A DNA stretch of 63,691 nt, counting the filler, from Stramenopiles sp. TOSAG23-6 (taxonomy: Eukaryota): the NCBI GenBank assembly GCA_900128565.1. It is 12 parts of 12 records of this genome, joined end to end, with 100 filler letters (N's around TTAATTAATTAA, not from the genome) between each part and the next. Parts side by side here need not be neighbours in the genome. Positions count along the whole stretch, not along the records: positions 1 to 7,318 come from LT636578.1; positions 7,419 to 14,725 come from LT636579.1; positions 14,826 to 22,114 come from LT636580.1; positions 22,215 to 29,497 come from LT636581.1; positions 29,598 to 36,877 come from LT636582.1; positions 36,978 to 44,255 come from LT636583.1; positions 44,356 to 51,630 come from LT636584.1; positions 51,731 to 58,991 come from LT636585.1; 4 more parts are not named here. One strand, given 5' to 3'. Within the stretch, counting starts at the first letter, position 1; each line of letters starts with the position of its first letter. This document shows, piece after piece, positions 1-63,691 of this stretch. The notes beneath the pieces were generated by a model. That model made no database searches, was not told the DNA's origin, and worked only from the letters and a program-made list of their open reading frames with translations. Position numbers and translations under genes: made by a program.

Positions 1-40
1 TTTTTTTTTTTTTTTTTTTTCGTGTAAAAAAAAAATTACC

Positions 41-71
<31 letters not shown>

Positions 72-102
72 TGAAATGTGAAATGTTTTTAAAAAAACGT
101 AC

Positions 103-437
103 ATATGATTATTAAATAAATTTTGTAATTTTTCATTGGCAAAATTAATACATAATTGTTCAAGAGAATTAATTTGCATAATTTCAAAACCAAAAATATC
201 TAAAATACCTATAAAATTTGATGAATTATTATTATTACTTGGGGTAGGGTTAGGGTTATCAGTAGTAGGGTTAGGGTTATCAGTAGTAGGGTTAGGGTTT
301 ATATTATTTTGAGTGTGGTTTTGATGATTTGATGAATTTTCATATATTAAATGTTTTTCGTGTAGTATTTTGTTACACACTTCTTCCACAAGCCATGTAA
401 AAATACGTTGATAAATATTCTTGACTAATGACATCGT
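103..437 (-). CDS. Myosin motor domain, internal exon
   Basis: [10 protein letters not shown] and [11 protein letters not shown]...[16 protein letters not shown] are myosin head motifs. The exon is bounded by a family acceptor (ATTATAT| at 438) and donor (AT|GTACGTTTT at 102). Confidence 0.85.
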
Positions 438-536
438 ATATAATATGATACAATATTTCAAAAAAAAATTTAATTTTTGTTAGGTACAAAATTTCGTACG
501 AAAAAAAAATTCATACAAAAAAAAAATAAAACATAC

Positions 537-1391
537 AGGTGAGTGCGAAAGATTTACCCGGTCATCATAATAATTATTTGCGGCTTCGTTGAAAAAATTT
601 GAGGTACTACTTTCAACTGATGAGCTATTCCCTGATGACGTCCTATCAATATTGCTATGTACTATATACTTTGGGATTGGTTTGTTATTTACCTGATTTG
701 ATGTATTTAATTTCCACGGTGTTGTTGATATCTTTGTTGGAACATTTCCACTATTTTCAGTCATATTTCGCATTGCTCCAGTGTTTAAATTGTCATGATT
801 TGGATTATTTGAAGATATATATGATGTTTGATTTGTTACACTAAACCGCTTCAAATTATTAGGGGGTGTTGGTGGCAGTATAAATCCTGGTTTTTGAACT
901 CTGTAGGTGATGTTTGGATATTGTGGTGAAGTACTACTATTTAGTACATTTGAGTTGTTTGTACAGTTTGAAGTTTGGTGCTGTTTTTGAACTTTGTATT
1001 GGTTTTTCATTAGATGTTGCGAATCAGTAAGCATACAAGGAGATTGCTGTTGTGGACGTTTACTTATATACTGTGAATTTTTATAGTTTTGGTGTTTCGA
1101 AGTTTTATTGTTTTTTGTCGTGAATTCAAAGTTTTGAAGACGAATAGTGTCTGAACTATCAGGATCAGAATCTTCAAAGTACGGCTGTGATATAGACCAG
1201 CTACTACAATGTGAGTCTTCCGAAAGTCGCCGTCTTTTACCTCCTCGATTTCCAGATAGAGGAGCCTGTGCTTCAAGTTGACGTGCGAGAGGATTATCTG
1301 GACGTCTAGAACGTTCGATGGGTACAAACATATCCTCGAAGTCTAACTGTAGCTCTTCATCAGAATCATCAATCATCATGCTAATACTCAT
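537..1391 (-). CDS. First exon of a low-complexity Ser/Asn-rich protein of unknown function
   Basis: ATG-initiated ORF ending at family donor CCT|GTATGTTTT (536); no recognisable domain. Confidence 0.55.
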
Positions 1392-1878
1392 CGTATTAGA
1401 AAAAATTATACAATCGAATCACAAAATCATGAGATTTGTATGACACTTGAAACAATCTCAATCATAATAAAGAATAAAAGAAAACCGGTTTTTGACTTTG
1501 GTATACTAGCTCAAAATCATCTTCAATCATTTTGGATTTGAGATTGAGATTTTGATCTGAGGCATATTTCCGATTTTAGCCGCTCAATTTGGAATTTATT
1601 TTAGGCTCTAGTAACTGTTGGACGTTGAGACGTTTGTTCAGAAATTTCTAATTTCAAAAAAAGTATCCTACTCACTACAACACACTGTACAAATAATAGA
1701 TCACATATACTTTTCTAGCAGTTCAAGTATTTCTAACATAATATTTGTTGAATATTTCTATATAGTGTAGACGTATATACTTTTTACAGTCGTGTGTATT
1801 GAACTTCAGTAGCTCCTCTATATTTTCAAGCTAAGTAGTCTAATAGTAAAAAAAACTTTAGTTTGTGTCCCAGTAAGA

Positions 1879-4077
1879 ATGATTCGAACGTTCATATCCA
1901 AGACAGTTCCCCGAGCATGGACACAGCACTCCAAGATGGTTAAGAAAATCATTGTTGGAAATGCATTACCATGTATTGGCACAAGTTCATTAAATTGTAC
2001 ACATTTTCAGTGTCGATGTTCGAGCAATGGTAAAGGGAGAAACAACGGAAGGAACGGCGGCCCCAGCGTAACTAATGGAGGGAATAATCTTGGACGTAGA
2101 ACTAAACGCATTATTGATACAAAAAAGAGCCAAGGTGGCGGAGCCGGTGGTGGTGGAGGTCCACCTGGAGATGATATGCTTTGTCCTAACTGTGAAAACC
2201 GACTACAAATCGCTGTAATGCCGACGTTGAAGCAACAAGAAGATGATCCAACTGTCGGACCTGTGTATACTTGTTTGAAGTGTGGTAGTTACTGGCGTTT
2301 AGCTGGACCTCGGACTCCAGTAGGTTCAAGCAATGTTCAGATTGGAACAAACTTTCGAACGAATACTACACAAGAAGATTATGAAAAACAGATGAAAGAT
2401 GAGAAGTATGCGGAATATCAGGTTTTAGAAGGTTCAAAATTGAATCCAAAAGAGCTTTTTGAAGGTCTAGATGAGCACGTCGTAGCTCAAGAAAAGGTGA
2501 AAAAAGTATTAAGTGTAAGTATGCATAATCATTTTAAACGATTGAATAATCACATCGAAAAGGAAAACAAAAAAGCAAGTGAAACTTTCCTAAGCAGAGA
2601 AATTTCGTCAGGTTCACCGTCTGATCTCAATATGGACAATATTGGGATGCCGACAAATAGCCTTAATATTCCATTTCCTCTCGGTCCTAGAGGTTCACAT
2701 ATGGGTTTGTCTACGGTATGGGATACATCAGAACCAAAATCTCATACAAATCCAGCCATGAATTCGAAAAGTGAATCCCCAGAGGAAGGCGCTTCTAAAA
2801 GTGCTTCTGCATTAACACTCGTCGATGAGCCTGAAGATGATTTAAAAAAAGATGCAATGAAAGGAGACTTCAAAAAAGGTTCAACACCTGGAGAAACTCG
2901 CAAAGATAAACTAAATGCTTTAAAGCAGTTAAATGGTCACTCGTATGATGAGGATGATGTCGTATTAGATAAGACAAATGTGATGCTGGTTGGTCCTACA
3001 GGCTCAGGGAAAACATTATTGGCCAAGACTCTGGCTAGTCTTGTTGATGTACCACTTGCTATAGTTGATGCCACATCACTAACTCAATCAGGATACGTTG
3101 GTGAAGATGTAGAGTCAATTTTGTTTCGTTTATATAAGGCATCTGGCTACGATTTAGAAGCAACACAAAGAGGTGTAGTATACATTGATGAAGTTGATAA
3201 GCTCGCTCGAAAAGCAGAGAGTGTAAATATTACTCGAGATGTTAGTGGCGAAGGTGTACAACAAGCTTTATTGAAGATGCTCGAAGGATCTGTGGTTCAT
3301 GTACCTGAAAAGGGAGGTAGAAAAAACCCAAGAGGAGAGTTTATATCGATCGATACTACACATATACTATTTATATGTGGTGGTGCATTTGCTGGACTTG
3401 AAGAAGTAGTTGCCAGACGAGTAGCAAAATCATCAATTGGATTTGGTGCCCGAGTGCGAGGTAAAGAAAAAGCTGAAACTAAATTGATGGAAGTTTCTGA
3501 GCCGGCAGATTTAATGAGGTTTGGAATGATTCCTGAATTTGTTTCGCGTTTTCCTGTCATTGTGAGTACAAGTGAATTGACTGAAGATCAACTTATTGAT
3601 GTACTTACCAAACCAAAGAGTGCGTTAATTAAACAGTATAGGAAATTATATTCCATGAGTAATACTGAATTCCATACTACTGATGCAGCGATGAGAGAGA
3701 TTGCGAAAAGTGCTCGTGTGCGTGTACGTTTTCATTTCAATTTCTAATTTTTTTTTTTTTTTTTCGTATGAAATTTTGTACCTAAATAAAAAAAATTGAA
3801 ATATTTTTTCACGATACATGGTACTGGTGCGAGAGGTCTTCGTGCAATTATGGAACGTATGCTAACTGAATCAATGTATTATTGCCCAGATGATGATGAA
3901 GATATTCGTGGTGTTTTAGTCACAGAAGATGTCGTTAAGGGTTATATTCCACCAATAATGTTACGGGGAGATGAGACTGTTGAAAGTTATTTTGAAAAAG
4001 TATCTGAAGGTTCTCTTGGTCCAAAAAATACACTAGAAAGTGTTGATGTTCCTGACGTTCTTGGAGCTGCTGCATAA
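1879..4077 (+). CDS. CLPX: Mitochondrial ClpX AAA+ chaperone; exons 1879-3723, 3820-4077
   Basis: Presequence-like N-terminus, CxxC/CxxC zinc motif, [22 protein letters not shown] and [14 protein letters not shown]. Splicing restores [16 protein letters not shown]. Confidence 0.95.
3724..3819 (+). other. Non-canonical GT-AT intron (family member)
   Basis: GTACGTTTT...GTACCTAAA...GATACAT. It has an in-frame stop and no AG anywhere inside, and removal restores the TGARGLR sensor-2 region. Confidence 0.9.
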
Positions 4078-4407
4078 CTCTATTTATCTCTCTGATCTAG
4101 TGTGCGATCTGATCTATATCTATTCTAAACTCTTTTGTCTTTTTTTTGTGAGGACTTGTTTGCTTGTAAAATATATAAAAAAAATCAATTATTGAAAACA
4201 TTTTTTTTACATTGACCATTTTTTACATTAACATTTAAAAAAATCAACGATGGAACAAACCTGCTATTTTGTGAGCCGCGTGTGGTAAGAAATTATGGTA
4301 CATCAGTGCTGACTTCTTGTCGGTATCGACAAGTCCTTTGTAGTTGTCGTCGAGAGTCCACTGATAAATACTCCTCCTTCAAACTAATTGTTTATAACTA
4401 CTATTAA

Positions 4408-6500
4408 ATGGCAAAGAAAACTGCTGCAGAAAAAGCTGCTGCAAAGGCTGCACTTCGTGCAAAGCGTGCGGCACGCGAGGCTGCCAAACGTCGCGCTCGT
4501 GGTGAACTGACTGAAGAAGACGAAGATGAAGTCAAAGTAGAAGAAGATAAACAAGAGGACAAGGTCTCTTCTTCGTCTTTGACTGCATTTGACGTATTGA
4601 ACCATGCTAGTATTACTGGTAAACTCACATCTCGCGAAGATTCCCGTGATGTTCAGATTGAAAATTTTAATATCACTTTATATGGTCGAGAGTTAGTTGC
4701 TGACACTACTTTAGCCTTGAATTATGGTCGTCGTATTGGTCTTATTGGTGGTAATGGTTCCGGAAAGTCTACCTTATTAATGGCAATTGCTACTCGCCAA
4801 ATTCCTATTCCTGATCATATTGATATATGGCATCTTCACGAAGAAGCTAAACCTTCAGACCGCACCGCTATGGAATGTACTATAGATACAGTCAAACTTG
4901 AAGCCAGTCGTATCGAAAAACAAATAGATGACGTCATGGCAGAGTATGGCGGCGACGCTGAAGAATTGACTGACCTTTATGAACGATTGGATGATTTAAG
5001 TCCCGAAACATTCGAAATGCGTGCTGGGGAACTTTTATTTGGTCTTGGATTTTCGCAAGAAATGATGAACAAAGCAACAAAAGATATGTCTGGTGGTTGG
5101 CGCATGCGTGTAGCACTAGCTCAGGCGCTGCTCGTTGAACCAAAGCTACTTTTATTGGATGAGCCAACAAACCATCTTGATCTTGGTGCATGTGTTTGGC
5201 TTGAAAATTATTTATCAACGTACAAAAAATGTCTTCTGGTTACATCCCATTCTCAAGATTTTTTGAACACGGTATGCACAAATATCATGTACGTTTTCAT
5301 CTTTAATTTCAATTTTTTTTCCCCCAGACACTTTCATACCTAACAAATTTAGAATTTCTTTATTTTTTTACAATACATGGAACTAACAGTCAGAGGTACT
5401 TTAGAGTATTGGTCTGGTAACTATGATACTTTTATCAAAACAAAAAGTGATAAGGAAATTAATCAACTGAAGAGACACAGAAAAGAACAAGATGACATTA
5501 AACGTCTTAAGCACTTCATTAATACTTGTGGTACGTACTCTAATTTAGTGAAGCAAGCTCAATCCAAACAAAAAATTATTGACAAAATGATTGAAGCAGG
5601 ATTAACTCCAAAACCAGATAAAGTAACCGAATACAATTTTAACTTTCCTCGTTGTGGTGCTTTAGCACCTCCTGTCATGTCTTTTAAAGAAGTCTCGTTT
5701 TCATACTCTGGAAAGAAAGAGGACTACCTGTACACGGATCTTGACTTTGGAGTTGATTTAGATTCTCGAGTTGCATTAGTTGGTCCAAATGGTGCTGGTA
5801 AATCGACGTTATTGAAACTCATGACTGGAGATTTAATTGCTACAGAAGGAGATGTCAGTCGTCATAGTCATTTACGAATTTCATACTATAATCAGCATTC
5901 TGAAGATCAGTTGGACTTAAATTTGAGTCCAATTCAGTTTATGCAAAAAACTTTTGCTGCAGGTGTTGTTTTACCAGGAAGAGAAAAGAAACAACTTACA
6001 CTTGAAGAATGGAGAAGTGTTTTGGGAATGTATGGCATCACAGGTTCACGCCAAAGTGATACCATGAGAACTATGTACGTCTTCATCAACAATTTCACTT
6101 TCATTTTTTTTTCGTTGAAAATTCTATATCTAACAAATTTCAAATTTGATACATTTTCACACAATACATGTCCGATGGTCTTCGCACTCGTGTTGTATTT
6201 TGTCTTTTATCTCTCGGAAATCCTCATATTTTACTCCTTGATGAGCCTACCAATCATTTAGATATGGAGTGCATCGACTCATTGGCAAGGGCTATTAATA
6301 ACTTTGAAGGTGGTCTCATTCTTGTTAGTCACGACTTTCGATTAATTACTCAAGTAGCTTCTGAGATTTGGGTATGTGATAAAGGAATCACAAAATGGAC
6401 CACTGGAATTCGTGCATATAAGAAGAAATTGAAGGCTGATGGTGAAAGTCATATTAAGAAGATGATGAGACGTCTCAAAAGTAGACAAGAAAAAGGATAA
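4408..6500 (+). CDS. ABCF2: ABC-F family ATPase (ABCF2/ARB1-like); exons 4408-5288, 5379-6074, 6170-6500
   Basis: Two nucleotide-binding domains ([27 protein letters not shown] and [23 protein letters not shown]) and no membrane domain. Confidence 0.9.
5289..5378 (+). other. GT-AT intron (family member)
   Basis: AT|GTACGTTTT...ATACCTAAC...AATACAT|G; joins VCTNIM-ELT...GNYD in frame. Confidence 0.85.
6075..6169 (+). other. GT-AT intron (family member)
   Basis: No AG inside. The next downstream AG would delete the ABC signature and most of Walker B; GT-AT removal gives [10 protein letters not shown]. Confidence 0.9.
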
Positions 6501-6827
6501 TTTTACCAAATGAATTTCGAACTTGATTAGTGTGCTTTATCACGCGGATAACGATAGTTTATGGTCGTGTATAATTTATTGGATACTATTATATAAAATA
6601 TACAAAAAAAAATATTTCTGTTTGTTTTGTTAAATTTATACATCGATTCGATCAGTGTCGGCCAATTTCCTAATTTAGCTATATAATAATGAACAGGTAT
6701 TACTATTTTTCAGGAACAAAATCGAAAAAAAAATCGGCAAAGAATCGGTGCGCTCTCAGTCTCAGTTTGTGTTTTTTTGCATTTTCCGCGAATTGAATTG
6801 GAACTTTGGAAGAGCATATAAGTTATA

Positions 6828-7318
6828 ATGGGTAAGAAAAGGAAAGATATGAATCCTGCAGCTTTGCATCGTAAAAAGCAGAAAGCTAAACAAAAGAAAA
6901 AGATGGCGCGCGATCGTAAGCAAGACCGTGATATTCGTGATCTTGGTAAAAACTTAGGTAAACTAACTGGGGAAATAGAAAAACTACGTGCGGAACAGTC
7001 TAAAGGAGAATTGACTCATTTTCAGCGAAAGCAACTAGTTTCTATGGTACAACTAAGAGTACAAGAAGAAGTCAAACAGTCCCGAATGAATGCGACTAAA
7101 TCTGTTGAACCTTCAACGTTGAATGGTCGAAAAAAAAAGTCTCCATATCAGAACGTGTATCAAAGCAAGACTATGCCACGACAAACAAATAATCAATATC
7201 CACCAGGAATACCACCACCGACAAATAATCAATATCCACCAGGAATGCCAACACCAACAAATAATCAATATCCACCAGGAATACCACCACCAACAAATAA
7301 TCAATATCCACCAGGAAT
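6828..7318 (+). CDS. WBP11-like splicing factor N-terminus (3'-truncated)
   Basis: MGKK..MNP...RK basic N-terminus resembling WW-domain-binding protein 11, followed by Pro-rich repeats. Confidence 0.55.
7185..7318 (+). repeat. 36-bp coding tandem repeat (TNNQYPPGIPPP), about 3.7 copies up to the contig end
   Basis: ACAAATAATCAATATCCACCAGGAAT repeated directly. Confidence 0.9.
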
Positions 7319-7418
7319 NNNNNNNNNNNNNNNNNNNNNNNNNNNNNNNNNNNNNNNNNNNNTTAATTAATTAANNNNNNNNNNNNNNNNNNNNNNNNNN
7401 NNNNNNNNNNNNNNNNNN
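7319..7418. other. Artificial contig linker; also at 14726, 22115, 29498, 36878, 44256, 51631, 58992, 60169, 61345 and 62519
   Basis: Identical 100-nt N-TTAATTAATTAA-N blocks with stops in all six frames; contigs decrease monotonically in length. Confidence 0.98.
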
Positions 7419-7470
7419 TACGAAATTTTGTACCTAACAAATTTCGAATTTAATTTTTTTTACAATATAT

Positions 7471-8537
7471 GTGGGCGATCTCGATCTCATAGTATCCTTA
7501 GTAGCTGTAACATCACTGACGGTAGCTCAGGAAGCAAACTTTCTCTGTCTCGATCTTTATTCGTCGATGACGTCATTGAAGATGACAAAGACAATGATGA
7601 TGATAAAGGTAATGATGATGAAGAGGAAAATATTGTATCAATAAACGAAATTCATGACGATAAAGGTAATGATGATGAAAAGGAAAATATTGAATATGTT
7701 AGATCCATAAACAAAAATAAAAATAAATCTCTGGGAATTTGTAAAAATGTGATGAAAGAACATTTTAATGAACATGTTAATGAACATTTTAATGAACATT
7801 TTAATGTTGATGAGAAAGTGAAATTAAAAAATGTACTAAATCATGAGAAAATTAACGTAAATAAAAAGAATAAAGTCTTGCATAAAAAGTTAGATGAGGA
7901 GCAAATTTCAATAGAAACAGCACAAGATAATCAAGATAATAATAAGAAGTCTACAATTTGTGCTGCTGTTCCAATAAAGGAAAAAAAGTTATTGGAATTT
8001 GGAATTATAGCGAAAGCTCTTGTTGCTCATCGACATTTTGAAAAAAATAAANAAAATATTGTAAAGAATACGAAAAAAAGAGGGAATGGTCAAAAAATAC
8101 TCCTCGCTAATGATAAAGAGAAGACTAAAGAAAATGATAGAAACAATAATGTTGTATCAAATGTATCTTCAAAGAATGTACTTGGTAAAGTTGTTTCATT
8201 TAAAACAAATGATTGTAGTATTGATCAATCGTATGACATGGGGGAAAATGATATCCAAAAGTCTCGATATTTTGTCAAGTATTCAACATCTTCAAGTAGT
8301 TGTAAGAATACATGTAATACCACTACAACATTACCTAGATCAATGGATGAAAATGTACTAATGAATAATACTTCCTCTGCTGTGTGCAATGATGGATCAA
8401 AATGTGATAGCCATTTCTGGAGAGAGCGAGTCAATAAAAGAGTTATGAATAGTTTATCTAATCGAGGTGCAATAAACACACAAGATTTAGATCATATGGA
8501 CAAAAAGGGCAAATATAATGCTGAAACAAAGAAATAA
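7471..8537 (+). CDS. Terminal exon of an Asn/Lys/Asp-rich protein of unknown function
   Basis: Long ORF following a family intron 3' half ending AATATAT| at 7470. Confidence 0.6.
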
Positions 8538-8587
8538 AAATGTATTCAAAAATTAAAAATAGTATCATACATTAACTAGTAAATTAT

Positions 8588-11500
8588 CTATTCCCCGTCA
8601 TCATACGGATTCACATCACGGGAATGATATCCACGTTGCTCTGCCAAACGCTTCATGTATTGTTGACTATACTCCTCTTCGGACATCCCAGACATTTCCG
8701 CAGCCTGTTGTATTTTTTCTCTGTAACCTGCAATTGTATCATCATCATAGCCTGCAAGTTTAAGGTACTCATATAAATCCTTCGCCTTATCAAGAGCAGA
8801 CATACGCTCTTCATACCGATTTGACTGTCCTCCAGGTGATGCCTTGCCATTCATTGAGTACTCAGAGTATCGCTCTTTATAGCGTTCAAAGTATGCCTTT
8901 TCATACTCTTTTGTTGTCATACCTGCTGCAACCGCCCCATCCTTGAGCTGATTACGGTACGTTTCGATAGTAGCTTCATCATATCCTGCTTGTTGTAAAT
9001 ATTCGTATATATCCTTACTATTCTTTAATGCTTTACCAAGTTTCTCATACGCTGCATTGTGGTCTGCCCTAGACGTCATACCACCACGTCGTTCTTCACC
9101 CTTACCAACACCATCTTTTCCTGTCCCAGCAGCAGGAGGTAAAACTTTGTATACACTCCATCTTCGATTATTCGTTTCACCTTCAGGAGTAGCTTCATCA
9201 CAAAAGTCATCAATACAACCACATCTACGTTTTGTTTCATCAAGACAAGGTCGCTCACATGATCCTCCTTCACGATCTAGTTTTGTTAGCAATTTATTAA
9301 ATGCAAACGAGTGACCATCACTATACGCACGAGCAATAGCAAAATATTTCTTATCGTTAGTAACTGCGTGGTGCTTAGCAAGCTTAAATCGTGCGCCTGT
9401 AGAGCCACCAGCATAGATTTTGTCTTCCGAAAATGAATTTTCAGATGTAAAGCATCCAATATACTTGGATCGATGACTTGTGAATCCACTGTTATTTGCC
9501 TTGGCAGCTGCCTTTTTTGATGCTTTACGGAAATCTCTGCGATTTTTCCTGACAATGCGAGAGGTTTGCACGCGATTCCATTCGTGTCCTTTTTTTACAC
9601 GATATATGCGGACCATCCAATTTTGTGATGTAAATGCTTCTTCAATATGTTCAAGTTGAATATGTTTATCACCAACTTCCATATTTCGCACAAGATCAAA
9701 TCCATTTGGTTTTGAATAATCCGTGATTAGTTCAGAAAAACGGTAATATGAAGTTTTGTATATTAAAGATCGAAGAAATTGTTTTGTCGCAGTATGATCA
9801 ATAGCAAATCTACCTTTGGAGTTGTAATATTTTTCCTCCGTGACATGTATTTTGGAAAAATATTTCAAAAAAAATCTAAAACAATTTGTTAGGTACAAAA
9901 TTTCGTATGAAAAAAAAAATCGATTTTTTTGTAAAAAAAAAAATAAAACATACATCATCATAAACACCTTGTGCGATACGAACCATCCAAAGGAACTTAT
10001 TAATGTCATCGGATTGATAACCTGTTTTACCACCAAATACAACTAGTACATAATCAACATCTAGACTATCAAGAATAGGCCAGGCTTTCTCCTCAGAAGA
10101 AGCAAGAGCTCGGGCAACAGTCGCAATATGAGTATTATTCCAGGTATTATGCATTATGAAAAATATTTCAAAATTTAAAATCGTTAGGTACAAAATTTTT
10201 ATAAAAAAAAAAAAAAAATCGAAATTGAAATGAAAACGTACATTATCTACTAATGTAGTACGATTTGACATTGAGGCCATTTGGTATCCATAATCCCACC
10301 CTGTATTATGAATAAATATGTTTTATGTATGAAATTTGTTAGTTTTTTGTTTTTTGTACAAAACTTGGAGTAAGTATAAAACACAAATTGAGATGAATGA
10401 TGAAAAAAATATTTCAAATTTTTTCAAGAACTTATTAGGTACAAATTTTCGTACGAAAACAAAAAATCTTAAAAAAAATGAAAACGTACATGCAAGAACT
10501 TTGGCATCGGGATGAGTATTATGTCGTAACCAATAGTATGCCTCACGGTAATCATCCATAATGACACGTGTTCCATCTGCACGACGACTTGCTAAAACAA
10601 TAGAAGGACTAGAATATGCTTCTGAAGCAACATAAGTAACATGCATTGAATACATGCAAAGCATCCCTGTCATACCCATGATCACCATAACTGCCAAACT
10701 AAATGGAATTTCTGATTTAGGTGTCTTTACAGAATTTCTCAAATTTTTATCATCTGACAATAAATGAACTTTGTATTTTATATGAGCCATAAATCGTCGT
10801 AGTATAGCACTAACCGAAATTGAAGCTAGGATACATGCAATAGGTGCAAGGGTAAGCATAAGTCTCACCATGACACCCGCGAAATACCACGAAATTGTTC
10901 CATATAAAATAATAAAAATTTTCGAATCTGTAGGGTTTTCAAATAAAAAATACACACCTGCAGGTGAAAAAGGGACTAAAATATGTAAATCAAAAAAGAA
11001 CGAGGTCCAAGTAGTGGGCTGATGTTCACTAACGGATGCAATAATGGGTATATATTTTTTAGCATAGGTAGGATCTAATAAAGACAAGGCCCTGCCGGTA
11101 AACTGAACTTTTCCAGATAACAAAGCGATGCTAATAATCGTCACTGTAAGTGTCATAACACCAAAGAATGCAAGACGCATGAGAAATTTTGCTTGTTTAG
11201 CAGTCACCTTATTTCTAAACCAGATCATAAGAGCAAATGCATTAATCATGATAAATACACCATGTGAAGATGCACATTCTGCTTGCAATAGTACATTAAA
11301 TCCAACAAATGGAACTTGCATCGCCATTAAATTACCCAATATATAATACGTTGTGTATGCAACATACAAGCGTCGTGAATAACGCCCTGCAACAGTTAGG
11401 ATAAGTACATATAATGGTATAATATTGATAATGAAAATATATCCACCCCATGCAGAAACCATATAAAAATATGCCACGGCCGTCACCGCAGCGTAGGCCA

Positions 11501-12182
11501 TTGAACCAGTATTGACAGATTTTACCCATAGATAAAACACAAATATTAGTGCAAATATGGCAACCCCTTCATTATCATACGACCCTCCAACAGATCGTGA
11601 AATGTAGGATGGAACGACACCAACAAAGGCAGCTGCTAAAAGTGCTGTAGAAGATCGACGGACAACTTCCTTTGTCAGTAGAAATGTGACAACACAAGTA
11701 AGACTGGCAAAAAATGGGGCCAAAAATACGCACTGATTACGAACACTAATTGATATATTTATCGTGTTGAGAAGCCAGTAGAAAAATGACGCAGTTGCCA
11801 TAAGACCTGGATATACAGTACCTCCAACAATGCGTCCGAGAGGATACCAAGAACGGTCATCGAACCAATTTAGAAAATTTACAGGACCTTCGTTAGCAAG
11901 GTATTTCGTAGTGCGATAATTAAAGTAAGGATCATATTCATGGATAACACTCTCCCATCTCACCACTGCAAATAACCTTATCATGAAAGACATGAGGCAA
12001 ATAAGTAACAAGATAGTGTATTGGAAAACAGGCACAGCCGCATTGGAAACATAATCTTGTTCTATCGTCTCTATCAATGGCGGAAATGCTGTCGGGTCAG
12101 ATTTCAAGTAAGTTACTGTATCCAAAATAATCCCCTTAGCACCTGAGGTTTTCTCCCCAGATTTTGTTGAATCTTCCTTCAT
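8588..12182 (-). CDS. STT3: Oligosaccharyltransferase catalytic subunit with a long C-terminal extension; exons 12182-10490, 10300-10242, 10148-9954, 9844-8588
   Basis: [17 protein letters not shown], the spliced WWDYGYQ and [14 protein letters not shown] motifs, and [12 protein letters not shown]. Confidence 0.97.
10149..10241 (-). other. GT-AT intron (family member)
   Basis: AAT|GTACG...TGCAT|AAT restores the invariant DN-NTWNN; no AG inside the intron. Confidence 0.92.
10301..10489 (-). other. GT-AG compound family intron
   Basis: T|GTACG...AATACAG|GG restores WWDYG. The AG sits at the same position as AT in sister introns. Confidence 0.92.
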
Positions 12183-12425
12183 TCTACAGGAAAGGGTTGA
12201 TTAACTTGAGCAGATATAACCCGCGAAGTTGTCACTTTAGTTCTCGAATGACTGTGTGGTGGCCATTTGGCCAATAAAAAGAAAAAAAAAGGAATATTCG
12301 AAAGTATGGAACAAATCTGCTAGTTCAAAGTGTGTCAAAAAAAAAATCGAGTGAGTGCACCAAAACAGGTAAATCATCACGGAAGTCATCCTCTACCTAT
12401 ATATATATAAAGGAGATAAGGCAAT

Positions 12426-14525
12426 ATGGCTACTCCAAACAAAGGTAATCGCCGCGGTAAAGCAATGAACTCGAAGTTCGCTGATGCACCTGTTGTGACA
12501 GATACCCGTTTCTCACACGTGCATCGTGATCCTCGTTTTCAAAAGATGAGTAAGCGTGAGAAAAAAGTCAAAGTAGACAAACGTTTTAAGCACATGTTTT
12601 CTAATCCTGATTTTAATAGTGCTGTCTCAGCACCCACTGATAAGTATGGCCGAAGCCGAAAAGGCGAGAAAAATGCTGATGATGATCTTAAGCGATTTTA
12701 TCATCAAGATGATGATGAATCGGGTGAAGACGATGATGAGAAGATGCGACTTCGTCTAGAAGAGTTAAATCGTATGGCTCGTGGTGAAGCGTCCGAGTCC
12801 AGTGATGAGGATGACTCTGATGATAATGATGTTGAAACAATTGAAGAAGCTGAAGCTGCACGTGAAGTCATTCCTAATGGTGATGCAAGTCGACGTCTTG
12901 CTCTTGTTAACTGTAATTGGGACAATTTAAAGGCTGAAGACTTATACGCTGTTTTTCTTTCATTTAAACCAACACTAGGTGAGCTACGTCGTGTGTCTGT
13001 GTACCCCTCTGAGTATGGCATGAAACAGATGGCACTTGATAATCGTTATGGTCCTAATGTCTGGGATAGTTCTAAAGATACACCAAATAACAAAGGCAAG
13101 AACAATAATTTACCCGAACCTAAATTTTACAAAGATATTGACCTTGACGAAGTTGATCAGTGGGCCAAAGCAAATGGAGAGTCTGATGCTGGTTTAGATG
13201 CCACTGAAGGTTACAACAAAGAAAAACTTCGTGAATGGGAACTCAACAAACTTCGATATTATTTTGCAGTGGTTGAATTTGATTCTGCAAAAACAGCTCA
13301 GATTGTATATGATCAATGTGATGGTATGGAATTTGAAGCTTCATCGACAGAGCTCGACCTTCGATTTATTCCGGATGAGCTTGTCATATCTCAGAAATAT
13401 AGAGACTCTGCGAAGCATATGCGAAGTGATTATAAAGCGCCTTTTTTTGTGAGTAAAGCACTACAACATAGTAATCTCGAATTGTCATGGGATACTGGTG
13501 ATGCTGATCGTGCTGAAAAATTGACTTGGCGCCCGGCGTTAGATGCGCTAAAAGATGATGATTATGCTGCCTATCTAGCACCAGTTGCGGGTGAAAGCAG
13601 CGAAAGTAGTGATGAAAGTGAAGATGAGTCTCAACTTTCAGCTTTAGAAATCAAAGCAAGAGCAAAAGCTCGCGCAAAAGCAAAAAAAAAGAAAATTAAA
13701 GCAAAACGAAAAGCTGAACGAAAAAAATATAAATCATTATTACTGAAAAAAATTGGTGTGCAATCGATGGATGAGCCAGAAGTACCTGATATGGAGGTAA
13801 CCTTTAGACCTGGTCTCGCAAAACATCTTCGTGAGTCAAAAGAAAAACGTGAATTAGAAGCTACTGAAACTGTATTTGAACGGCGTCAACGTGAAGTGAA
13901 AGAACGAAAGAAGAAGAGAAAATATGCGGCAAAACTTGCAGAATTAGAAAAATCAGAAAAAATTGTCAACGATATTGACAATACAAGTACTATCTATTCT
14001 GAAGCTGCTGATCCATTTGCTGCTTGGGATGCTCAAGGCAAAATAGAATCTGCATCAATGAAGAAAGAGTCATTTAATCAAACTAACCGTAGTAACAATC
14101 AAGCAGTAGTAGACAATGTAAATGATGATGTCAATGAGAAACCAGTTGATGAAAAAGAAAAACGTCGTCAAATTGCAGAGATGCAACTTATGGTTATGGG
14201 TGAAGGCGGTAGAGAAAACAAACTGGGTGTTGAATCAGACGATGGATCTGATGATGAAATATCCAAAACGAATAAAAGAAAACGAAAAAAAATGTCTAGG
14301 AAAGCAAGAATCAAAGCTAAAGCTCAGGCGAAGGCTGCCGAGGCGAATGCGCAGCGTGCTGCAGCTGAACAAGTTGTGAATGATCCTCGATTTAGTCAAG
14401 TTTTCTCAGACTCTAATTTTGCAATGGATAAGACAAGTAGTAAATATAAAGATACTGTTGGTTCAAAAATAATATTTCAAGAAAAAGTTAAACGTCGTGA
14501 AGCAAAAAGACAAAAACGTGCATAA
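12426..14525 (+). CDS. ESF1: Pre-rRNA processing protein ESF1 (intronless)
   Basis: D.RF..VH.DPRF N-terminus, RRLA.VN..WD, VYPSEYG, KLRYYFAVVE and a C-terminal DPRF (NUC153) motif. Confidence 0.93.
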   Translation: MATPNKGNRRGKAMNSKFADAPVVTDTRFSHVHRDPRFQKMSKREKKVKVDKRFKHMFSNPDFNSAVSAPTDKYGRSRKGEKNADDDLKRFYHQDDDESGEDDDEKMRLRLEELNRMARGEASESSDEDDSDDNDVETIEEAEAAREVIPNGDASRRLALVNCNWDNLKAEDLYAVFLSFKPTLGELRRVSVYPSEYGMKQMALDNRYGPNVWDSSKDTPNNKGKNNNLPEPKFYKDIDLDEVDQWAKANGESDAGLDATEGYNKEKLREWELNKLRYYFAVVEFDSAKTAQIVYDQCDGMEFEASSTELDLRFIPDELVISQKYRDSAKHMRSDYKAPFFVSKALQHSNLELSWDTGDADRAEKLTWRPALDALKDDDYAAYLAPVAGESSESSDESEDESQLSALEIKARAKARAKAKKKKIKAKRKAERKKYKSLLLKKIGVQSMDEPEVPDMEVTFRPGLAKHLRESKEKRELEATETVFERRQREVKERKKKRKYAAKLAELEKSEKIVNDIDNTSTIYSEAADPFAAWDAQGKIESASMKKESFNQTNRSNNQAVVDNVNDDVNEKPVDEKEKRRQIAEMQLMVMGEGGRENKLGVESDDGSDDEISKTNKRKRKKMSRKARIKAKAQAKAAEANAQRAAAEQVVNDPRFSQVFSDSNFAMDKTSSKYKDTVGSKIIFQEKVKRREAKRQKRA

Positions 14526-14674
14526 TATTTTTTTCAAATGTATGAGGTAATGATATAATAAAAATACAGAAATGTGCATAATATTTTTTTCAAATACATC
14601 AGATAATATTTTTAACCACTTGAGTTCATTTACAGTAAAGTAAAATGAACTTACTAAGAAGAAAAAGAAAAAAT

Positions 14675-14725
14675 AGCTCAGCAAGCAGGCTTCCAAACGG
14701 GTCCCCCACGATCGTACTAGCTGCT
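14675..14725 (-). rRNA. 5S rRNA, 3' half, truncated by the contig end
   Basis: Minus strand CTAGTACGATCGTGGGGGACCCGTTTGGAAGCCTGCTTGCTG resembles the loop E/terminal helix region of eukaryotic 5S and is followed by T runs (Pol III terminator-like). Confidence 0.7.
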
Positions 14726-14825
14726 NNNNNNNNNNNNNNNNNNNNNNNNNNNNNNNNNNNNNNNNNNNNTTAATTAATTAANNNNNNNNNNNNNNNNNNN
14801 NNNNNNNNNNNNNNNNNNNNNNNNN

Positions 14826-17427
14826 GCACTGTGTCTTTGCACTGATGGATCTATTTTATCTGCAGGTCAGGACAACGTTGTAAAACGTTGGGTTCAAACT
14901 TCATCCTCTAGCTGGGTTGATTCAGGTCAAGTTTCTCCGCACCCGGATTGGGTTACCACAATATTACCAATACCAGCGTCTATAATGGCAAAATGTAATA
15001 ATGGTGGTTTCATTACTGGATCTCTAGATCGTCCATCGATTAAAGCTGGTAAAGGCGCACCTATACGTATTTTCAACCTTGAGGGGGCAGAGGTAGTTGC
15101 ATTGAAAGGGCACACACAAGGTATTGTTTCTCTTGGTTGGACTGTGTCTTTTGATTTAGTCAGTGGTAGTTGGGATGGTACAGCTCGTGTGTGGTCACTA
15201 GCTGCTTTATCTACATTGCAAGATAATATTTCACCAGATATTTCCACAGCGGCTTGTACGCATATATTACGTGGTCATGAAAATGCAGTTGTGGTCTTAC
15301 CACTGGCAGATGGAAATATTGCAACAGGTTCTTCTGGTTCAACAGTAGATCCCGCGACGGGAAAGTCAGATTGTAAATTACGTGTATGGTCTATTGGGGA
15401 GTCAGGTACGAGCCAAGTGATAAAAACATTTACTGAACATTCACTGAATGTCAGAGCTCTAACAAATGCTCCTGCTTTAGGGGGTTGTTTTATGACTGGT
15501 GCCAACGATGGACAAGTTTTTCTTCGTTCAATTGACGGATCACCTCTCCAACAATTTAAATCAACATCATTATCTTCTAATAGTCAAAAGCTTTGTGGTA
15601 TACTTTCAATTGATTGCGTTTCAGCGGAACATGCTACAGTGTCTAATGAATCAACCTCTTTTTTTGTCACTTCCAGTCTTGATGAAAATGTTTGTGTCTG
15701 GCGTGGTGGGAATTGTGTACAACATATTCCACATCCTGGGACACCATGGAAAGTAATAATTTTACCAAATGGTGACTTAGTGACTGCGTGTGGAGATAAG
15801 AGGGTACGTATATGGACACGAAATGCAAGTCATGCCGCATCGAAGGAACTTCAAAATAGTTTTCAGGAGTCTTTAGTTTCTCGCACTACAGAAGGCCCAA
15901 AGCTTAATCCATCAGAATATCCATCTGTTGCTGATATGGAAGCAGGAAAGGTGCCAAATCCAAAAGGAAATGGAGGTGTTCAAATGTTTTCAAAGGATAA
16001 TAAGTTATATGCCTGTATGTTTTCCTATCATTTGAATTTCATTTTTTTTTCATAGTAAATTTCGTACCTAACAAAAAAAAATTTAAATTATTTTTTACAA
16101 TATATATTTATGGGATGGAAAAAGTTGGGTTTTGCAAGGAGAAGTAACTGGTTCTAGTGGTGGGGGAAATTTAGGAAAGAAAAAAACCAATGATGGTAAA
16201 GAATGGGATGAAGTAATAGATCTTGATCTTGATGGCGGACTTGTACTTCAATTAGGATTTAATTGGAATGATGATCCATGGCATGTAGCGAGTACATTTT
16301 GTCAAAAACACGAATTATCTAGTAATTACGAAGAACAAATTGGTAACTATATAGCGGGTCAACAAACACAGCGTGGGATAACACCATCATCCCAAAGTCA
16401 AAGTGATTGTAATCCAATTCAAACGACTTCAAATACAACATCCAAATATTTCCCTTCAAATGCATCACATGTCTACACATCAATAAACATTGATGGTATG
16501 TTGAAAAAAATGATTTCATGCAATAATTCCTTAAAAGAAAGTGACTCAAATTATTTTTTAAATGATGAAAATATTCAAGTATTGGTAGACTTATCAGATT
16601 GCTTAAAGGATAAGTCGCATTATCACTCACGGCTACTGCCTCCGAAAACATCCATTTTATTAATGAAACTTTTAGATTGGCCTTCCAATATTTTGTTTCC
16701 TTGTATTGACCTAATTCGTGTTGTTTTCACACATCCTGATGCTATTGATAGTGATATGAAATCAATGGATGAAAAACGGATTCGTGAACTCGTTTCAAAA
16801 ATAATTCGTCGTGTTGGTGATTCCGATGCCAGTTCCGTAGCACAAAAATTAGCATTAAAAGCATTTACAAATATCATTGCTGGGCGAGGGTCGCGCCAGA
16901 AAATGATGACAATCAGTTCATGTTCAGTAATGAATGATATCACATTATTTGCATGTAATCACGCAGGAACAAATGATACAAAGTTGAGACAAATAACTTC
17001 TTCTTTATTAATGAATATATCTACTGCTTTTTTTGAGATTGATACTGATTCCACCGTATTTCGTCCAAATCTTGATAGATCAACTGATCTTCTACTAGTT
17101 GCGCGTGCTTGCGTCGATGGATGCGCAAAAATTATAGGTAATTCGCTTTGTCATTCTGATAAATTAAGTATAAAGAGAGCTCTCATTGCTACTGGTACGA
17201 TTTTATCTGCAGTTCCTTTTAGGCAACGATACTCTGCTGGAGCTATGGTTTCATTGCCTTCAGCTGTGAAGTCTGTTATGTTAGCAAATATAATTGATCA
17301 GTGGAAAGAAACTGTTGCTAGCCTTCAAGGTACTGGTAAAATGGATGAAGCACAGTACGTAGTAGAGTTAATTGACATTTGTAATACTGTTGTAAATATT
17401 TCTACTTCTTATGAGCGCTTAAAATAA
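14826..17427 (+). CDS. PLAA: PLAA/DOA1/UFD3 (WD40-PFU-PUL), 5'-truncated; GT-AT intron 16015-16105
   Basis: WD40 repeats (VSGSWDGTARVW, GDLVTACGDKRVRIW), PFU (L.LGFN..DDPW..A..F) and PUL (L.WP...FP.IDL.R). Splicing gives LYAYLWDGKSWVLQGEV. Confidence 0.9.
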
Positions 17428-17566
17428 CTACAAATGTAAATATAAAAGATGCATTCAACTAAGGTACCATTTTTTACCAGGATCTTTTCATATTTATTAC
17501 ACTAAACTTTACATCATACATACATACAATAATAATCGGTACATACAGATTTGTATACCAATGCCA

Positions 17567-18520
17567 TTACCATGCATCGGCTGAATTTTCGGCAGTTTCA
17601 GCAACATTTTCTTCTTCATACTCATATTCAACTTCGACTCGAGGTCTAGAACTAACGACTGATTTCTTTCCATTTTTCTTTCCACTTTTCTTGTGCTTTT
17701 TGAATATCCCACTTTTATTGGAACTACTACGTTTACGTTTATCACTAGAAGTGTCTTCATCCTCACTATTGGAATCAACATCTTCATCCCAGGTAAATCT
17801 AGTCGCTGCATTTTCAATGTCTGACTCATCGTCTGACTCAAAATCGCCTTCAACAAATTCACTTGCCCCAAAACTTTCCTCCTCTTCCATTTCTTCTTCA
17901 ATCTCTTCCTCTTCACTTGAAATCTCAGCTTCATCCATTGTGTTTGAAAACACGTTTTCATTAAAGTTGTATATATCACCATATGTCCCACTTTTCAACC
18001 TGTCCAGAAGCTCGGCTTGAATAGTCTGATCCAAGCAGGCAGCTCGCTCAGCTTTAGTTTCACGCTTCGCTTCACGACGTTCAACTTTTTTATGCACACG
18101 AACCAAATTCGGACGAACTTTAAGTGCAAGCTTGCGTTGACGGATGAGGTATTGGTGAATTTTAGTCAGGCGCTGCTTATTTTTATGCAACATGAACTTA
18201 CCCCAGTATTGCAAATTCTCATCAATTATCGCAAGAGCCTTAGCATAATTCTTAGGCAGCTTAATCTTTTCCCAAAGATTTTTAGGAGAATGAGCGCGTT
18301 CAATAGTTTTAATGTACAAGTAACAAACAGCTTTCTCTTCTCGAATCGTTGCGTATCGACTGTTCGCAAGTGGGCATGACTGCTTGTTACAAAGACCGGA
18401 AACATTGTATGGGTTACGACAGAAATCTTGGTCCTTTGCGACTTTTGTTTTGAAGCTACAAAAGTTTCCAGAACCTTTCTGTCCACCAATAAGCTTCCAT
18501 ATTACTGGATCATGTTGCAT
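17567..18520 (-). CDS. MAK16: 60S biogenesis factor MAK16
   Basis: MQHD.VIW, FCSFK, FCRNPYNVSGLCN.QSCPLANSRYAT and an acidic tail with VEVEYE. Confidence 0.96.
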   Translation of the reverse strand: MQHDPVIWKLIGGQKGSGNFCSFKTKVAKDQDFCRNPYNVSGLCNKQSCPLANSRYATIREEKAVCYLYIKTIERAHSPKNLWEKIKLPKNYAKALAIIDENLQYWGKFMLHKNKQRLTKIHQYLIRQRKLALKVRPNLVRVHKKVERREAKRETKAERAACLDQTIQAELLDRLKSGTYGDIYNFNENVFSNTMDEAEISSEEEEIEEEMEEEESFGASEFVEGDFESDDESDIENAATRFTWDEDVDSNSEDEDTSSDKRKRSSSNKSGIFKKHKKSGKKNGKKSVVSSRPRVEVEYEYEEENVAETAENSADAW

Positions 18521-18748
18521 CTCCTTGAAATACGGAGACTATATCTATAACTATGGATATTCTACTATTGTTCTAACCAGTGAGTGCAGTGTTAGACGTG
18601 TGAGATCTGGGACGACACGCTGAGCTGACTTGATATCATACGATACCCGGTACCCAAGATTTTTTTCAAAACATCAATCACTGCATAAATATTACCTCTC
18701 TCTCTCCTGCAGAGATTCACAATAAAATTGAGTAATAATTCAAGCCTA

Positions 18749-20268
18749 ATGCTTGTTAGTTGTTCACGGTGTGGGGAACCTGTAGAAAATTGTGTCCGAA
18801 GTACATGCTTTTGCCCAGAATGTAGTAATGTAGTAAAAAAACGTTGGTGTGGTGGCTGTGGCGTGGAATGCAAAATCAACTCTGGTATAGACGATGGTAA
18901 TCATGTAGTCTTTCTTGGGCGTTTATGGCACACAGAGTGTTTACGTGTATTTCATCCGGATAGACTTGACAATAATGCTTTTGCTAGCACGTCTAGTCAC
19001 AAACATCATACGCCATTTGTGCGCTCAAGTTCATACATACGTGCATTTATGGATCGCACGGCTTCGGAAGATAGAAATCAAACTCAGGCTGTTAAGGACT
19101 CTACAAATAATGAGTACAGCACAAATACAAATAGTGAATACAGCACAAATAGAATAAAAAGTATGTCAACTCCATTAAAACCAACGACTAGAATAAAATC
19201 GCGTCATTATAAGAAAACAGATTTTCAACAACCAAATAAGACTATCCTCAAAAAGACTGGGAGAAGTAAAAGTAGTCGAAGTATTAGTGGAACATCTCGA
19301 CGATTGCAACAATTTCACTCTCCAGCACTACAAGATTTAGTAAGCCGAATAAAAATAGCTTGTGTGAAGCATCAAAACAAAATTAGAGATTGTATAATTG
19401 GTTCAGAATTGGTATCGTATCTTGTTCGGAGCGGACAATCTAAAAATCGTATCCATGCTCTCGCAGTTGGTCAGCATTTGTTTGACCTCGGTGTACGTGT
19501 TCATCATTCATTTCAAATCTATTTATTTTTCGTACGAAATTTCATACCTAACTATTTTTTACGAAAAAAAATATATATGTTTTCATAAAACATGTCTTGC
19601 GAAGAGTCTCAACTAGCAATAGTGTATATAAAAGTAAAATATCTGTGAAACATTCCGTTCGAGAAGTTGGGAAAAGTATCTTAAAATCTCTTAGCCCTTT
19701 GGTAGGGGCTTCAATCAGTAAGAAGAAAAAAGTAAAAAATAAGAGTTCAAATTTAGATAATTATCGTATGGGCTCAGAAAGTTCCGAATCAGAAATATCT
19801 GTAAATGATTCAACCAAACAATTATTAGATAAAAGAGATAAAAGAATGTTTGAAGATTCATCTGGTGCAGTGTACCAATTTTGGCCTTTACGATCTCTTT
19901 CAGATACTAAAACATCAAATACTAGTAGTTACAGTCAACGTGGCCAAACACTAAAAGATTTTGTACGTTTTCATTATGAATTTCAAATTTATTTTTTGTA
20001 GAGAAAATTTCATACCTAACGAATTTTAAATTTGATATATTTTTGGACAATACTTGGGACTCCGATACGAAAAACAAGAACTGTCCCTGTATCCACTACT
20101 GCTTCAAATAATGCAACAGGGTTGATTACATCATGGCCTTGGTCAACAGATAGTATGCTAAGAAATGTCGATACAGAATCGAAAAGTTCAAAACCTGGAA
20201 ATGTGTTGGGTAGTGATACTAAAAACTCGAAAGCTGTAGCTAGTGCGCGTGAAGTGGGTACTTCTTGA
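18749..20268 (+). CDS. Zinc-finger (LIM-like) plus DEP-domain protein; introns 19493-19593 (GT-AT) and 19963-20055 (GT-TT)
   Basis: CxxC clusters and WHTEC; DEP-like CIIGSELVSYLV...A..VGQHLFDLG|VLRRV completed by splicing. Confidence 0.7.
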
Positions 20269-20416
20269 TGTATTAAAATCTTTTCAATCATGCTAATGCT
20301 ATGATAATTTGAAACCAGGAAAAAGAGAAATCCAAGTTATAAATGTAGAAACTCAAATTAAACAAAATATTCAGTCAATACAAAAAACTTTTTAATATAA
20401 TATTCCTTTTGTAAAG

Positions 20417-20591
20417 TTAATTTGCTCTAAGACGTTTTGATGCAACGCTATGAGATCGCGAATTGTTCCGCTTGTTACCTCGGCTGCTTATATTTTCCTC
20501 AACTTCCCCAAGCATATCTGCTGGATATGAATTCATCTCTGCTTGAGAGATTGCTTCTTCTTCCTCCTCCTCTTCTTCCTCCTCTTCTTCT

Positions 20592-20626
<35 letters not shown>

Positions 20627-22114
20627 CTCTTCTTCTTCTTCCTCCTCTTCTTCTTCCTCCTCTTCTTCTTCCTCCTCTTCTTCTTCCTCTTCAGGAATCA
20701 CACGTCTAGATTTTGACTTCTGGACAACGATTTCTTCCACCCCAACTTCTACCTCTTCTTCAACAATAATCATATTATTGTTCTGAACAACGGATTCCTC
20801 AATCTCTCTATTTTTTTGACGATTCTGTGCAACCACATGATCCAAATTTTGAAACTTAAAATCACGAGCCGTTGCATTCTGACACCAACGAGTCAAGTCA
20901 GCACTAGGTTTAGCTTTTTTTAATTTCAAATAGGAAACCTCCATTTGTTCCATAATAAAAAGAAGAGACGGAAATAATCGAGAAACTTTAACAATTTGAC
21001 CTTTGGAAAATATTTTTTTCTTTATATTTCCTTTTCCTTTATCTTTTTTCTTTCTGCGTTTTCCTACATCTTCAGTATTACAAGCCTTTGTGACGAAATC
21101 CATGTATTCAGACACGGCAGGTTTCAATCTTTTGTGGATTTCGGCATGTAAACGTTTAAACCGCACAAGCGCATCTGTTGGACGAGGTTGTGAAATATTG
21201 ATTTTTACAGTATCGACAAAAATTTTATATGCATTTTGTAAGACTTTGATAAACCCATCCCCTTCTTTCCCGATAGAAAGTTTACACTTGGCTAGTACAC
21301 TTAATACACAAACATTTTGAAAAAGTCGTTTGTATGCCATTTGTTCTCTCAATATACCGGAAGCCTCGAAATTATACTTTATGTTATTTTTGATGGTATT
21401 CAAATTTTTAAGATTTGCTGGACATTGTAAACGCAATAATTTTAACTTTGACAAAACCGATGCAATATTTTGTAACTCCAAAGAAACTTCGCCAAGGACT
21501 GCAACAGCCACAGATGTACTTGTGCAATTTTTTACTATTTCGGCAGATACTTCATCAATATTTATTTGTTCAGAAGCAACATCATCATCGTTATTCTCGT
21601 TTTGAACATTTGTTCTCAATACATTTGCCAAGTGAAGCAAACTATCAACATTGTTTGAGTTACGACAAAGACGAATAAAAAGAAATAAACATTTTTTACA
21701 TAGACCAGAATAATATCGAATTGAAAATTGACTACAAATATCGCGTATCCATATCAAATGTTCTTTTTGAAGAGAAAAAGGTAAACATTCAATAATACTT
21801 TGTATCACAGATACTAGATATTCTGCAGATTTCCAAGATTTTGTATTGAGTAAATCATCCACACGACTCTCTAATTTTCTTGCAGAAATTTGCAGTACGT
21901 TGAGAGCCTCAACATTTTCATCTTCATCGAGCAACGAACGATAAAACTTTACTGCTGCAGATGAAAAAGACAAATTTTCCTGTGCGCCAATTTCATTTGT
22001 ATTGACTTGTGCGTGTAGCGACATTGCGGCGAGAGCTACATTTTGAAAAACTTCTAAACAAAATTCCGAAAGAGCTCGAGAAGACGATTTTTTGTCTTTT
22101 TTCTTACCTTTTTT
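20417..22114 (-). CDS. FANCI: FANCI C-terminal part (5'-truncated) with a long poly-Glu tract
   Basis: RLFPSLLFIMEQME...ATARDFKF matches the FANCI C-terminal solenoid signature; GAA/GAG repeat at about 20553-20692. Confidence 0.7.
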
Positions 22115-22347
22115 NNNNNNNNNNNNNNNNNNNNNNNNNNNNNNNNNNNNNNNNNNNNTTAATTAATTAANNNNNNNNNNNNNNNNNNNNNNNNNNNNNN
22201 NNNNNNNNNNNNNNTTTTTTTTTGTACGAAATTTTGTACCTAATAAAAAACAATTTACGAAAAAAATTCAATAATTTTTTTTTCTGTAATTTTTTTTTCG
22301 TACGTAATTTTGTACCTAATGATTTTTTTTTTACTAAAGAAACATAT

Positions 22348-24919
22348 TTTTGAAACTATATCTTTGTCGTGATGGACTAGTTCGAATTTGTACAGATGAA
22401 TACAGACATCCTGGTAACTGTGAAGCTAATTTGGGTAATATATTTATGCATTTATCAAATTATTCTTTAAACAAAACATCTACTGCATACGTTCATTCAA
22501 ATGATTCGACGGGAGGGAATGTACGTTTTTTTTTTTCAATTTTTCATCTAAAATTTTTTTTCGTACGAAATATTGTACCTAACAATTTTTTTTTAGATTT
22601 TTTTAAAATTATTTTTCCAAAATACATGGGAATAAAAGAGCATTGTCTGCTGTATTAGAAAGTTTTGCACAGGAAGGAATTACTGATGTGTTTCAATTAT
22701 GGCATCGCCTTTGTTCACTTGTTAGTCTCACTACCCAAGCAATGAGACCAGCCTTAATTGATGCAATAAGAAAATCTACAGATGTTGTGTATGTATGTTT
22801 TTTTTTTTTTTTTTTACCGAAAAAAAAAATCGAATTTTTTTTTTTATAAAAATTTTGTACCTAAACAAAAATTATTTTTTTTGAAATATTTTTCCAAAAT
22901 ACATAATTCGTACATCAACTCTCCAGAACGATCTCGAGCAAATATTTCTTTTGCTCCTTTCGGAACTCCTTATGGAAAAACAACCAATGACAAAGTGTTG
23001 AATGAAACAATAAAACGACATTTGAAAAATTTGCAATCTGGTGGCAGAAGCTTCCATATATTTGGCTTCGATGTAATGCTTGATGAACATTTTGATCCTT
23101 GGCTTCTTGAGGTCAATGCTAATCCTAGCTTTAATATTTCAGCCCCACATTTCAAACAAAGATTAGAAGAGGTCGAGTTGAATAAACCATTGACAAAATT
23201 AGAAGAGGTCGAGTTAAATAAACCATTGACAAAATTAGAAATGTATGAAAACAAAAAGAATTTCCCCATTGAAGCAGTCAAGAACAAAATGTATGAGGAC
23301 GATGGCACTAAATCCGATGAAAGCATTATTGGAACTATCAGTGACGAAGATATACAATCCAATAGTTCAGTACAATTCAAAGATTTGTCGTCTTGTACAA
23401 ANAGAAAAACAAAAAGAAGTACTATTAGCGAAATTGATAAAATGGTTAAAACAAAGGCTTTATTGGGTGCATTTGAAATAGCCGAATTAGAACTATCAAA
23501 AACAATTCCAGGAAATAAAAAAGACAAAAAGGGTGGAATAATAGAGGGTACAAATAAAAGTATTTATTATATCCCAGTTGGAACCAGGCATGTACGTTTC
23601 ACATGATGAATTTATTAATTTTTTTTTTTTGGTTTTCGTACGAAATTTCGTACCTAACGATTTTTTTTCATGATTTCGTTTTTTTTCACCACAAATAGTG
23701 AACAACATCCTGGACTTCTTGCAATCCATAGACTTCAAAAACTTTGCTCAGAATTATTATCAACAAGGAGTGGATTTACTTCATTCAAATTTAGGAACTT
23801 TGTTAAACATTGCGACCTGTACGTTTTCGACATTGAGCTTTACATTTGTTTTTTACAGAAAATAATTTGTATTCAACATATTTCAAATGTTACATTTTTT
23901 TTCACAATAAATTTTGACCGACAAATTAACAATAGTTGATGTTGATCATTTGTATGCTTCTATGCGGTATGCATTTACAAATAGAAATAGGTGTGATGTA
24001 GATCGTGTTTCCAATGATGTCCTTTCAGGGATGTGTCCGTTTTCCTACCATTTCAATTTTTTATGTATTTTTTTTCATACCAAAATTTGTACCTAACAAA
24101 AAAATTACAAAAAAAAAATATTTTTTTGCAGTACATGGGATACAAATGCTTCGCTTACCGAGGTCGAAGCATATTCCAGTCTATCTCTACATCCTATCCA
24201 ACTAACTGAATTAGTGCAATCCGTGGCTGCAAAAGCAAGACCTCATTTATCGCCTCTAGCGGCATTGACATGTATGTTGTTTTTTTTAATTTCGAATATT
24301 TTTTTTTCGTACGAAATTTTGTACCTAACAAATTTAAGTTTTTTTTTATGAAATATTTTTCCGAAATACATTATTATTAGATTGTCATGAAAAATCCAAA
24401 CATGAAACCTATTTTCATACTACTCCTACTACCTCGAATAAAAAAATAAATCAAAAAACAAATAATAAATTTGCAAAATCACATAGTCAGTCAAAACAAA
24501 AACGCAAATTAATTCAAAAGTCTACTTCGAGTTGTTCAGAGTCAAAAATGGTAATACTTAAACAACCTGGTCGTAAAAAATGTGTTCAAAACTTTCAGAC
24601 AGAATTACCTATTCAAAACTCTCAGACAGAATTACAAAACTCTCAGACAGAATTACATATTCAAAACTCTCAGACAGAATTACATATTCAAAATTCGCAA
24701 CATTCCGAAAGCATGAAAGTACCTACTATTGATTTGAGTAGTTCTAGTAGCTCTTTGGCAGTGTCTATTACTGATGACGACTCTGATCGAGACATAAGTT
24801 TTATTGGTGTTGCTACAGGGTTTACAGATTTAGAATCAGAAGTGTTGAAAACAATGAAAGATTTGGAAAAAGGACTTGTAAAAATTGAGAAAATCGAAAA
24901 TAATTTTTTAACTAAATAA
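22348..24919 (+). CDS. Tubulin-tyrosine-ligase-like (polyglutamylase) gene, 5'-truncated; introns 22521-22627, 22793-22904, 23592-23696, 23819-23912, 24035-24136, 24272-24371
   Basis: DGLVRICT..Y, MHLSNYSLNK and FHIFGFDVMLD...PWLLEVNANPSF. The frame stays open across all six AT-ended introns; the last two also have in-frame AG alternatives. Confidence 0.85.
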
Positions 24920-25177
24920 AGAATGACATTTGAAAATTTGAAATCCGTTTGATAAAATTTGTAAATTTCTCATTTATTAGAAATATACAAAACAACTTGA
25001 TGTTTTTATAGTAGTGTAATATGACAACGCACACGGGAAAAAAGAGGTCAAAACTGTTCACTTGTACAAACTTTAGGGTTAACCCTAACCCTACCCTCAT
25101 TGCCCATTTAAAACACTTCATTCAGCTTTCATCTCGTGGGCAAGCAAAAACGTAATTTATCTTCATATCTATTTGAA

Positions 25178-25630
25178 TTAGTATCCCACATGTTCTTCTT
25201 GCATGACGTCGTCCAAAAGATCTGACACCTCTGTGTAGTCAAAAGCAGTACTGTTTCTTTCAGCGTCAAGAATGTGACTTGGAACATAACCTGAGTTAAT
25301 TTTTGGCATTGGAACACTTCCCGAGAAGTTATTGGCATAAAACCATAAAGCACATGNAAAGAATACAGTGAGGAGTGATCCTTTGTATGAATTCATCTTA
25401 GAAGAATCTTTGTCAAATGATAAGAACTTCTTTGTAGCCTTTGTAAGATCAGACAAAGAAGGAGTCGCAGGCGTAAAGGAAGCTGCTGATTCTGGTTCCG
25501 GTTGTTCTGGTGAACCAACTTGGTCTTCTCGCCAACCCACTGCTTCGAGGCGCTCTTTCATCTCAGCTTTTCGTCCAGTTGCTGAAAGGCCAAGCTTTCT
25601 ACATTCTTTTCTTAGTTCATCACGGAGCAT
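25178..25630 (-). CDS. Small SAP-domain protein with a probable membrane segment
   Basis: ELRKECRKLGLSATGRKAEMKERL is a SAP motif; hydrophobic stretch downstream. Confidence 0.7.
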   Translation of the reverse strand: MLRDELRKECRKLGLSATGRKAEMKERLEAVGWREDQVGSPEQPEPESAASFTPATPSLSDLTKATKKFLSFDKDSSKMNSYKGSLLTVFFXCALWFYANNFSGSVPMPKINSGYVPSHILDAERNSTAFDYTEVSDLLDDVMQEEHVGY

Positions 25631-25950
25631 TTTAAGATTTTTAGGGGCTATATTATAATATTTAGAATGAGTTTTCAATTTTTTTATCGAAGTTTCAAAC
25701 GAAGCAACAAACGACGAGTTCCTCTATTTTCGCGGTCATTTTCGCGCGCGTAAAAAAAAGTAAAAAACATCAAGTTTCGCGCATGATCGACCCGTTTTTG
25801 TGTACCGGTACCGGGTATAAAAAAAATTTATTCAGTCAGTGGCACGAGGTCTTTTTTTTGACCTTTGCTTCTTTCTTCTCGCTCTACGTCGAAGATAGTG
25901 GTACAAAGACTCCGCAAGTAATCAACTTGTTGGATCTTCACATTATCAAT

Positions 25951-28296
25951 ATGCGATTCATTTTATACCCGGTGAAGAGAATCTGTAAGAATAGTCCTCG
26001 TACGTATAGCAGTACTGTTTCTAGACTATTTCGACGAGATGCTGCTCCTGCAAGTTTGTCCAATAACGTTGTAGAAGAGACAATGCAACCTTCGTTGATT
26101 CCGCGCACGTTAGGCAAAGACGACGGACTACCTATATCTATCAGAGACTCTGCATGGTCTTTAAATGTTGGAATGCCTGATAAACCAAGTACAACAACTG
26201 AAATATTGCAACGTATTGAATGGGATTATCGTGGAAATCTTGTCCCTGGTCAGAAGCGTTTTGACACACTTGTTGAGTCTGTGGAGGATGGTACAGATAT
26301 TACCCCTTTAGTTAAAGGTTTTAACTACTTTGTAGACTCTTTCCGAATAGTTCTTTCAAAGAAAGGGAATCTTAAAGGTGGGTCAAAACTTCCATTGAAT
26401 GAAAATCTAGTTGCTAAATTTGTAGATAAATGTGCTACGCATAACATGAGTCACGAAGCAGTGGATGCTCTAGTTCGTTCTTCAAAACTTCGGGGGCTTT
26501 CGTCTCAGATGTCTCAATTTATCCATCCAAATACAATGATTACATTGATTGATGGTCTTGGAACGTCGGATGATGAAACGGCTGAAAAAGTGACTTTGCT
26601 TTATAGATTGATGGACGTACAGCCTAGTAAAGAAAGGACCGAAATGTTATTCCAGCTTGCACGGTACGTTTTTTTTCGTACGAAATTTTGTACCTAAGAA
26701 TTTTCGATTTTTTTTTTCCAAGTATTGTGTCTCTTTTTTATATTTTTCTACGTTTCCGACATTACTTTATTTATTTAATGATAGAGACACACAAATGATG
26801 CTCTGAAATATTCAGAATCGCTTCGCTGAATGCCTTGTGACGTGGTAACAGCGAAACTTGGCTTGAGGACAAATTTTAATTTGATGTGTGTTTGATTTTA
26901 ATTTTTTTTCAATTTATTTTCAATTTTTTTTCATTTTATTTTTCAATTTATTTTTCATTTTATTTTTTTTTTTTTCAATGTTTTTCACTATGCATTGGTT
27001 TAATCCGTCATCAAGATTTTACTTTCTTTTGACTTTCATGCCAATGCAATAATAGAGGTCTTTCTAAGAGCGGATTACTAATTATTTTCCAGCTAGAATT
27101 GTTACAATTTCATTCGATTTTGTAGTATTTTTTTAACAACTCTTCAGTCTGAGCACTTGTATAGGTTTTTCTATACTGAGTGTATTACCACGAGCGAATC
27201 TGCATATACTCATTACAACTCCTATCATACTTTTTGTATTATTGTACCTGAAGATTAATATTGTAGTAGTATAATTTGTTGTTTCAGAAATTTCGTTCTT
27301 ACAAAACTTTCATTTTGTTTTTTTTACAATGTACAATGTACCAAGATATATTTATTTGACTTGAAATTCTATACTTATTTTAGTACAACTGTTTTATAAT
27401 ATCATATATATCGTAGGTATCATGGTAATCTATCAAGAACAAAATCGCTTCTTGGTATCTCAAGTGCTATAATGAAAAGTGAAGCAAATAATCCCAAGAA
27501 AGTTTCTGAATTGGCTGAAATTTTGTTTACTGTAGCAAAAACATTATTACCAAAATCAGTTGATAAAAAAGACAACACAAACAAAGAAGACAAAGAAAAT
27601 GACCAGCAACAAAATGATACTACCTCAAATGATTTGACATACCCAAAATTTTTGAAAAGTATTNAACGATTAAAAAGAATTCCAAAACCAGAAAGTTTAA
27701 AGTTATCAAAACAAATTCAAACATTGGCGAAAGAAAGTCCTGAAAATGAGTTATTTGAAGCTCAAATAAAAATTGCTGAAAAGGCTGAAGCTGAACGTGT
27801 TGCTCAATTCGAGGCAGACGCTGAGAAAAATAATGAAGAAACACAAGAAGAAGAAGTAGATGAGGAAGTAGCTGCCCGTGATGCTAAGCAAAAAACTTTA
27901 GTTGCAAAACGAATCGAACTTGCAAAAATTACAGATAAATATTTCCAAGATTTTTCTGATTCAATGAAAAAAGAAGATGAAGAATTAAAACTTCGTGATG
28001 ATGATCCTCGTTGGATTAAATTAAAAGAAATGTATGGTATTGAAAATCATAGTTTTGTAGTAGATCAAGATGGCCCTAACGATGATGAGTATAATGCTTA
28101 TTTGGAACCAGAAGAAAAATGGCATCGTGGGGATTCAATGTCCCAAACGGAAGGTCCTGCAAAAATCACTCCTTCTCGTGAATTGTGTAAAGGATTTGAC
28201 TATGCAGAGCAAGTTATGAATGGAGAGCATATTCTTGAGGCTATTCAGAAGATGAATGTCCTTCGTGATCAACCAAAGACTGGTAATACTGCTTAA
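25951..28296 (+). CDS. Hypothetical protein, possibly mitochondrial; exons 25951-26663, 27417-28296
   Basis: Arg/Ser-rich presequence-like start; a canonical CG|GT...TAG|G intron joins the two ORFs in frame. Confidence 0.65.
26775..26870 (+). ncRNA. Intronic box C/D snoRNA candidate
   Basis: ATGATG C-like box (26795). The guide TCAGAATCGCT upstream of CTGA (26826-26829) is complementary to the LSU rRNA segment AGCGRTTCTGA as I recall it. Ends uncertain. Confidence 0.6.
26988..27109 (+). ncRNA. Intronic box H/ACA snoRNA candidate
   Basis: Hairpin TGCATTGG/CCAATGCA with pocket TTAATC + TTCATG, H box ATAATA (27049), second hairpin TTCTA/TAGAA, and ACA at 27104. Confidence 0.72.
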
Positions 28297-28520
28297 CATA
28301 TGTATATTATTGATTGCTAATTTTTAGTTTTTTTCTTACATTATCATTAAAAACATAATATTATTATAATATATGCGTAATTTCTTTTATTACAATTTTT
28401 CATTCAGTTTTAATAATATATGCGTAATTTCTTTTATTACAATTTTTCATTCAGTTTTAAGTGGATGAGGAAATAACGACACATTCTGTTTTTTCTTTTC
28501 CTAGACAATATTTTGAAACA

Positions 28521-29497
28521 TTACCTTTTTTTTCTTTTCCTAGAAGACTTTCGAACACTTTTGTTTCTCTTTGATCCTACAGCATTTTTATTATTACTAT
28601 TATTGCTACTGATATTTTCATCATCATTCATTTTCGGTTTAAAAATAATATTTTCTGATAATTGAATGTCCTGGCAGAGTGATGACTGCAATACTATTTC
28701 TTTATCATGGATTACAACACCAATATTACGAATTTTTTTACCAATTGAAGGAGTTTGAATATCAGATGGACAGGATACAATAATAAGACCATCAATTTTC
28801 GTCCTAGGTAAACGACGGAGAAATTTCCCACCACCATTAACAATAATTTTTTCTATACATTTTGGAGGAGGTATAACAGATTTCGTGACATAAAATTGAA
28901 ATCCATGAAATATTCCAATATCACGCGACTGGCGTCGAAGAAGCGAATCTGATAAAGAAAATCCAAATTTTTTTTCAGACTTTTTGTCATGAATTATATG
29001 ATTTTTTTCCGACACGAAAAACCCAGCTTTATCCGACAATTCTAACCATGATGGAAGAACAAAATAAGACACTGAACTCATTGCAGTTAGAAACTTTACT
29101 GTCCGTTTTACATCAACTGAAATCAAATGAGTAGCTTTTGACGCATCATCAACAATTTCACCTTTTAAAGATTTTATCAGTTTTGTGAAATATTTTGGTT
29201 CAATTCCGGTAAATATTATCTTTGGTTTTTCTATACAACTTTTAAGAGATTTCTTTGAGTTTTTGTTTGATTTTGATGACACTACAGAACTTGACTTACT
29301 TGCTCTTTCCAATGAGGATCGAGTTCGCTTTTTTATCGGAGATTTAACAACTACATTTGATGATGATTTTGATCTTTTTCGTTTTGATGATCGTCTAGGT
29401 GGTTTTGCCTCCACTTCAGCTTTTGATTCCAACTTTAATTTCGCCTCTTTTTCTGCTTTTAATTTTGCCTCTTTTTCTGCTTNTAATTTTGCCTCTT
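28521..29497 (-). CDS. Tandem-BRCT protein C-terminus (MDC1/PAXIP1-like), 5'-truncated
   Basis: KIIFTG...ATHLI...KRTVKFLTAMS...V.PSWL..S, then a second BRCT with F.G.QFYVT...II..GGGK. Confidence 0.8.
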
Positions 29498-29598
29498 NNN
29501 NNNNNNNNNNNNNNNNNNNNNNNNNNNNNNNNNNNNNNNNNTTAATTAATTAANNNNNNNNNNNNNNNNNNNNNNNNNNNNNNNNNNNNNNNNNNNNA

Positions 29599-30444
29599 GA
29601 AGAGGAGACAAGACTATCTGCTGTAGTGGAACCATTTGATGATACTGTTGATAAAAATGTACCACCTGTAGTATCAAATAGTAGTAGTAGTGGAAAAAAA
29701 CGGAAATCAAATTCATCATCATCTAATAGTGTAGTGAAACGTCAAAAAATAGAAAATAAAGGTGCACAGAATTTATTTGAACTTGGTTNTGCAAAATTCT
29801 GGGGCTTGGATTTTCAGAAAATTGATGAAGAGACTGGAGAAATAATGATTGGATCTGCAGCTATTGCTGGTTTTCCAATGGCTATTGCATATTGTACATA
29901 TATGGGTTGGAATGGTTATAAAGAGGATAAGAACAAAGCATTTAAAATGTTTATGGATAATAGTGATTATAGTTATGCCCAATTTAAACTTGGTGATTGT
30001 TATTATTGGTTTAATGGTGTTGCTGAAAACAGAGAAGAAGGTTTCAAGTGGTATACTAAATCGGCTAATTCTGGTAATAGTGAAGCACAATCTGAAGTTG
30101 GTGATTGCTATTTTTATGGTTGGGGGGGTGTTGCAAGAGACAAAAACGAAGCTTTCAAGTGGTATACTAAATCTGCAAATGCTGGTAATAGTAAAGCACA
30201 ATACAAGCTTGGGTATTCTTATTATTATGGTCATGGTGTTGCTGAAGACAAAAAAGAAGGTTTCAAGTGGTTTATGAAATCAGCTAATGCTGGGTATAGT
30301 CGAGGACAATTCTATCTTGGTAATTGTTATTTTAATGGTGATGGTGTTGCTGAAGACAAAAAAGAAGCTAAAAAGTGGTTTACAAAATCGGCTAATGCTG
30401 GTGACCTTGATGCACAACAAATGCTTGATAATAATGAATTTTAA
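29599..30444 (+). CDS. Sel1-like repeat protein (5' end probably truncated)
   Basis: Four AQ..LG.CY..G.GVA.DK.E.FKWY.KSA..G repeats. Confidence 0.9.
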   Translation, partial: EEETRLSAVVEPFDDTVDKNVPPVVSNSSSSGKKRKSNSSSSNSVVKRQKIENKGAQNLFELGXAKFWGLDFQKIDEETGEIMIGSAAIAGFPMAIAYCTYMGWNGYKEDKNKAFKMFMDNSDYSYAQFKLGDCYYWFNGVAENREEGFKWYTKSANSGNSEAQSEVGDCYFYGWGGVARDKNEAFKWYTKSANAGNSKAQYKLGYSYYYGHGVAEDKKEGFKWFMKSANAGYSRGQFYLGNCYFNGDGVAEDKKEAKKWFTKSANAGDLDAQQMLDNNEF

Positions 30445-30628
30445 ATATATTTGATGTATCTATATTTTTAGTTTAAAATATTTTGTAATCTAGTTGATAA
30501 ATTATAATGTCAAATGTATCAAACAAATCCTCAATTTTTGTCGTTTTCAGTTTATTTCGGTTTATTTTAGTTTTTTAGTTTTCTTCAAAATAATTTTTAT
30601 CATACATTACACAAAAACACAACTACAC

Positions 30629-32873
30629 TTACAGTAAAGTCCCTCTAATTCTCTCTCCTGCATAGGTTATTAAATCAAAGTAGCTTTCAAAGTATGTATG
30701 CAATGGTTGGTCCTTTATCTTCATCTTTTTCAACAATGATTCCCTTGAAATACTTATTCCAAATGATGTTGGCTCTCCCTTTTCATTAGTCATTGCTAAT
30801 GGTGGTTGCATATCGCTTCCAACGCTTCCAACTAACCAGGAGAANTGATACACTTCTTCATCATTTCTTATGACAATACCATTGTACACATAAAGGCCTG
30901 CAGGTGCAAGATGAAGCTGTTTGTCATTACCATTAACAAGTACACCACCATCAAATATTTGCAAGTCAGATAATTTGTCTCTTCTGATCACCTTTTTACC
31001 TCCTTCAATTACAAACTCTTCCAAGTACTTGTGTAACTTACCATGTTTAGTAATGCCACCATAATATTCAAATACACCCCGTAATTTCAATCCCGTTTCA
31101 TCATGTAAATAACCAATTTCCTTACCCAACAGTGCGTCTTCCTCTGGGTACCGTTTGANCTGCACAAATTGATCTTCTTGCCATGCTATTTCNACATTAT
31201 CTGCAATTACCTGCCCCCATTTTTGTAATCGGTCCTTTCGAGATTTTAAAGCAAATTCAAGTGGTATGAATGCCGGTGCGAGCCACTGACAGTCCTCATG
31301 ATAAGCAAGACAGGCATCACGCTGCTCTTCCAGTGTTGCAATACGTGGGCGTTCGATCAATACTCGAATGTGATTTCTTTCCGCTACCTTTTGACGGAGT
31401 ACTTCAATATCAATACTAACTCCATCAATTGTTAAAATCCGATCTGAAGGTTTTATATCTGGATATGCTTTTTGAAACGTAAAAGGAGAGTGCTTGAACA
31501 GGCCATCAGGACTTCCGTCTTTCAATGTTGGTAGAACCAAAATGTCTGGGCTGAGTAAACCAGGTAAATTAAAAGCAACAATTGTCACGACATGTGTTGA
31601 CGTCTTTAAATTGTCTAGTGCCGACCTATAATTATCTTTACATGTGTACGATTTCCCACTTGGTGGTTCCTTCTGTTGATCGTTTTGCTGAACACAGACA
31701 CTATCATACATCATATCTACGTATTGTAAAAAAATATTTTTTTTTTTTGATTTTTTTTGTTAGGTACGAAATTTCGTACGAAAAAAATTAAAAAAATAAA
31801 TTCGATTTTTTTGTAAAAAAAAAAAAAANATACAAAACTTCGGAAGTGGCCAAGCCTGCATCTAAGTCGAGCTTTCCAGAGTCTGAAATAAACCCATCAG
31901 GATCGGTTACAAATACTGATCTATTCTCTTTATCAAATACATCAAGTAATCGAATGTAGTTCTTGATAGCATCCGATTTGTGTGTCTTCGATTTAATCTT
32001 GAAGGATGCTTCTGCTTCATACCACCCTGTCTCAATTTTTTTCTCTCCCTCCGTACCCCATGTGTCATAAAAAGCTTCAGTCATAGCCCTCTGTTCTTCT
32101 CGTGCCTTGTCGTAGGACACTTTTAATGTATTCATGGTTTCTAATGATTGTTTTGTCCTTTCTCTTGTTTCAATGAAACAACTTTCATCATTGCGATATC
32201 GACGCGAATATAAATCCTGACGCTGAAATTCGTAACCAGGACGAATAGCTGTCATCCACTTTGATACACCCTCACCAAAGGGACGTTCAAATCCAGTTGG
32301 ACCAATATCAGGTTTCTCTTTGGAACTCGGATATAGATGAGCATCGGCATTATACTCATCATCACCAGAACCAAAATCATCATTAAAATCATCATCAATG
32401 TCGCCAAAATCATCATCACCGTCGCCAAAGTCATCACCACCACCATCACGATGGCCCTTTACTTGATCCAGGTCAATTGTATCACCATGATCCTTCCAGT
32501 CAACAAAAGTTTTTTTCAACGGCTGAAAACTCCCATACTGTGCACGATGATAAAAGCCTTCGGGTGCAGGAAACACCTCTTGCATTCCAGCCACATCACA
32601 ACCTGTATCCCTATCTTCCAGATGGCTTTTCCATTGAAAAAGATAAACATCACTTAAATCGCCCAGTATATACCCAGTCTTTTGTCCCCACGCATCAAGT
32701 GGAGGCAATGATGTTAGTGTCTGTGCAATCTCAGCTTCAGGCTCAGGCTCGAGTCCCGCAGATTTTCGTTCAATCCAATATCCGCCATCTGCACGAGATC
32801 CGCCTCGATCGGCAGCAAGTACCATTGTAAATACAGAAAGACCAGTAACAAAAGTAAGCATTTTTGCAAGCAT
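30629..32873 (-). CDS. Putative secreted protein with a PDZ-like segment; intron 31719-31833 (GT-GT)
   Basis: Signal-peptide-like MLAKMLTFVTGLSVFTMVLA, DDDFG repeats and IKPSDRILTIDGVSI. The two ORFs join in frame at the family acceptor position AATACGT|. Confidence 0.6.
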
Positions 32874-33511
32874 TTGTACAGATATTTTTGAGGTGTAATT
32901 TACCACTAAATGAAGCGTTGAAGTGTATTTTATTATATCTATCAAACCACTTGGGTAAAAACTGGTGGTGGTAGCAAATGTTGCGCGCCACGCGCATTCG
33001 AATTATATGTTTAATTTTTTTCACACATTTCGTGTCATTTGAAAAATACACGTAAAGCTTTACATTGAAAATATCATACTATTACTAGTTGTACCAATCA
33101 TTACAATCTTTACAAATACAACACTATTAAAAACATAAAATATGAATAAACTACAATCAATAGTTTTATACAAAAGTAGAGATTTGTACGAAATTTTTTT
33201 TTTTTCATACGAAATTGTATACCTAACAAAAAATATCAAAAACATTTTGAAATTTTTTTTTCTGAAAATGTATAAAAACTTTAAAAACCAAACAAAATCC
33301 TCAATTTGACATTGAAAATTGTAAAAAAAGAATTATCACAAGGAAATTATCAATTCATCAATTGATCAAGTTGAAAACAGTGATATTATATATTATTCTT
33401 ATATATTTATTAAACTATAAAATTTCATTTTATGTTAAAAAAAATATCTCAAGAATTAGGGTTATTTATTAAAAACTATAAAATTTCATTTTATTTTTTT
33501 TAAAAAATATC

Positions 33512-34665
33512 TCAAGAATATTTCAAATGAATTCGTTTAATGCGCCCTGCGATCGACCTCCAATTTGAGATTTCATTTGGTTTTATTTCTTTGTATTTTT
33601 TATACAATTCTTGTAAAGATTGCATTCATTGTGAAAAAATACGAAAGCATACAAAAACAAAAGGGTTAGATACGAAATATTATATTATATATTAGGCTAG
33701 TATATAGTCTATATAGTACAAAAAAAAATTTAAAAATTTGTAAAAAATTCATGATTAGGGTTAGGGTTAACAAACATGTCATTTCGCAAAGGAATGCATT
33801 TTTCAAAAGTTGAATTTTTTATAAATGGTGCCATTTTTGTAATAATATTTTGACGCGTCGTATCCACAACTGATTTCAAATCAGGTTTATTTGAAGATTA
33901 TGTACTATGAAAAAATATGCTCAAAAAAAAAAATCTGAAAATATTTGTTAGGTACAAAATTTCGTACGAAAAAAAAAATTGAAATTAATGATGAAAAAAA
34001 TGTACGTTGTCGTGGACTTCGTTTTCTAGGTGACGTCATTTCCCTTGGAGACATTTTTGATGGAGAATTCACATTTTTTTGTGATAAAAGTTGTTTAATT
34101 CTCTTTCGTATAGGTACACATTTTTCAAAATCAAGATTTGCGATATGACTTTTCATTTGGGCTTCCAATTTTGAAATTTCCTTTTCAATTTCGGATGAAT
34201 TTTGACTTGAGATTCGAACTCTCGGTTTTGGTGGTGGTGGACGTCCACGAGCACTGCTTGGTTTAGGTGGAGGTGGCTTACGTTTGGAAATACCTCGTTT
34301 ACGTGCCGGTGGTACAGGTGGAGGTGCAGGAAGTTGTCGTGTCTGTCGAGTCATTTTTTGTTGACTTCGATTTTGTTCACTTTCAAGCTGAGGAGTTGCA
34401 TCAACAAAAAAACGACCTTTCACACGAAAAGAAGGCAATTCTTGTACAATTTCTTGCAATCGACCTTGGATAGCTAATTCGCATTGAAGACTTGGGTATT
34501 CTATAATATGTTCAATATGAAATATATGCAAGTACTATGTAAATATATATTCAGTAAAAAAAAAGAGTTTAGACGAAAATCAATAGTCATGTATTACGTA
34601 CGTCTAGTATGTCTATTGGTAAAAGGAGGTGGTGGAGGGTATGTTGCAAAAGTAAATCGACTCAT
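33512..34665 (-). CDS. Pro-rich protein with two UVR-like coiled motifs; introns 34501-34601 (GT-AG, no family core), 33900-34005 and 33624-33775 (GT-AT)
   Basis: Repeated FEKC(V/I)P(I/L)R motif; the four exons give a continuous ORF from ATG 34665 to TGA 33512. Confidence 0.65.
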
Positions 34666-35027
34666 TCTTTAACTTTTAATAGTATCTAAGTGAGATATAC
34701 TCTAGAGATAAAAGGATATTTTTGGAAACAAAAACACAATATTATATGATGAAGATGAAGATGAAAGAGAATTTTTTTTAGAAATTTTGGTTTTTTTTTG
34801 CGTTTGAAATTCAATAATTGGATTTAAGAATATTGGATTAGGGTTAGGGTTTAAAAAACGAAGAGAGCGGTTAAAAGAGGTTAAAGTTTTATTTCCGTTT
34901 CGTACTCCTTGGTTGAATCGGACTGATGCTACCATACCCTTTTAAAATACAAGAGTTTGATATAAAATTGATCAAAGCATTGCTTCATTTCATAACCCAC
35001 ACACAAGGATCATAAAGTNTACTTTCG

Positions 35028-35444
35028 ATGAATCATAAAAACGTTATTCTATTTATTCTTGCCTCGATATCTACCAGAGCATTTGGAATAAAATGCTACG
35101 AATATGGCTATGATGGTGACTTTGACGGCGTAACGACTGAAGTAAAACTTCCTGAAAACCCAGAAAATTGCACACCCTTCAATAATCAATCGGATATACC
35201 CTGTAAAAGAGATTGCAGTGATAAAAATTCCAAAGAATGTTTTGCCACTACGACTCTACAGGGTCAAAAATCAGGAGGTTGTCGTGATGCTGGAAACCCT
35301 ATTGCTAATGCCATGCAACAAATCTGCAAAAGTGATTTTTGTAATATTACTCCTGATGCAAAGCCGCCAGGATCTTCAACCTCAATTAAACCAGTCACAG
35401 CAATGGTATCAACTGTGGTGTTTTTCATCGTAACAATGGTATAA
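35028..35444 (+). CDS. Small Cys-rich secreted, probably GPI-anchored surface protein
   Basis: Signal peptide, 8 Cys (IKCY...C..DFCN, Ly6/three-finger-like spacing) and a hydrophobic C-terminal tail. Confidence 0.7.
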   Translation: MNHKNVILFILASISTRAFGIKCYEYGYDGDFDGVTTEVKLPENPENCTPFNNQSDIPCKRDCSDKNSKECFATTTLQGQKSGGCRDAGNPIANAMQQICKSDFCNITPDAKPPGSSTSIKPVTAMVSTVVFFIVTMV

Positions 35445-35597
35445 ACAAAGAAATTTTAGAGACCGATAAGTATCATATAAAGACATTTTATGATCCCATC
35501 CCGTTTTTATTTTTCAAATATAAAAAAATGATTAAAATATTTGTACTTCCATCATCAACATAATAAATCTTTGACTAGTGCTAAATAGTTAATGTGA

Positions 35598-36764
35598 TTA
35601 TACTGAATCTCCTCCTTCGCTTGGCCCTCTAATTACTGGAACTTCTCCAAGATCTAAATGATCATTTGATTTCTGAGAATCCCGTGTTAATTTTGAGATT
35701 TGTTTTTGTCCCATAATTGTTGGAGATTCATCAAATGTAATGTAGGAAATATTAAAACATTTTTTTGTTAGATACACTCTTTGTAGTCCATGTAATTATT
35801 AGTATTTTTAAACAAAAAACAACGAGACATTCAAATTTTAGATTCATAGTGCACTTGGAAACATACATTCGTCATCACTTGGTGGAAATTCGCCTTCCAT
35901 ATAATCGTCATTATTAAAATCCATTGCAGAGACAGGATTTCGTTCACCAATACCAGAATATGCAACATATTCGTTCCTGTTGAAAAAGTACTTTACCTTA
36001 TCTGAAACTGTTTGAATTCCATGTATTTTAGAAAATATTTCATTTTTATTTTGGTTAGTACGAAATTTTCATTGTAAAAAAACGAAAAAAGTTTTTTTTT
36101 TGAGAAACGTACATTATATACTTGATCCTTCCCATGATGAAAGACTTTTGCAATAGGATTTGTATGACTTGCATATTTCCCATTTGACTCATCACATTCT
36201 CGTATAAAGGATGGATTTGAAGAAAATTTCGATTTTCTTCCACCAAAACCTCCAAAACTTCCAAAACCAGAAGTAGTATATGGTGAATTTCCTTTTTTAT
36301 GAAAGCATAATCCATATATAATTCCACATAAAAGAAGAATTACAATCCATCCACCATGACTTAGAGAATTATGCCAATTTGGACAATCTTTTATAATACG
36401 CCGTTGATCAAGTCCATCTACACAACTGTTACCAGCTACAAGGCGATATCCTTTGGAAATGGCATATGTCCCAACGCAATTTTTTGGTGGTCCAGTGTAT
36501 TGTGAAAAAATATTTCAAAAATTTCAAATGTTTTAGTTAGGTACAACATTTCGTACGAAAAAAAAATTTAGACAAAAAATTGAAAAAAAATAAAACATAT
36601 TTGGACACTTGTTTCTCTTCTTTTTTTTTCTTATCCATATCTTTTGCACTAGAAAAGAATGATGATTTTGATTCTTCAAGTGTGCATTTCCCACCGTTAA
36701 TATCACGAGTATACCCGGTATCACACTCATAATCTAAATCAACACATTTACAATTGGTAACTTC
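35598..36764 (-). CDS. VPS10/sortilin C-terminal part; introns 36495-36600 (AT-AC), 36021-36112 and 35735-35866 (GT-AT)
   Basis: Spliced translation gives NCKCVDLDYECDTGYTR...GYRLVAGNSCVDG (10CC module), a TM helix and an acidic cytosolic tail. Not visible in the ORF track. Confidence 0.82.
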
Positions 36765-36835
36765 ATGTATTTTGGGAAAATATTTTTTTTTCTAAAAACA
36801 ATTTGTTAGGTATGAATTGTTTTTGTTTAGTGTCC

Positions 36836-36868
<33 letters not shown>

Positions 36869-37100
36869 TTAAATTTTNNNNNNNNNNNNNNNNNNNNNNN
36901 NNNNNNNNNNNNNNNNNNNNNTTAATTAATTAANNNNNNNNNNNNNNNNNNNNNNNNNNNNNNNNNNNNNNNNNNNNAAAAATAATGAAAATTCAAAGAA
37001 TAATGGAACATTTGTTTATCCTACCGATTTTGAAACGTTCCATGTAACCCCAAGTGAGATCAATTCTGCTTGTAGAAAAACTGATTCAGATTCTTTCGTA

Positions 37101-39578
37101 ATGTCATTTGCAGCTCGGTCATTATTTGATGAAGAAGAAAAGCGTAAGAGAGATCAGTCTATAGTGATGAGTCAAGTATATAAAAAGAGACTTCAGAAAA
37201 AAGCAAGTCATACTTGGAAACATCTTAAAAGTTATCGCATGTATGTTTTATTTTTTGGAGAATCCTTTAGTAGAAGAAACAGTGGAAAAATAAGTAAAAT
37301 TTTAATGAATCAAGATATCACAGACCCTAGTATAAATAGTAATACTTCGTCTAATTCTTCTTTTGAAGACTTGGGCAAACATGCATTGTATGTACAGAAT
37401 AAGCTTAAACGGAAAGGTCTTTTATATAAACGTAATAAGTTACATAAAATTAAATATGATACAAAAAAAATAAAAATTTTGGATGAAATCCGACAACGAC
37501 ATGAAGCTCAAATGTCATGGGAAAAGATGAAGAAAGATCATCAACGTAAAATGAAGGAAACATTTAAATTAGCCATTCTACCTGATGAAAACACTTGGGA
37601 CTTAAAACTTGCAAATGCAAGAATTGTTGTTGCAGGCCATCCAAAGTTTAAAGATAATGTATACAGTAATCCTTTTGAAAAACCTGATATAAAAGAAAAA
37701 TGGAGCGGTGGTGCTGAAGCAGAATTCGTCACAAAATTCCATATTCCAACTATTTTAGATGGTCAATTTCAAGCTGCAAAGGACAGTGGAGGTATGTTAC
37801 GATATGAAGATCCACAACGAGCTTTACAAATGAAAGCACCATTTAAACCAATTCGTTATGATCCGAAAATATTACAGAAACTTGGTAAAGAGATTGATAC
37901 AAGAGATTATTTTGAATGTAGAGTTCCTCAGGTATGTAATAAAGCTGGACTTGTGACTGAAAAATGTTCAGCAGCAAAAAATCAGTCAAATATGCGTGGA
38001 AAACATTTACCTTTGCCTGTGGATTATTTGAGATCTGTCAGAAAAGACAAATGGGTTCCAAAATCAAAAAAAGCTCAAATGCAATTAGAGTTGAAAGATC
38101 GAGTATATAAGCAAAAAGTTGCCATTCAAAAGAAATATGATAATGAAGGCAAAACTCGAGTAGGATTGGGTACATCTTTAGTAAAAGTACCCATTAGTGT
38201 ACGAATGAATCCATTGCGATCTAATCCCGCTACAACTAAGAAAACAACTAAGAAAACACAAAACATACAAAACAAATATAAAAAGGATAAACAAAATAAG
38301 GCATTCGATCTATCCAATAATTTGGAATCTTCGTGGTCATCTTTTATACCTCCACCAATTTCAAGCAACTCGCCAATGAGAAAAACATCTGCAAATAGAA
38401 AAAGAGAATTAGAAGAAAAAGAAAAAAAATTAGAATGGAGTATAGGTATGAAGCAAATCAAAGTAGCAAGTAGAGCAGCGCCCCTTCAGCATATGTCTCG
38501 AGGTAAAATTTCATCAATATTTGGTACAAGTTCTAATGAGAAATATAAAAATGTCTCAAAAACACGGGATGTTGTGTATGATGTGTCTGTGCCTAGAGAT
38601 CCTGGTGAACGATTGAGAGTACATAAAAGAAAGAAACAAGAAAAGAATAAAAGAGAAAAAATGCGTAATAATCATCCTATATTACAGGCACGTTCTATGA
38701 ATAACTTACAAAAAAGTCTTCGACAAAAGAACAAATACTTACACAAACTATCTAATAGGGCTTGTTTTGGTTACAATGGACATGGGAAACTAGGTCAACT
38801 TGGTCGAAATGGCAGACGCATTGATACTATAAAGCAGCCTGAATCTTGGAAAATTAAAAGGAGAAAACAAAAAACATTACAAAAACAACAAAAGCAAAGA
38901 ATATTTAATAGTAGCCAAATACAGAAATCAATACTAAGTAGAAATAATGATACAATATTAGAGGAACAAATGGTACCGAATAATAATTTAGATCAAGTGA
39001 ACAATGTGACTGAAAATGATTGTAGTACTAAAACAGTAGAAAATGTACAAAATAATGAACAAACACCTGAAGACAATACTAATAATAAATACAAGCCTGA
39101 AGATAATACTATAGATGGAAATCAAGAAATTGAACAGTTAAGTGTAGCATCTCATTTCAATGGAAGAGTACGTTTTCATTATGAATTTCAATTTTTTTTT
39201 CGTGCGAAACTTTGTACCTAACAAATTTCGAATTTAATTTTTTTTACAATACATGCTGTTTCAAGTCGAAGAGTTGAAAAAATGAAAATGAGAAGAGAAC
39301 AAAATTCATCTCCTCTTTCTATGATGAATAAAATCTCAAGACCTTCCTCACGTCGATCGAGACCATCGTGTACGTTTTTATCATATATGAATTTTGATTT
39401 TTTTTTTTTTTTTGGTACGAAATTTTGTACCTAACGATTTAAAAAAAACAACAATATTTTTCACAATATATCTCGACATGCTCCGCCATCTGATTCTCAA
39501 TCTGTTGGTTCAAGTTCTAGACCTGCTTCAAGACGATTTGTAAATTCTAGACCTGCTTCAAGACGATTTCAGAATTAA
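37101..39578 (+). CDS. Lys-rich hypothetical protein (5' end may be truncated); GT-AT introns 39168-39254 and 39370-39471
   Basis: 706-aa ORF continued in frame by two small exons with SRP(S/A)SR repeats. Confidence 0.65.
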
Positions 39579-39711
39579 CGTAGATTTATACATTCTAGAC
39601 CTGCTTCAAGACGATTTTAGAATTAAATTGTTTTGAAATATTCAAAATTAATGAATAAATTGTTTTGAAATATTACCGTTGGACTTTGTTTTTTTTGTAT
39701 GGTTAATGTTA

Positions 39712-39751
39712 GTGCTCTACGTATCTTTGGATTCAAAGATACGTAGAGCAC
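39712..39751. repeat. Perfect 18-bp inverted repeat with a 4-nt loop
   Basis: GTGCTCTACGTATCTTTG-GATT-CAAAGATACGTAGAGCAC. Confidence 0.95.
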
Positions 39752-40106
39752 AATCACTATGTCATTGAGCAATCAAATCCTTTTTTATATTACAATCTCA
39801 AATTCTCAATCCAATTCAAAGACTAATACAGATCAGAAAAAGACATCGTAATTTTATAATCTTATAATTTTATAATCTTATAATCTTATAATTTTTTACT
39901 CTACATATTCTATGTACAATTTTTGTATACTATTATTATGTACAAGTTTTGTATACAATTCATTTTTTCACATTTGCACGATTTACACTTTTGTTTTAGT
40001 GATTCCATTGACAGTAAGACCCAGACCAATAATTTTTGGTCAGGCAAATGTGAGGATGGATGTGGCGTTTCAAGAAAATATATTCAGAAGTTCAGACGGG
40101 GATTCT

Positions 40107-42074
40107 TCATTGCCCATTTGTAACAGGTACTGCCTGTGATTTATTATTGAAGTCTTCAGATAGTGGTTGTATTACTGCTCCAACATCGGTTGGCAGATGA
40201 TCGTTTTGTTTTTTTTGCCAATCATGCAATGACATACTTACGATTGGTGGAAGTTGAGCAGACCGAGTTAATATTGCTGCTTCTTTACGAAGACGTTGTT
40301 GACGTTGAACTTGAAATGCTGCCTGTAATTTAGGACGAAAAAGACGTTCGAAGACAGTAGTTCCTTGTGTTTCAAGCACTGCTGGTCTTCTTGCTGCTTC
40401 TTTTTCNGCTGCTGCTTTTGCTTCTCTCGCTTCTGCTGCTACTGCTGCTGCTGCTGCGCTTGCTACTTCTGCTGCGTTTTGTGCTGCTTTTGCTTGTTCT
40501 GCTCTAACTGCATAACCACGGACAAAAGCTTGAAGTTTTGTAGCAGATTGCTGTTGTTGTTGTTCTGCTCTAACTGCATGACCACGGACAATAGCTTGAA
40601 GTTTTGTAGCAGATTGCTGTTGTTGTTGTTGTTCTGCTCTAACTGCATTACCACGGACAATAGCTTGAAGTTTTNTAGCAGATTGTTGTTGTTGTTCTGC
40701 TCTAACTGCATTACCACGGACAAAAGCTTGAAGGTTTGTAGCAGATTGCTGTTGTTGTTGCTCGTGTTGCTCTACTCTAACTGCAGCAACACCGGCAGCT
40801 TGAAGAACATCGGTTGGCAGATGATCGTTTTGTTTTTTAACTGCAAGACGGGCAATAGCTTGAAGTATTGTAGATTTCTGTTGTTGCTGTTGTTGTTGTT
40901 GTCCTGCTCTAACTGCATTACCACGGACAATAGCTTGAAGTTTTGCAGCAGATTGCTGTTGTTGTTGCTCTGCTTTAGCTGCAAGACCGGCAGCTTGAAG
41001 AAAATCAGTTGACAGCCAAGCGTTTTGCAAATTATGCAATGACAGACTTACATATCGTGGAAGACGTTGTTGACGCTTGAGAAGTTCAGCTGCTAATTCA
41101 GTTTTAAATTCTTCTTTAGATAGTGGTCCTGTTACAGCCGTTACAGGTTTTGGTGCTGGTGCAGCACTACCTCCACCATCATCAGTAATAAGCAATGGGG
41201 TATTTCCGTGTGTATTTTCAGAAGCACCACCAAAATCATCACCAACATCACCACCACTACCATCATTATCAGCACCACCACTATCAGCACTATCACCGGT
41301 AGCATCATCATCACCACTACCACCACGACCTCCACTGCCACGACCATTACTACCTCCACCACCAGGAGGAACATCACCACCACCAGGAGAAGCATCACCA
41401 CCACTAGGAGGAGCTTCACCACCACTAGGAGGAACATCACCACCATCCGGTTGTCCTGGTGGTGGATCTGTCACTGAACCATTGTTTTTCTCCTCAAGGA
41501 CTGCGCTTTTGAATTTGATTCCTTTTTTGTTCAAGTTGGATTTAATTTCTTGAGAAAATTCAGATGCAATAATAGCCTCCCCCTGAATTGCTTTAATAGT
41601 TGTATCAAATTCATGACGTTGGGACTGTTGTGATGTCCGTGATGTACATCCATCGTTTAATTCCATGACTCTTACCACTGACATTCGACGCACACGCGTA
41701 TTGAGAATAACATTTTTTGTTTTTTTGACCCACTCTTCACAAGTCATAATTCCGTTGGCAAGTCTACGACCGGTTGTACCATCTTCTTCGTCAACTTTGA
41801 AAATGTAATGCTTGTAATACATTTTATTCTTTGACTTTTTGAGAAATACAGTTGGAATAAGAACTCCAATTGAAATGACTACAACAAGTGCAAGGATAAT
41901 AAGTACCGTCCGTCGATTCTTAAAAACGTTTTTCTTGTTTTTCTTCTTTGTCGTTTTTGGTAAAGAAGTCTTTTTCTTTTTGGTCTTTTTGGGATCTTCC
42001 GGTGTAATGCCTTGTACATCGGTTGGAGTCTCCTTGGTTATTGATTCAATCGATTGAGAAGAAGAAGAAGACAT
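40107..42074 (-). CDS. Single-pass membrane protein with a Gly/Pro linker and repeated IQ motifs
   Basis: TM helix VLIILALVVVISIGVLIPTVFL; five or more SA.KLQA(I/F)VRG.AVR repeats fit IQxxxRGxxxR. Confidence 0.75.
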   Translation of the reverse strand: MSSSSSQSIESITKETPTDVQGITPEDPKKTKKKKTSLPKTTKKKNKKNVFKNRRTVLIILALVVVISIGVLIPTVFLKKSKNKMYYKHYIFKVDEEDGTTGRRLANGIMTCEEWVKKTKNVILNTRVRRMSVVRVMELNDGCTSRTSQQSQRHEFDTTIKAIQGEAIIASEFSQEIKSNLNKKGIKFKSAVLEEKNNGSVTDPPPGQPDGGDVPPSGGEAPPSGGDASPGGGDVPPGGGGSNGRGSGGRGGSGDDDATGDSADSGGADNDGSGGDVGDDFGGASENTHGNTPLLITDDGGGSAAPAPKPVTAVTGPLSKEEFKTELAAELLKRQQRLPRYVSLSLHNLQNAWLSTDFLQAAGLAAKAEQQQQQSAAKLQAIVRGNAVRAGQQQQQQQQKSTILQAIARLAVKKQNDHLPTDVLQAAGVAAVRVEQHEQQQQQSATNLQAFVRGNAVRAEQQQQSAXKLQAIVRGNAVRAEQQQQQQSATKLQAIVRGHAVRAEQQQQQSATKLQAFVRGYAVRAEQAKAAQNAAEVASAAAAAVAAEAREAKAAXEKEAARRPAVLETQGTTVFERLFRPKLQAAFQVQRQQRLRKEAAILTRSAQLPPIVSMSLHDWQKKQNDHLPTDVGAVIQPLSEDFNNKSQAVPVTNGQ

Positions 42075-42397
42075 ACTCTTTAACAAGTGTAGGATCACCG
42101 TACACGGGTGTATATTTTCTTCGTCGATTCTTCATACATTCGACGCGCACTAAATTGTTCCAAAATTTATCATCAGCTGACTACATTTTTTTTTTCTCGT
42201 CACCGAAATAAATTAGAAATTCACGCACACACTTCGACACGAAATCTGGGCCTTTTTAGCATGGGTGCAAAAAGGTAAAGGTTTTTCTAAAATTACCAAC
42301 TCGAGCTCATCATTCTGCACGACTTTGTTGATATTATTGTATCTCCTTCTCGTCTCCTCGAAATTCGTATTCCTTTGCGACATTTAATAGATTCACC

Positions 42398-44201
42398 ATG
42401 ATGGGGAAACCGCAGAACCGTGCTCCCGCTCCCATTCAGATCACGGCGGAGCAAATTCTTCGTGAATCTCGGGAGCGTGCAAACCAGGAAGTAATGACTA
42501 CACGGACGGTGACCAAAATCTCTAGCGTTGAGGAGCTCGATGACTATCGCATGGGGAAGCGGACAGAATTTGAAAATGAAATTCGCCGTCAAAGAACCCA
42601 TATTGGTACATGGATGAAGTATGCTAAATGGGAAGAAGGTCAAGAGCAGTATGAGCGTTCTAGATCTATATATGAGAGAGTGCTAGACATAGATTATCGT
42701 GACCCTACAATTTGGCGAAAATACGCAGAATTCGAAATGCGTCATAAGTGTATAAACCATGCTCGTAATGTATGGGATCGCGCAGTTACATTTTTGCCAC
42801 GTACAGATAAGCTCTGGTACAAATATGCATATATGGAAGAGATGCTTAATAACGTCAGTGGTTGTCGAAATGTGTTTGAGCGTTGGATGCGTTGGGAGCC
42901 AGCGGATCAGGCGTGGCTTTCATTTATTAACTTTGAGAAGCGTCAAAAGGAAACAATTCGTGCCCGTAAACTATTTGAGAGATATTGTATTTGTCACCCA
43001 TATGCGACACCATATATTAGATACGCAAAATGGGAAGAAAGAAGTCATCAATTACAACTGGCGCGCGACGTGTTTCAACGCTCTTTACAGGAATTGCCAA
43101 ACCATGAAGTCGTTGAAGAATTATTTACTGCATTTGCTAATTTCGAGGAACGTTGTAGCGAGTTTGAACGAGCACGTACAATATACAAGTATGCCATCGA
43201 AGTCTTACCAAAAGACCAAACCGGTCAAATATATCGTGCATTTGTCGCATTTGAGAAGCAACATGGAGATGGTCAAAAAGTGGATGATATAGTTACAAAT
43301 AAAAGACGACTGAAATACGAGAAACAAATTCAAGCAAATGCTTCTGACTATGATACATGGTTAGATTATATTCGACTAGAAGAAAGTATTGGAGAAAGTA
43401 TGAAAAAACGACAAAAAAATATGATATCTTCAAACATAGACCAACTAAGCGAATTAGAAAAGAAGAATAATGCACCAGCCATTCGTGAAATATATGAGCG
43501 TGCAGTGGCAAATGTTCCTCCAGCTCAAGAAAAACGTTTTTGGCGTAGGTATATATATTTATGGATAAATTATGCTTTGTATGAAGAATTAGACGCTAAA
43601 GATATTGAACGCACTCGTGCTGTGTATAAAACTTGTTTACAATTAATTCCACACGAAATCTTCACTTTTGCAAAGATTTGGACAATGTTTTCTCATTTCG
43701 AAATTCGTCAGAGAGATTTAAATGCTGCTCGTAAAATATTAGGTCATGCTATCGGTCGATGTCCCAAAGAACGCCTTTTTAAAATATACATACAACTCGA
43801 GCTAAATTTGGGTAATGTGGATCGTTGTAGGGTTTTATATGGAAAATATTTAACGTTTGCGTCTCATAACTCCAAGGCTTGGACTAGGTATGCAGAATTG
43901 GAAAATAGTGTTGGCGAAATTGATCGATCTCGAGCTATATTTGATTTAGGTATTCGACAAGATGTATTAGAAAAGCCTGAACAATTATGGAAGGCATATA
44001 TCGATTTTGAGGTTGCTGAAGGTGAACATGATAACGTACGTCATTTATTTGAAAGATTATTAGAAAAAGCTACTCATTTGAAAATTTTTATTTCTTTTGC
44101 AGAATTTGAAGAATCAGTCAATAATTGTAATGGTTCTCGCGATATTTATAAAAGAGGATATAATGAGTTACGTCATGATCAAGGACTTCCAGAGGCTGCG
44201 T
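42398..44201 (+). CDS. CRNKL1: Crooked-neck/Clf1 spliceosomal HAT-repeat protein (3'-truncated at a family intron)
   Basis: PAPIQITAEQILRE, HAT repeats and EKRFWRRYIYLWINYALYEEL. Confidence 0.96.
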
Positions 44202-44411
44202 GTATGTTTTATTTTTTTTTTTTAACAAAAAAATCGAATTTATTTTTCGTACGAANNNNNNNNNNNNNNNNNNNNNNNNNNNNNNNNNNNNNNNNNNNNT
44301 TAATTAATTAANNNNNNNNNNNNNNNNNNNNNNNNNNNNNNNNNNNNNNNNNNNNATTTTGTACCTAACAAATTTTAGTTTTTTTTTTTGAAATATTTTT
44401 CCAAAATACAC

Positions 44412-44916
44412 GGATGTCTTTTGTATGTTGGCTAGTGCTATATTTTCAAAATTTGTAGTATCTCCTCTAATTGATGGTGATTGTACGTTTTTTTATTTTA
44501 ATTTGAAATTAAGTTTTGTTTTTCGTAAAAATTGTTTTGTACATATAGTAGTGGATAGCTAATATATATATATATATAGTGTTTTTTTATACGTATAACT
44601 ATTAATAATGCTTTTTAAATGTATTGTTGTTTTTGGTGTACCTCCAATACTCAACTCTGATGGGTTCTATGATTTGAATTATTCTAAATAATGATTTAGA
44701 TGATAAATACCTAACAAAAAAAACGAATTTCTATTTTCTTCACATATTTTATGGGGTTGGTCTATCGTCTTTATCATTTGTAGTGGCTGTACATTTATCG
44801 GTGCATTTTCTACTGCATGTGTCCAATACGAATGTTTTCGGATTTCTGATAATAAATCAAAACCTCCTACATATTTTTGGAATGTACTAAAAAATTACAA
44901 AAATAATGATGGATAA
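44412..44916 (+). CDS. 3' end of a membrane protein (MFS-like); intron 44483-44749 (GT-TT)
   Basis: Two hydrophobic helices joined as DGDL-WGWSIVFII; upstream acceptor AATACAC| at 44411. Confidence 0.55.
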
Positions 44917-45293
44917 AAATAGTACAAAAATAATAAATAAAAACGTGAATAAGTAACATTTTATTTTGTGTTTACAAGATTCGAAAAAACAAATGTATAA
45001 AAAAAATGGTAGAGAATGTCAAGCTCATTTCTTCTGAAATCTTGTTTATTTCTTGTTGTATGCATTACATGCTGGGTTAAATGGATCATTCGTAGCTAGA
45101 TCTAGATCGAGCACGAAAATCTGGGTCTTGATGAAACCAGTACCGGGATCACTCAGTCTCGCTCTTGAGATCAATCGAGATGATCTGAAATATTTGCGAA
45201 ATATTTGTCTCATCTCTCGAAATCGGAAAAAATTATTGTCTCAAAACAATACAATAGAGAGGTAGTAGGTATATTAATAATAACTAGACAACA

Positions 45294-45800
45294 ATGGCGG
45301 CTCGTGCAGTTAGCGCAGCTATAATTTTAGATTCTGAAGGTGGTCGTATTTGTTCTAAATATTATTCTCATGAATTGAAAAACAGTGAAGCGAAGCAGAG
45401 AGATTTTGAGAAGAAGCTGTACGCTAAAACCATGAACTCGAACGCCCTCATGGACGCGGATGTGGTAATGTTAGGTGATAACGTGGTCGTTTTTCGTAGT
45501 ACAATAGACTGTTTCATATATATTGTAGGACCAGCTTCGGCAAATGAGCTAGTATTGTGTAGTGTTTTGGATGGCCTTTATGACGCAGTATCTATTTTAC
45601 TCAAAGGTCAAGTAGAAAAACGTGTTATATTTGACCATCTATCGTGGATAATTCTTGCCATGGACGAACTTGTTGACGCTGGTATTATTCTAGAGGTTGA
45701 TCCTCAGTGCATCGCTAATCGTGTGCAAATGAAATCATGTGATAACGAAATTTATCACCATGGTATGGAGAGAAATAACAGTTGGGCAGGAGGAAATTAG
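45294..45800 (+). CDS. COPZ1: Coatomer subunit zeta
   Basis: ILDSEG.RI.SKYY, FEKKLY.KT, NELVL.SVL and LAMDELVD.GIILE. Confidence 0.93.
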   Translation: MAARAVSAAIILDSEGGRICSKYYSHELKNSEAKQRDFEKKLYAKTMNSNALMDADVVMLGDNVVVFRSTIDCFIYIVGPASANELVLCSVLDGLYDAVSILLKGQVEKRVIFDHLSWIILAMDELVDAGIILEVDPQCIANRVQMKSCDNEIYHHGMERNNSWAGGN

Positions 45801-45931
45801 AAATTGAAAAGTACACCAAAATACCAAGTGAAAGACTGGACGGTGCAGTTTCTTCCATAAAAAATACAATAATAACATGAATTCATTCAAAGCATTTTCT
45901 TAATACTCTCATATTTATATATATATATATA

Positions 45932-47648
45932 TCAACGCTTAGTGGTACCGCGATTTGATAATTCCACAAATGCGTTGTTTTTGGTTTTCTCCAATTTTTC
46001 TGCATTTCTAGCAGTATTAAAAGAAAATAATCCAATTTTTGCACTTTCATCACGCTCCAAAGTAGCATATGTCCCTGATGTTTTTTTCTGCTCATCATGT
46101 GTATTCGAATCATTACCAACCACTGATATTCTTGCGTTGTATGGAATATTATCCAATTCTTGTTGTGTGCATGGAAAATCAAGCTCTACATGAGTACCCT
46201 CATTGGATTCAAGAGATAAATAAGTAAACTGCCAAGGAGTTGAACTATTGAGATTTTTGTTTTCTTCATGACGAACAGCATGTACAGTTACTTTGGCTCG
46301 TTTTCCACCTAAACAATCTTTAGCTTCTTTAGGGTTAGGGTTAGGGCCCAGACATTCAAATCTAAAATTAGCAAACGTGTTTTCAATTTTTCCGCCTAAA
46401 AATCGACCACCACTAATTTCTCCTCCTAAAGCATTTTGCGCAGTCTTATTGCGTTGAATAGTTCTAAGTGCCAAATCCCTTATGTCGATGGACTTACGTA
46501 CATGTATTGTCAAAAATATTTCATATATTGAAAATTCGTTAGATATATTACAAAATGTTCCATGAAAAAAAAAATTAAATTCATTATGAAAATATATACA
46601 TCTCAAAAAAAATTCTTAGGTACAAATTTTCGTACGGAAAAAAAAAGGTAAAAAAAATATGATAAAAACGTACTCTATATCGTCGATGACCAAAAATACC
46701 AAGACTAAAAAGACCCAAAGTAATTGAAATTATCAATAAATTATCACTTTGGGGTAAATATTCATAAACTGTACTAAAATAATTCTTTTTCTTTGACGAA
46801 AATTCGTCAAGTCCGGAATTTTGTATACAAATCGACTGCAAAGAGATTTTCAAACCTTTACTAGTTTCAGGTACCAGTTGAACTATTCTAGGGTTAGGGT
46901 TACTAGACTGAAATGTATCTGAGGTTTGCGATAATTGAGTATTTTCCCCAATAGTTTTATCGCTTTTTTTGCTTGAATTTTTTAATGCAATTGGTGTCAC
47001 GTTTAATTTCTGTATCAGACAATGAGTAGGGTGTACAACTAACGTAGCCTTTTTTTTGTACGTACCAAATTCCGTACCTGATGTCAACAATTCACGTTTT
47101 TCAGACATATTGTTTTGAGTTTTTTGAGTTTTTTGAGTTTTTTGAGTTTCTAGACAATTTTCATGGACACTACTATCAATATTTGATTTATCTGTAGCAT
47201 TTATTTCCGAGTCTTTACTACCTTCATTTTTACTTTCATCTAAAAGAAGCGAAAGTAACTCTACTTTAGCTGTACCACGATTTCCTGTTATGAAAAACGT
47301 TGCATCAAGAAACGCATCCTCCAATCCAACTTTACAAATATTTTGTGTCCCTGAAACGCGACTCGATATACACATATCTGAACCAACTAATTCTTTGACT
47401 TCATCAGAAGACGATAACACATGAAATGCGGGGGAAAAGGCTTGATTCTTTTGTAAAGACTTGTCCAACAAGTACTTCGATGTCTGATATGTCAAAAAGC
47501 TCATGGTCGTGACACCTCCGATTAGGCCAAGCAGTCCGTAGTTGACACGTCGTGGTACGCTTGACTCTGTTGTCGAGACGTTTGTAATCTGGCGTATGTA
47601 GTATGGTATATGTATCATAGAACTACGACTTCTATACAATACATGCAT
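45932..47648 (-). CDS. Probable mitochondrial inner-membrane protein with two TM + Tim21/Coa1-like modules; intron 46502-46673
   Basis: Each TM is followed by helix-(L/V)G...F.I.G..G.AKV-like sequence. Domain identity is by eye only. Confidence 0.55.
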
Positions 47649-48008
47649 CTTGGAATACTAGGGCTCCGGATTTAGTAATTTACACTGTACTTTTCTAAAA
47701 GTTCGTTCATCTCTTCTGGAGTCTGAGTGAGTGAGTCACTTGTCACAACACCAAAAACAACACGTGTCATCAAGAGTAATTTTTAGCGCCTAAAAATCAA
47801 AATTTTCGCGGTTGTTTTTCTTTTTTTCATTTTTTTTTGAAAGACGAAAAAAAACTTTAAACATCTAAAACATCATTAGTACAGCTGTTGTATCATCATT
47901 ATCTTTGGATTAAAAAAAGAATTACTTTGTTTCTCCAGGGTTTACTTTCAACTGGTTTATAATCACTGTGTTTGACACATTTTAGCAGCACTTTTGCTGT
48001 AAAACTCA

Positions 48009-51000
48009 ATGTCTGATCCAGAGGGATATCAAATACCTCCAGCTGTCTCTGTCAGCAATGACGTTAGTCAATCAACTCCTCGTACATCTCTATCTGTCGT
48101 CACAAAAACACATACAAAAAAAGAATCAGGTATACCAAATGATTTATATGAAGGTGGGACGCAAATCGAGTCTGTAATATCTCCTATATCAAATGCTTCA
48201 TCGGAATGCGCTTCTTTACGTCAACAAGTAGTTCAATTATCTAAATGTGCGGAAGAAAACTCTATAGAGAATTTCTTACCTGATGAAACTCCGTTTGCTG
48301 AGTCTCTCCCACCTCGGCCAATAGCGCGCGAAAATCAGCATCGTATAGAATTATTGAAGCGAGCTCGCCGAATGGAACACGATAATGAACGACGCGAGCG
48401 TGAAAAGATAAAAGCAAATAACAAGCTACGTCAAAAAACTTTGGAGAAAATAAACGAAAGTCAAGAAAAAAAATTAGGGTTAGAGTTTCCACAAAGTCTT
48501 CGAGATAAAGAGCAATTTGATGAATTAATGAATTTAAAAACGGATGAAATTTTATCTCGATCAAATAAGCAAACAAAATTTAGATTAGATGAAAATGAAA
48601 TTTTAGTTGGAAAAAATAGTTATATATCTACTACTACGGGTAAAACATCCGAAAAATGTATAAACCCTAACCCTAGTAACCCGAGTGAAGGTCAAATCAC
48701 AAACAATGACACTCAGAACATTCAAAATTCGTTACGTTCGAAAACCATAGGAGGATTAGCAACAGATGTTCATTCAAATGTTCATTCAAATGTTCATTCA
48801 AATGTTCATTCAAAATCAAATAATAGACCTAACCTTGGGAAGGATTACTCCTTAGATAACAATACACAGTATTCAATGCGTGAACGAAAAAACACGAAAT
48901 CTATACAAAACAAAATCGAACATAGCACAACAAAAAGTAACGATAATTGTACTGTCCAGAAAACTTCAAAAACTCCAAAAGTGAATAATGTAGAAATCAT
49001 TCGGGCACAAAAAGCAGCATTGGAGCTAGCTAAGTATAGTATGGCGCAAAATCAATTAAAAATTAGAAAATTGGCGATGGAAAGAAAACAAAAAAGTCGT
49101 ATGTTTTTTTTTCAATTTCGAATTTATTTTTCATACAAAATTTTGTACCTAACCATATTTTTTTTTTTCGAAAATTCTTTACCTAACAATTTTTCTTTTT
49201 TGATTTTTTTCAAAAATATATGTGATCTGGCAATAAGACTTAGGGAACAAACATTACAGCCAAGACTACCAAAAAGAAAACGAAAATCTAAAGAAATTAA
49301 TAAAAATATAAAATCAACATTATCAAAAAGTAGTTCAAAAAATAGAAATTTCGCAGCTTCTTTTCCAAAATCTAAAAATACAAAAACATCAAAATCAAAG
49401 CCAACAGTGTTAAAAATAAAAAATAGTACAAAACATCATGAAATAAATCATCCAAAAAATACAAAACATCAAAACAATCAAAATCATAACCCTAATCCAA
49501 AAAATACAAAACATCAAGACAATCTTATTTTGAAACAATCAAATTCTGCGACTGAAAAAAAAGTGAAAAAGAAATCGACCAAATCGACCAAACCAAAAAA
49601 GAAGATTGCGTATAAAGAATTAAAAAGGAGACGACAAAATGTCAATTCTTTAGGTAAGAAATTTCCTACGAATTTAATTTCGAATGATAAAAATTTGGAT
49701 GATTCTCATACGAGTAAAAAAATAGAGCAAGCCATAAATAGAACATGTACGTTTGCACCATGAATTTCAATTTTTTTTTTTTTTGATACGGAATTTTGTA
49801 CCTAAATGTTTTTTTTTTTTGAGTTTTTGAGTTTTTTATTCAATACGTTTTCACTATAAAATGTCAAATTTTTTTTTTAGAAAATTTTGAACCCCAAACA
49901 CATTTTATTTTTACTAAAAAAGAAAAAGAAAAAAAATATATTTTTTCACAATACATGGTTGGATGGTTTAGAAACTTCTATAATGAACAAAATATTACCT
50001 TTACAAATTCAAAAAGAGAATAACAAAAATAACAAAAATAATACATCTAAAAAAGAAAAAAATACTAATTTTCACACTCGTAAAAATACAATTGAAAAAA
50101 GTTTAGAAATATCATCTGGAAAGCCAAAGAATACAAAATCAGAGTCAGAAAAAATAGAAAAACGTAAAAAATTAGTTGCATATATGGCGCGAAAAAAGAA
50201 AGAAATGAAATTAAAAATTAAAGCAGAAAAACAAAAGTTTGAAAATGAGAAAAAGTCAAAAGAAGAGAGACTTCTTGGAGTACGGGAAAATGCTTTAAAA
50301 GCATATCAAACTATGAAAGTGAAAAAGATGTATGTTTTATTTTTTTTTTCAATTTTGAATTATTTTTTTTCAAAAAAAATTTGTACCTAACAAAATTTTT
50401 TAGTTTTTTTTTTGAAATATTTTTCCAAAATACATGCCACTGCTAAAGAAAAGAGAAACGAATCGCAAATCCCGCAAAGCATTGAGTATTACTAAAAATG
50501 GATCGAAAATGAGATACAATTCGCATTCAAGTAATTTTGGTACAACAAAAAATGTTCAAAAACAAAAAATGTTCAAAAATGAAAAAATAAAAAGTACGAT
50601 AAATTTTCAAATGGACAAGAATTTAAATTCGACCGATGCATCGAATATAGTAAAGCATACTAAAACTTCTAGTACATCAATACATCAAAATCAGTCGTCA
50701 AGTAGTATTCAAATGCTCAAAATCAAAGAAAAAAAGAGTAATAAAAAAAAGAATAATATAGTCAAAAAAAGTTCCACTTGTATTAAAACATCTAAAATAC
50801 CTAAAAAAACTCATAAAAATAAATCTACTTTTGAAAATGGAACCCAACAAATTCGAAATTTATCAGGTGTTGTGAAAAAAACTCAAATATCTCAAGATTC
50901 AAGTTCAAATTTGCAAATGAAAACTAAACTAACTTTGTTAAATACTAAGAATACTAGGAATAATAAAAAAGTAAATTCTACAGTAGAGGAAAGTAGCAGT

Positions 51001-51022
51001 GAAACTCAAGACTCTCAAGAAT
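48009..51022 (+). CDS. Large Lys/Asn/Ser-rich hypothetical protein; GT-AT introns 49099-49221, 49747-49956, 50330-50435
   Basis: Three ORFs joined in frame at family splice positions. Confidence 0.6.
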
Positions 51023-51120
51023 GTATGTTTTTTTTTTTTTTTTAATCGATTTTTTTTTCGTACGAAATTTTGTACCTAACAAATTTAATTTTTTTTTTGA
51101 AATATTTTTCCAAAATACAT

Positions 51121-51547
51121 GATTTGGAAGGAATCAACAAAGCTATTGAAATCGCTAGGTTAGATCCACGACCATCCATTATCAAAGTAAGAACTGTTAT
51201 TGGAAAAGGGGCTGGATCAAAAGAAGGCTCACATAAGGTACATGTAGGTTTTTTTTCATCAATTTTTTTTTTTCAAATTTTTTTTTTCAAATTTTTTTTT
51301 TCAATTTTTTTTTTTCAATTTTTTTTTTTCAAATTTTTTTTTTCAATTTTTTTTTCAAATTTTTTTTTCAATTTTTTTCATACTAAATCTTATACCTAAC
51401 AATAAAGATCAAATCTCTACATTATTTTAATAATACATGGTGCTCCATTAGGTGAAGATATTCTTGCACAAGCAAAAACAAATTTTGGTTTTGATCCAAA
51501 TTTAAAATTTAATATACCTCAAGACGTTCAAAATATTTATACTAAAT
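51121..51547 (+). CDS. TKT: Transketolase internal fragment; GT-AT intron 51244-51438
   Basis: AI..A...RPSII.VRTVIGKG...EGSHKVH|GAPLG; splicing restores the conserved HGAPLG. Confidence 0.88.
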
Positions 51548-51793
51548 GTATGTTTATATTTTTTCAAATTCGATTTTTTTTTTCGTACGAAATTTTGTAC
51601 CTAACAAATTTTTTTTGAAATATTTTTCCANNNNNNNNNNNNNNNNNNNNNNNNNNNNNNNNNNNNNNNNNNNNTTAATTAATTAANNNNNNNNNNNNNN
51701 NNNNNNNNNNNNNNNNNNNNNNNNNNNNNNTAGGTACAAAATTTCGTATGAAAAATAAATTCGATTTTTTTGTAAAAAAAAAAAAAAACATAC

Positions 51794-52908
51794 CTAAGTC
51801 AGACCAATTTTGTAATTGTTCAATAATTAAAGGTGTGATTTGAAGACATCTTTTAATTGCCGTTTTTGGAATAGTCGACGCTGGTAATCCTGTGAATTTT
51901 GAAAGTGCCAAAATTGCATCAGTATTATTTATTGAATGTTGACATGTATTGTGAAATTTTTTTTATTTTTTATTTTTTTGTTAGGTACGAAATTTCGTAC
52001 GAAAAAACAAATTCGAAATTAAAAAAAAACATACATAATGATTCTATTAAAAACCATATAGTTGAATGAAGTGACATTGATCTAATATGCTCTACATCAC
52101 CAGTGTTACTATTTATTTCAACTTCAATGAGTGATGAGAGTCTTTTAGGGTCTTCAGAGGTTGTAGGGTTAGGGGTAACATGTTCAATTTTTGTTTTTCT
52201 TGTTTTTGTACCACTTTTTGTACCATTTTTCGTGTAAACAACACGAATAAACTTTGAAAGTGATGACTGAATTTCCTTTTTATAAGAAAGTATGTCACTT
52301 TGTGACGCAGAAATGAAAATCTCAAGGTTTGGAAGCCACCTGTGACGTAGGACATTTGCCCTTCGCTTCCATATTTGCTCAACGTCTTTTGTGTCCCAGT
52401 TCAATTCACCATATTTAGGACAATACACTTTTGCCTTTAATTGTTCAATGATACGCTTAAATATCTCCGGATTATCTTTTGACTTTGACGCAGCCTTGTA
52501 AAGCTCAGTTTCGAATTTTTCAGCTACATAATAATTGGTAGAAGAGGATTGTTTGCTGGTATTAGTTAATGCTGCATGCAGGAAAAGAGTTGAAAGAGAA
52601 TTGCCAACTTCTGTAGAATTTTCACCAATTCTAGAATTTCCTCTGATTGGATGATACAAAATACTATATAGAATTTGAATCATACCAAAGAAGGCATCTG
52701 GAGAATTCATCGAAATACAATTTGGCAAGTGAGAAAAGTCTCGGGTTTCTTCAAAAACATAAAACTGGTTCCCTTGGCCATCGTTTGAGAGACACTCTAA
52801 AAGTGTTTTAAAAGAGTCATAAAACTCTCGTGAAAGTGAAGCTTGAGATGGAGTATCGTGCAAACCGTCTTCAAATACATTGAACTGCATCACAGTGGAT
52901 GGCTCCAT
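51794..52908 (-). CDS. Hypothetical protein, 3'-truncated; GT-AT intron 51944-52034
   Basis: ATG ORF continued in frame after the intron; next donor AG|GTATGT at 51793. Confidence 0.6.
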
Positions 52909-53125
52909 TATTAAGCTTAGTTTAATGTGAAATTTACATTCAAATGTTTGCCACTAGAAAAAACAAATTTTCGAAGAAACAGTGAAGAAACTAAAATATT
53001 TTTTGAGACCTAAAAATTTCTCACACAGAATCATGATCTTCAAAATATTGGCGATTTCGTGTTTGTGTAACTGTCAACCGTTTAACCTAAGTCTTAGCTC
53101 AAGTTTTACTAAAAACATAATCAAT

Positions 53126-56100
53126 ATGGATGATTATCCAATGGAATCACACGGTAATGAAATAGATTACTACAATGTTTTGAAGCCTGTATTATTAGTT
53201 ATTGGGAATAGGCGTACATTACTTAAAAACATCGTTGGAAATAGCTATGAAATGTTTATCGAAAAAAGTGAAATAGACAGAAAAACTTCTGTTGAAAATC
53301 TACAAATTGTCTCAACAACACAGTTTCTTCATTCTTTATCAAAAATAGGTATCATACTAAATCAGCAACAAAAATCAATAGTAACTCAAGCAATACTACA
53401 ACTACCTGAAAACAACATTGACTTTGCTAAATTTTATGCTGCACTCCTAAAGGAGTCACGGTATCGTCTAAGAGCAGTCTCTAAAAAGGATCGAAAAAGA
53501 TCCCAAGAGCAAATAGATATAGCAACGGAAAATGCCAGTCATTCTACAGATTTAGATACTATATCATCTAATGATACAATATCAATGAATTCAGCTGAAT
53601 TATACCGGAAAGTTTTACAGGAAATATTAACTGCAATGGAGCGACAACACCCTCAATCACGTCGTCAATTGTACAATTCTATCATTGAATGCTCATATTC
53701 AATTTTTATGGGATATGATAGCAACGAAGATTCAAAATTATCTCCAGCAGAATTTCATACTACTTTATCACGCCTTGGGTTGTCTTTAAATCCGGCACAA
53801 ATGAGAGCTATAAACTCTATGATTGATATCGATGGTGATGTAAATTAACCCTAACCCTAAACGTTCACTTCAATTTCAAATTTATTTTGTAAGAAAATTT
53901 CTGACTTTTCAATTTTTTTTTAAATATTTTCCCAAAATATATGGCTATATTCAGTTTCCCGAATTTTACAAAGCATTGAGTGCTGAGGCGACAAAACGTC
54001 TTCGTGATTTTGATATGGGAATTGGTATGAGTGCCGCTTCTCGAAATAGTGATTGTATGTTTTATTTTTTTTCAAATTAGATTTTTTTTTCGTACTAAAT
54101 TTTGTACCTAACGATTTTTTTGTGAAATATTTTTTCACAATACTTCTATTGGTGGTCCAAAAACAAGAAGTTTTTCAACTCGATTACCAGCAAGTGAACA
54201 GGAATCTTCTTTGTTAATTAGTAATTTAATGGAACAAGATCAATCTCTTCAAAAACAGTTAAATGAAATGCGCGACGAGGAATCTACATTTAGAAATAAA
54301 ACAAAACAACTTATTGAAACTGTTTCCCAAATGGAGCAAACTTTAGTAGACTCAAATGATGCTAAAAATAATGCACAAAAAAAATGGACTGAATGTCAAC
54401 AAGAATGTCTGGCTGAAAAGCAAAATGCTCGTGCTGAGTTAGGATTACTTGATTCAAAAGTTCAGGCAGAAATCGATAGTGAAAAAGTACTTCGAGGCAA
54501 AGAGGAAAGTTATCAATCATACTCCAAGTTTTGGAGTCTTGAATCGTTGAATGATGTGTGGGTAAAATATGATATGCACCAAGAAGGATCTATCTCTATT
54601 GCATCATTCTGTAGCTGTATTCAAGATAATTTTCCTGAGTTATTTTCTTTCCCCGCCTTAAATCAATTGTATAAAAAAACTGGTCTCATTCGAACAGCTA
54701 AATCTGGCGAGCCACGAGTTCGTCGTGATGAATTCCCTGATATGCTAAGGGAATTGTACATGCTACATATTATCCAGAATGCTCTTGATGAGGGAAATTT
54801 ATCCGCTCTTTCGTCCATGGATACTTCAAAATTGTCAATAACATATCCTCAGTTTAAAAGACATATGAAAAGTTCAGGAATAAATCTAGATGAGTTAAGC
54901 TTTGAGGCTGAGTTTAATAGTATAGAACCAGAAGTTATTGAGTCAGATATACCACCATTGGCGAATAGATCTGCTCCTTTTGAATCATATTGTAAATATC
55001 GCGCAGTCCTTATGGGGCATACATTATTGGCTTCATTGATGGGTTATAATATTGATGTACTTTTCACTGGAACCCCTATTCAAACGCCAATACCATCTCG
55101 TGCTCCCTCTCGGCGCTCTACGTCACACACTATTGAAGAAAATGAAACAAATATTGATAATATATCAAATGTGGGACGTAAAAGACCAGGATCTAGAGCA
55201 CGACCTGCATTGCGACCTCCAAGTTCACGAGCAAGACCAGGTTCACAACGACTCCAAGTGCTACAGACTACTATAGCTGGTCAGGGTGGTCGTCCTTTGA
55301 CTAAGCGATCTCTTAAACGTGTCCAAGCTAGTAGAACTCGGCGAAACCAATTTCGTGAGGAAATAAAGAGTTGTCTTGAAAGAATTAAACATGCAACAAA
55401 AGAAGAAGAAAATATGGCTGCATATTTGAGACAGTGTCAAGCAGAGCATCATCTGATACGAGAGCAATACGATATATGCCAATCAAATCTAGCAGACGCT
55501 GAAGCTAAAGAGGAAAAGGTGCGTGCTCAAAACATGGTAGTTCGACGTAATATATGTGACAGCAGAGTAATTATTAGATCACAATTAGCTGCGTTGCTGC
55601 ACAAGAAGAAAGATATGTCTGGTGCGCCTGCAGTTGAGGAGGAAGAGGACCTTGGCCCTCCAATGCCACTGTTTGCAGAATTCAAGAAAATGCTTAACCC
55701 CGAAACAAAAGGTACCATACTTGAACAACAAGAAATGACATCCAGAAATAATAAAGATCGAGCCCTACGTTTAGTTGGTAAATGTCCGAACTCTACAGAT
55801 AGTTACTATCATAATTGGTACAGACGACCTATTATTCGATTATTTATGAAAGTTAGTGTGCTAAAGAGTAAAAGAAAGCTCGAAAAAGCATTCAAAACTC
55901 AATTATCGCTGAAGCAATTTCATCGTATTCTCTCCCGAAGAGGTTTGACCGGAAAAGTTATGAGAATTGATAGGAGTGATAATACTTGTAATATTCGTTT
56001 TGATGGTCAAATTGGCTCTGAGGCTAGTGAAACATGGATGCCGATAGAATCCTTGATGCAACGCCAATTACCTGCAACGATGCTAAACGCAGTCGTTGGA

Positions 56101-57852
56101 GCACGCAATGTATACTTTGACCGTATTCGCACGTTCTACGACGAAGCAGCAATGCAGCGGCGTGGATCAATAATGAAGAAACAAAAGAGTACTAGAGGAA
56201 CAATTAGATTATTGTATGATTACTATGCTCGAGTGTTTTCTGCAAAGCAACAGTTGGGAAAAGGAAATGGGTCGTTTGTTGGTTTAGAATTTGCAAATTC
56301 GACCATGGCATTTGGCGAATTAATGTATTTTTTAAGAGATATGCGTGTTGTTCCACGTTTAGTGTCGCGAAAAGAGGTGCAATGGCTATGGAACCATAAT
56401 AGAGAGGAACATTCTCTTAATGCGTCTGATGCTGGCCCAAAACGAATAGGAAAAGAAATTGGATTTGAGGGTTTTATAAAGATGCTTGTACAGATTGCTT
56501 TACTTAATGCCGCAACACCGAGTGGTAGAATCCATGTGCTTGGCGAGAATGAGGAAAATAGTAAGGGAATAGAAAAAAGGGGGAGACTTCCGAAACTAAG
56601 AATGAAAAAAAGAAATAACAATAACACTATCAAAACCGCTGGTGATGTGATTGAAGCATTAGTAATTTTTCTTCATTTGCACGAAAGAGGTTATGTAAAA
56701 CGCCACTTGACTGAAAAAGTTATTAAAACGAATGTTTCTTCTGTTGAGAAAGATGCCAATAAAAGAGAAGTCGGGTGCTCTGGTACAAAAGGTGCAACAT
56801 CAACACCCATTGATCAATTACCCAGATTTCAATATAAACAAAAACTCGGAGATATTTTGCAAAGATATGCAGTCAGTAAACAAACGGGAAAACGAAGATG
56901 GGCAGAGTTCACCCAGTTCAGTAATGAAGGACTTCTAACACCACACATTGACATGGNTGGTGCATCTGGAGGTATTGAAGAAGGTCAAATTTGCTGGTTC
57001 AAAGTAGCCTTGGATGTTAAGATTAAAACAAAAACGTGTCTCAAAAAGGGAGAAGAAATGACGTTATTTAGTGAAGTATTACCTCCAAAGTTACACTCTC
57101 GTGTTGCAGTCTCTGCAAAATTCTCTCGAAATGAACCGATAACAACAACAGACTTTAGGAGAACTCTTTTAATCGCAGCAAAGCCAGTTGTGTACAAATT
57201 TAAATCAAAATCCAGTAAAGGGCAGGCCAGAGCTGAAGAGTTTCTCGGTAAAGTAATTATTCGCGCTCGAAATACATCAACTGGTAAAACTCTTGGATCT
57301 ATGGAAATACCATTTTACGTTTTTGTCGTTGATCGTTTGACATCAATACGCATCGCTAGACTAAATCGTGTAAAACTTCTTGCAAAGGGTCTTCCAACTG
57401 ATACTACAGGTGCTCCTGAAGAGGAAGAGAATTATCAAATAGAAGAGTGGAAGCTTGGTGGTGCAGCACAAGCTAGTCCTACTATGTTGAGAAGAATAAA
57501 GCAACGCAATAAAAAAAGAAAAGAGCGAAAAATTGACAAACGAGTTAGGCAGAAAGCACATATATGGAAGTATCAAGGAGCAGATAATAGAGCGCAAGTG
57601 ATTGCATCTATTAATTTATTGACTAAAAAGAAGCACTTGCGAGGCGTTGATTTCCGAGATGGAAAAGTAGTTAAATTGCTACAAGCAACACTTCGCAATG
57701 CGAGGGGAAAACAGACATCCACAAAAGAACTCACCGAGGAAGAAGAAGCTTTACTAGATGATGGTTATGGCGAAAAGCCGGGCAAAATTGTTTATGATCG
57801 TGTGAAAGAATTGGGCGATAGAGGATGCTTTGGTGGTGCAGCTGACAGATGA
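53126..57852 (+). CDS. Large EF-hand/coiled-coil protein; introns 53840-53942 (GT-AT) and 54055-54145 (GT-TT)
   Basis: EF loops DSNEDSKLSPAEF and spliced DIDGD|GYIQFPEF; continuous frame into the 1213-aa ORF. Confidence 0.8.
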
Positions 57853-57920
57853 ACCTAGAAATTATTCTACAAAAAAATAAAAAAAACAAAACAAATCTCT
57901 GACTCGTTTATAATAATCAT

Positions 57921-58937
57921 TCATCGCCTACTTCTTTTACGACTACTCGAATTACTCGTTTTATATCCCCAGCTACCAGAGCTATTATTTCTCTTAAACT
58001 TTTGACCTGTTTTCCGTTTCTTGTAATCCCCATAACTACTATGAGAATGAATGCTATTTTCATCATCATTATTGGTTCGAGGTTTTTTTATTCCACATCG
58101 AATATCAGAACGTTCTTTTGCGGCTTTTATGCGTTTTTCTTTCTCTTCGTAAGTATCTATCAAACTTTTGACAAGTTGATTGCCTAACTTCTGAAGTTCA
58201 TTAAATGGAAATTGATTCATCCTATTCCAATATCTAGTTTCTCGCCATATGTCACTCGGGAATGCAGGACTGGATAAACCATGCAAAATTCTTGCTAAAC
58301 TTCGACCAGTAATAAGTTCCCTTGGAACAACTGACAATTTGTGGTGTCGCAAAAGTCCACCCATTTCACTAATAATAAAACGTTTGTGTTTTTCACCGAA
58401 AGAATATGACAGAAGCGATGCAATATCTTTAGATTCTTTACATTCCATTTCTTTTTCAAATCTTTCATCTTCTTCAGAATCAGACTCTGAAAATTCATCG
58501 TCGCTACCACAATCATTTCGATGACACAGTTGAGTAATTGTATCTATACTCTTATTCATTGTCTTATTTGAATTCTTATTTGAATTCTTCTTTGTATCTC
58601 TACTTTCATTTGGTACATAAATATCTTCATCGGAACTATCACTCTTATTCACATTATTTTCGTCATCTTTTGAGGTACTTTTGAAATCAGCAAAATTCAC
58701 ATTATTTTCGTCATCTTTTGAGGTACTTTCAGTAGATTTCATTCCACCGGTAGAACAAAGGCCCAATGAAGCAAGGAACGCCTGATTTTCAGCAATTCTT
58801 TTATCTCTGGCTTCTAAATAACTATTTTTGATTTTTGTAACTGACTTTGGATTCGATAAAGTCTCTATGTGTTTTGTTTTTGCAAGATAAGCCTCAGTCT
58901 CTTCAATAGCACGTTGATGTTCTTCTTTATCTTGTTC
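57921..58937 (-). CDS. RECQL4-like helicase, last exon
   Basis: GRSLARILHGLSSPAFP...W resembles the RecQ4 C-terminal ARIFHGI.SP motif; family acceptor AATACAT| at 58938. Confidence 0.65.
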   Translation of the reverse strand, partial: EQDKEEHQRAIEETEAYLAKTKHIETLSNPKSVTKIKNSYLEARDKRIAENQAFLASLGLCSTGGMKSTESTSKDDENNVNFADFKSTSKDDENNVNKSDSSDEDIYVPNESRDTKKNSNKNSNKTMNKSIDTITQLCHRNDCGSDDEFSESDSEEDERFEKEMECKESKDIASLLSYSFGEKHKRFIISEMGGLLRHHKLSVVPRELITGRSLARILHGLSSPAFPSDIWRETRYWNRMNQFPFNELQKLGNQLVKSLIDTYEEKEKRIKAAKERSDIRCGIKKPRTNNDDENSIHSHSSYGDYKKRKTGQKFKRNNSSGSWGYKTSNSSSRKRSRR

Positions 58938-59091
58938 ATGTATTTTGGAAAAATATTTCAAAAAAAAAAACTAAAATTTGTTAGGTACAAANNNNNNNNN
59001 NNNNNNNNNNNNNNNNNNNNNNNNNNNNNNNNNNNTTAATTAATTAANNNNNNNNNNNNNNNNNNNNNNNNNNNNNNNNNNNNNNNNNNNN

Positions 59092-59823
59092 CAAATGATA
59101 ATGACGTCATTGTTTTTGGTGTTTTTGGTGTTTTTGGTGTTTTTAATTGATCATTTACAAATGATAATGATATTCTACCTAACATTTGTTGTGCTATATT
59201 AACAGCTATTTTTGATTCTGGTGAATCATTCAAAATCTTTCTTCCTTTACCTGGCTTTGGTTTACTCAATAAATGTTTCTGCTGCATCCTATATTGTGAT
59301 TTTTTTTTTTTTTTCAAAGTAAAAAAATATCGTTAGGTATAAAATTTTGTACGAAAAAAAAATTATGTAAAAAAAACAATTTTTTTAAAACGTACATGAG
59401 TAATAAAGAACTGGCTATACTTTTTGTTATTTGAAGTTGTTGTGCAAGTTTCGCAACAGTGATAAAAACACTCGGATTTCGTGTTTTCGGATGTGAATGT
59501 AAAATTTCTACAACTGCACGAGAAAACATAAAGTATAAAAAAATATTTCAAAATGTTTTTTTTGATTTTTTTTGTTAGGTACAAAATTTCGTACGAAAAA
59601 AAAAATTAAATTTCACAATAAAAACGTACAATATTGTTGTATGATCACACTTGGGAGTAGCTTTACTATTACTATTACTGTGTAGCTGAATAGTAGTAGG
59701 GTTAGGGTTTCTAACAGACTTTTTCGTTTTTAATGATTTTAATTTCAGTTTTTTTGAAACTTTTTTTTTTGGTGATAAAACAGATCGAGCATTAGGGTTA
59801 GGTAAAATACGTTTTATATTTGG
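59092..59823 (-). CDS. Fragment of a hypothetical gene; introns 59528-59629 (GT-AT) and 59289-59395 (GT-AG)
   Basis: Three ORF pieces join in frame at family positions. Confidence 0.55.
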
Positions 59824-60449
59824 NNNNNNNNNNNNNNNNNNNNNNNNNNNNNNNNNNNNNNNNNNNTTTGTATGTTTTGTATTTTTTGTATTTTTTGTAT
59901 GTTTTGTATTTTTTGTATTTTTTGTACGAAGAGACAAAGCGCCGAGTTCATTTACTAAATGAGAAGAATTTGATATCAATATCGTGTTTCTCTTGTTTAT
60001 ATCATCATCATCATCTTCACCCCATTCATTTAAATAATCAACAGATAAGTCATCAGAATCTTCACAAACACTTTTTTTTTTTAAATTTTTTTTTTCTTCA
60101 AAATCACAAACCTGCGCTTTATAATTATTATCATTTGTTTCAATAGTTTCAATAGTTTCATCATCCCANNNNNNNNNNNNNNNNNNNNNNNNNNNNNNNN
60201 NNNNNNNNNNNNTTAATTAATTAANNNNNNNNNNNNNNNNNNNNNNNNNNNNNNNNNNNNNNNNNNNNAGTCATGTGGTACCAAGAACAACAGCAACTGG
60301 CGAAAGTCGTGTGGTAACAAGAGCAGCTGCTGCACGTGCTGCGGCTCGTAAAGAGAAACGTCAGCGAATATAAAAATTATTCAGTGCTTTACATTAATTA
60401 TTTCTTCGTTAGTTGTCATTTATTATTTATTTTCTAGCTTAGTTGTACA

Positions 60450-61038
60450 CTATTCATCATCAGTGCTATCACTAACTACTATTCTATCTAACTCTTTATA
60501 TCTTTTATAAGCTTCCGCTTCGAGCTCTTTCGACAAATCTTCACCCCATGGAGTGTACATTATATCTGACAATATTTTTCTAAATTCAGACATACTTATT
60601 ACACCTTGTACAAGTTCAACTTTAGCCTTGTCAAGTTTTAATCGTGTTTCTTCATCTACTGGTTCCGACCTTGATATTAACGGATTCTCGTTTGCTAATG
60701 TTTCCATATCTTGAAATCTTTCATGTAAATCAAAAAAGAGCGATGTCGGCTTATTCTTTGTTATTTTGAGAGCTATTAGTTTATTTTTTTCCATTGTAAG
60801 GCGCCGCGTTTTCTGTGACATTCCTGAGTGTGCAACTGATCTCAGTCTAGCACGGGTATCTGCCCATCTTTTATTACCACGTACAGTCGGCCCAGCGGTT
60901 TGTGCACGAGCACCAATACCTCTAAATTTTCGAGAAGATGCTTCAAAAAATGCTCTGCGAGCATTTGACGAAAGATGCAGGTTCTCTGTACCCGGTGACT
61001 TCCCAAATGATATTGGTGCTGCTGAAGGAAGCAAAACT
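60450..61038 (-). CDS. Hypothetical protein C-terminal fragment
   Basis: Open frame of about 195 codons downstream of an N gap; no motif recognised. Confidence 0.45.
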
Positions 61039-62673
61039 CGAGAGGATTTAGATTCAGTNNNNNNNNNNNNNNNNNNNNNNNNNNNNNNNNNNNNNNNACA
61101 ACTACTTCGCATTATTAACTAAACTTTAAGAATCCATGTAGTGACTATTTCAATAAGCAACGAATACACGGGGAAACAGTAGGTGGTACAGTAACAGGTA
61201 TATTATTTACTATTGTCAAACAGGTCTACGTATGAAAGGCCTTTCCTACTACTACGACTTGACTTGGCAGTTACAAAAACAAAAAGAAAATTCCCGAAAA
61301 AAATTTTAAAAAATTATATTTTTCGTTTTTTTTTGAAATATTTTNNNNNNNNNNNNNNNNNNNNNNNNNNNNNNNNNNNNNNNNNNNNTTAATTAATTAA
61401 NNNNNNNNNNNNNNNNNNNNNNNNNNNNNNNNNNNNNNNNNNNNTATATGTAAGAATCGTCGTTGCTGCTTCTACAGTGTCTACAACAACGTTATCAATG
61501 ACTGCGCACGCGTCCTCATTGTTAGTCACATTTTGTCGCCGAACTTCACTACATTTATTCAGTAACTGTATACAATGGAAAACATTGCGTGTATTAGTCA
61601 TAGTCCTCGCCTTTTTCACGTCTGTACGTATGACATCACTGGCACAGCGCTTCATTCTGATGATATAAAAAGCAAAAGAAGAAATACGAAAATAGCTTCT
61701 TGCGTATATAAGTGTGTACGTATATACGTAGAGTGCTCTTGGCTTGGTGTTGACAGAAAAGAGAGATATGATTTTGGTACAGAATTTACTACGAATTCTA
61801 GAGCGAGTATCGTCGAATATGCTGAATATATTTTTGTTTTCTGGTTTTCTTGGTTTTCTTGGATTTCTAATTTAAATTTCGCTACATTTTCAGATATTCA
61901 AAATCAAATCATCAAAAAACCAAAAAACTGTGCCCGCGCGTCTTTTTCACTTATTTGAGAGTGTAGACAAAAAACATGGATATTTATTCACAAAGTCTTT
62001 CGTATCAATGCTCTGATGTCTATATCTCTACATTTTTTTGTACAAGAAATCATTAAAGAATACTTTTTCTTTGTACAATACTGATTATTGTGTAGATAAA
62101 CATTGAAGTCCTTGAGAGAAGAATAATGTCGTTTGAAAGTTGAACGGCGTTGCCAATGACAATACTGAAGAATACGCCACGACGAAGTACGCGAAAACGA
62201 AATTCGTCTACTATGGTAGAAGCAAAGACCAATGTAAAAAAGAAACGGAAACTATCACAAGGAGCAAAGCAAACTCATTCTCGAGTATCTACGTTACGGC
62301 CACGTAAAAAACTAAAACAAGTTCAACAGAAAACAACAAAAAAGAAAACAACAATTAAAAAGAAAGCAACAATTAAAAAGAAGACAACAACAAAAAAGAA
62401 GACAACAACAAAAAAGAAGACAACAACAAAAAAGCAGACAACAAAAAAAACAAAAAAAACAAAAAAAACCAAAAAAAAAACAAAAAAAACAAAAAAAACA
62501 AAAAAAACAAAAAAGAAANNNNNNNNNNNNNNNNNNNNNNNNNNNNNNNNNNNNNNNNNNNNTTAATTAATTAANNNNNNNNNNNNNNNNNNNNNNNNNN
62601 NNNNNNNNNNNNNNNNNNGTACGAAATTTTGTACCTAACGATTTTAATTTTTGAAATATTTTTCATAATGAAT

Positions 62674-63062
62674 CAAAATGTTGTACAACATTTTGACAGT
62701 TCAAGGAATATTTTTATGGAAACTGCTCATCCTAAAACAGGCGTTAATTTCAATTCTCCTGACGGTAGGTTACACCTACCAGGTCATTCAATTGAAATTG
62801 CTTGGTTTTTAATGCAAATGTGTGACACACTGCGAGTTTCGAATAGTAATTCGAATAGTAATTCTGATATTAATTATACAGATTTGGAAGAAGTAGCTTT
62901 ATTAGCACTTGAAGGCTCACTAGAGATTGGTTGGGATAAAAAATATGGTGGACTCATCTATATGTTAGATGTTGAGAATAAGCCAATGGTTGATGCTACA
63001 GTTACAAAAGATGGAAAATTATGGTGGCCTCTCACAGAATCGATCATGTATTTGACTCTCTC
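62674..63062 (+). CDS. N-acylglucosamine 2-epimerase (AGE/RENBP family) internal exon
   Basis: GR...PGHSIE.AWFL, GWD..YGGL.Y..D and KLWWP.TE; 3' boundary uncertain. Confidence 0.85.
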
Positions 63063-63431
63063 ATACATCTTTTTTTTTTTTAATAGAAAATTTTGTACCT
63101 AACAAAAAATTTTCAAAAAAAAAAAATATTTCTTCACAATACAAAAGGAAATTAAGAAAAGAATTGATGCATGTACTACATCTGTAATGGTTGATTCTCA
63201 GTATATGGATTGGAAGAGTGCTTTGAAAGTCCCTCAGAGGGGAAGTTAATGTTTTTCATTTTTTTTTAATAAAATTCAAAAATTTATTTTTTTGTAAAAT
63301 TCAAAAATTTATTTTTTTGTAAATTTTTTTCATTTTTTTTTCAATTCAAATTCAAAAATTCATACATTTATTTTTTTTTGTATTACAAATTTTGTATTGT
63401 ATGTAGAATTTTTAAGCAAAATCTTACAATT

Positions 63432-63576
63432 TTAATTTTTTCCTCTATACAAAACAATTGGAAAATTTTCAGTAAGCATTACAGAGTTTTCAAGCAAAAT
63501 TACTAAATTAGCTTCAAATTCAATTTTAAAGTTTTCAGAAATCACCGATGGACATGTAAATAATCTTGGAAATACC
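63432..63576 (-). CDS. VPS26C: VPS26C/DSCR3 last exon
   Basis: VFPRLFTCP...NFKIEFE.N.V.LL.....TENFP matches the DSCR3 C-terminus; preceded by acceptor GATATAT|G. Confidence 0.8.
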
Positions 63577-63691
63577 ATATATCGTGAAAAAATATTTTTT
63601 TTTTTTTTTTTTTTTAAAAAAAAATTTTTTTCCTAACCTTTTTTTTTTTTTTTTTTTTTTTTTTCACATTACATTGCCTTAACTATGGCAT

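Follow-up and report, generated by a model that had tools for sequence, protein, structure and literature searches.

The major-type (U2) introns of intron-poor lineages such as budding yeast read GUAUGU ... UACUAAC ... YAG. A G at the intron end is, to our knowledge, needed in almost all eukaryotes. In AT-AC introns, there is an interplay of the first and last intron base. Introners, known from Micromonas, Aureococcus, dinoflagellates and others, are intron families that derive from transposons (10.1101/2022.06.06.494994, PMC12130899); those described use canonical splice sites, according to the available excerpts of PMC7789003. The same excerpts report that most introns of Amoebophrya are non-canonical, some of them in repeat families ("introner elements"), with no preferred terminal dinucleotides, with inverted repeats of 8-20 nt forming hairpins and with direct repeats of 3-5 nt; a G+C content of 53.75-58.48% is given there for nuclear-encoded cox fragments (PMC7789003). 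Nonconventional introns of euglenids and diplonemids are described in the accessible parts of two papers as having no conserved donor or U1 complementarity and as having their two ends paired (PMC6221363, PMC12621601). The available portion of 10.1101/2020.10.12.336362 describes introns whose donors read RTATCYTT and whose branch lies 10-12 nt before the intron end. No genome dominated by GT-AT introns was found in the literature searched.

The window, i.e. the whole analysed stretch of 63,691 nt with filler, is made up of 12 eukaryotic contigs with a G+C content of 33.9%, separated by spacers of the form N44-TTAATTAATTAA-N44. Long frames in the contigs are open under the standard code. The intron family reported in the initial annotation is real. 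Its layout is T/GTAYGTTTT (slashes at borders denote splice junctions), a T-run, TTCGTACGAAATTTTGTACCTAAC and TTTTT(C)CA(C/A)AATACAT/G. The word GTACCTAA with <=1 mismatch occurs 89 times in the window against 33.8 +/- 6.1 in shuffles. Searching with a profile made from 11 of the copies yields 58 matches at E<=1 on 10 of the 12 contigs and on both strands; the median pairwise identity of the 24 introns of <=115 nt is 0.71 against 0.61 in shuffles, the most similar pair reaching 0.92. At least eight contig ends lie inside a family copy according to the profile search. Within the window, none of the copies found lies clearly outside a gene or antisense to one.

Thirty introns of 87-210 nt were curated (Table 1), leaving out ambiguous or cut copies at 536, 24038-24136, 59629, 31790 and 63066. 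The terminal classes are 25 GT-AT (about 83%), two GT-TT, and one each of GT-AG, GT-GT and AT-AC; the final base is T in 28 of 30 independent copies. The earlier tally of 38 introns (29 GT-AT, 4 GT-AG, 3 GT-TT, 1 GT-GT, 1 AT-AC) is close to this, and the underlying observation of an AT-ending family is confirmed. Removal joins the flanking reading frames in 29/30 cases, and retention leads to a stop codon in 27/30. The reading frame helped to choose the end in six of the 30 (16015, 23592, 23819, 39370, 49099 and 59395). The last of these was tallied as GT-AT, GT-AG being equally possible in another upstream frame, and a profile alignment puts its end 2 nt later, at AG. In an independent frame test, the 3' ends projected from the family profile were in frame in 13/13 non-seed copies (P = 6e-7). 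The flanks of the copy at 51023..51120 come from unrelated proteins; the assembly probably joined two pieces here by way of the repeat.

Table 1. Positions and ends of the introns and other family copies in the window
Feature	Position	Strand	Length (nt)	Ends	Remarks
ClpX intron	3724..3819	+	96	GT-AT	no AG; in frame
ABCF intron 1	5289..5378	+	90	GT-AT	phase 2
ABCF intron 2	6075..6169	+	95	GT-AT	no AG
STT3 intron	9845..9953	-	109	GT-AT	in frame
STT3 intron, DN/NTWNN	10149..10241	-	93	GT-AT	no AG
STT3 composite intron	10301..10489	-	189	GT-AG	end ...ATAATACAG
PLAA/Doa1-like gene intron	16015..16105	+	91	GT-AT	end ...CAATATAT; in frame; frame-aided end
DEP-domain gene intron	19493..19593	+	101	GT-AT	in frame
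Intron	19963..20055	+	93	GT-TT	exon flank likewise TT; in frame
TTL gene intron	22521..22627	+	107	GT-AT	in frame
TTL gene intron	22793..22904	+	112	GT-AT	in frame
Intron	23592..23699	+	108	GT-GT	end ...AAATAGT
Intron	23819..23912	+	94	GT-AT	end ...CAATAAAT; in frame
Intron	24272..24371	+	100	GT-AT	in frame
Intron	33900..34005	-	106	GTACAT...CATAGTACAT	1-nt shift impossible
Diverged intron	35735..35866	-	132	GT-AT	in frame
Intron	36021..36112	-	92	GT-AT	branch box TACTAAC; in frame
Sole AT-AC member	36495..36600	-		AT-AC	AA/ATATGTTTTATT...CACAATACAC/TGG; in frame; shift impossible
Intron	39168..39254	+	87	GT-AT	exon -1 = A
Intron	39370..39471	+	102	GT-AT	end ...CAATATAT; in frame
3' part of copy	44356..44411	+			end ...AAAATACAC; 5' end lost to contig start
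Composite intron	46502..46673	-	172	GT-AT	kept in independent metagenome contig
Intron with two branch boxes	49099..49221	+	123	GT-AT	in frame
Composite intron	49747..49956	+	210	GT-AT	in frame
Intron	50330..50435	+	106	GT-AT	in frame
Family copy	51023..51120	+	98	GT-AT by consensus	flanks out of frame
Transketolase intron	51244..51438	+	195	GTAGGT...ATACAT	internal T-rich tandem repeat
Intron	51944..52034	-	91	GT-AT	no AG; in frame
EF-hand gene intron	53840..53942	+	103	GTAAAT...AATATAT	internal CCCTAA x2; in frame
Intron	54055..54145	+	91	GT-TT	exon flank likewise TT; in frame
Intron, ambiguous	59291..59395	-	105		GT-AT in longest upstream frame

The exact DNA boundaries restore six conserved proteins, and six junctions are pinned to the codon by solved structures or metagenomic homologues: five GT-AT (two of them in ABCF, and one each in ClpX, STT3 and transketolase) and one GT-AG in STT3. 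In ClpX, exon 1 ends at 3723 with residue 364 of chain 6vfs_E and exon 2 starts at 3820 with residue 365. The exons joined across ABCF intron 1 read NIM/ELT, identical to NIMELT of P0002, and the 6074/6170 join of intron 2, in the ABC signature, aligns gap-free to six homologues, a decoy ATACAT being located 15 nt upstream of the intron end. The STT3 junction 10242/10148 matches human STT3A residues 544/545, and the composite intron falls at residues 524/525 with the split codon T/GG encoding W; for the STT3 intron at 9845..9953, homology locates the junction only within 1-2 codons. The transketolase junction 51243/51439 equals residues 256/257 of 3l84_A, the Pfam match stopping at the exon end. 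In all four genes, the exons that flank the introns are intact and conserved. The DEP profile breaks off where the exon ends, at position 50 of 72, and the Pfam EF-hand_7 match stops at the last residue of its exon. The junctions singled out in the initial annotation as forced by conserved motifs stand by homology for ClpX, the ABC signature, STT3 and transketolase, and by motif and frame only for the EF-hand gene (53840-53942); AG is indeed absent from the first three.

The sequence logo of the family reveals strong splice signals. The donor GTAYGT is found in 27/30 introns (by position, G29 T30 A30 Y28 G28 T30 of 30), and the branch box CTAAC is conserved (C28 T28 A29 A29 C25 of 29), which bears out the yeast-like donor and branch proposed earlier. 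The branch A is 33-48 nt from the intron end in 29/30 introns, and a T-run occupies -16 to -12 of the acceptor. The acceptor has a pyrimidine at -3 in 28/30, A at -2 in 27/30 and T at -1 in 28/30; the site is therefore YAU, which differs from YAG in its last base alone, and the extended motif A-N-A-A-U-A-Y-A-U is conserved. AG is absent from 13/30 introns, and the next AG downstream preserves the frame in only 8/30. In the gene models, the AG located 1 nt upstream of the end at 23592 is skipped because a TGA stop would result, and that located 5 nt upstream of the end at 34005 is skipped because of an early stop. These counts agree with the claims that acceptor choice is independent of AG and follows the branch distance or the AATAC motif; the earlier interpretation as a whole is partly supported. 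A simple "first CAU after branch" rule fits only 13 of 19 CAT-ending introns. The sole intron with an initial A (ATATGT) is also the sole curated one ending in C, so the first and last bases covary (G...U versus A...C), a covariation resting on this one intron. RNAalifold predicted 0 conserved pairs in 22 copies, no unusual fold stability was seen in 8/8 single folds (z -1.79 to +2.15), and Rfam gave 0 matches within the window.

The introns are present in bulk environmental DNA at high copy number. In an unamplified seawater metagenome (X3), words of intron cores are ~1e3-1e4 times as deep as those of unique exons, with a depth of about 5 for the exons against 4.6e3-5.3e4 for the intron cores. 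An independent 2024 contig of this metagenome (X3 record 13) covers 46045-47131 and includes the intron 46502..46673 at a depth, 6.36, equal to that of the flanks; no difference is listed at the end of this intron. None of the DNA contigs listed shows a deletion of the element. No exon-exon junction was seen in RNA, in reads or in contigs; the two RNA-library runs yielded only short contigs. One of these, X5 record 24 (51093-51248), matches the DNA colinearly through an intron-exon border, and loose ends near it display further unspliced exon-intron borders. In these libraries the excess of intron cores over exons is nearly as large as in DNA, so the signal may be DNA carry-over or pre-mRNA. 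Length-limited searches of a 5.8-billion-protein set found no spliced protein of the same species.

The family most likely consists of major-type (U2) spliceosomal introns whose acceptor ends in U and which form an introner-like repeat with a copy number roughly in the thousands. As the introns of ~100 bases start like those of yeast but end in ...ACAT and not in AG, the splicing machinery of this AT-rich marine eukaryote apparently accepts U. GT...AT (or GT..NT) is the sole reading compatible with every copy: TG..CA, 1 nt to the left, is impossible in 6/30 (10489, 34005, 36600, 39168, 46673 and 49099; at 39168..39254 because exon -1 is A), and a shift to TA..TG in 11/30. The donor AU/GUAYGU would be read by U1 and U6 in yeast fashion, and the box UACCUAAC would pair with U2 and supply the branch A. 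The second step would occur 33-48 nt downstream of the branch, past the U-run, at A-N-A-A-U-A-Y-A-U/G. The acceptor pyrimidine at -3 and A at -2 would keep their usual roles, and the last base U would stand in for G opposite the first intron base G; with A as the first base, the last would be C instead of U. Removal would thus take place in RNA and by the spliceosome. The family would have spread by transposition, amplifying across the genome in the manner of introners; no clear terminal inverted repeats were found, only GTA...TAC, and the AT/AT direct repeat was seen in 17 cases against about 14 expected by chance from the two consensus sequences.

The ends could also be displaced from the true spliceosomal cuts, these being TG...CA (1 nt left) or NN-GTAYGT...ATAC (2 nt left). 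The latter version would be AT-AC in most copies, the repeated AT or TT being a target-site duplication of an element ending ...ATAC. Exon -1 is T in 25/30 and exon -2 is A in 20/30, so that the 1-nt shift is possible in 24/30 and the 2-nt shift in 17/30; the TT flanks of both TT-ending introns also fit. However, the six introns named above permit no left shift, a 2-nt shift in ClpX turns a conserved Arg (R364 of 6vfs_E) into His, the invariant GTAYGT would no longer contain the cut, and only GT...AT (or GT..NT) suits every copy, making displacement very unlikely. Removal from RNA without the spliceosome, by a structure-guided pathway like that proposed for euglenid and diplonemid nonconventional introns or by an endonuclease plus ligase, is quite unlikely. 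It would account for ends other than AG, for the likeness of copies over their whole length, for the 10-nt palindrome TTCGTACGAA and for the 5-nt complementarity of AU/GUA and UACAU/. Against it, this complementarity is not preserved by compensatory substitutions in copies with TT or AT-AC ends, the structure is neither conserved nor unusually stable, and the donor and branch signals are strong, whereas the published nonconventional introns, in the accessible text, lack them (PMC6221363, PMC12621601).

Elimination from DNA in the manner of ciliate internal eliminated sequences, with the contigs as the germline form, is highly improbable: the elements are short, AT-rich, precisely bounded and within genes that would be broken if the segments stayed, but X3 record 13 holds its intron at flank depth, no deleted form is listed, the long open frames follow the standard code, the ends are GT..AT rather than TA..TA, and a branch box is unexpected in such elements. 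It is scarcely plausible that the segments are never removed, owing to dead genes, ribosome hopping or an assembly or sequencing artefact. The intron sequence kept in one RNA-library contig and at least one contig seemingly misjoined through a copy (51023-51120) would suit this; the conservation of ClpX, ABCF, STT3 and transketolase exons on both sides, the stops met upon retention, the T-end of 28/30 independent copies and the 2024 contig argue against it.

Read as U2-type, the introns resemble those of budding yeast in the near-invariant six-base donor GTAYGT, the CTAAC box, the acceptor pyrimidine at -3 and A at -2, and the acceptor position tens of nt past the branch. They differ in that the last base is U in 28/30 and not G, conservation extends over the longer motif ANAAUAYAU, U and not G stands at exon -1, and the whole intron is a repeat family. 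As far as the excerpted accounts go, introners are likewise hundreds to thousands of similar short introns of comparable length class in unrelated genes of marine protists, with assembly breaks at copies; here, in contrast, the ends are non-canonical, clear inverted repeats or target duplication are lacking and none of the copies was seen to lie outside genes. Amoebophrya, in the part of the source available, is also a marine protist with mostly non-canonical introns and repeat families, whereas the present family has one dominant dinucleotide pair, no hairpin and far lower G+C. The euglenid and diplonemid introns share, in the accessible descriptions, the many non-GT-AG ends and a marine protist host known from single cells, but not the strong donor and branch box without structure. 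The available portion of 10.1101/2020.10.12.336362 indicates that a spliceosome can tolerate these terminal dinucleotides; here ~83% of introns are GT-AT, the donor is U2-like and the branch is 33-48 nt away. As in U2-type and U12-type AT-AC introns, the A-starting intron ends in C, though this one case belongs to a family that normally pairs G...U and not G...G.

The 12 contigs of the window (63,691 bases, with artificial spacers between them) carry ordinary eukaryotic housekeeping genes: mitochondrial-type ClpX, an ABCF2-like ATPase, STT3, ESF1, a PLAA/Doa1-like WD40-PFU-PUL protein, Mak16, a tubulin-tyrosine-ligase-like protein, a clathrin-adaptor small chain and transketolase. The standard code keeps long frames open in these contigs, and the G+C content is 33.9% for the whole window vs 19% for the introns. 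Near-identical DNA was found in a small DNA run of 2015, which may be the source of the contigs, and in seawater metagenomes of 2024, the latter indicating a marine organism. When exon 2 of the ABCF gene was compared with a collection of 5.8 billion proteins, only proteins of 127-405 aa being considered, the best match was 65% identical; the named relatives, with 55-57% identity, were two dinoflagellates and one cercozoan. The telomere-type hexamer CCCTAA occurs in interstitial runs of 2-3 units, one of which lies within an intron and one within a coding frame. For the run at 46329, an RNA-library contig and an independent metagenome contig both lack 6 nt, equal to one unit.

The repeat family of introns described in the initial annotation is present: GTACCTAA, with at most one mismatch, occurs 89 times vs 34 +/- 6 in shuffled sequences. 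A profile made from 11 copies gives 58 matches on both strands and on 10 of the 12 contigs. Similarity between copies extends over the full element (median identity 0.71 vs 0.61 after shuffling, 0.92 for the top pair), and, as with introners, many similar copies sit in unrelated genes. At least eight contig ends lie inside family copies, which shows that the assembler broke at the intron repeat and that this repeat limits the assembly. In contig 7, the word depth in a public unamplified seawater metagenome run of 2024 is about 5 for unique exons vs 4.6e3-5.3e4 for intron cores. This ratio, about 1e3-1e4-fold, implies that the genome holds something like thousands of copies. An exact 24-nt family pattern had no matches in JGI metagenome contigs, GTDB genomes or IMG/VR. 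Contig 7 itself seems to be misjoined through the family copy at 51023-51120 (flanks 50436-51243). The frame upstream of this copy is lysine/asparagine-rich and without a Pfam match, and the transketolase exon downstream begins at profile position 216 and is out of frame; probably, the assembly was joined here via the repeat.

For six junctions, homology on both sides fixes the boundary to the codon; five of these introns are GT...AT and one is GT...AG (see the table). The curated set of 30 introns comprises 25 GT-AT, 2 GT-TT, 1 GT-AG, 1 GT-GT and 1 AT-AC, with five further copies, ambiguous or cut, kept outside the tally. In 29 of the 30, removal of the intron brings the longest upstream and downstream frames into register; the exception is 51023-51120. 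Since the choice between adjacent candidate ends was guided by the frame in six of the 30 introns, the non-seed copies with the 3' end projected from the profile provide a cleaner test, and all 13 of them are in frame (P = 6e-7). A regular-expression acceptor rule (14 of 19 in frame, P = 4e-4) was also tried and rejected as a boundary test; it locked onto the GAAATAT decoy located 15 nt upstream. The intron at 59395, counted as GT-AT, could be GT-AG in another upstream frame, and the untallied copy 24038-24136 has two equally in-frame readings.

Coordinates of junctions, introns and other features (a slash marks an exon-intron or exon-exon junction)
Feature	Position (strand)	Details
ClpX junction	3723 joined to 3820	exon 1 ends at residue 364 of 6vfs_E, exon 2 starts at residue 365 (homology)
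ABCF junction	5288 joined to 5379	NIM/ELT, identical to a homologue
ABCF junction	6074 joined to 6170	ungapped against six homologues
STT3, three consecutive exons		human STT3A up to 524, 525-544, 545 onward (homology)
STT3 intron, composite	10489-10301 (-)	189 nt, GT...AG
Transketolase exons		3l84_A residues 216-256, then 257-285 (homology)
Composite intron	46502-46673 (-)	
Composite intron	49099-49221 (+)	
Composite intron	49747-49956 (+)	
Ambiguous copy, reading 1	24038-24136 (+)	AT/GTGTCC...TTTGCAG/TACATGG, GT-AG
Ambiguous copy, reading 2	24038-24136 (+)	T/GTCCGT...GCAGTACAT/GG, GT-AT
Intron passing over an AG	23592-23699	...AAATAGT/; AG would have TGA after it
Intron passing over an AG	34005-33900	...CATAGTACAT/; AG would give a stop nine codons on
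Contig ends inside copies	7419, 22215, 36877, 44356, 51630, 51731, 58991, 62619	
CCCTAA runs	53849-53860 (+), 46329-46346 (-), 34838-34849 (-), 33755-33766 (-)	

Because the last exon base is T in 25 of the 30 curated introns, a TG...CA reading would also be possible for many introns taken singly. This left shift is impossible in six of the 30 copies and the opposite shift is impossible in 11, and GT...AT, or more exactly GT...NT, is the sole reading that fits all copies. DNA sequence and gene models confirm the observation of predominantly GT-AT introns made in the initial annotation; its spliceosomal interpretation is a well-motivated hypothesis.

The 5' end of the introns has the GU within a U1/U6-type consensus that is expected of U2-type introns. 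GTAYGT is found in 27 of the 30, and the full donor profile is exon A20 T25, then G1 29, T2 30, A3 30, C17/T11, G5 28, T6 30, followed by T28 T28 T25 (n=30). The middle of the intron consists of a T-run, the palindrome TTCGTACGAA and then (G)TACCTAAC, where the box is C28 T28 A29 A29 C25 of 29. The U2-type branch region is recognized here by motif only, namely by this CTAAC box and the T-run at -16 to -12, with the putative branch A 33-48 nt from the intron end in 29 of the 30. The palindrome, perfect over 10 nt and conserved in many copies, precedes the branch box by about 20 nt (51057-51066 is an example); each element has three GTAC tetranucleotides, one each in the donor, the palindrome and the branch box. 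In the transketolase intron, about ten tandem T-rich units of 11-13 nt (TTTTTTTTTTCAA-like) lie at 51249-51375 (+), between the donor and the branch box.

The departure from the U2 type is found at the 3' end. The T-run is followed by A28 at -9, A29 at -7, A27 at -6, T27 at -5 and A28 at -4, and the terminus is C23/T5 at -3, A27 at -2 and T28 at -1 (n=30), with G as the first base of the next exon in 19 of the 30. The U2-type terminal AG (YAG) is thus present in one intron of 30, T being last in 28. The pyrimidine at -3 (28/30) and the A at -2 (27/30) are retained despite the missing AG. The acceptor is YAG with the last base alone altered (pyrimidine-A-U), preceded by an extra conserved AAUA. 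Three introns had been named earlier as having no AG at all; this is true of them, as it is of 13 of the 30 curated introns overall.

If splicing used the first AG beyond the intron end, the frame would survive in just 8 of the 30 introns, as expected by chance, and ClpX would lose part of its GTGARGLR motif. An AG shortly before the end is passed over in two gene models, which are based on frames only. The rule "first CAU after the branch" holds for only 13 of the 19 introns ending in CAT, and nearly all introns skip a UAU at -15, so spacing or the longer motif must contribute to the choice of the end. The exon that follows intron 46673-46502 opens with GTACGTAAGT (46490-46501 (-)), a perfect donor-like string abutting the acceptor; it was treated as exon because the frame is open for 189 codons.

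In canonical introns, the allowed pairs of first and last bases are G...G and A...C. The sole A-starting intron (AA/ATATGTTTTATT, 36600) is also the sole curated C-ending one (...CACAATACAC/TGG, 36495); it is in frame, and no shift of its boundaries is possible. With one of each among 30 introns, such a coincidence has a chance of 1 in 30. A second copy with a C end (...ATACAC/ at 44411) has lost its 5' end at the contig start. The first and last pairs in this family appear to be G...U and A...C, which points to the same first-last contact at the second step of splicing, with U accepted opposite G.

The family belongs neither to the U12-type introns nor to the sequences eliminated from DNA. 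U12-type introns have the donor RTATCCTT and the branch TCCTTAAC located 10-15 nt from the end; the family has GTAYGTTTT instead and a branch box 33-48 nt from the end. Ciliate-type internal eliminated sequences would be TA-bounded and removed from the DNA; the family copies end in GT..AT, and one of them is present in independent metagenome DNA. This copy, intron 46502-46673, lies within an assembled contig of the 2024 metagenome run (record 13, 46045-47131) and has the same depth there as its flanks, and since no difference is listed at the intron end, the terminal T is no single-cell artefact. Translational hopping, in which the segments would stay in the mRNA, was rejected: with donor and branch boxes present, splicing is by far the more economical explanation. 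A helix between the intron end and the donor (five bases, AU/GUA with UACAU/) was considered and rejected, as the TT-ending and AT-AC copies lack compensating changes. No conserved secondary structure was detected by RNAalifold in 22 copies with flanks (0 pairs), and single folds were no stabler than shuffled sequences in 8 of 8 cases (z from -1.79 to +2.15).

Two RNA-library runs contain 0.18 and 0.13 of the contig 7 words. Among the joints listed for contig 7 in these runs, which leave aside 412 joints and 20,910 pieces, none was exon-exon. The RNA-library contigs are short and have a depth of 2-7, and the absence of a listed joint shows neither splicing nor non-splicing. One such contig (51093-51248) is colinear with the DNA: it starts 28 nt inside one intron, spans a 123-nt exon and enters the following intron. 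The RNA libraries over-represent intron cores almost as much as DNA does, and this signal may arise from DNA carry-over or unspliced RNA. The start of another RNA-library contig (record 23 of run X5), 3 nt before the exon start at 49957, would fit a graph branch between spliced and unspliced forms but is given no weight, being a single contig end at depth 4. No spliced protein of the same species was found for transketolase, with an exon query against longer proteins, or for ABCF, with exon 2 against proteins of 127-405 aa. Rfam gave no matches, snRNAs included, in the window.

Whole-length similarity, copy number and composite introns point to the spread of the family as an introner-like mobile element. 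Each composite intron has either a pair of branch boxes or a tandem of two partial family units, which would fit insertion of one copy into, or next to, another. Inverted termini are limited to GTA...TAC (3-4 nt), the AT/AT border repeat is near the chance level predicted by the two consensus sequences, and both TT-ending introns are flanked by TT. No clear intergenic or antisense copy was seen among the family profile matches in the window. A family-like copy at 33194-33259 (+), with neighbouring long frames on the minus strand, may be intergenic, antisense or placed in a small unrecognised gene.

Judged from sequence, the family probably consists of U2-type spliceosomal introns, introner-like in their multiplication and with a YAU acceptor. 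Its extension to nearly the whole intron set, combining a YAU second-step rule, G-U/A-C pairing, spacing plus AAUAYAU and one mobile-element burst, is held to be only slightly on the probable side. Under this scheme, the major spliceosome of a free-living marine eukaryote would join exons after YAU and not YAG. The last intron base U would be matched to the first base G, and C to A; the acceptor would be found through a fixed branch spacing and the extended AAUAYAU motif, and the branch-binding stretch of U2 would be expected to fit UACCUAAC. The intron set would have been created by the burst of one mobile element.

Few signals in eukaryotic gene expression are as constant as the terminal AG, which spliceosome structures explain by pairing between the last and the first G of the intron. 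This G-G pairing model would meet a natural test in a lineage where U closes about five of six introns and the donor, branch and -3/-2 positions are otherwise textbook. If the scheme is true, the organism would represent a naturally occurring, genome-scale mutant in the recognition of the 3' splice site; accompanying changes could be sought in Prp8, Slu7, Prp18, Prp22, U2, U5 or U6, and a mobile intron family would be able to spread with a non-standard acceptor. Borne out by transcripts, it would represent a new spliceosomal intron variant. Gene finders bound to GT-AG would mis-model most genes of such organisms, leading to wrong gene counts, intron statistics and protein catalogues in single-cell and metagenome assemblies.

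No report of a genome dominated by GT-AT introns was found in the main texts of the openly available literature, and the phrase "GT-AT introns" returned no papers. Euglenid and diplonemid nonconventional introns lack conserved termini and have paired ends (PMC6221363, PMC12621601), and the Amoebophrya elements have no preferred dinucleotides and carry inverted repeats of 8-20 nt (PMC7789003). Assignment to the nonconventional class was rejected, as the termini here are strongly conserved and 22 copies gave 0 consensus pairs. The lack of structure together with the strong donor and branch boxes sets the family apart from the euglenid, diplonemid and Amoebophrya introns; the nearest item found in the literature is Physarum.

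What the first reader, a model, noticed from the sequence alone, without database searches (positions are those of the whole stretch)
10149..10489. Two adjacent STT3 introns fix the splice register as GT...AN
Most junctions can slide by 1-2 nt because of short direct repeats. In 10301-10489 a left shift (TG...CA) changes WWDYG to GWDYG. In 10149-10241 a right shift breaks DNNTW. Only the GT-start register fits both. AG-ended members (AATACAG| at 10301, AATATAG| at 59289) put AG exactly where sister introns have AT, so the last base is interchangeable within one family.
Basis: partly seen in the sequence, partly recalled or inferred. Interest (0 to 1): 0.8.

Follow-up and report, generated by a model that had tools for sequence, protein, structure and literature searches.

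The report
Repeated introns that end without AG
A marine stramenopile's genes, including the essential glycosylation enzyme STT3, are peppered with copies of one ~100-base mobile intron that starts with the normal GT but mostly ends in AT instead of the near-universal AG, yet appears to be cut out precisely.

Summary
STT3 lies on the minus strand. Intron A (10489..10301) is GT..AG. Intron B (10241..10149) must lose exactly 93 nt to restore LVDN|NTWNN, and has no usable AG. Solved STT3 structures and a close relative's uninterrupted protein fix both junctions.

All three STT3 introns are copies of one ~100-nt introner family: GTAYGT...TTTGTACCTAAC...CAMAATACAT. About 45 copies occur in 63.7 kb.

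Among 34 curated copies:
- Removing GT through the homologous end keeps the reading frame in 30 (P=5e-11).
- The ends are AT 26, AG 2, TT 2, AA 2, GT 1, AC 1.
- 16 have no in-frame AG nearby.
- 9 of 33 bypass an internal AG.

ClpX and transketolase junctions are exact against solved structures. A polyA metatranscriptome contig skips exactly the 109 nt of intron C, not the AG-ended 118 nt used by the public gene model.

The register argument holds, with two corrections. Intron A also tolerates a silent +1 shift. "AN" is not absolute, because TT and GT ends occur.

The likeliest mechanism is U2-type splicing with an AG-independent 3' site, whose last two bases may be a target-site duplicate. I found nothing in print on this. 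The first intron nucleotide is inferred, not shown.

The parts
8588..12182 (-). STT3 (oligosaccharyltransferase catalytic subunit) gene: four exons, three family introns, and a long C-terminal extension without a Pfam family
   Evidence: ORFs; translation; PDB STT3 hits; 6676 homologues; Pfam on the C-terminal part found only a sub-threshold RecX_HTH1 match
10301..10489 (-). Intron A, 189 nt, GTACGT...AATACAG. It consists of one full family copy (10489..10405) plus a degenerate second copy that supplies the AG end.
   Evidence: the relative P0122 reads AWWDYG uninterrupted; weak RNA joint 10299|10489 skipping 189 nt, side 22
10242..10300 (-). 59-nt exon encoding (W)[19 protein letters not shown]
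10149..10241 (-). Intron B, 93 nt, GTACGT...AATGCAT. It is in frame and has no stop codon. Silent registers are GT..AT, TG..CA and AT..GC. No AG is usable.
   Evidence: contig record 26 stops at 10149
9954..10148 (-). 195-nt exon encoding [18 protein letters not shown]...RIAQGVYDD
9845..9953 (-). Intron C, 109 nt, GTATGT...AAATACAT, flanked by the direct repeat ATGT (five silent registers)
   Evidence: polyA RNA contig joins 9842|9952, skipping 109 nt with 4-nt ambiguity and sides of 73 and 276 nt
10184..10194 (-). Branch-site-like core TTTGTACCTAA(C) of intron B; equivalent cores lie at 10435-10445 (intron A) and 9889-9899 (intron C)
   Evidence: 33-48 nt from the 3' end in the family
3724..3819 (+). 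Family intron in ClpX, GTACGT...GATACAT
   Evidence: The flanking exons map to E. coli ClpX chain residues ..304 and 306.. with the exon's first residue at 305, so they are contiguous
51244..51438 (+). Family-derived intron in transketolase, GTAGGT...AATACAT, with the 6-nt direct repeat TACATG and an internal T-rich tandem array
   Evidence: The flanking exons map to transketolase chain residues 216-256 and 257-285 (3l84_A), and to 223-263 and 264-299 (1gpu_A)
53840..53942 (+). Divergent family intron, GTAAAT...AAATATAT, splitting an EF-hand loop DIDGD|GYIQFPEF
   Evidence: The EF-hand loop pattern is recalled from memory and was not tested with a tool.
59289..59395 (-). AG-ended family member, GTACGT...CACAATATAG
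   Evidence: Alignment. It is frame-consistent only when chained to the upstream intron's exon (my reading).
19963..20055 (+). TT-ended family member (...CAATACTT) whose upstream exon also ends in TT; the second such case is 54055-54145
   Evidence: coincidence P=0.011

Best explanation
The two introns are copies of a very abundant ~90-125-nt 'introner', a mobile element that becomes an intron where it lands. The host is an AT-rich stramenopile nuclear genome.

Each copy brings three features:
- a yeast-like 5' splice site (GTAYGT);
- a T-run followed by a branch-site-like TTTGTACCTAAC;
- a conserved 3' terminal block (ATATTTTTYCAMAATAC) followed by two more bases, usually AT.

The element is removed from pre-mRNA from its first G through those two bases. 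This restores the original coding sequence exactly.

The 3' cut does not depend on an AG. Internal AGs are bypassed, and the last base can be T, G, C or A.

The final two bases probably derive from the insertion target (a 2-bp duplication, preferentially AT). The intron would then be the element plus one target copy.

Shown: the family, its precise frame-preserving boundaries, exact junctions in STT3, ClpX and transketolase, and one RNA contig spliced at a non-AG site.

Inferred: the major (U2-type) spliceosome does the cutting, G is the first intron nucleotide, a factor reads the 3' block in place of AG, and the element arose by transposition.
For: Family:
- The core motif has 35 hits against 2.1 expected.
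- The nhmmer profile gives 68 hits at E<=1, about 45 copies.
- In the 22-copy alignment, GT, the branch core and the 3' block are conserved while the interior varies.

Frame preservation:
- 30 of 34 curated copies join the longest flanking ORFs in frame (P=5e-11).
- Of the four misses, 59395 fits when chained to its upstream exon and 23819 is ambiguous (48 vs 53 aa). 51023 and 63048 stay unexplained.

Exact junctions:
- STT3 intron B against solved STT3 chains.
- STT3 introns A and B against relative P0122.
- ClpX residues 304|305.
- Transketolase residues 256|257.

AG independence:
- Ends are AT 26, AG 2, TT 2, AA 2, GT 1, AC 1.
- 16 of 34 have no in-frame AG from -30 to +45.
- 9 of 33 hold an unused AG between the branch motif and the end. 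These include intron C (TAG at -31) and transketolase.

RNA: run X4 (polyA metatranscriptome) has a 349-nt contig that skips exactly 109 nt at intron C, with one other letter in 349.

Register: only shift 0 is silent in both A and B. In the family, -1 is silent in 25, +1 in 21 and -2 in 17 of 34.

Target duplicate: both TT-ended introns follow exons ending in TT (P=0.011). 18 of 34 upstream exons end in AT.

No end-pairing hairpin: RNAalifold predicts 0 pairs. This favours motif-driven spliceosomal removal over structure-driven removal.

The window also encodes a HAT-repeat splicing factor, Syf1/Clf1-like.
Against: - Only one RNA contig, in 1 of 4 runs laid, bridges a non-AG junction. It could come from DNA in the library or from an intron-less allele, since no DNA run was laid.
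- The joint for intron A has only a 22-nt side at 90% likeness, a class the tool warns about. The joint row for intron B was not shown.
- Only a handful of the 34 junctions are fixed exactly. The rest are fixed only modulo 3 and by homology of element ends.
- No lariat or branch evidence exists, so neither the first nucleotide nor the branch A is shown.
- Apart from the two TT cases, matches between the exon's last two bases and the intron's last two (17 of 34) are about what independent AT-rich ends would give (~14; my arithmetic).
- No snRNA or U2AF gene could be examined, because no genome is held.
- 51023..51120 and 63048..63144 do not keep the frame as drawn.
Confidence: 0.75

Rival explanations
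1. The true cut sites are shifted. The intron would begin two bases upstream (AT) and end in AC or GC, an AT-AC-like intron possibly handled by a minor (U12-type) or variant spliceosome. GT..AT would then be only an apparent register.
For: Shift -2 is silent in 17 of 34 copies. It gives AT..AC for intron C and many others. U12-type introns are known to tolerate varied 3' ends; I saw this only in a search listing of papers and from recall.
Against: - Shift -2 changes the mRNA in the other 17 of 34 copies. In intron A it turns WWDYG into GWDYG.
- For intron B, shift -2 gives AT..GC, not AT..AC.
- The 5' motif is GTAYGT, not RTATCCTT, and the branch-like motif sits 33-48 nt from the end rather than 10-15 nt (the U12 consensus is recalled).
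- The weak RNA joint at intron A is 10300/10301..10488/10489, not the -2 form.
Confidence: 0.07
2. The elements are removed by a non-spliceosomal or structure-guided RNA pathway, like euglenid nonconventional introns or Amoebophrya hairpin introners. The spliceosome-like motifs would be incidental.
For: Non-AG ends and short direct repeats at the boundaries resemble those systems (passages read in PMC7789003). Exon AT plus GTAT is complementary to the terminal ATACAT in part of the family (my reading).
Against: - No consensus pairing is found: 0 pairs in 22 copies.
- The terminal complementarity is only 3-6 nt, and the GTAC subfamily breaks it.
- The 5' GTAYGT and TACCTAAC motifs are the most conserved blocks, as expected if U1/U6 and U2 read them.
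Confidence: 0.08
3. The elements are not removed from RNA at all. The 'spliced' contig would come from strains lacking the insertion or from DNA-level excision, and the interrupted genes in this assembly would be disabled copies or amplification/assembly artefacts.
For: The relative P0122 lacks introns A and B, so presence/absence does vary between lineages. The runs are contigs from RNA libraries that may hold DNA. The assembly is gapped at family copies, with 7 of 11 100-N gaps abutting one. One junction, 51023, looks chimeric.
Against: - Thirty of 34 insertions preserve long ORFs only if removed exactly.
- They sit in essential single genes such as STT3, ClpX and transketolase.
- Every curated copy is in the sense orientation and carries splice signals.
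- Random insertions or artefacts would not respect frame.
Confidence: 0.06

Closest known systems
Introner elements of Micromonas, Aureococcus and many other eukaryotes (Huff et al. 2016, recalled; Gozashti et al. 2022, PMC9860276, passages read)
   Same: Short, highly repeated, non-autonomous elements found in sense orientation inside unrelated genes. They carry splice signals. In several families the intron equals the element plus one target-site duplicate, so the mRNA is unchanged.
   Different: Published families use GY..AG (AC in rare cases). Here 32 of 34 copies do not end in AG. TIRs and TSDs are at best 2-6 nt and are not proven. The survey pipelines start from annotated introns and discard families with unfamiliar splice sites that lack RNA support (PMC12130899, passage read), so they would miss this family.
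Non-canonical introns of the tunicate Fritillaria borealis (Henriet 2019, not read; NAR 2026, PMC13326754, passages read)
   Same: The U2-type spliceosome processes introns whose 3' end is A followed by a variable base (AU, AC). Most of the genome's introns are affected.
   Different: In Fritillaria the 5' end is also non-GT; PMC7789003 quotes an 'AG-A(N)' pattern. There the change is tied to duplicated U2AF subunits. Here the 5' site is a strong GTAYGT with a yeast-like branch motif, the host is a protist, and U2AF could not be examined.
Amoebophrya non-canonical introns and introners (PMC7789003, passages read)
   Same: A marine protist with repeated introns, non-canonical ends, and 3-5-nt direct repeats overlapping the boundaries that blur the register.
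   Different: Amoebophrya introners have 8-20-nt inverted repeats that form hairpins, and no consistent terminal dinucleotides. This family has no predicted pairing and a fixed GT start.
Euglenid intermediate introns (PMC4770533, abstract start seen in a listing)
   Same: A canonical-looking 5' end combined with a non-canonical 3' end.
   Different: The euglenid type is defined by a stable secondary structure that brings the ends together. No such structure was found here.
U12-type (minor) introns with variable 3' termini
   Same: The 3' terminal dinucleotide is flexible.
   Different: The 5' and branch consensus and the branch-to-3' distance do not match (the consensus is recalled).

Membership tests
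Canonical U2-type GT-AG spliceosomal intron | 5' terminal GT within a GTRNGT-like site | tested here: met
   All 34 curated copies start with GT: GTACGT 17, GTATGT 10, others 7
Canonical U2-type GT-AG spliceosomal intron | Branch-site motif upstream of the 3' end | tested here: met
   A TACCTAAC-like motif lies 33-48 nt from the end in the family. This is a sequence motif only; the branch was not mapped.
Canonical U2-type GT-AG spliceosomal intron | 3' terminal AG | tested here: not met
   Only 2 of 34 end in AG. Introns B and C end in AT. An RNA contig uses the AT end of intron C.
Introner (transposon-derived intron family) | Many near-identical intron sequences in unrelated genes | tested here: met
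   About 45 copies in 63.7 kb, in STT3, ClpX, ABC-F, PLAA-like, TTL-like, transketolase and other genes
Introner (transposon-derived intron family) | Copies are spliced, so the host mRNA is restored | tested here: met
   30 of 34 are frame-consistent. Exact junctions are shown in three genes. One RNA contig is spliced. RNA support is thin.
Introner (transposon-derived intron family) | Transposon hallmarks: target-site duplication and/or terminal inverted repeats | tested here: inconclusive
   Boundary direct repeats are 0-6 nt. The TT/TT coincidence has P=0.011. GTAY...RTAC is only 4 nt long. No empty site was available at the DNA level.
Introner (transposon-derived intron family) | A cognate autonomous element or evidence of recent mobility | not testable with these tools
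   No genome is held. Absence of introns A and B in the relative P0122 suggests gain or loss, nothing more.
U12-type intron | 5' RTATCCTT and a TCCTTAAC branch site 10-15 nt from the 3' end | tested here: not met
   The 5' site is GTAYGTTTT and the branch-like motif is 33-48 nt from the end. The consensus is recalled.
Hairpin-type non-canonical introns (euglenid nonconventional, Amoebophrya introners) | Complementary ends forming a stable stem that juxtaposes the splice sites | tested here: not met
   RNAalifold on 22 copies gave 0 pairs and an energy of 0

The most novel reading that the evidence does not exclude
In this stramenopile lineage the major spliceosome no longer needs an AG. The 3' splice site would be set by a ~20-nt block carried by the introner itself, and the last two intron bases would simply be the target-site duplicate left by insertion, so any dinucleotide can end an intron. 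If the window is typical (one copy per ~1.4 kb), such GT..NN introners make up almost the whole intron complement, and public gene models for the lineage, which force GT-AG, are systematically wrong.
Probability: 0.4. Interest if true: 0.85.

Novelty: new variant of a known kind. Interest (0 to 1): 0.75.

Why it matters
The AG at the end of introns is among the most constant signals in eukaryotic genes. Only a few lineages are known to relax it on a large scale (Fritillaria, Amoebophrya, euglenids).

This window points to another, independent case, in a marine stramenopile. It has an unusually clean layout: a strong canonical 5' site and branch motif, combined with a free 3' dinucleotide, all within one young repeat family. 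That layout makes two open questions testable:
- how the second splicing step chooses its site without AG;
- how a transposon can become a harmless intron wherever it lands.

It also has a practical consequence. The only near-identical database protein (P0002) is a gene model that reads into intron B, drops the catalytic NTWNNTHIA segment, and uses a wrong AG for intron C. Proteomes predicted for such genomes with GT-AG-only tools are therefore damaged.

Tried and rejected
Tools unavailable:
- No whole genome is held, so snRNAs, U2AF and the genome-wide census could not be done.

Searches that found nothing:
- Rfam at gathering thresholds gave 0 hits in the window.
- An exact 30-mer of the 59-nt exon gave 0 hits in metagenome contigs.
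- A 23-mer of the introner core gave 0 hits in metagenome, viral and genome contigs. No extra copies, empty sites or transcripts came from those collections.
- Protein searches found no spliced transcript of this species. They found only the mis-spliced model P0002 and the relative P0122.
- RNAalifold found no consensus structure.

Read laying:
- Runs X1-X3 gave no contig bridging any of the three introns. Parts without cover say nothing.
- The 'go back' joints near 9917-9920 to 9845-9888 were considered as lariat traces. I rejected them because they carry 12-40 unrelated letters and fit other family copies with different T/A runs.
- The joints of 188-1501 nt with 20-24-nt sides in X1 and X2 are repeat artefacts.
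- The large summed depth on the introner core in X1/X2 against 0-14 in the polyA runs was not used as evidence, because the tool says contig depth cannot rank parts of a gene.

Rules for 3' site choice that I tested and rejected:
- 'First AG after the branch' fails: 9 of 33 copies bypass an AG.
- 'First YAT' fails: nearly all copies have an earlier YAT, typically at -15.
- 'Fixed distance from the branch' fails: the range is 33-48 nt.

Script errors: my first automatic boundary calls (11 of 21 in frame) picked wrong 5' sites in T-runs. They were replaced by alignment-based boundaries.

Literature searches that found no description of this. 'Find' passes through PMC5778133, PMC8163842 and PMC12614181 showed no discussion of introns or splice sites. 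Supplementary tables, for example the introner family lists of PMC9860276, were closed and could hold a relevant entry.
Full report
What is there

The region lies in a minus-strand gene for STT3, the catalytic subunit of oligosaccharyltransferase. Read on the minus strand:
- A 570-codon exon ends ...GCA T at 10490.
- Intron A runs 10489..10301 (189 nt, GTACGT...AATACAG).
- A 59-nt exon follows (10300..10242).
- Intron B runs 10241..10149 (93 nt, GTACGT...AATGCAT).
- A 195-nt exon follows.
- Intron C runs 9953..9845 (109 nt, GTATGT...AAATACAT).
- The last exon then runs to the stop at 8588.

Checking the two junctions

- phmmer of the read-through translation against solved STT3 chains places ...WDYGYQ..LVDN and NTWNNTHIA... 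on adjacent residues in three different structures. Exactly 31 codons are therefore foreign.
- A 110-residue protein from a close relative (P0122) reads ...[41 protein letters not shown]... without interruption. It aligns to the window's read-through with a single 31-residue gap and 69 of 72 identities. The mRNA junctions GCA-TGG-TGG and GAT-AAT-AAT are therefore what the protein requires.
- Intron A tolerates shifts 0 and +1, and -1 gives GWDYG. Intron B tolerates -2, -1 and 0, and +1 gives DNDTW. Only shift 0, GT first, is common to both.
- No in-frame AG lies within -30..+45 of B's end. The only AG nearby, at +40, is out of frame and would delete [13 protein letters not shown] (my reading).

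The introns belong to a family

All three introns carry the core TTTGTACCTAA. This core has 35 hits at <=1 mismatch in the window, against 2.1 expected. A profile built from 16 copies finds 68 hits at E<=1, which corresponds to about 45 copies in 63.7 kb.

The 22-copy alignment gives this consensus: GTAYGTTTT, a variable T/A-rich stretch, TTTTTTCGTACGAAATTTTGTACCTAAC, a second variable stretch, then GAAATATTTTTYCAMAATACAT.

Intron A is one full copy plus a degenerate second copy whose end is AG. Two other introns are also double copies (46673..46502 and 49747..49956).

Family-wide tests (34 curated copies)

- Removing each copy from its GT to the end homologous to ...ACAT joins the longest open frames on both sides in 30 of 34 (P=5e-11 at a chance rate of 1/3).
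- The four misses:
  - 59395..59289 fits when chained to the exon defined by the upstream intron.
  - 23819..23911 has two left frames of 48 and 53 codons, and one of them fits.
  - 51023..51120 has a K/N/S-rich ORF upstream and the middle of transketolase downstream. It may be a chimeric join at the repeat.
  - 63048..63144 is a degenerate copy.
- Terminal dinucleotides are AT 26, AG 2, TT 2, AA 2, GT 1 and AC 1.
- Sixteen of 34 have no in-frame AG from -30 to +45.
- Nine of 33 contain an AG between the branch-like motif and the end that must be bypassed. These include intron C, with TAG at -31.
- Shift 0 is the only register that is silent in every copy. Shift -1 is silent in 25, +1 in 21 and -2 in 17. 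Because the boundaries were drawn at shift 0, this shows consistency. It is not an independent proof.

Exact junctions elsewhere

- ClpX (3724..3819): the upstream exon ends on E. coli ClpX chain residue 304. The downstream exon's second residue lies on 306, so its first lies on 305.
- Transketolase (51244..51438): the exons cover chain residues 216-256 and 257-285 of one structure, and 223-263 and 264-299 of yeast transketolase. This gives ...SHKVH|GAPLG....
- A divergent copy splits an EF-hand loop as DIDGD|GYIQFPEF (the loop pattern is recalled).

RNA evidence

Fourteen seawater or plankton metatranscriptome runs hold parts of the stretch. Contigs from four of them were laid at >=90% likeness.

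- In polyA run X4, one 349-nt contig (depth 5.75, one other letter) joins 9842 to 9952. It skips 109 nt with 4-nt ambiguity. That is intron C exactly, and not the 118 nt that an AG nine bases downstream would give.
- The same run has a joint 10299|10489 skipping 189 nt, which is intron A with ends GT..AG at cut +1. Its side is only 22 nt, a class the tool warns about.
- A 151-nt contig stops at 10149 with 79 letters lying elsewhere. This equals 22 + 59 - 2, as expected for an mRNA spliced at both A and B. However, the B joint row was not shown; the tool reports one joint dropped at a repeat.
- The other three runs bridge none of the introns.
- These are contigs from RNA libraries that can contain DNA, and no DNA run was laid.

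Who is it, and is it annotated?

The nearest named STT3 proteins are stramenopile: Nannochloropsis, Phytophthora, Saprolegnia and Pythium, at 59-64% identity.

The top hit, P0002, carries the source label 'GSMAST32.ASY1.ANO1.928.1 assembled CDS'. It matches this locus residue for residue over long stretches but is mis-spliced:
- It reads into intron B (...[21 protein letters not shown]) and jumps to LDVDYV, dropping [28 protein letters not shown].
- It joins DD|EKYY at intron C.
- It removes pieces of real exons.

The RNA contig contradicts its intron C.

Mechanism

The conserved blocks are the ones a U2-type spliceosome reads: a 5' GTAYGT, and a branch-like TACCTAAC preceded by a T-run. There is also a 3' block.

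- No stem joining the ends is predicted, unlike the euglenid and Amoebophrya types.
- The distance from the branch motif to the end varies from 33 to 48 nt. Earlier AG and YAT triplets are skipped. The site is therefore not chosen by scanning or by distance.
- The best remaining candidate is recognition of the 3' block ...YCAMAATAC, with the cut two bases later. This step is inferred.

The last two bases may be a target duplicate:
- Both TT-ended introns follow exons ending in TT (P=0.011).
- Eighteen of 34 upstream exons end in AT and 21 of 34 downstream exons begin with G. This gives an AT|G junction consensus.
- Outside the TT cases the matches (17 of 34) are near what two AT-rich ends would give by chance (~14). 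The duplication is therefore likely but not proven.

AG-ended members differ from their sisters at the last base only. They could be T-to-G changes toward a canonical site (inference).

Comparison and novelty

Introners are known (passages of PMC9860276 and PMC12130899). Large-scale non-AG splicing is also known in Fritillaria (PMC13326754) and Amoebophrya (PMC7789003).

The combination here is:
- a single young family;
- canonical 5' and branch motifs;
- a free 3' dinucleotide;
- no hairpin;
- a stramenopile host.

I found this combination in none of six full-text searches, nor in 'find' passes through three papers on marine stramenopile genomes. Supplements were closed. I rate it a new variant of a known kind.

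Limits

- RNA evidence rests on one good contig.
- The first intron nucleotide and the branch point are inferred.

Noticed in passing
window 8588-12182 (-), compared with P0002: The only near-identical database protein is a gene model of this locus that forces GT-AG. It reads into intron B, drops the NTWNNTHIA... segment, uses an AG 9 nt past intron C, and cuts pieces out of real exons.
   Followed up: yes
window 9859-10102 in read laying: Hundreds of contigs from the two non-polyA RNA runs pile on the introner core, with a summed word depth of about 8800 against 1-5 on exons. The two polyA runs give 0 and 14. This might reflect thousands of copies as pre-mRNA, lariats or DNA, but the tool warns that contig depth cannot rank parts of a gene.
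   Followed up: partly
window 42398-44200 (+), with a family copy from 44202: This region encodes a HAT-repeat pre-mRNA splicing factor (Syf1/Clf1/CRNKL1-like by Pfam). The gene is itself interrupted by a family copy whose 3' end (44410) is AC.
   Followed up: partly
window 51023-51120 (+): This is the one clear frame misfit. A K/N/S-rich ORF lies upstream, and the middle of transketolase lies downstream with no N-terminal half in sight. It may be a chimeric assembly join at the repeat.
   Followed up: partly
100-N gaps at 7319, 22115, 36878, 44256, 51631, 58992, 62519: Seven of the eleven 100-N scaffold gaps, each holding a TTAATTAATTAA linker, abut or cut a family copy. The repeat apparently breaks the assembly.
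   Followed up: partly
window 53847-53860 (+), inside intron 53840-53942: Two telomere-like CCCTAA units lie in the 5' part of a divergent family intron.
   Followed up: no
window 51250-51370 (+), inside the transketolase intron: A tandem array of T-rich units (TTTTTTTTTTCAA-like) expands this intron to 195 nt.
   Followed up: no
window 8591-9560 (-): STT3 carries a C-terminal extension of about 320 residues after the conserved end. It has Cys-rich and repeated 'YEYL..AGYD' segments and no Pfam family above threshold, only RecX_HTH1 at 22.8 bits against a cutoff of 26.
   Followed up: partly
window 33150-33280 (+) and 26642-26725 (+): Partial family copies lie outside clear coding frames, in intergenic or UTR positions. 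Not every copy is an intron.
   Followed up: no
window 22338-24916 (+): A TTL-family (tubulin-tyrosine-ligase-like) gene holds six family introns in about 2.5 kb, the densest cluster in the window.
   Followed up: partly

Follow-up and report, generated by a model that had tools for sequence, protein, structure and literature searches.

The sortilin-like gene and its source

The locus lies between two exons of a sortilin-like gene on the minus strand. The upstream exon (36602-36764) matches positions 88-128 of Pfam Sortilin_C (E 7.2e-07, 30.1 bits, cut-off 27). The downstream exon (36113-36494) codes for the cysteine-rich end, a membrane span and the tail of a sortilin-like protein. Between them lies a 106-nt intron (36495-36600, minus strand), which begins with A (36600) and ends with C (36495) in the register of the intron family described below. 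Its 5′ motif ATATGTTTT (36592-36600) corresponds to GTAYGTTTT in the family, a branch-like motif TACCTAAC is located at 36536-36543, and the 3′ motif AATACAC (36495-36501) takes the place of the family's AATACAT. With slashes for the family-register cuts, the minus-strand sequence is ...GTGTCCAA / ATATGTTTT ... TACCTAAC ... AATACAC / TGGACC. A first-pass annotation had described this A-start donor and the AATACAC acceptor around an intact family core. Both ends can be read off the minus strand from 36600 to 36495, and the core has one mismatch to the consensus.

The analysed window comprises 63,691 bases and is made up of 12 contigs, of which eight have ~7.3 kb and four ~1.07 kb, with a 100-nt spacer (N44-TTAATTAATTAA-N44) between adjacent contigs. 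Its GC content ranges from ~23 to 42%. The host was identified by an STT3 reading frame (10323-12200, minus strand) with matches to stramenopile proteins at 55-65% identity (Nannochloropsis, oomycetes, brown algae and Blastocystis). The best match was a EukProt entry labelled GSMAST32.ASY1.ANO1.928.1. It was letter-identical over the exons in tblastn and is therefore a gene model of the same or a near-identical genome. We take GSMAST32 in the label to stand for the MAST-3 group, which are marine stramenopiles. The host is an AT-rich, uncultured marine stramenopile. A diplonemid origin, suggested by the non-canonical introns reported in marine diplonemid single-cell genomes, was ruled out by the stramenopile STT3.

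Seawater metagenomes and polyA metatranscriptomes contained sampled words of the contig at 29598-36877, and so did two small DNA runs of a coded 'organism A'. An Rfam scan of the 63.7-kb window had 0 matches to any family, snRNAs included, and a tRNA scan of the same window found none. A gene for a Clf1/Syf-type HAT-repeat splicing factor is also present in the window.

An intron family with T-ending 3′ sites

The sortilin-gene intron is best placed as a diverged member of an introner-like family, whose copies have 87-189 nt and occur in many unrelated genes. The typical family element has 90-125 nt and is present in many copies on both strands. Its consensus comprises GTAYGTTTT, a T-rich stretch, TTTCGTACGAAATTTTGTACCTAAC, a variable A/T stretch and then TTTGAAATATTTTTYCAMAATACAT. 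An alignment of 26 copies revealed a conserved core. The composite donor-plus-core pattern had 14 matches in the window versus 0 in 100 shuffles, which places the family far beyond chance. Several contigs start or stop within a family copy.

Three signals are conserved: the 5′ GTAYGTTTT, a CTAAC-type candidate branch motif 32-47 nt from the 3′ end and the terminal ...AATACAT. The same three signals are present in introns that are not close copies, for example 35735-35866, 36021-36112, 6075-6169 and 46502-46673. A set of 31 complete introns was picked by motif, and four lengths in it carry an ambiguity: 23592 was set by frame, 59629 and 59395 are ambiguous, and at 51023 the frame prefers one extra base. 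The four RNA-supported introns were found independently of the motif.

The 5′ end has the GU with the U1/U6-type extension (GTAYGT) of major, U2-type introns in 30 of the 31; the exception is the sortilin-gene intron with AUAUGU. A putative branch motif of the CTAAC/YTRAY type (CTAA[CAT] or TACTAAC) precedes the 3′ end, again in 30/31. The 3′ AG of major introns was found in two of the 31 and in none of the four RNA-supported joints. The pairs of ends are GT..AT (23), GT..TT (3), GT..GT (2), GT..AG (2) and AT..AC (1), so that the last base is T in 28 introns and an AC end occurs once. Unused AG dinucleotides lie between branch motif and 3′ end in seven of the 31 introns, the RNA-supported intron 33900-34005 included; AG is not the 3′ signal. 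An ORF-gap survey for other intron types in the window was too noisy, and ordinary GT-AG introns with pyrimidine tracts may also exist.

The bases around the 5′ end are named x1, x2 and x3, where x3 is the G of GTAYGT, and the bases after ...ATAC at the 3′ end y1, y2 and y3. In the family register, the 5′ cut precedes x3 and the 3′ cut follows y2. Short direct repeats overlap the borders: in 30 introns, x1 equals y1 in 19, x2 equals y2 in 23 and x3 equals y3 in 16. About half of the introns have ATG..ATG flanks, and ...AT is kept where the flanks differ. The terminal nine-mers of the 5′ and 3′ ends are 72% complementary in the consensus, without covariation. A predominance of T at exon position -1, previously reported with a count of 31/38, was confirmed by 25 of the 30 tabulated introns.

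Metagenome contigs contained the core pattern at four loci, and a family intron only in the environmental contig L002, where it is of the GT..AT type. A pattern with an AT donor plus the core had 0 matches in metagenome contigs. Viral contigs scanned for the family pattern also had 0 matches.

Intron removal in environmental RNA

For RNA evidence, three polyA metatranscriptome runs (X6, X7 and X8) of two studies were used in the form of Logan contigs; the DNA metagenome X3 served as a control. All four introns covered by polyA metatranscriptome contigs were removed, and none of them has an AG end in any allowed register. The X7 record 17 (1009 nt) covers 35578-36764 with the joints 35734>35867, 36019>36112 and 36495>36602. 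Contigs of X6 and X8 repeat those of the joints that they reach; 36495>36602 was present in X6 and X7 only. The three joints had depth 0 in the DNA run X3, in which contig 8 is unbroken across 36032-36525 and retains the introns. Removal thus takes place at the RNA level. The spliced sequence of the sortilin-like gene has one open frame across all three introns, with the Sortilin_C match, the membrane span, the tail and a stop.

The next intron of the gene (36021-36112, minus strand) is of the GT..AT type and was removed in all three RNA runs. Its slide-equivalents are TA..TG, TG..CA and AT..AC. The third intron (35735-35866, minus strand; GTATGT ... TATCTAAC ... TTACAT) was also removed in X6, X7 and X8; it is no close copy of the family, yet carries the same signals. 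Because typical copies carry ATG on both sides, the joints 35734>35867 and 36019>36112 slide over 3-4 registers, namely GT..AT, TG..CA, AT..AC and, for one of them, TA..TG. None of these registers ends in AG.

The register was fixed in two introns. X8 record 20 joins 33899 to 34006 and defines a family intron (33900-34005, minus strand) whose RNA junction is uniquely GT..AT, a result from one contig of depth 2 with 5 mismatches in 150 nt that is thin on its own. Two upstream registers would give an in-frame TAA directly before the next exon. This exon repeats the FEKC[VI]P[IL]R motif of the upstream exon. The intron bypasses three AGs after the branch motif, one of them in a TTTTCAG context. 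In the STT3 gene, a GT..AG intron (10301-10489, minus strand; end ...ATACAG) is located directly before WWDYG and fixes the 5′ cut before G: A-W-W-D-Y-G is obtained only with this cut, and WWDYG is present in 110 of 120 STT3 homologues. From these two introns comes the family rule, in which GT stands first and y2 is the final base. At the intron at 3724, a cut two bases upstream would turn the Arg before TGARGLR of a ClpX-like ATPase into His. Removal of the family-register length gave the best or a tied open frame in 27 of 30 introns. Among the exceptions, 23592 needs one extra base (end ...TAGT), 51023 prefers one extra base and 59395 is ambiguous.

The junction of the sortilin-gene intron

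X6 record 12 and X7 record 17 run without a break across 36495/36602 (...GTGTCCA/CTGGACC; slide 0 to +2 on the plus strand). In both runs the joint skips 106 nt in frame. The intron is genuine and is removed from RNA precisely. The mRNA reads ...GTG TCC ACT GGA CCA, that is, V-S-T-G. An earlier prediction of a restored frame with VSN-G was right on the frame, which any 106-nt removal restores, but not on the residue. The alternative GT...CT junction (TAT/GGA, 103-nt skip), against which the intron was to be checked, was not seen in the RNA contigs.

If the RNA is read directly, base 36495 joins the downstream exon and the skipped stretch is 36496-36601, or equally 36497-36602 or 36498-36603 (minus strand), with the ends AA..CA, AA..AC and CA..TA. 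In the window, the upstream exon ends with ...GTG TCC AA (x1 = 36602, x2 = 36601), followed by x3 = A at 36600. The 3′ end is ...CACAATAC-A-C (y1 = 36496, y2 = C at 36495), and the next exon starts with T GGA CCA. A cut at 36495-36600 on these bases would read AAT, not the observed ACT. Relative to the family register, the cuts read from the RNA are displaced upstream by 1-2 nt at either end, which departs from the AT/..AC/ cut proposed in the first pass. The DNA fits an AT-AC intron in the family register, and the RNA evidence leans against a confirmed AT..AC member.

A single haplotype is common to the RNA and the metagenome DNA, and ~1.3% of its exon bases deviate from the window. In X7 record 17, 11 of 857 nt are different; of the six differences that are listed, four are silent and two alter an amino acid. 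The protein database, queried with the downstream exon for transcripts of other strains across the junction, had no match of near or greater length.

Two other sites with unusual ends were considered. A second AC acceptor (...ATACAC) is located at 44411, at the 3′ part of a family intron (44356-44411, plus strand). As had been noted before, its donor is off-contig: the contig starts at 44356, inside the intron. A donor at the end of the preceding contig was tried, and the joined reading had no plausible continuation of the Clf1-like protein. A degenerate candidate copy (63063-63143, plus strand; ATACATC...AATACA) had been suggested as an AT-AA case. Removal of 81 nt would keep the frame and would give AT..CA or TA..AA, not AT..AA.

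Mechanism of removal

The intron signals, the precise removal from polyA RNA and the lack of a conserved fold make the organism's main spliceosome the most likely agent. Its cuts would fall ahead of the G and behind the final T (GT..AT). The AG dinucleotides in between would be ignored, and a few copies would end in AG. The sortilin-gene intron, in which A replaces the first G and C the last T, is still excised as a 106-nt unit in frame. On the DNA as it stands, its mRNA retains the C and lacks one exon A (TCC-ACT-GGA). The U-ending site 32-47 nt past the branch motif may be chosen by the AAUACAU motif, by its partial complementarity to the 5′ end or by a changed 3′-site factor, as has been proposed for a tunicate (PMC13326754).

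Folding revealed no conserved structure such as self-splicing or a structural guide would require. RNAalifold on 26 copies predicted 0 conserved pairs. A hand-drawn terminal helix of 9 bp is 72% paired in the consensus, but 495 of 500 shuffles do as well, and it has no covariation. Six single introns folded with z-scores from -4.4 to +2.0, only one of them below -2. The earlier annotation had argued for spliceosomal removal and against self-splicing. This conclusion is supported by the removal at the RNA level, the GTAYGT, the CTAAC-type motif and the lack of a conserved structure. The argument that it drew from a G..G to A..C swap does not hold for a family that is mostly GT..AT (23/31) and has T as its last base in 28 of 31 introns. 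With T as the family's last base, the swap would be G..T to A..C.

Where exactly the sortilin-gene intron is cut can be explained in two ways. On balance, we think that its cuts do not lie at AT/..AC/ but, compared with the family register, are shifted upstream by 1-2 bases (AA..CA or AA..AC). This explanation takes the RNA-bearing population to have the bases of the window at 36600-36602, and it needs no sequence difference. Mechanistically odd is the same move of 1-2 nt at both cuts against a fixed family rule. The intron is also the only one of the 31 complete introns that starts with A and the only one that ends with C; the chance of one A-start and one C-end in the same intron is 1/31 = 0.03. 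That the sole A-start pairs with one of the two C-ending motifs in the window, counted over the 31 complete introns and the partial copies, looks like compensation.

The second explanation is a true AT..AC cut in the family register, by which the intron would be a compensated mutant of the G..U pair and the Thr codon in the RNA would stem from an A>C polymorphism at 36601. We regard it as tentative, and as clearly the less probable of the two. A single A>C difference at 36601 in the RNA population would let a true AT..AC cut yield the observed mRNA, and the environmental haplotype is ~1.3% off the window with amino-acid changes nearby. The register is fixed at GT in the two discriminating introns, and the 5′ end equals the consensus at 8 of 9 bases in the family register. 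In the Leontis-Westhof tables, G.U and A.C count as isosteric wobble pairs of the cis Watson-Crick type, which favours this cut. The rule on first and last nucleotides reportedly has its original basis in yeast genetics. In this rule, the G-G pair is exchangeable for A-C as an accepted partner swap (PMC13326754). A true AT..AC cut has its costs: one given base must have changed to one given letter, ~0.2-0.6% a priori from the divergence, and the direct reading of the RNA requires no such difference. AT donors joined to the family core were not found in the metagenome scan, the donor of the 44411 acceptor is missing, and the A/C covariation rests on a single intron (n=1). The sortilin-gene intron resembles AT-AC introns in that it starts with A and ends with C in the family register, with relatives that start with G. 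It differs from them because its relatives end in U, so that the change is from G..U to A..C, because the direct RNA junction lies elsewhere and because it is a single case. The combined statement, that the main spliceosome has swapped its 3′ AG for a U-ending GU...AAUACAU site and that the sortilin-gene intron is a compensated A/C double mutant with a G.U-type wobble, is possible but doubtful. What likelihood the two explanations leave falls to non-spliceosomal or other routes.

One such route is removal guided by repeats or structure, in which the cuts follow terminal direct repeats as in euglenids, hemistasiid diplonemids and Amoebophrya. Nonconventional introns with non-AG ends are described for euglenids and hemistasiid diplonemids (PMC12621601, PMC6221363), and the introners of Amoebophrya have direct repeats of 3-5 nt and inverted repeats of 8-20 nt (PMC7789003). 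The family shares with them non-GT-AG ends, direct repeats at the junctions, some complementarity of the ends and a marine protist host. Its short direct repeats overlap the borders, the joints slide by 2-3 bases, typical copies have ATG..ATG, the junction of the sortilin-gene intron coincides with a CA..CA repeat, and 72% complementarity is seen between the terminal nine-mers of the consensus. Against this route, the borders are uniform, with GT in 30/31, and the 5′ end is a textbook U1/U6-type GTAYGT. The CTAAC branch motif is kept even outside the family, for instance in the introns 35735-35866 and 36021-36112, and GT remains the cut site where the flanks are unlike, as in 33900-34005 and 10301-10489. 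RNAalifold found 0 conserved pairs, the terminal helix was matched by 495/500 shuffles and the single folds were weak. The nonconventional introns, by comparison, have variable borders, strong pairing of the ends and no U1-type 5′ site; the family has uniform borders, GTAYGT, a branch motif and no supported structure. We consider repeat-guided removal unlikely.

A divergent minor, U12-like spliceosome had been put forward as an alternative and is very unlikely. It would explain tolerant 3′ ends and a mix of GT and AT starts. Variant ends such as GT-AT, AT-AA and AT-AG are typical of U12-type introns, for which non-AG ends are known, and the 5′ and branch motifs of the family are long and rigid. 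By our reading of the alignment, a TTTGA/TTTAAT-like motif also occurs ~20 nt before many 3′ ends. Yet the TCC core is present in 0 of the 31 5′ ends, which do not follow the [AG]TATCCTT motif and have no U12-type CC at +5/+6. The U12 branch motif TCCTTAAC at ~10-20 nt was not found; the family has TAYCTAAC at 32-47 nt. The family is the main intron type and not a minority, since all four RNA-supported and 31 of 31 delimited introns belong to this class. In intron-poor eukaryotes, the classic consensus of major-type introns combines GTATGT with TACTAAC, which argues against a U12-like machinery. U12-type introns, including the expanded set of Physarum, resemble the family in their GT-AT and AT-AC pairs and rigid motifs and differ from it by the TATCC core that it lacks, its distant branch motif and its status as the majority class (bioRxiv 10.1101/2020.10.12.336362).

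Events outside RNA processing, such as DNA excision of the kind known from internal eliminated sequences of ciliates or a reverse-transcription artefact at direct repeats, could draw on the short terminal direct repeats and the TG..CA ends in one slide register, but are highly improbable: an independent DNA metagenome contig (36032-36525) retains the introns with the joined forms at depth 0, the repeats have just 2-3 nt, and removal is needed for open frames in 27/30 introns and rebuilds the conserved WWDYG.

Comparison with known intron systems

Introners are intron families derived from transposons. Like the introners of Micromonas, Aureococcus, fungi and dinoflagellates, the family consists of many near-identical short introns in unrelated genes (PMC11282704, PMC12130899). 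Further similarities are contigs that break inside family copies, 3-nt direct repeats at the borders and partly complementary ends. The border repeat is not simply a duplication, because copies with unlike flanks keep the ...AT. The family is unlike classical introners, which are GT-AG, in its T-ending 3′ site.

The tunicate Fritillaria borealis has a U2-type spliceosome that handles mostly non-GT/AG introns of transposon origin, with ends that include AG-AC and AG-AT (PMC13326754, PMC11282704). A duplication of U2AF and a modification of snRNA have been proposed as the basis (PMC13326754). The family shares non-AG 3′ termini with this system and probably also the use of the main spliceosome for non-canonical introns. 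In Fritillaria, however, the 5′ end deviates and the ends are diverse, whereas the family retains the 5′ GT (30/31) and one non-AG 3′ end dominates. The hosts also differ, a tunicate versus a stramenopile protist. As described in the cited papers, none of the compared systems joins a kept GT and a kept branch motif with one dominant T-ending 3′ site.

The larger result is the lineage-wide class of T-ending, AG-independent introns, which is more important than the A/C ends of the sortilin-gene intron. An AG end is nearly universal in spliceosomal introns. Views on how far a spliceosome can drift are shaped by the exceptions, namely U12-type introns and those of Fritillaria, euglenozoans and Amoebophrya. 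Non-AG ends in 4/4 of the RNA-supported introns and T ends in 28/31 of the delimited ones, together with a kept GT and branch motif, would be a clean natural system for the question of 3′ splice-site choice in the absence of AG. An AT..AC member, if true, would be genetic evidence for a new type of interaction between first and last base, a G.U-like wobble exchangeable for A.C. A literature search found no description of T-ending, AG-independent introns in the lineage in the main texts of openly readable papers. In the main texts of the MAST-3 and MAST genome papers PMC5778133, PMC12614181 and PMC8163842, introns or splicing appear just in the methods or are absent.

Effects on gene models

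A public gene model of STT3 from the same or a near-identical genome (P0001) illustrates the effect of such introns on annotation. The GT..AG intron of the gene is handled correctly. The model reads into the GT..AT intron 10149-10241 and places the end of intron 9845-9953 at an AG 9 nt past the true end. Conserved coding stretches of STT3 are deleted as false introns. These errors support the view that T-ending introns have gone unnoticed. Given this mishandling of GT..AT introns, the protein sets obtained for the lineage with GT-AG-only tools are probably damaged.

Abundance of the intron family in environmental DNA

The introner-like family must be very abundant, itself or through relatives, in the sample behind X3, the DNA metagenome run that served as a control for the polyA metatranscriptome contigs. 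This follows from the rise in depth over family cores compared with exons: summed contig depth reached about 46,500 at 33854-34043 and about 1,700 at 36514-36703, against 3-12 over exons. Most of the 3,242 X3 contigs that aligned fell on these two intervals. One family intron, with GT..AT ends and an ATG on each side, lies within 2440-2650 of L002, an environmental metagenome contig (3,221 nt, GC 35%). A second intron, of the GT..CAG type, may be located near 409-560 of the same contig.

Gene models and splice sites

EukProt contains a public gene model, P0001 (label GSMAST32.ASY1.ANO1.928.1), that matches the exons of STT3 (8591-12200, minus strand) letter for letter. The model nevertheless removes conserved coding stretches of STT3 as false introns. 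It treats the beginning of the GT..AT intron 10149-10241 as coding sequence, and for intron 9845-9953 it takes an AG 9 nt past the true end. A rule accepting only GT-AG introns probably underlies the gene sets for the genome of the window.

In many family copies, for example 9845-9953 and 33900-34005 on the minus strand and 22521-22627 and 50330-50435 on the plus strand, a canonical-looking TTTTAG or TTTTCAG lies 10-20 nt 3' of the branch motif without serving as the 3' splice site. Such unused AGs occur in 7 of the 31 introns.

Atypical and possibly compound introns

Intron 51023-51120 (plus strand) is a typical family copy. Its flanking open frames fit only with removal of one base more than the family register, which cuts before the G of GTAYGT and after the last T of AATACAT. 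This copy may be cut differently, or a homopolymer run may have been misassembled. Introns 46502-46673 (minus), 49099-49221 (plus) and 10301-10489 (minus) are longer and resemble two tandem family modules or have a duplicated branch motif, which suggests insertion of one family copy into another.

Sequence motifs and composition of the window

The family core includes a perfect 12-nt palindrome, TTTCGTACGAAA, immediately 5' of TTTTGTACCTAAC (e.g., 9888-9907, 33947-33966 and 51061-51080). The palindrome may fold into a hairpin or, in the mobile element, serve as a protein-binding site.

The window consists of 12 contigs, ordered longest first and separated by N44-TTAATTAATTAA-N44 spacers. It is not a single locus, and adjoining pieces are not necessarily adjacent in the genome. 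A telomere-like word, ACCCTAACCC, occurs about 11 times on both strands, in some cases within open reading frames. It was located at 33765, 34848, 46339-46345, 46898 and 59706 on the minus strand and at 25084, 48666 and 53850 on the plus strand; at 254-296 (minus) it forms a 21-nt tandem repeat.
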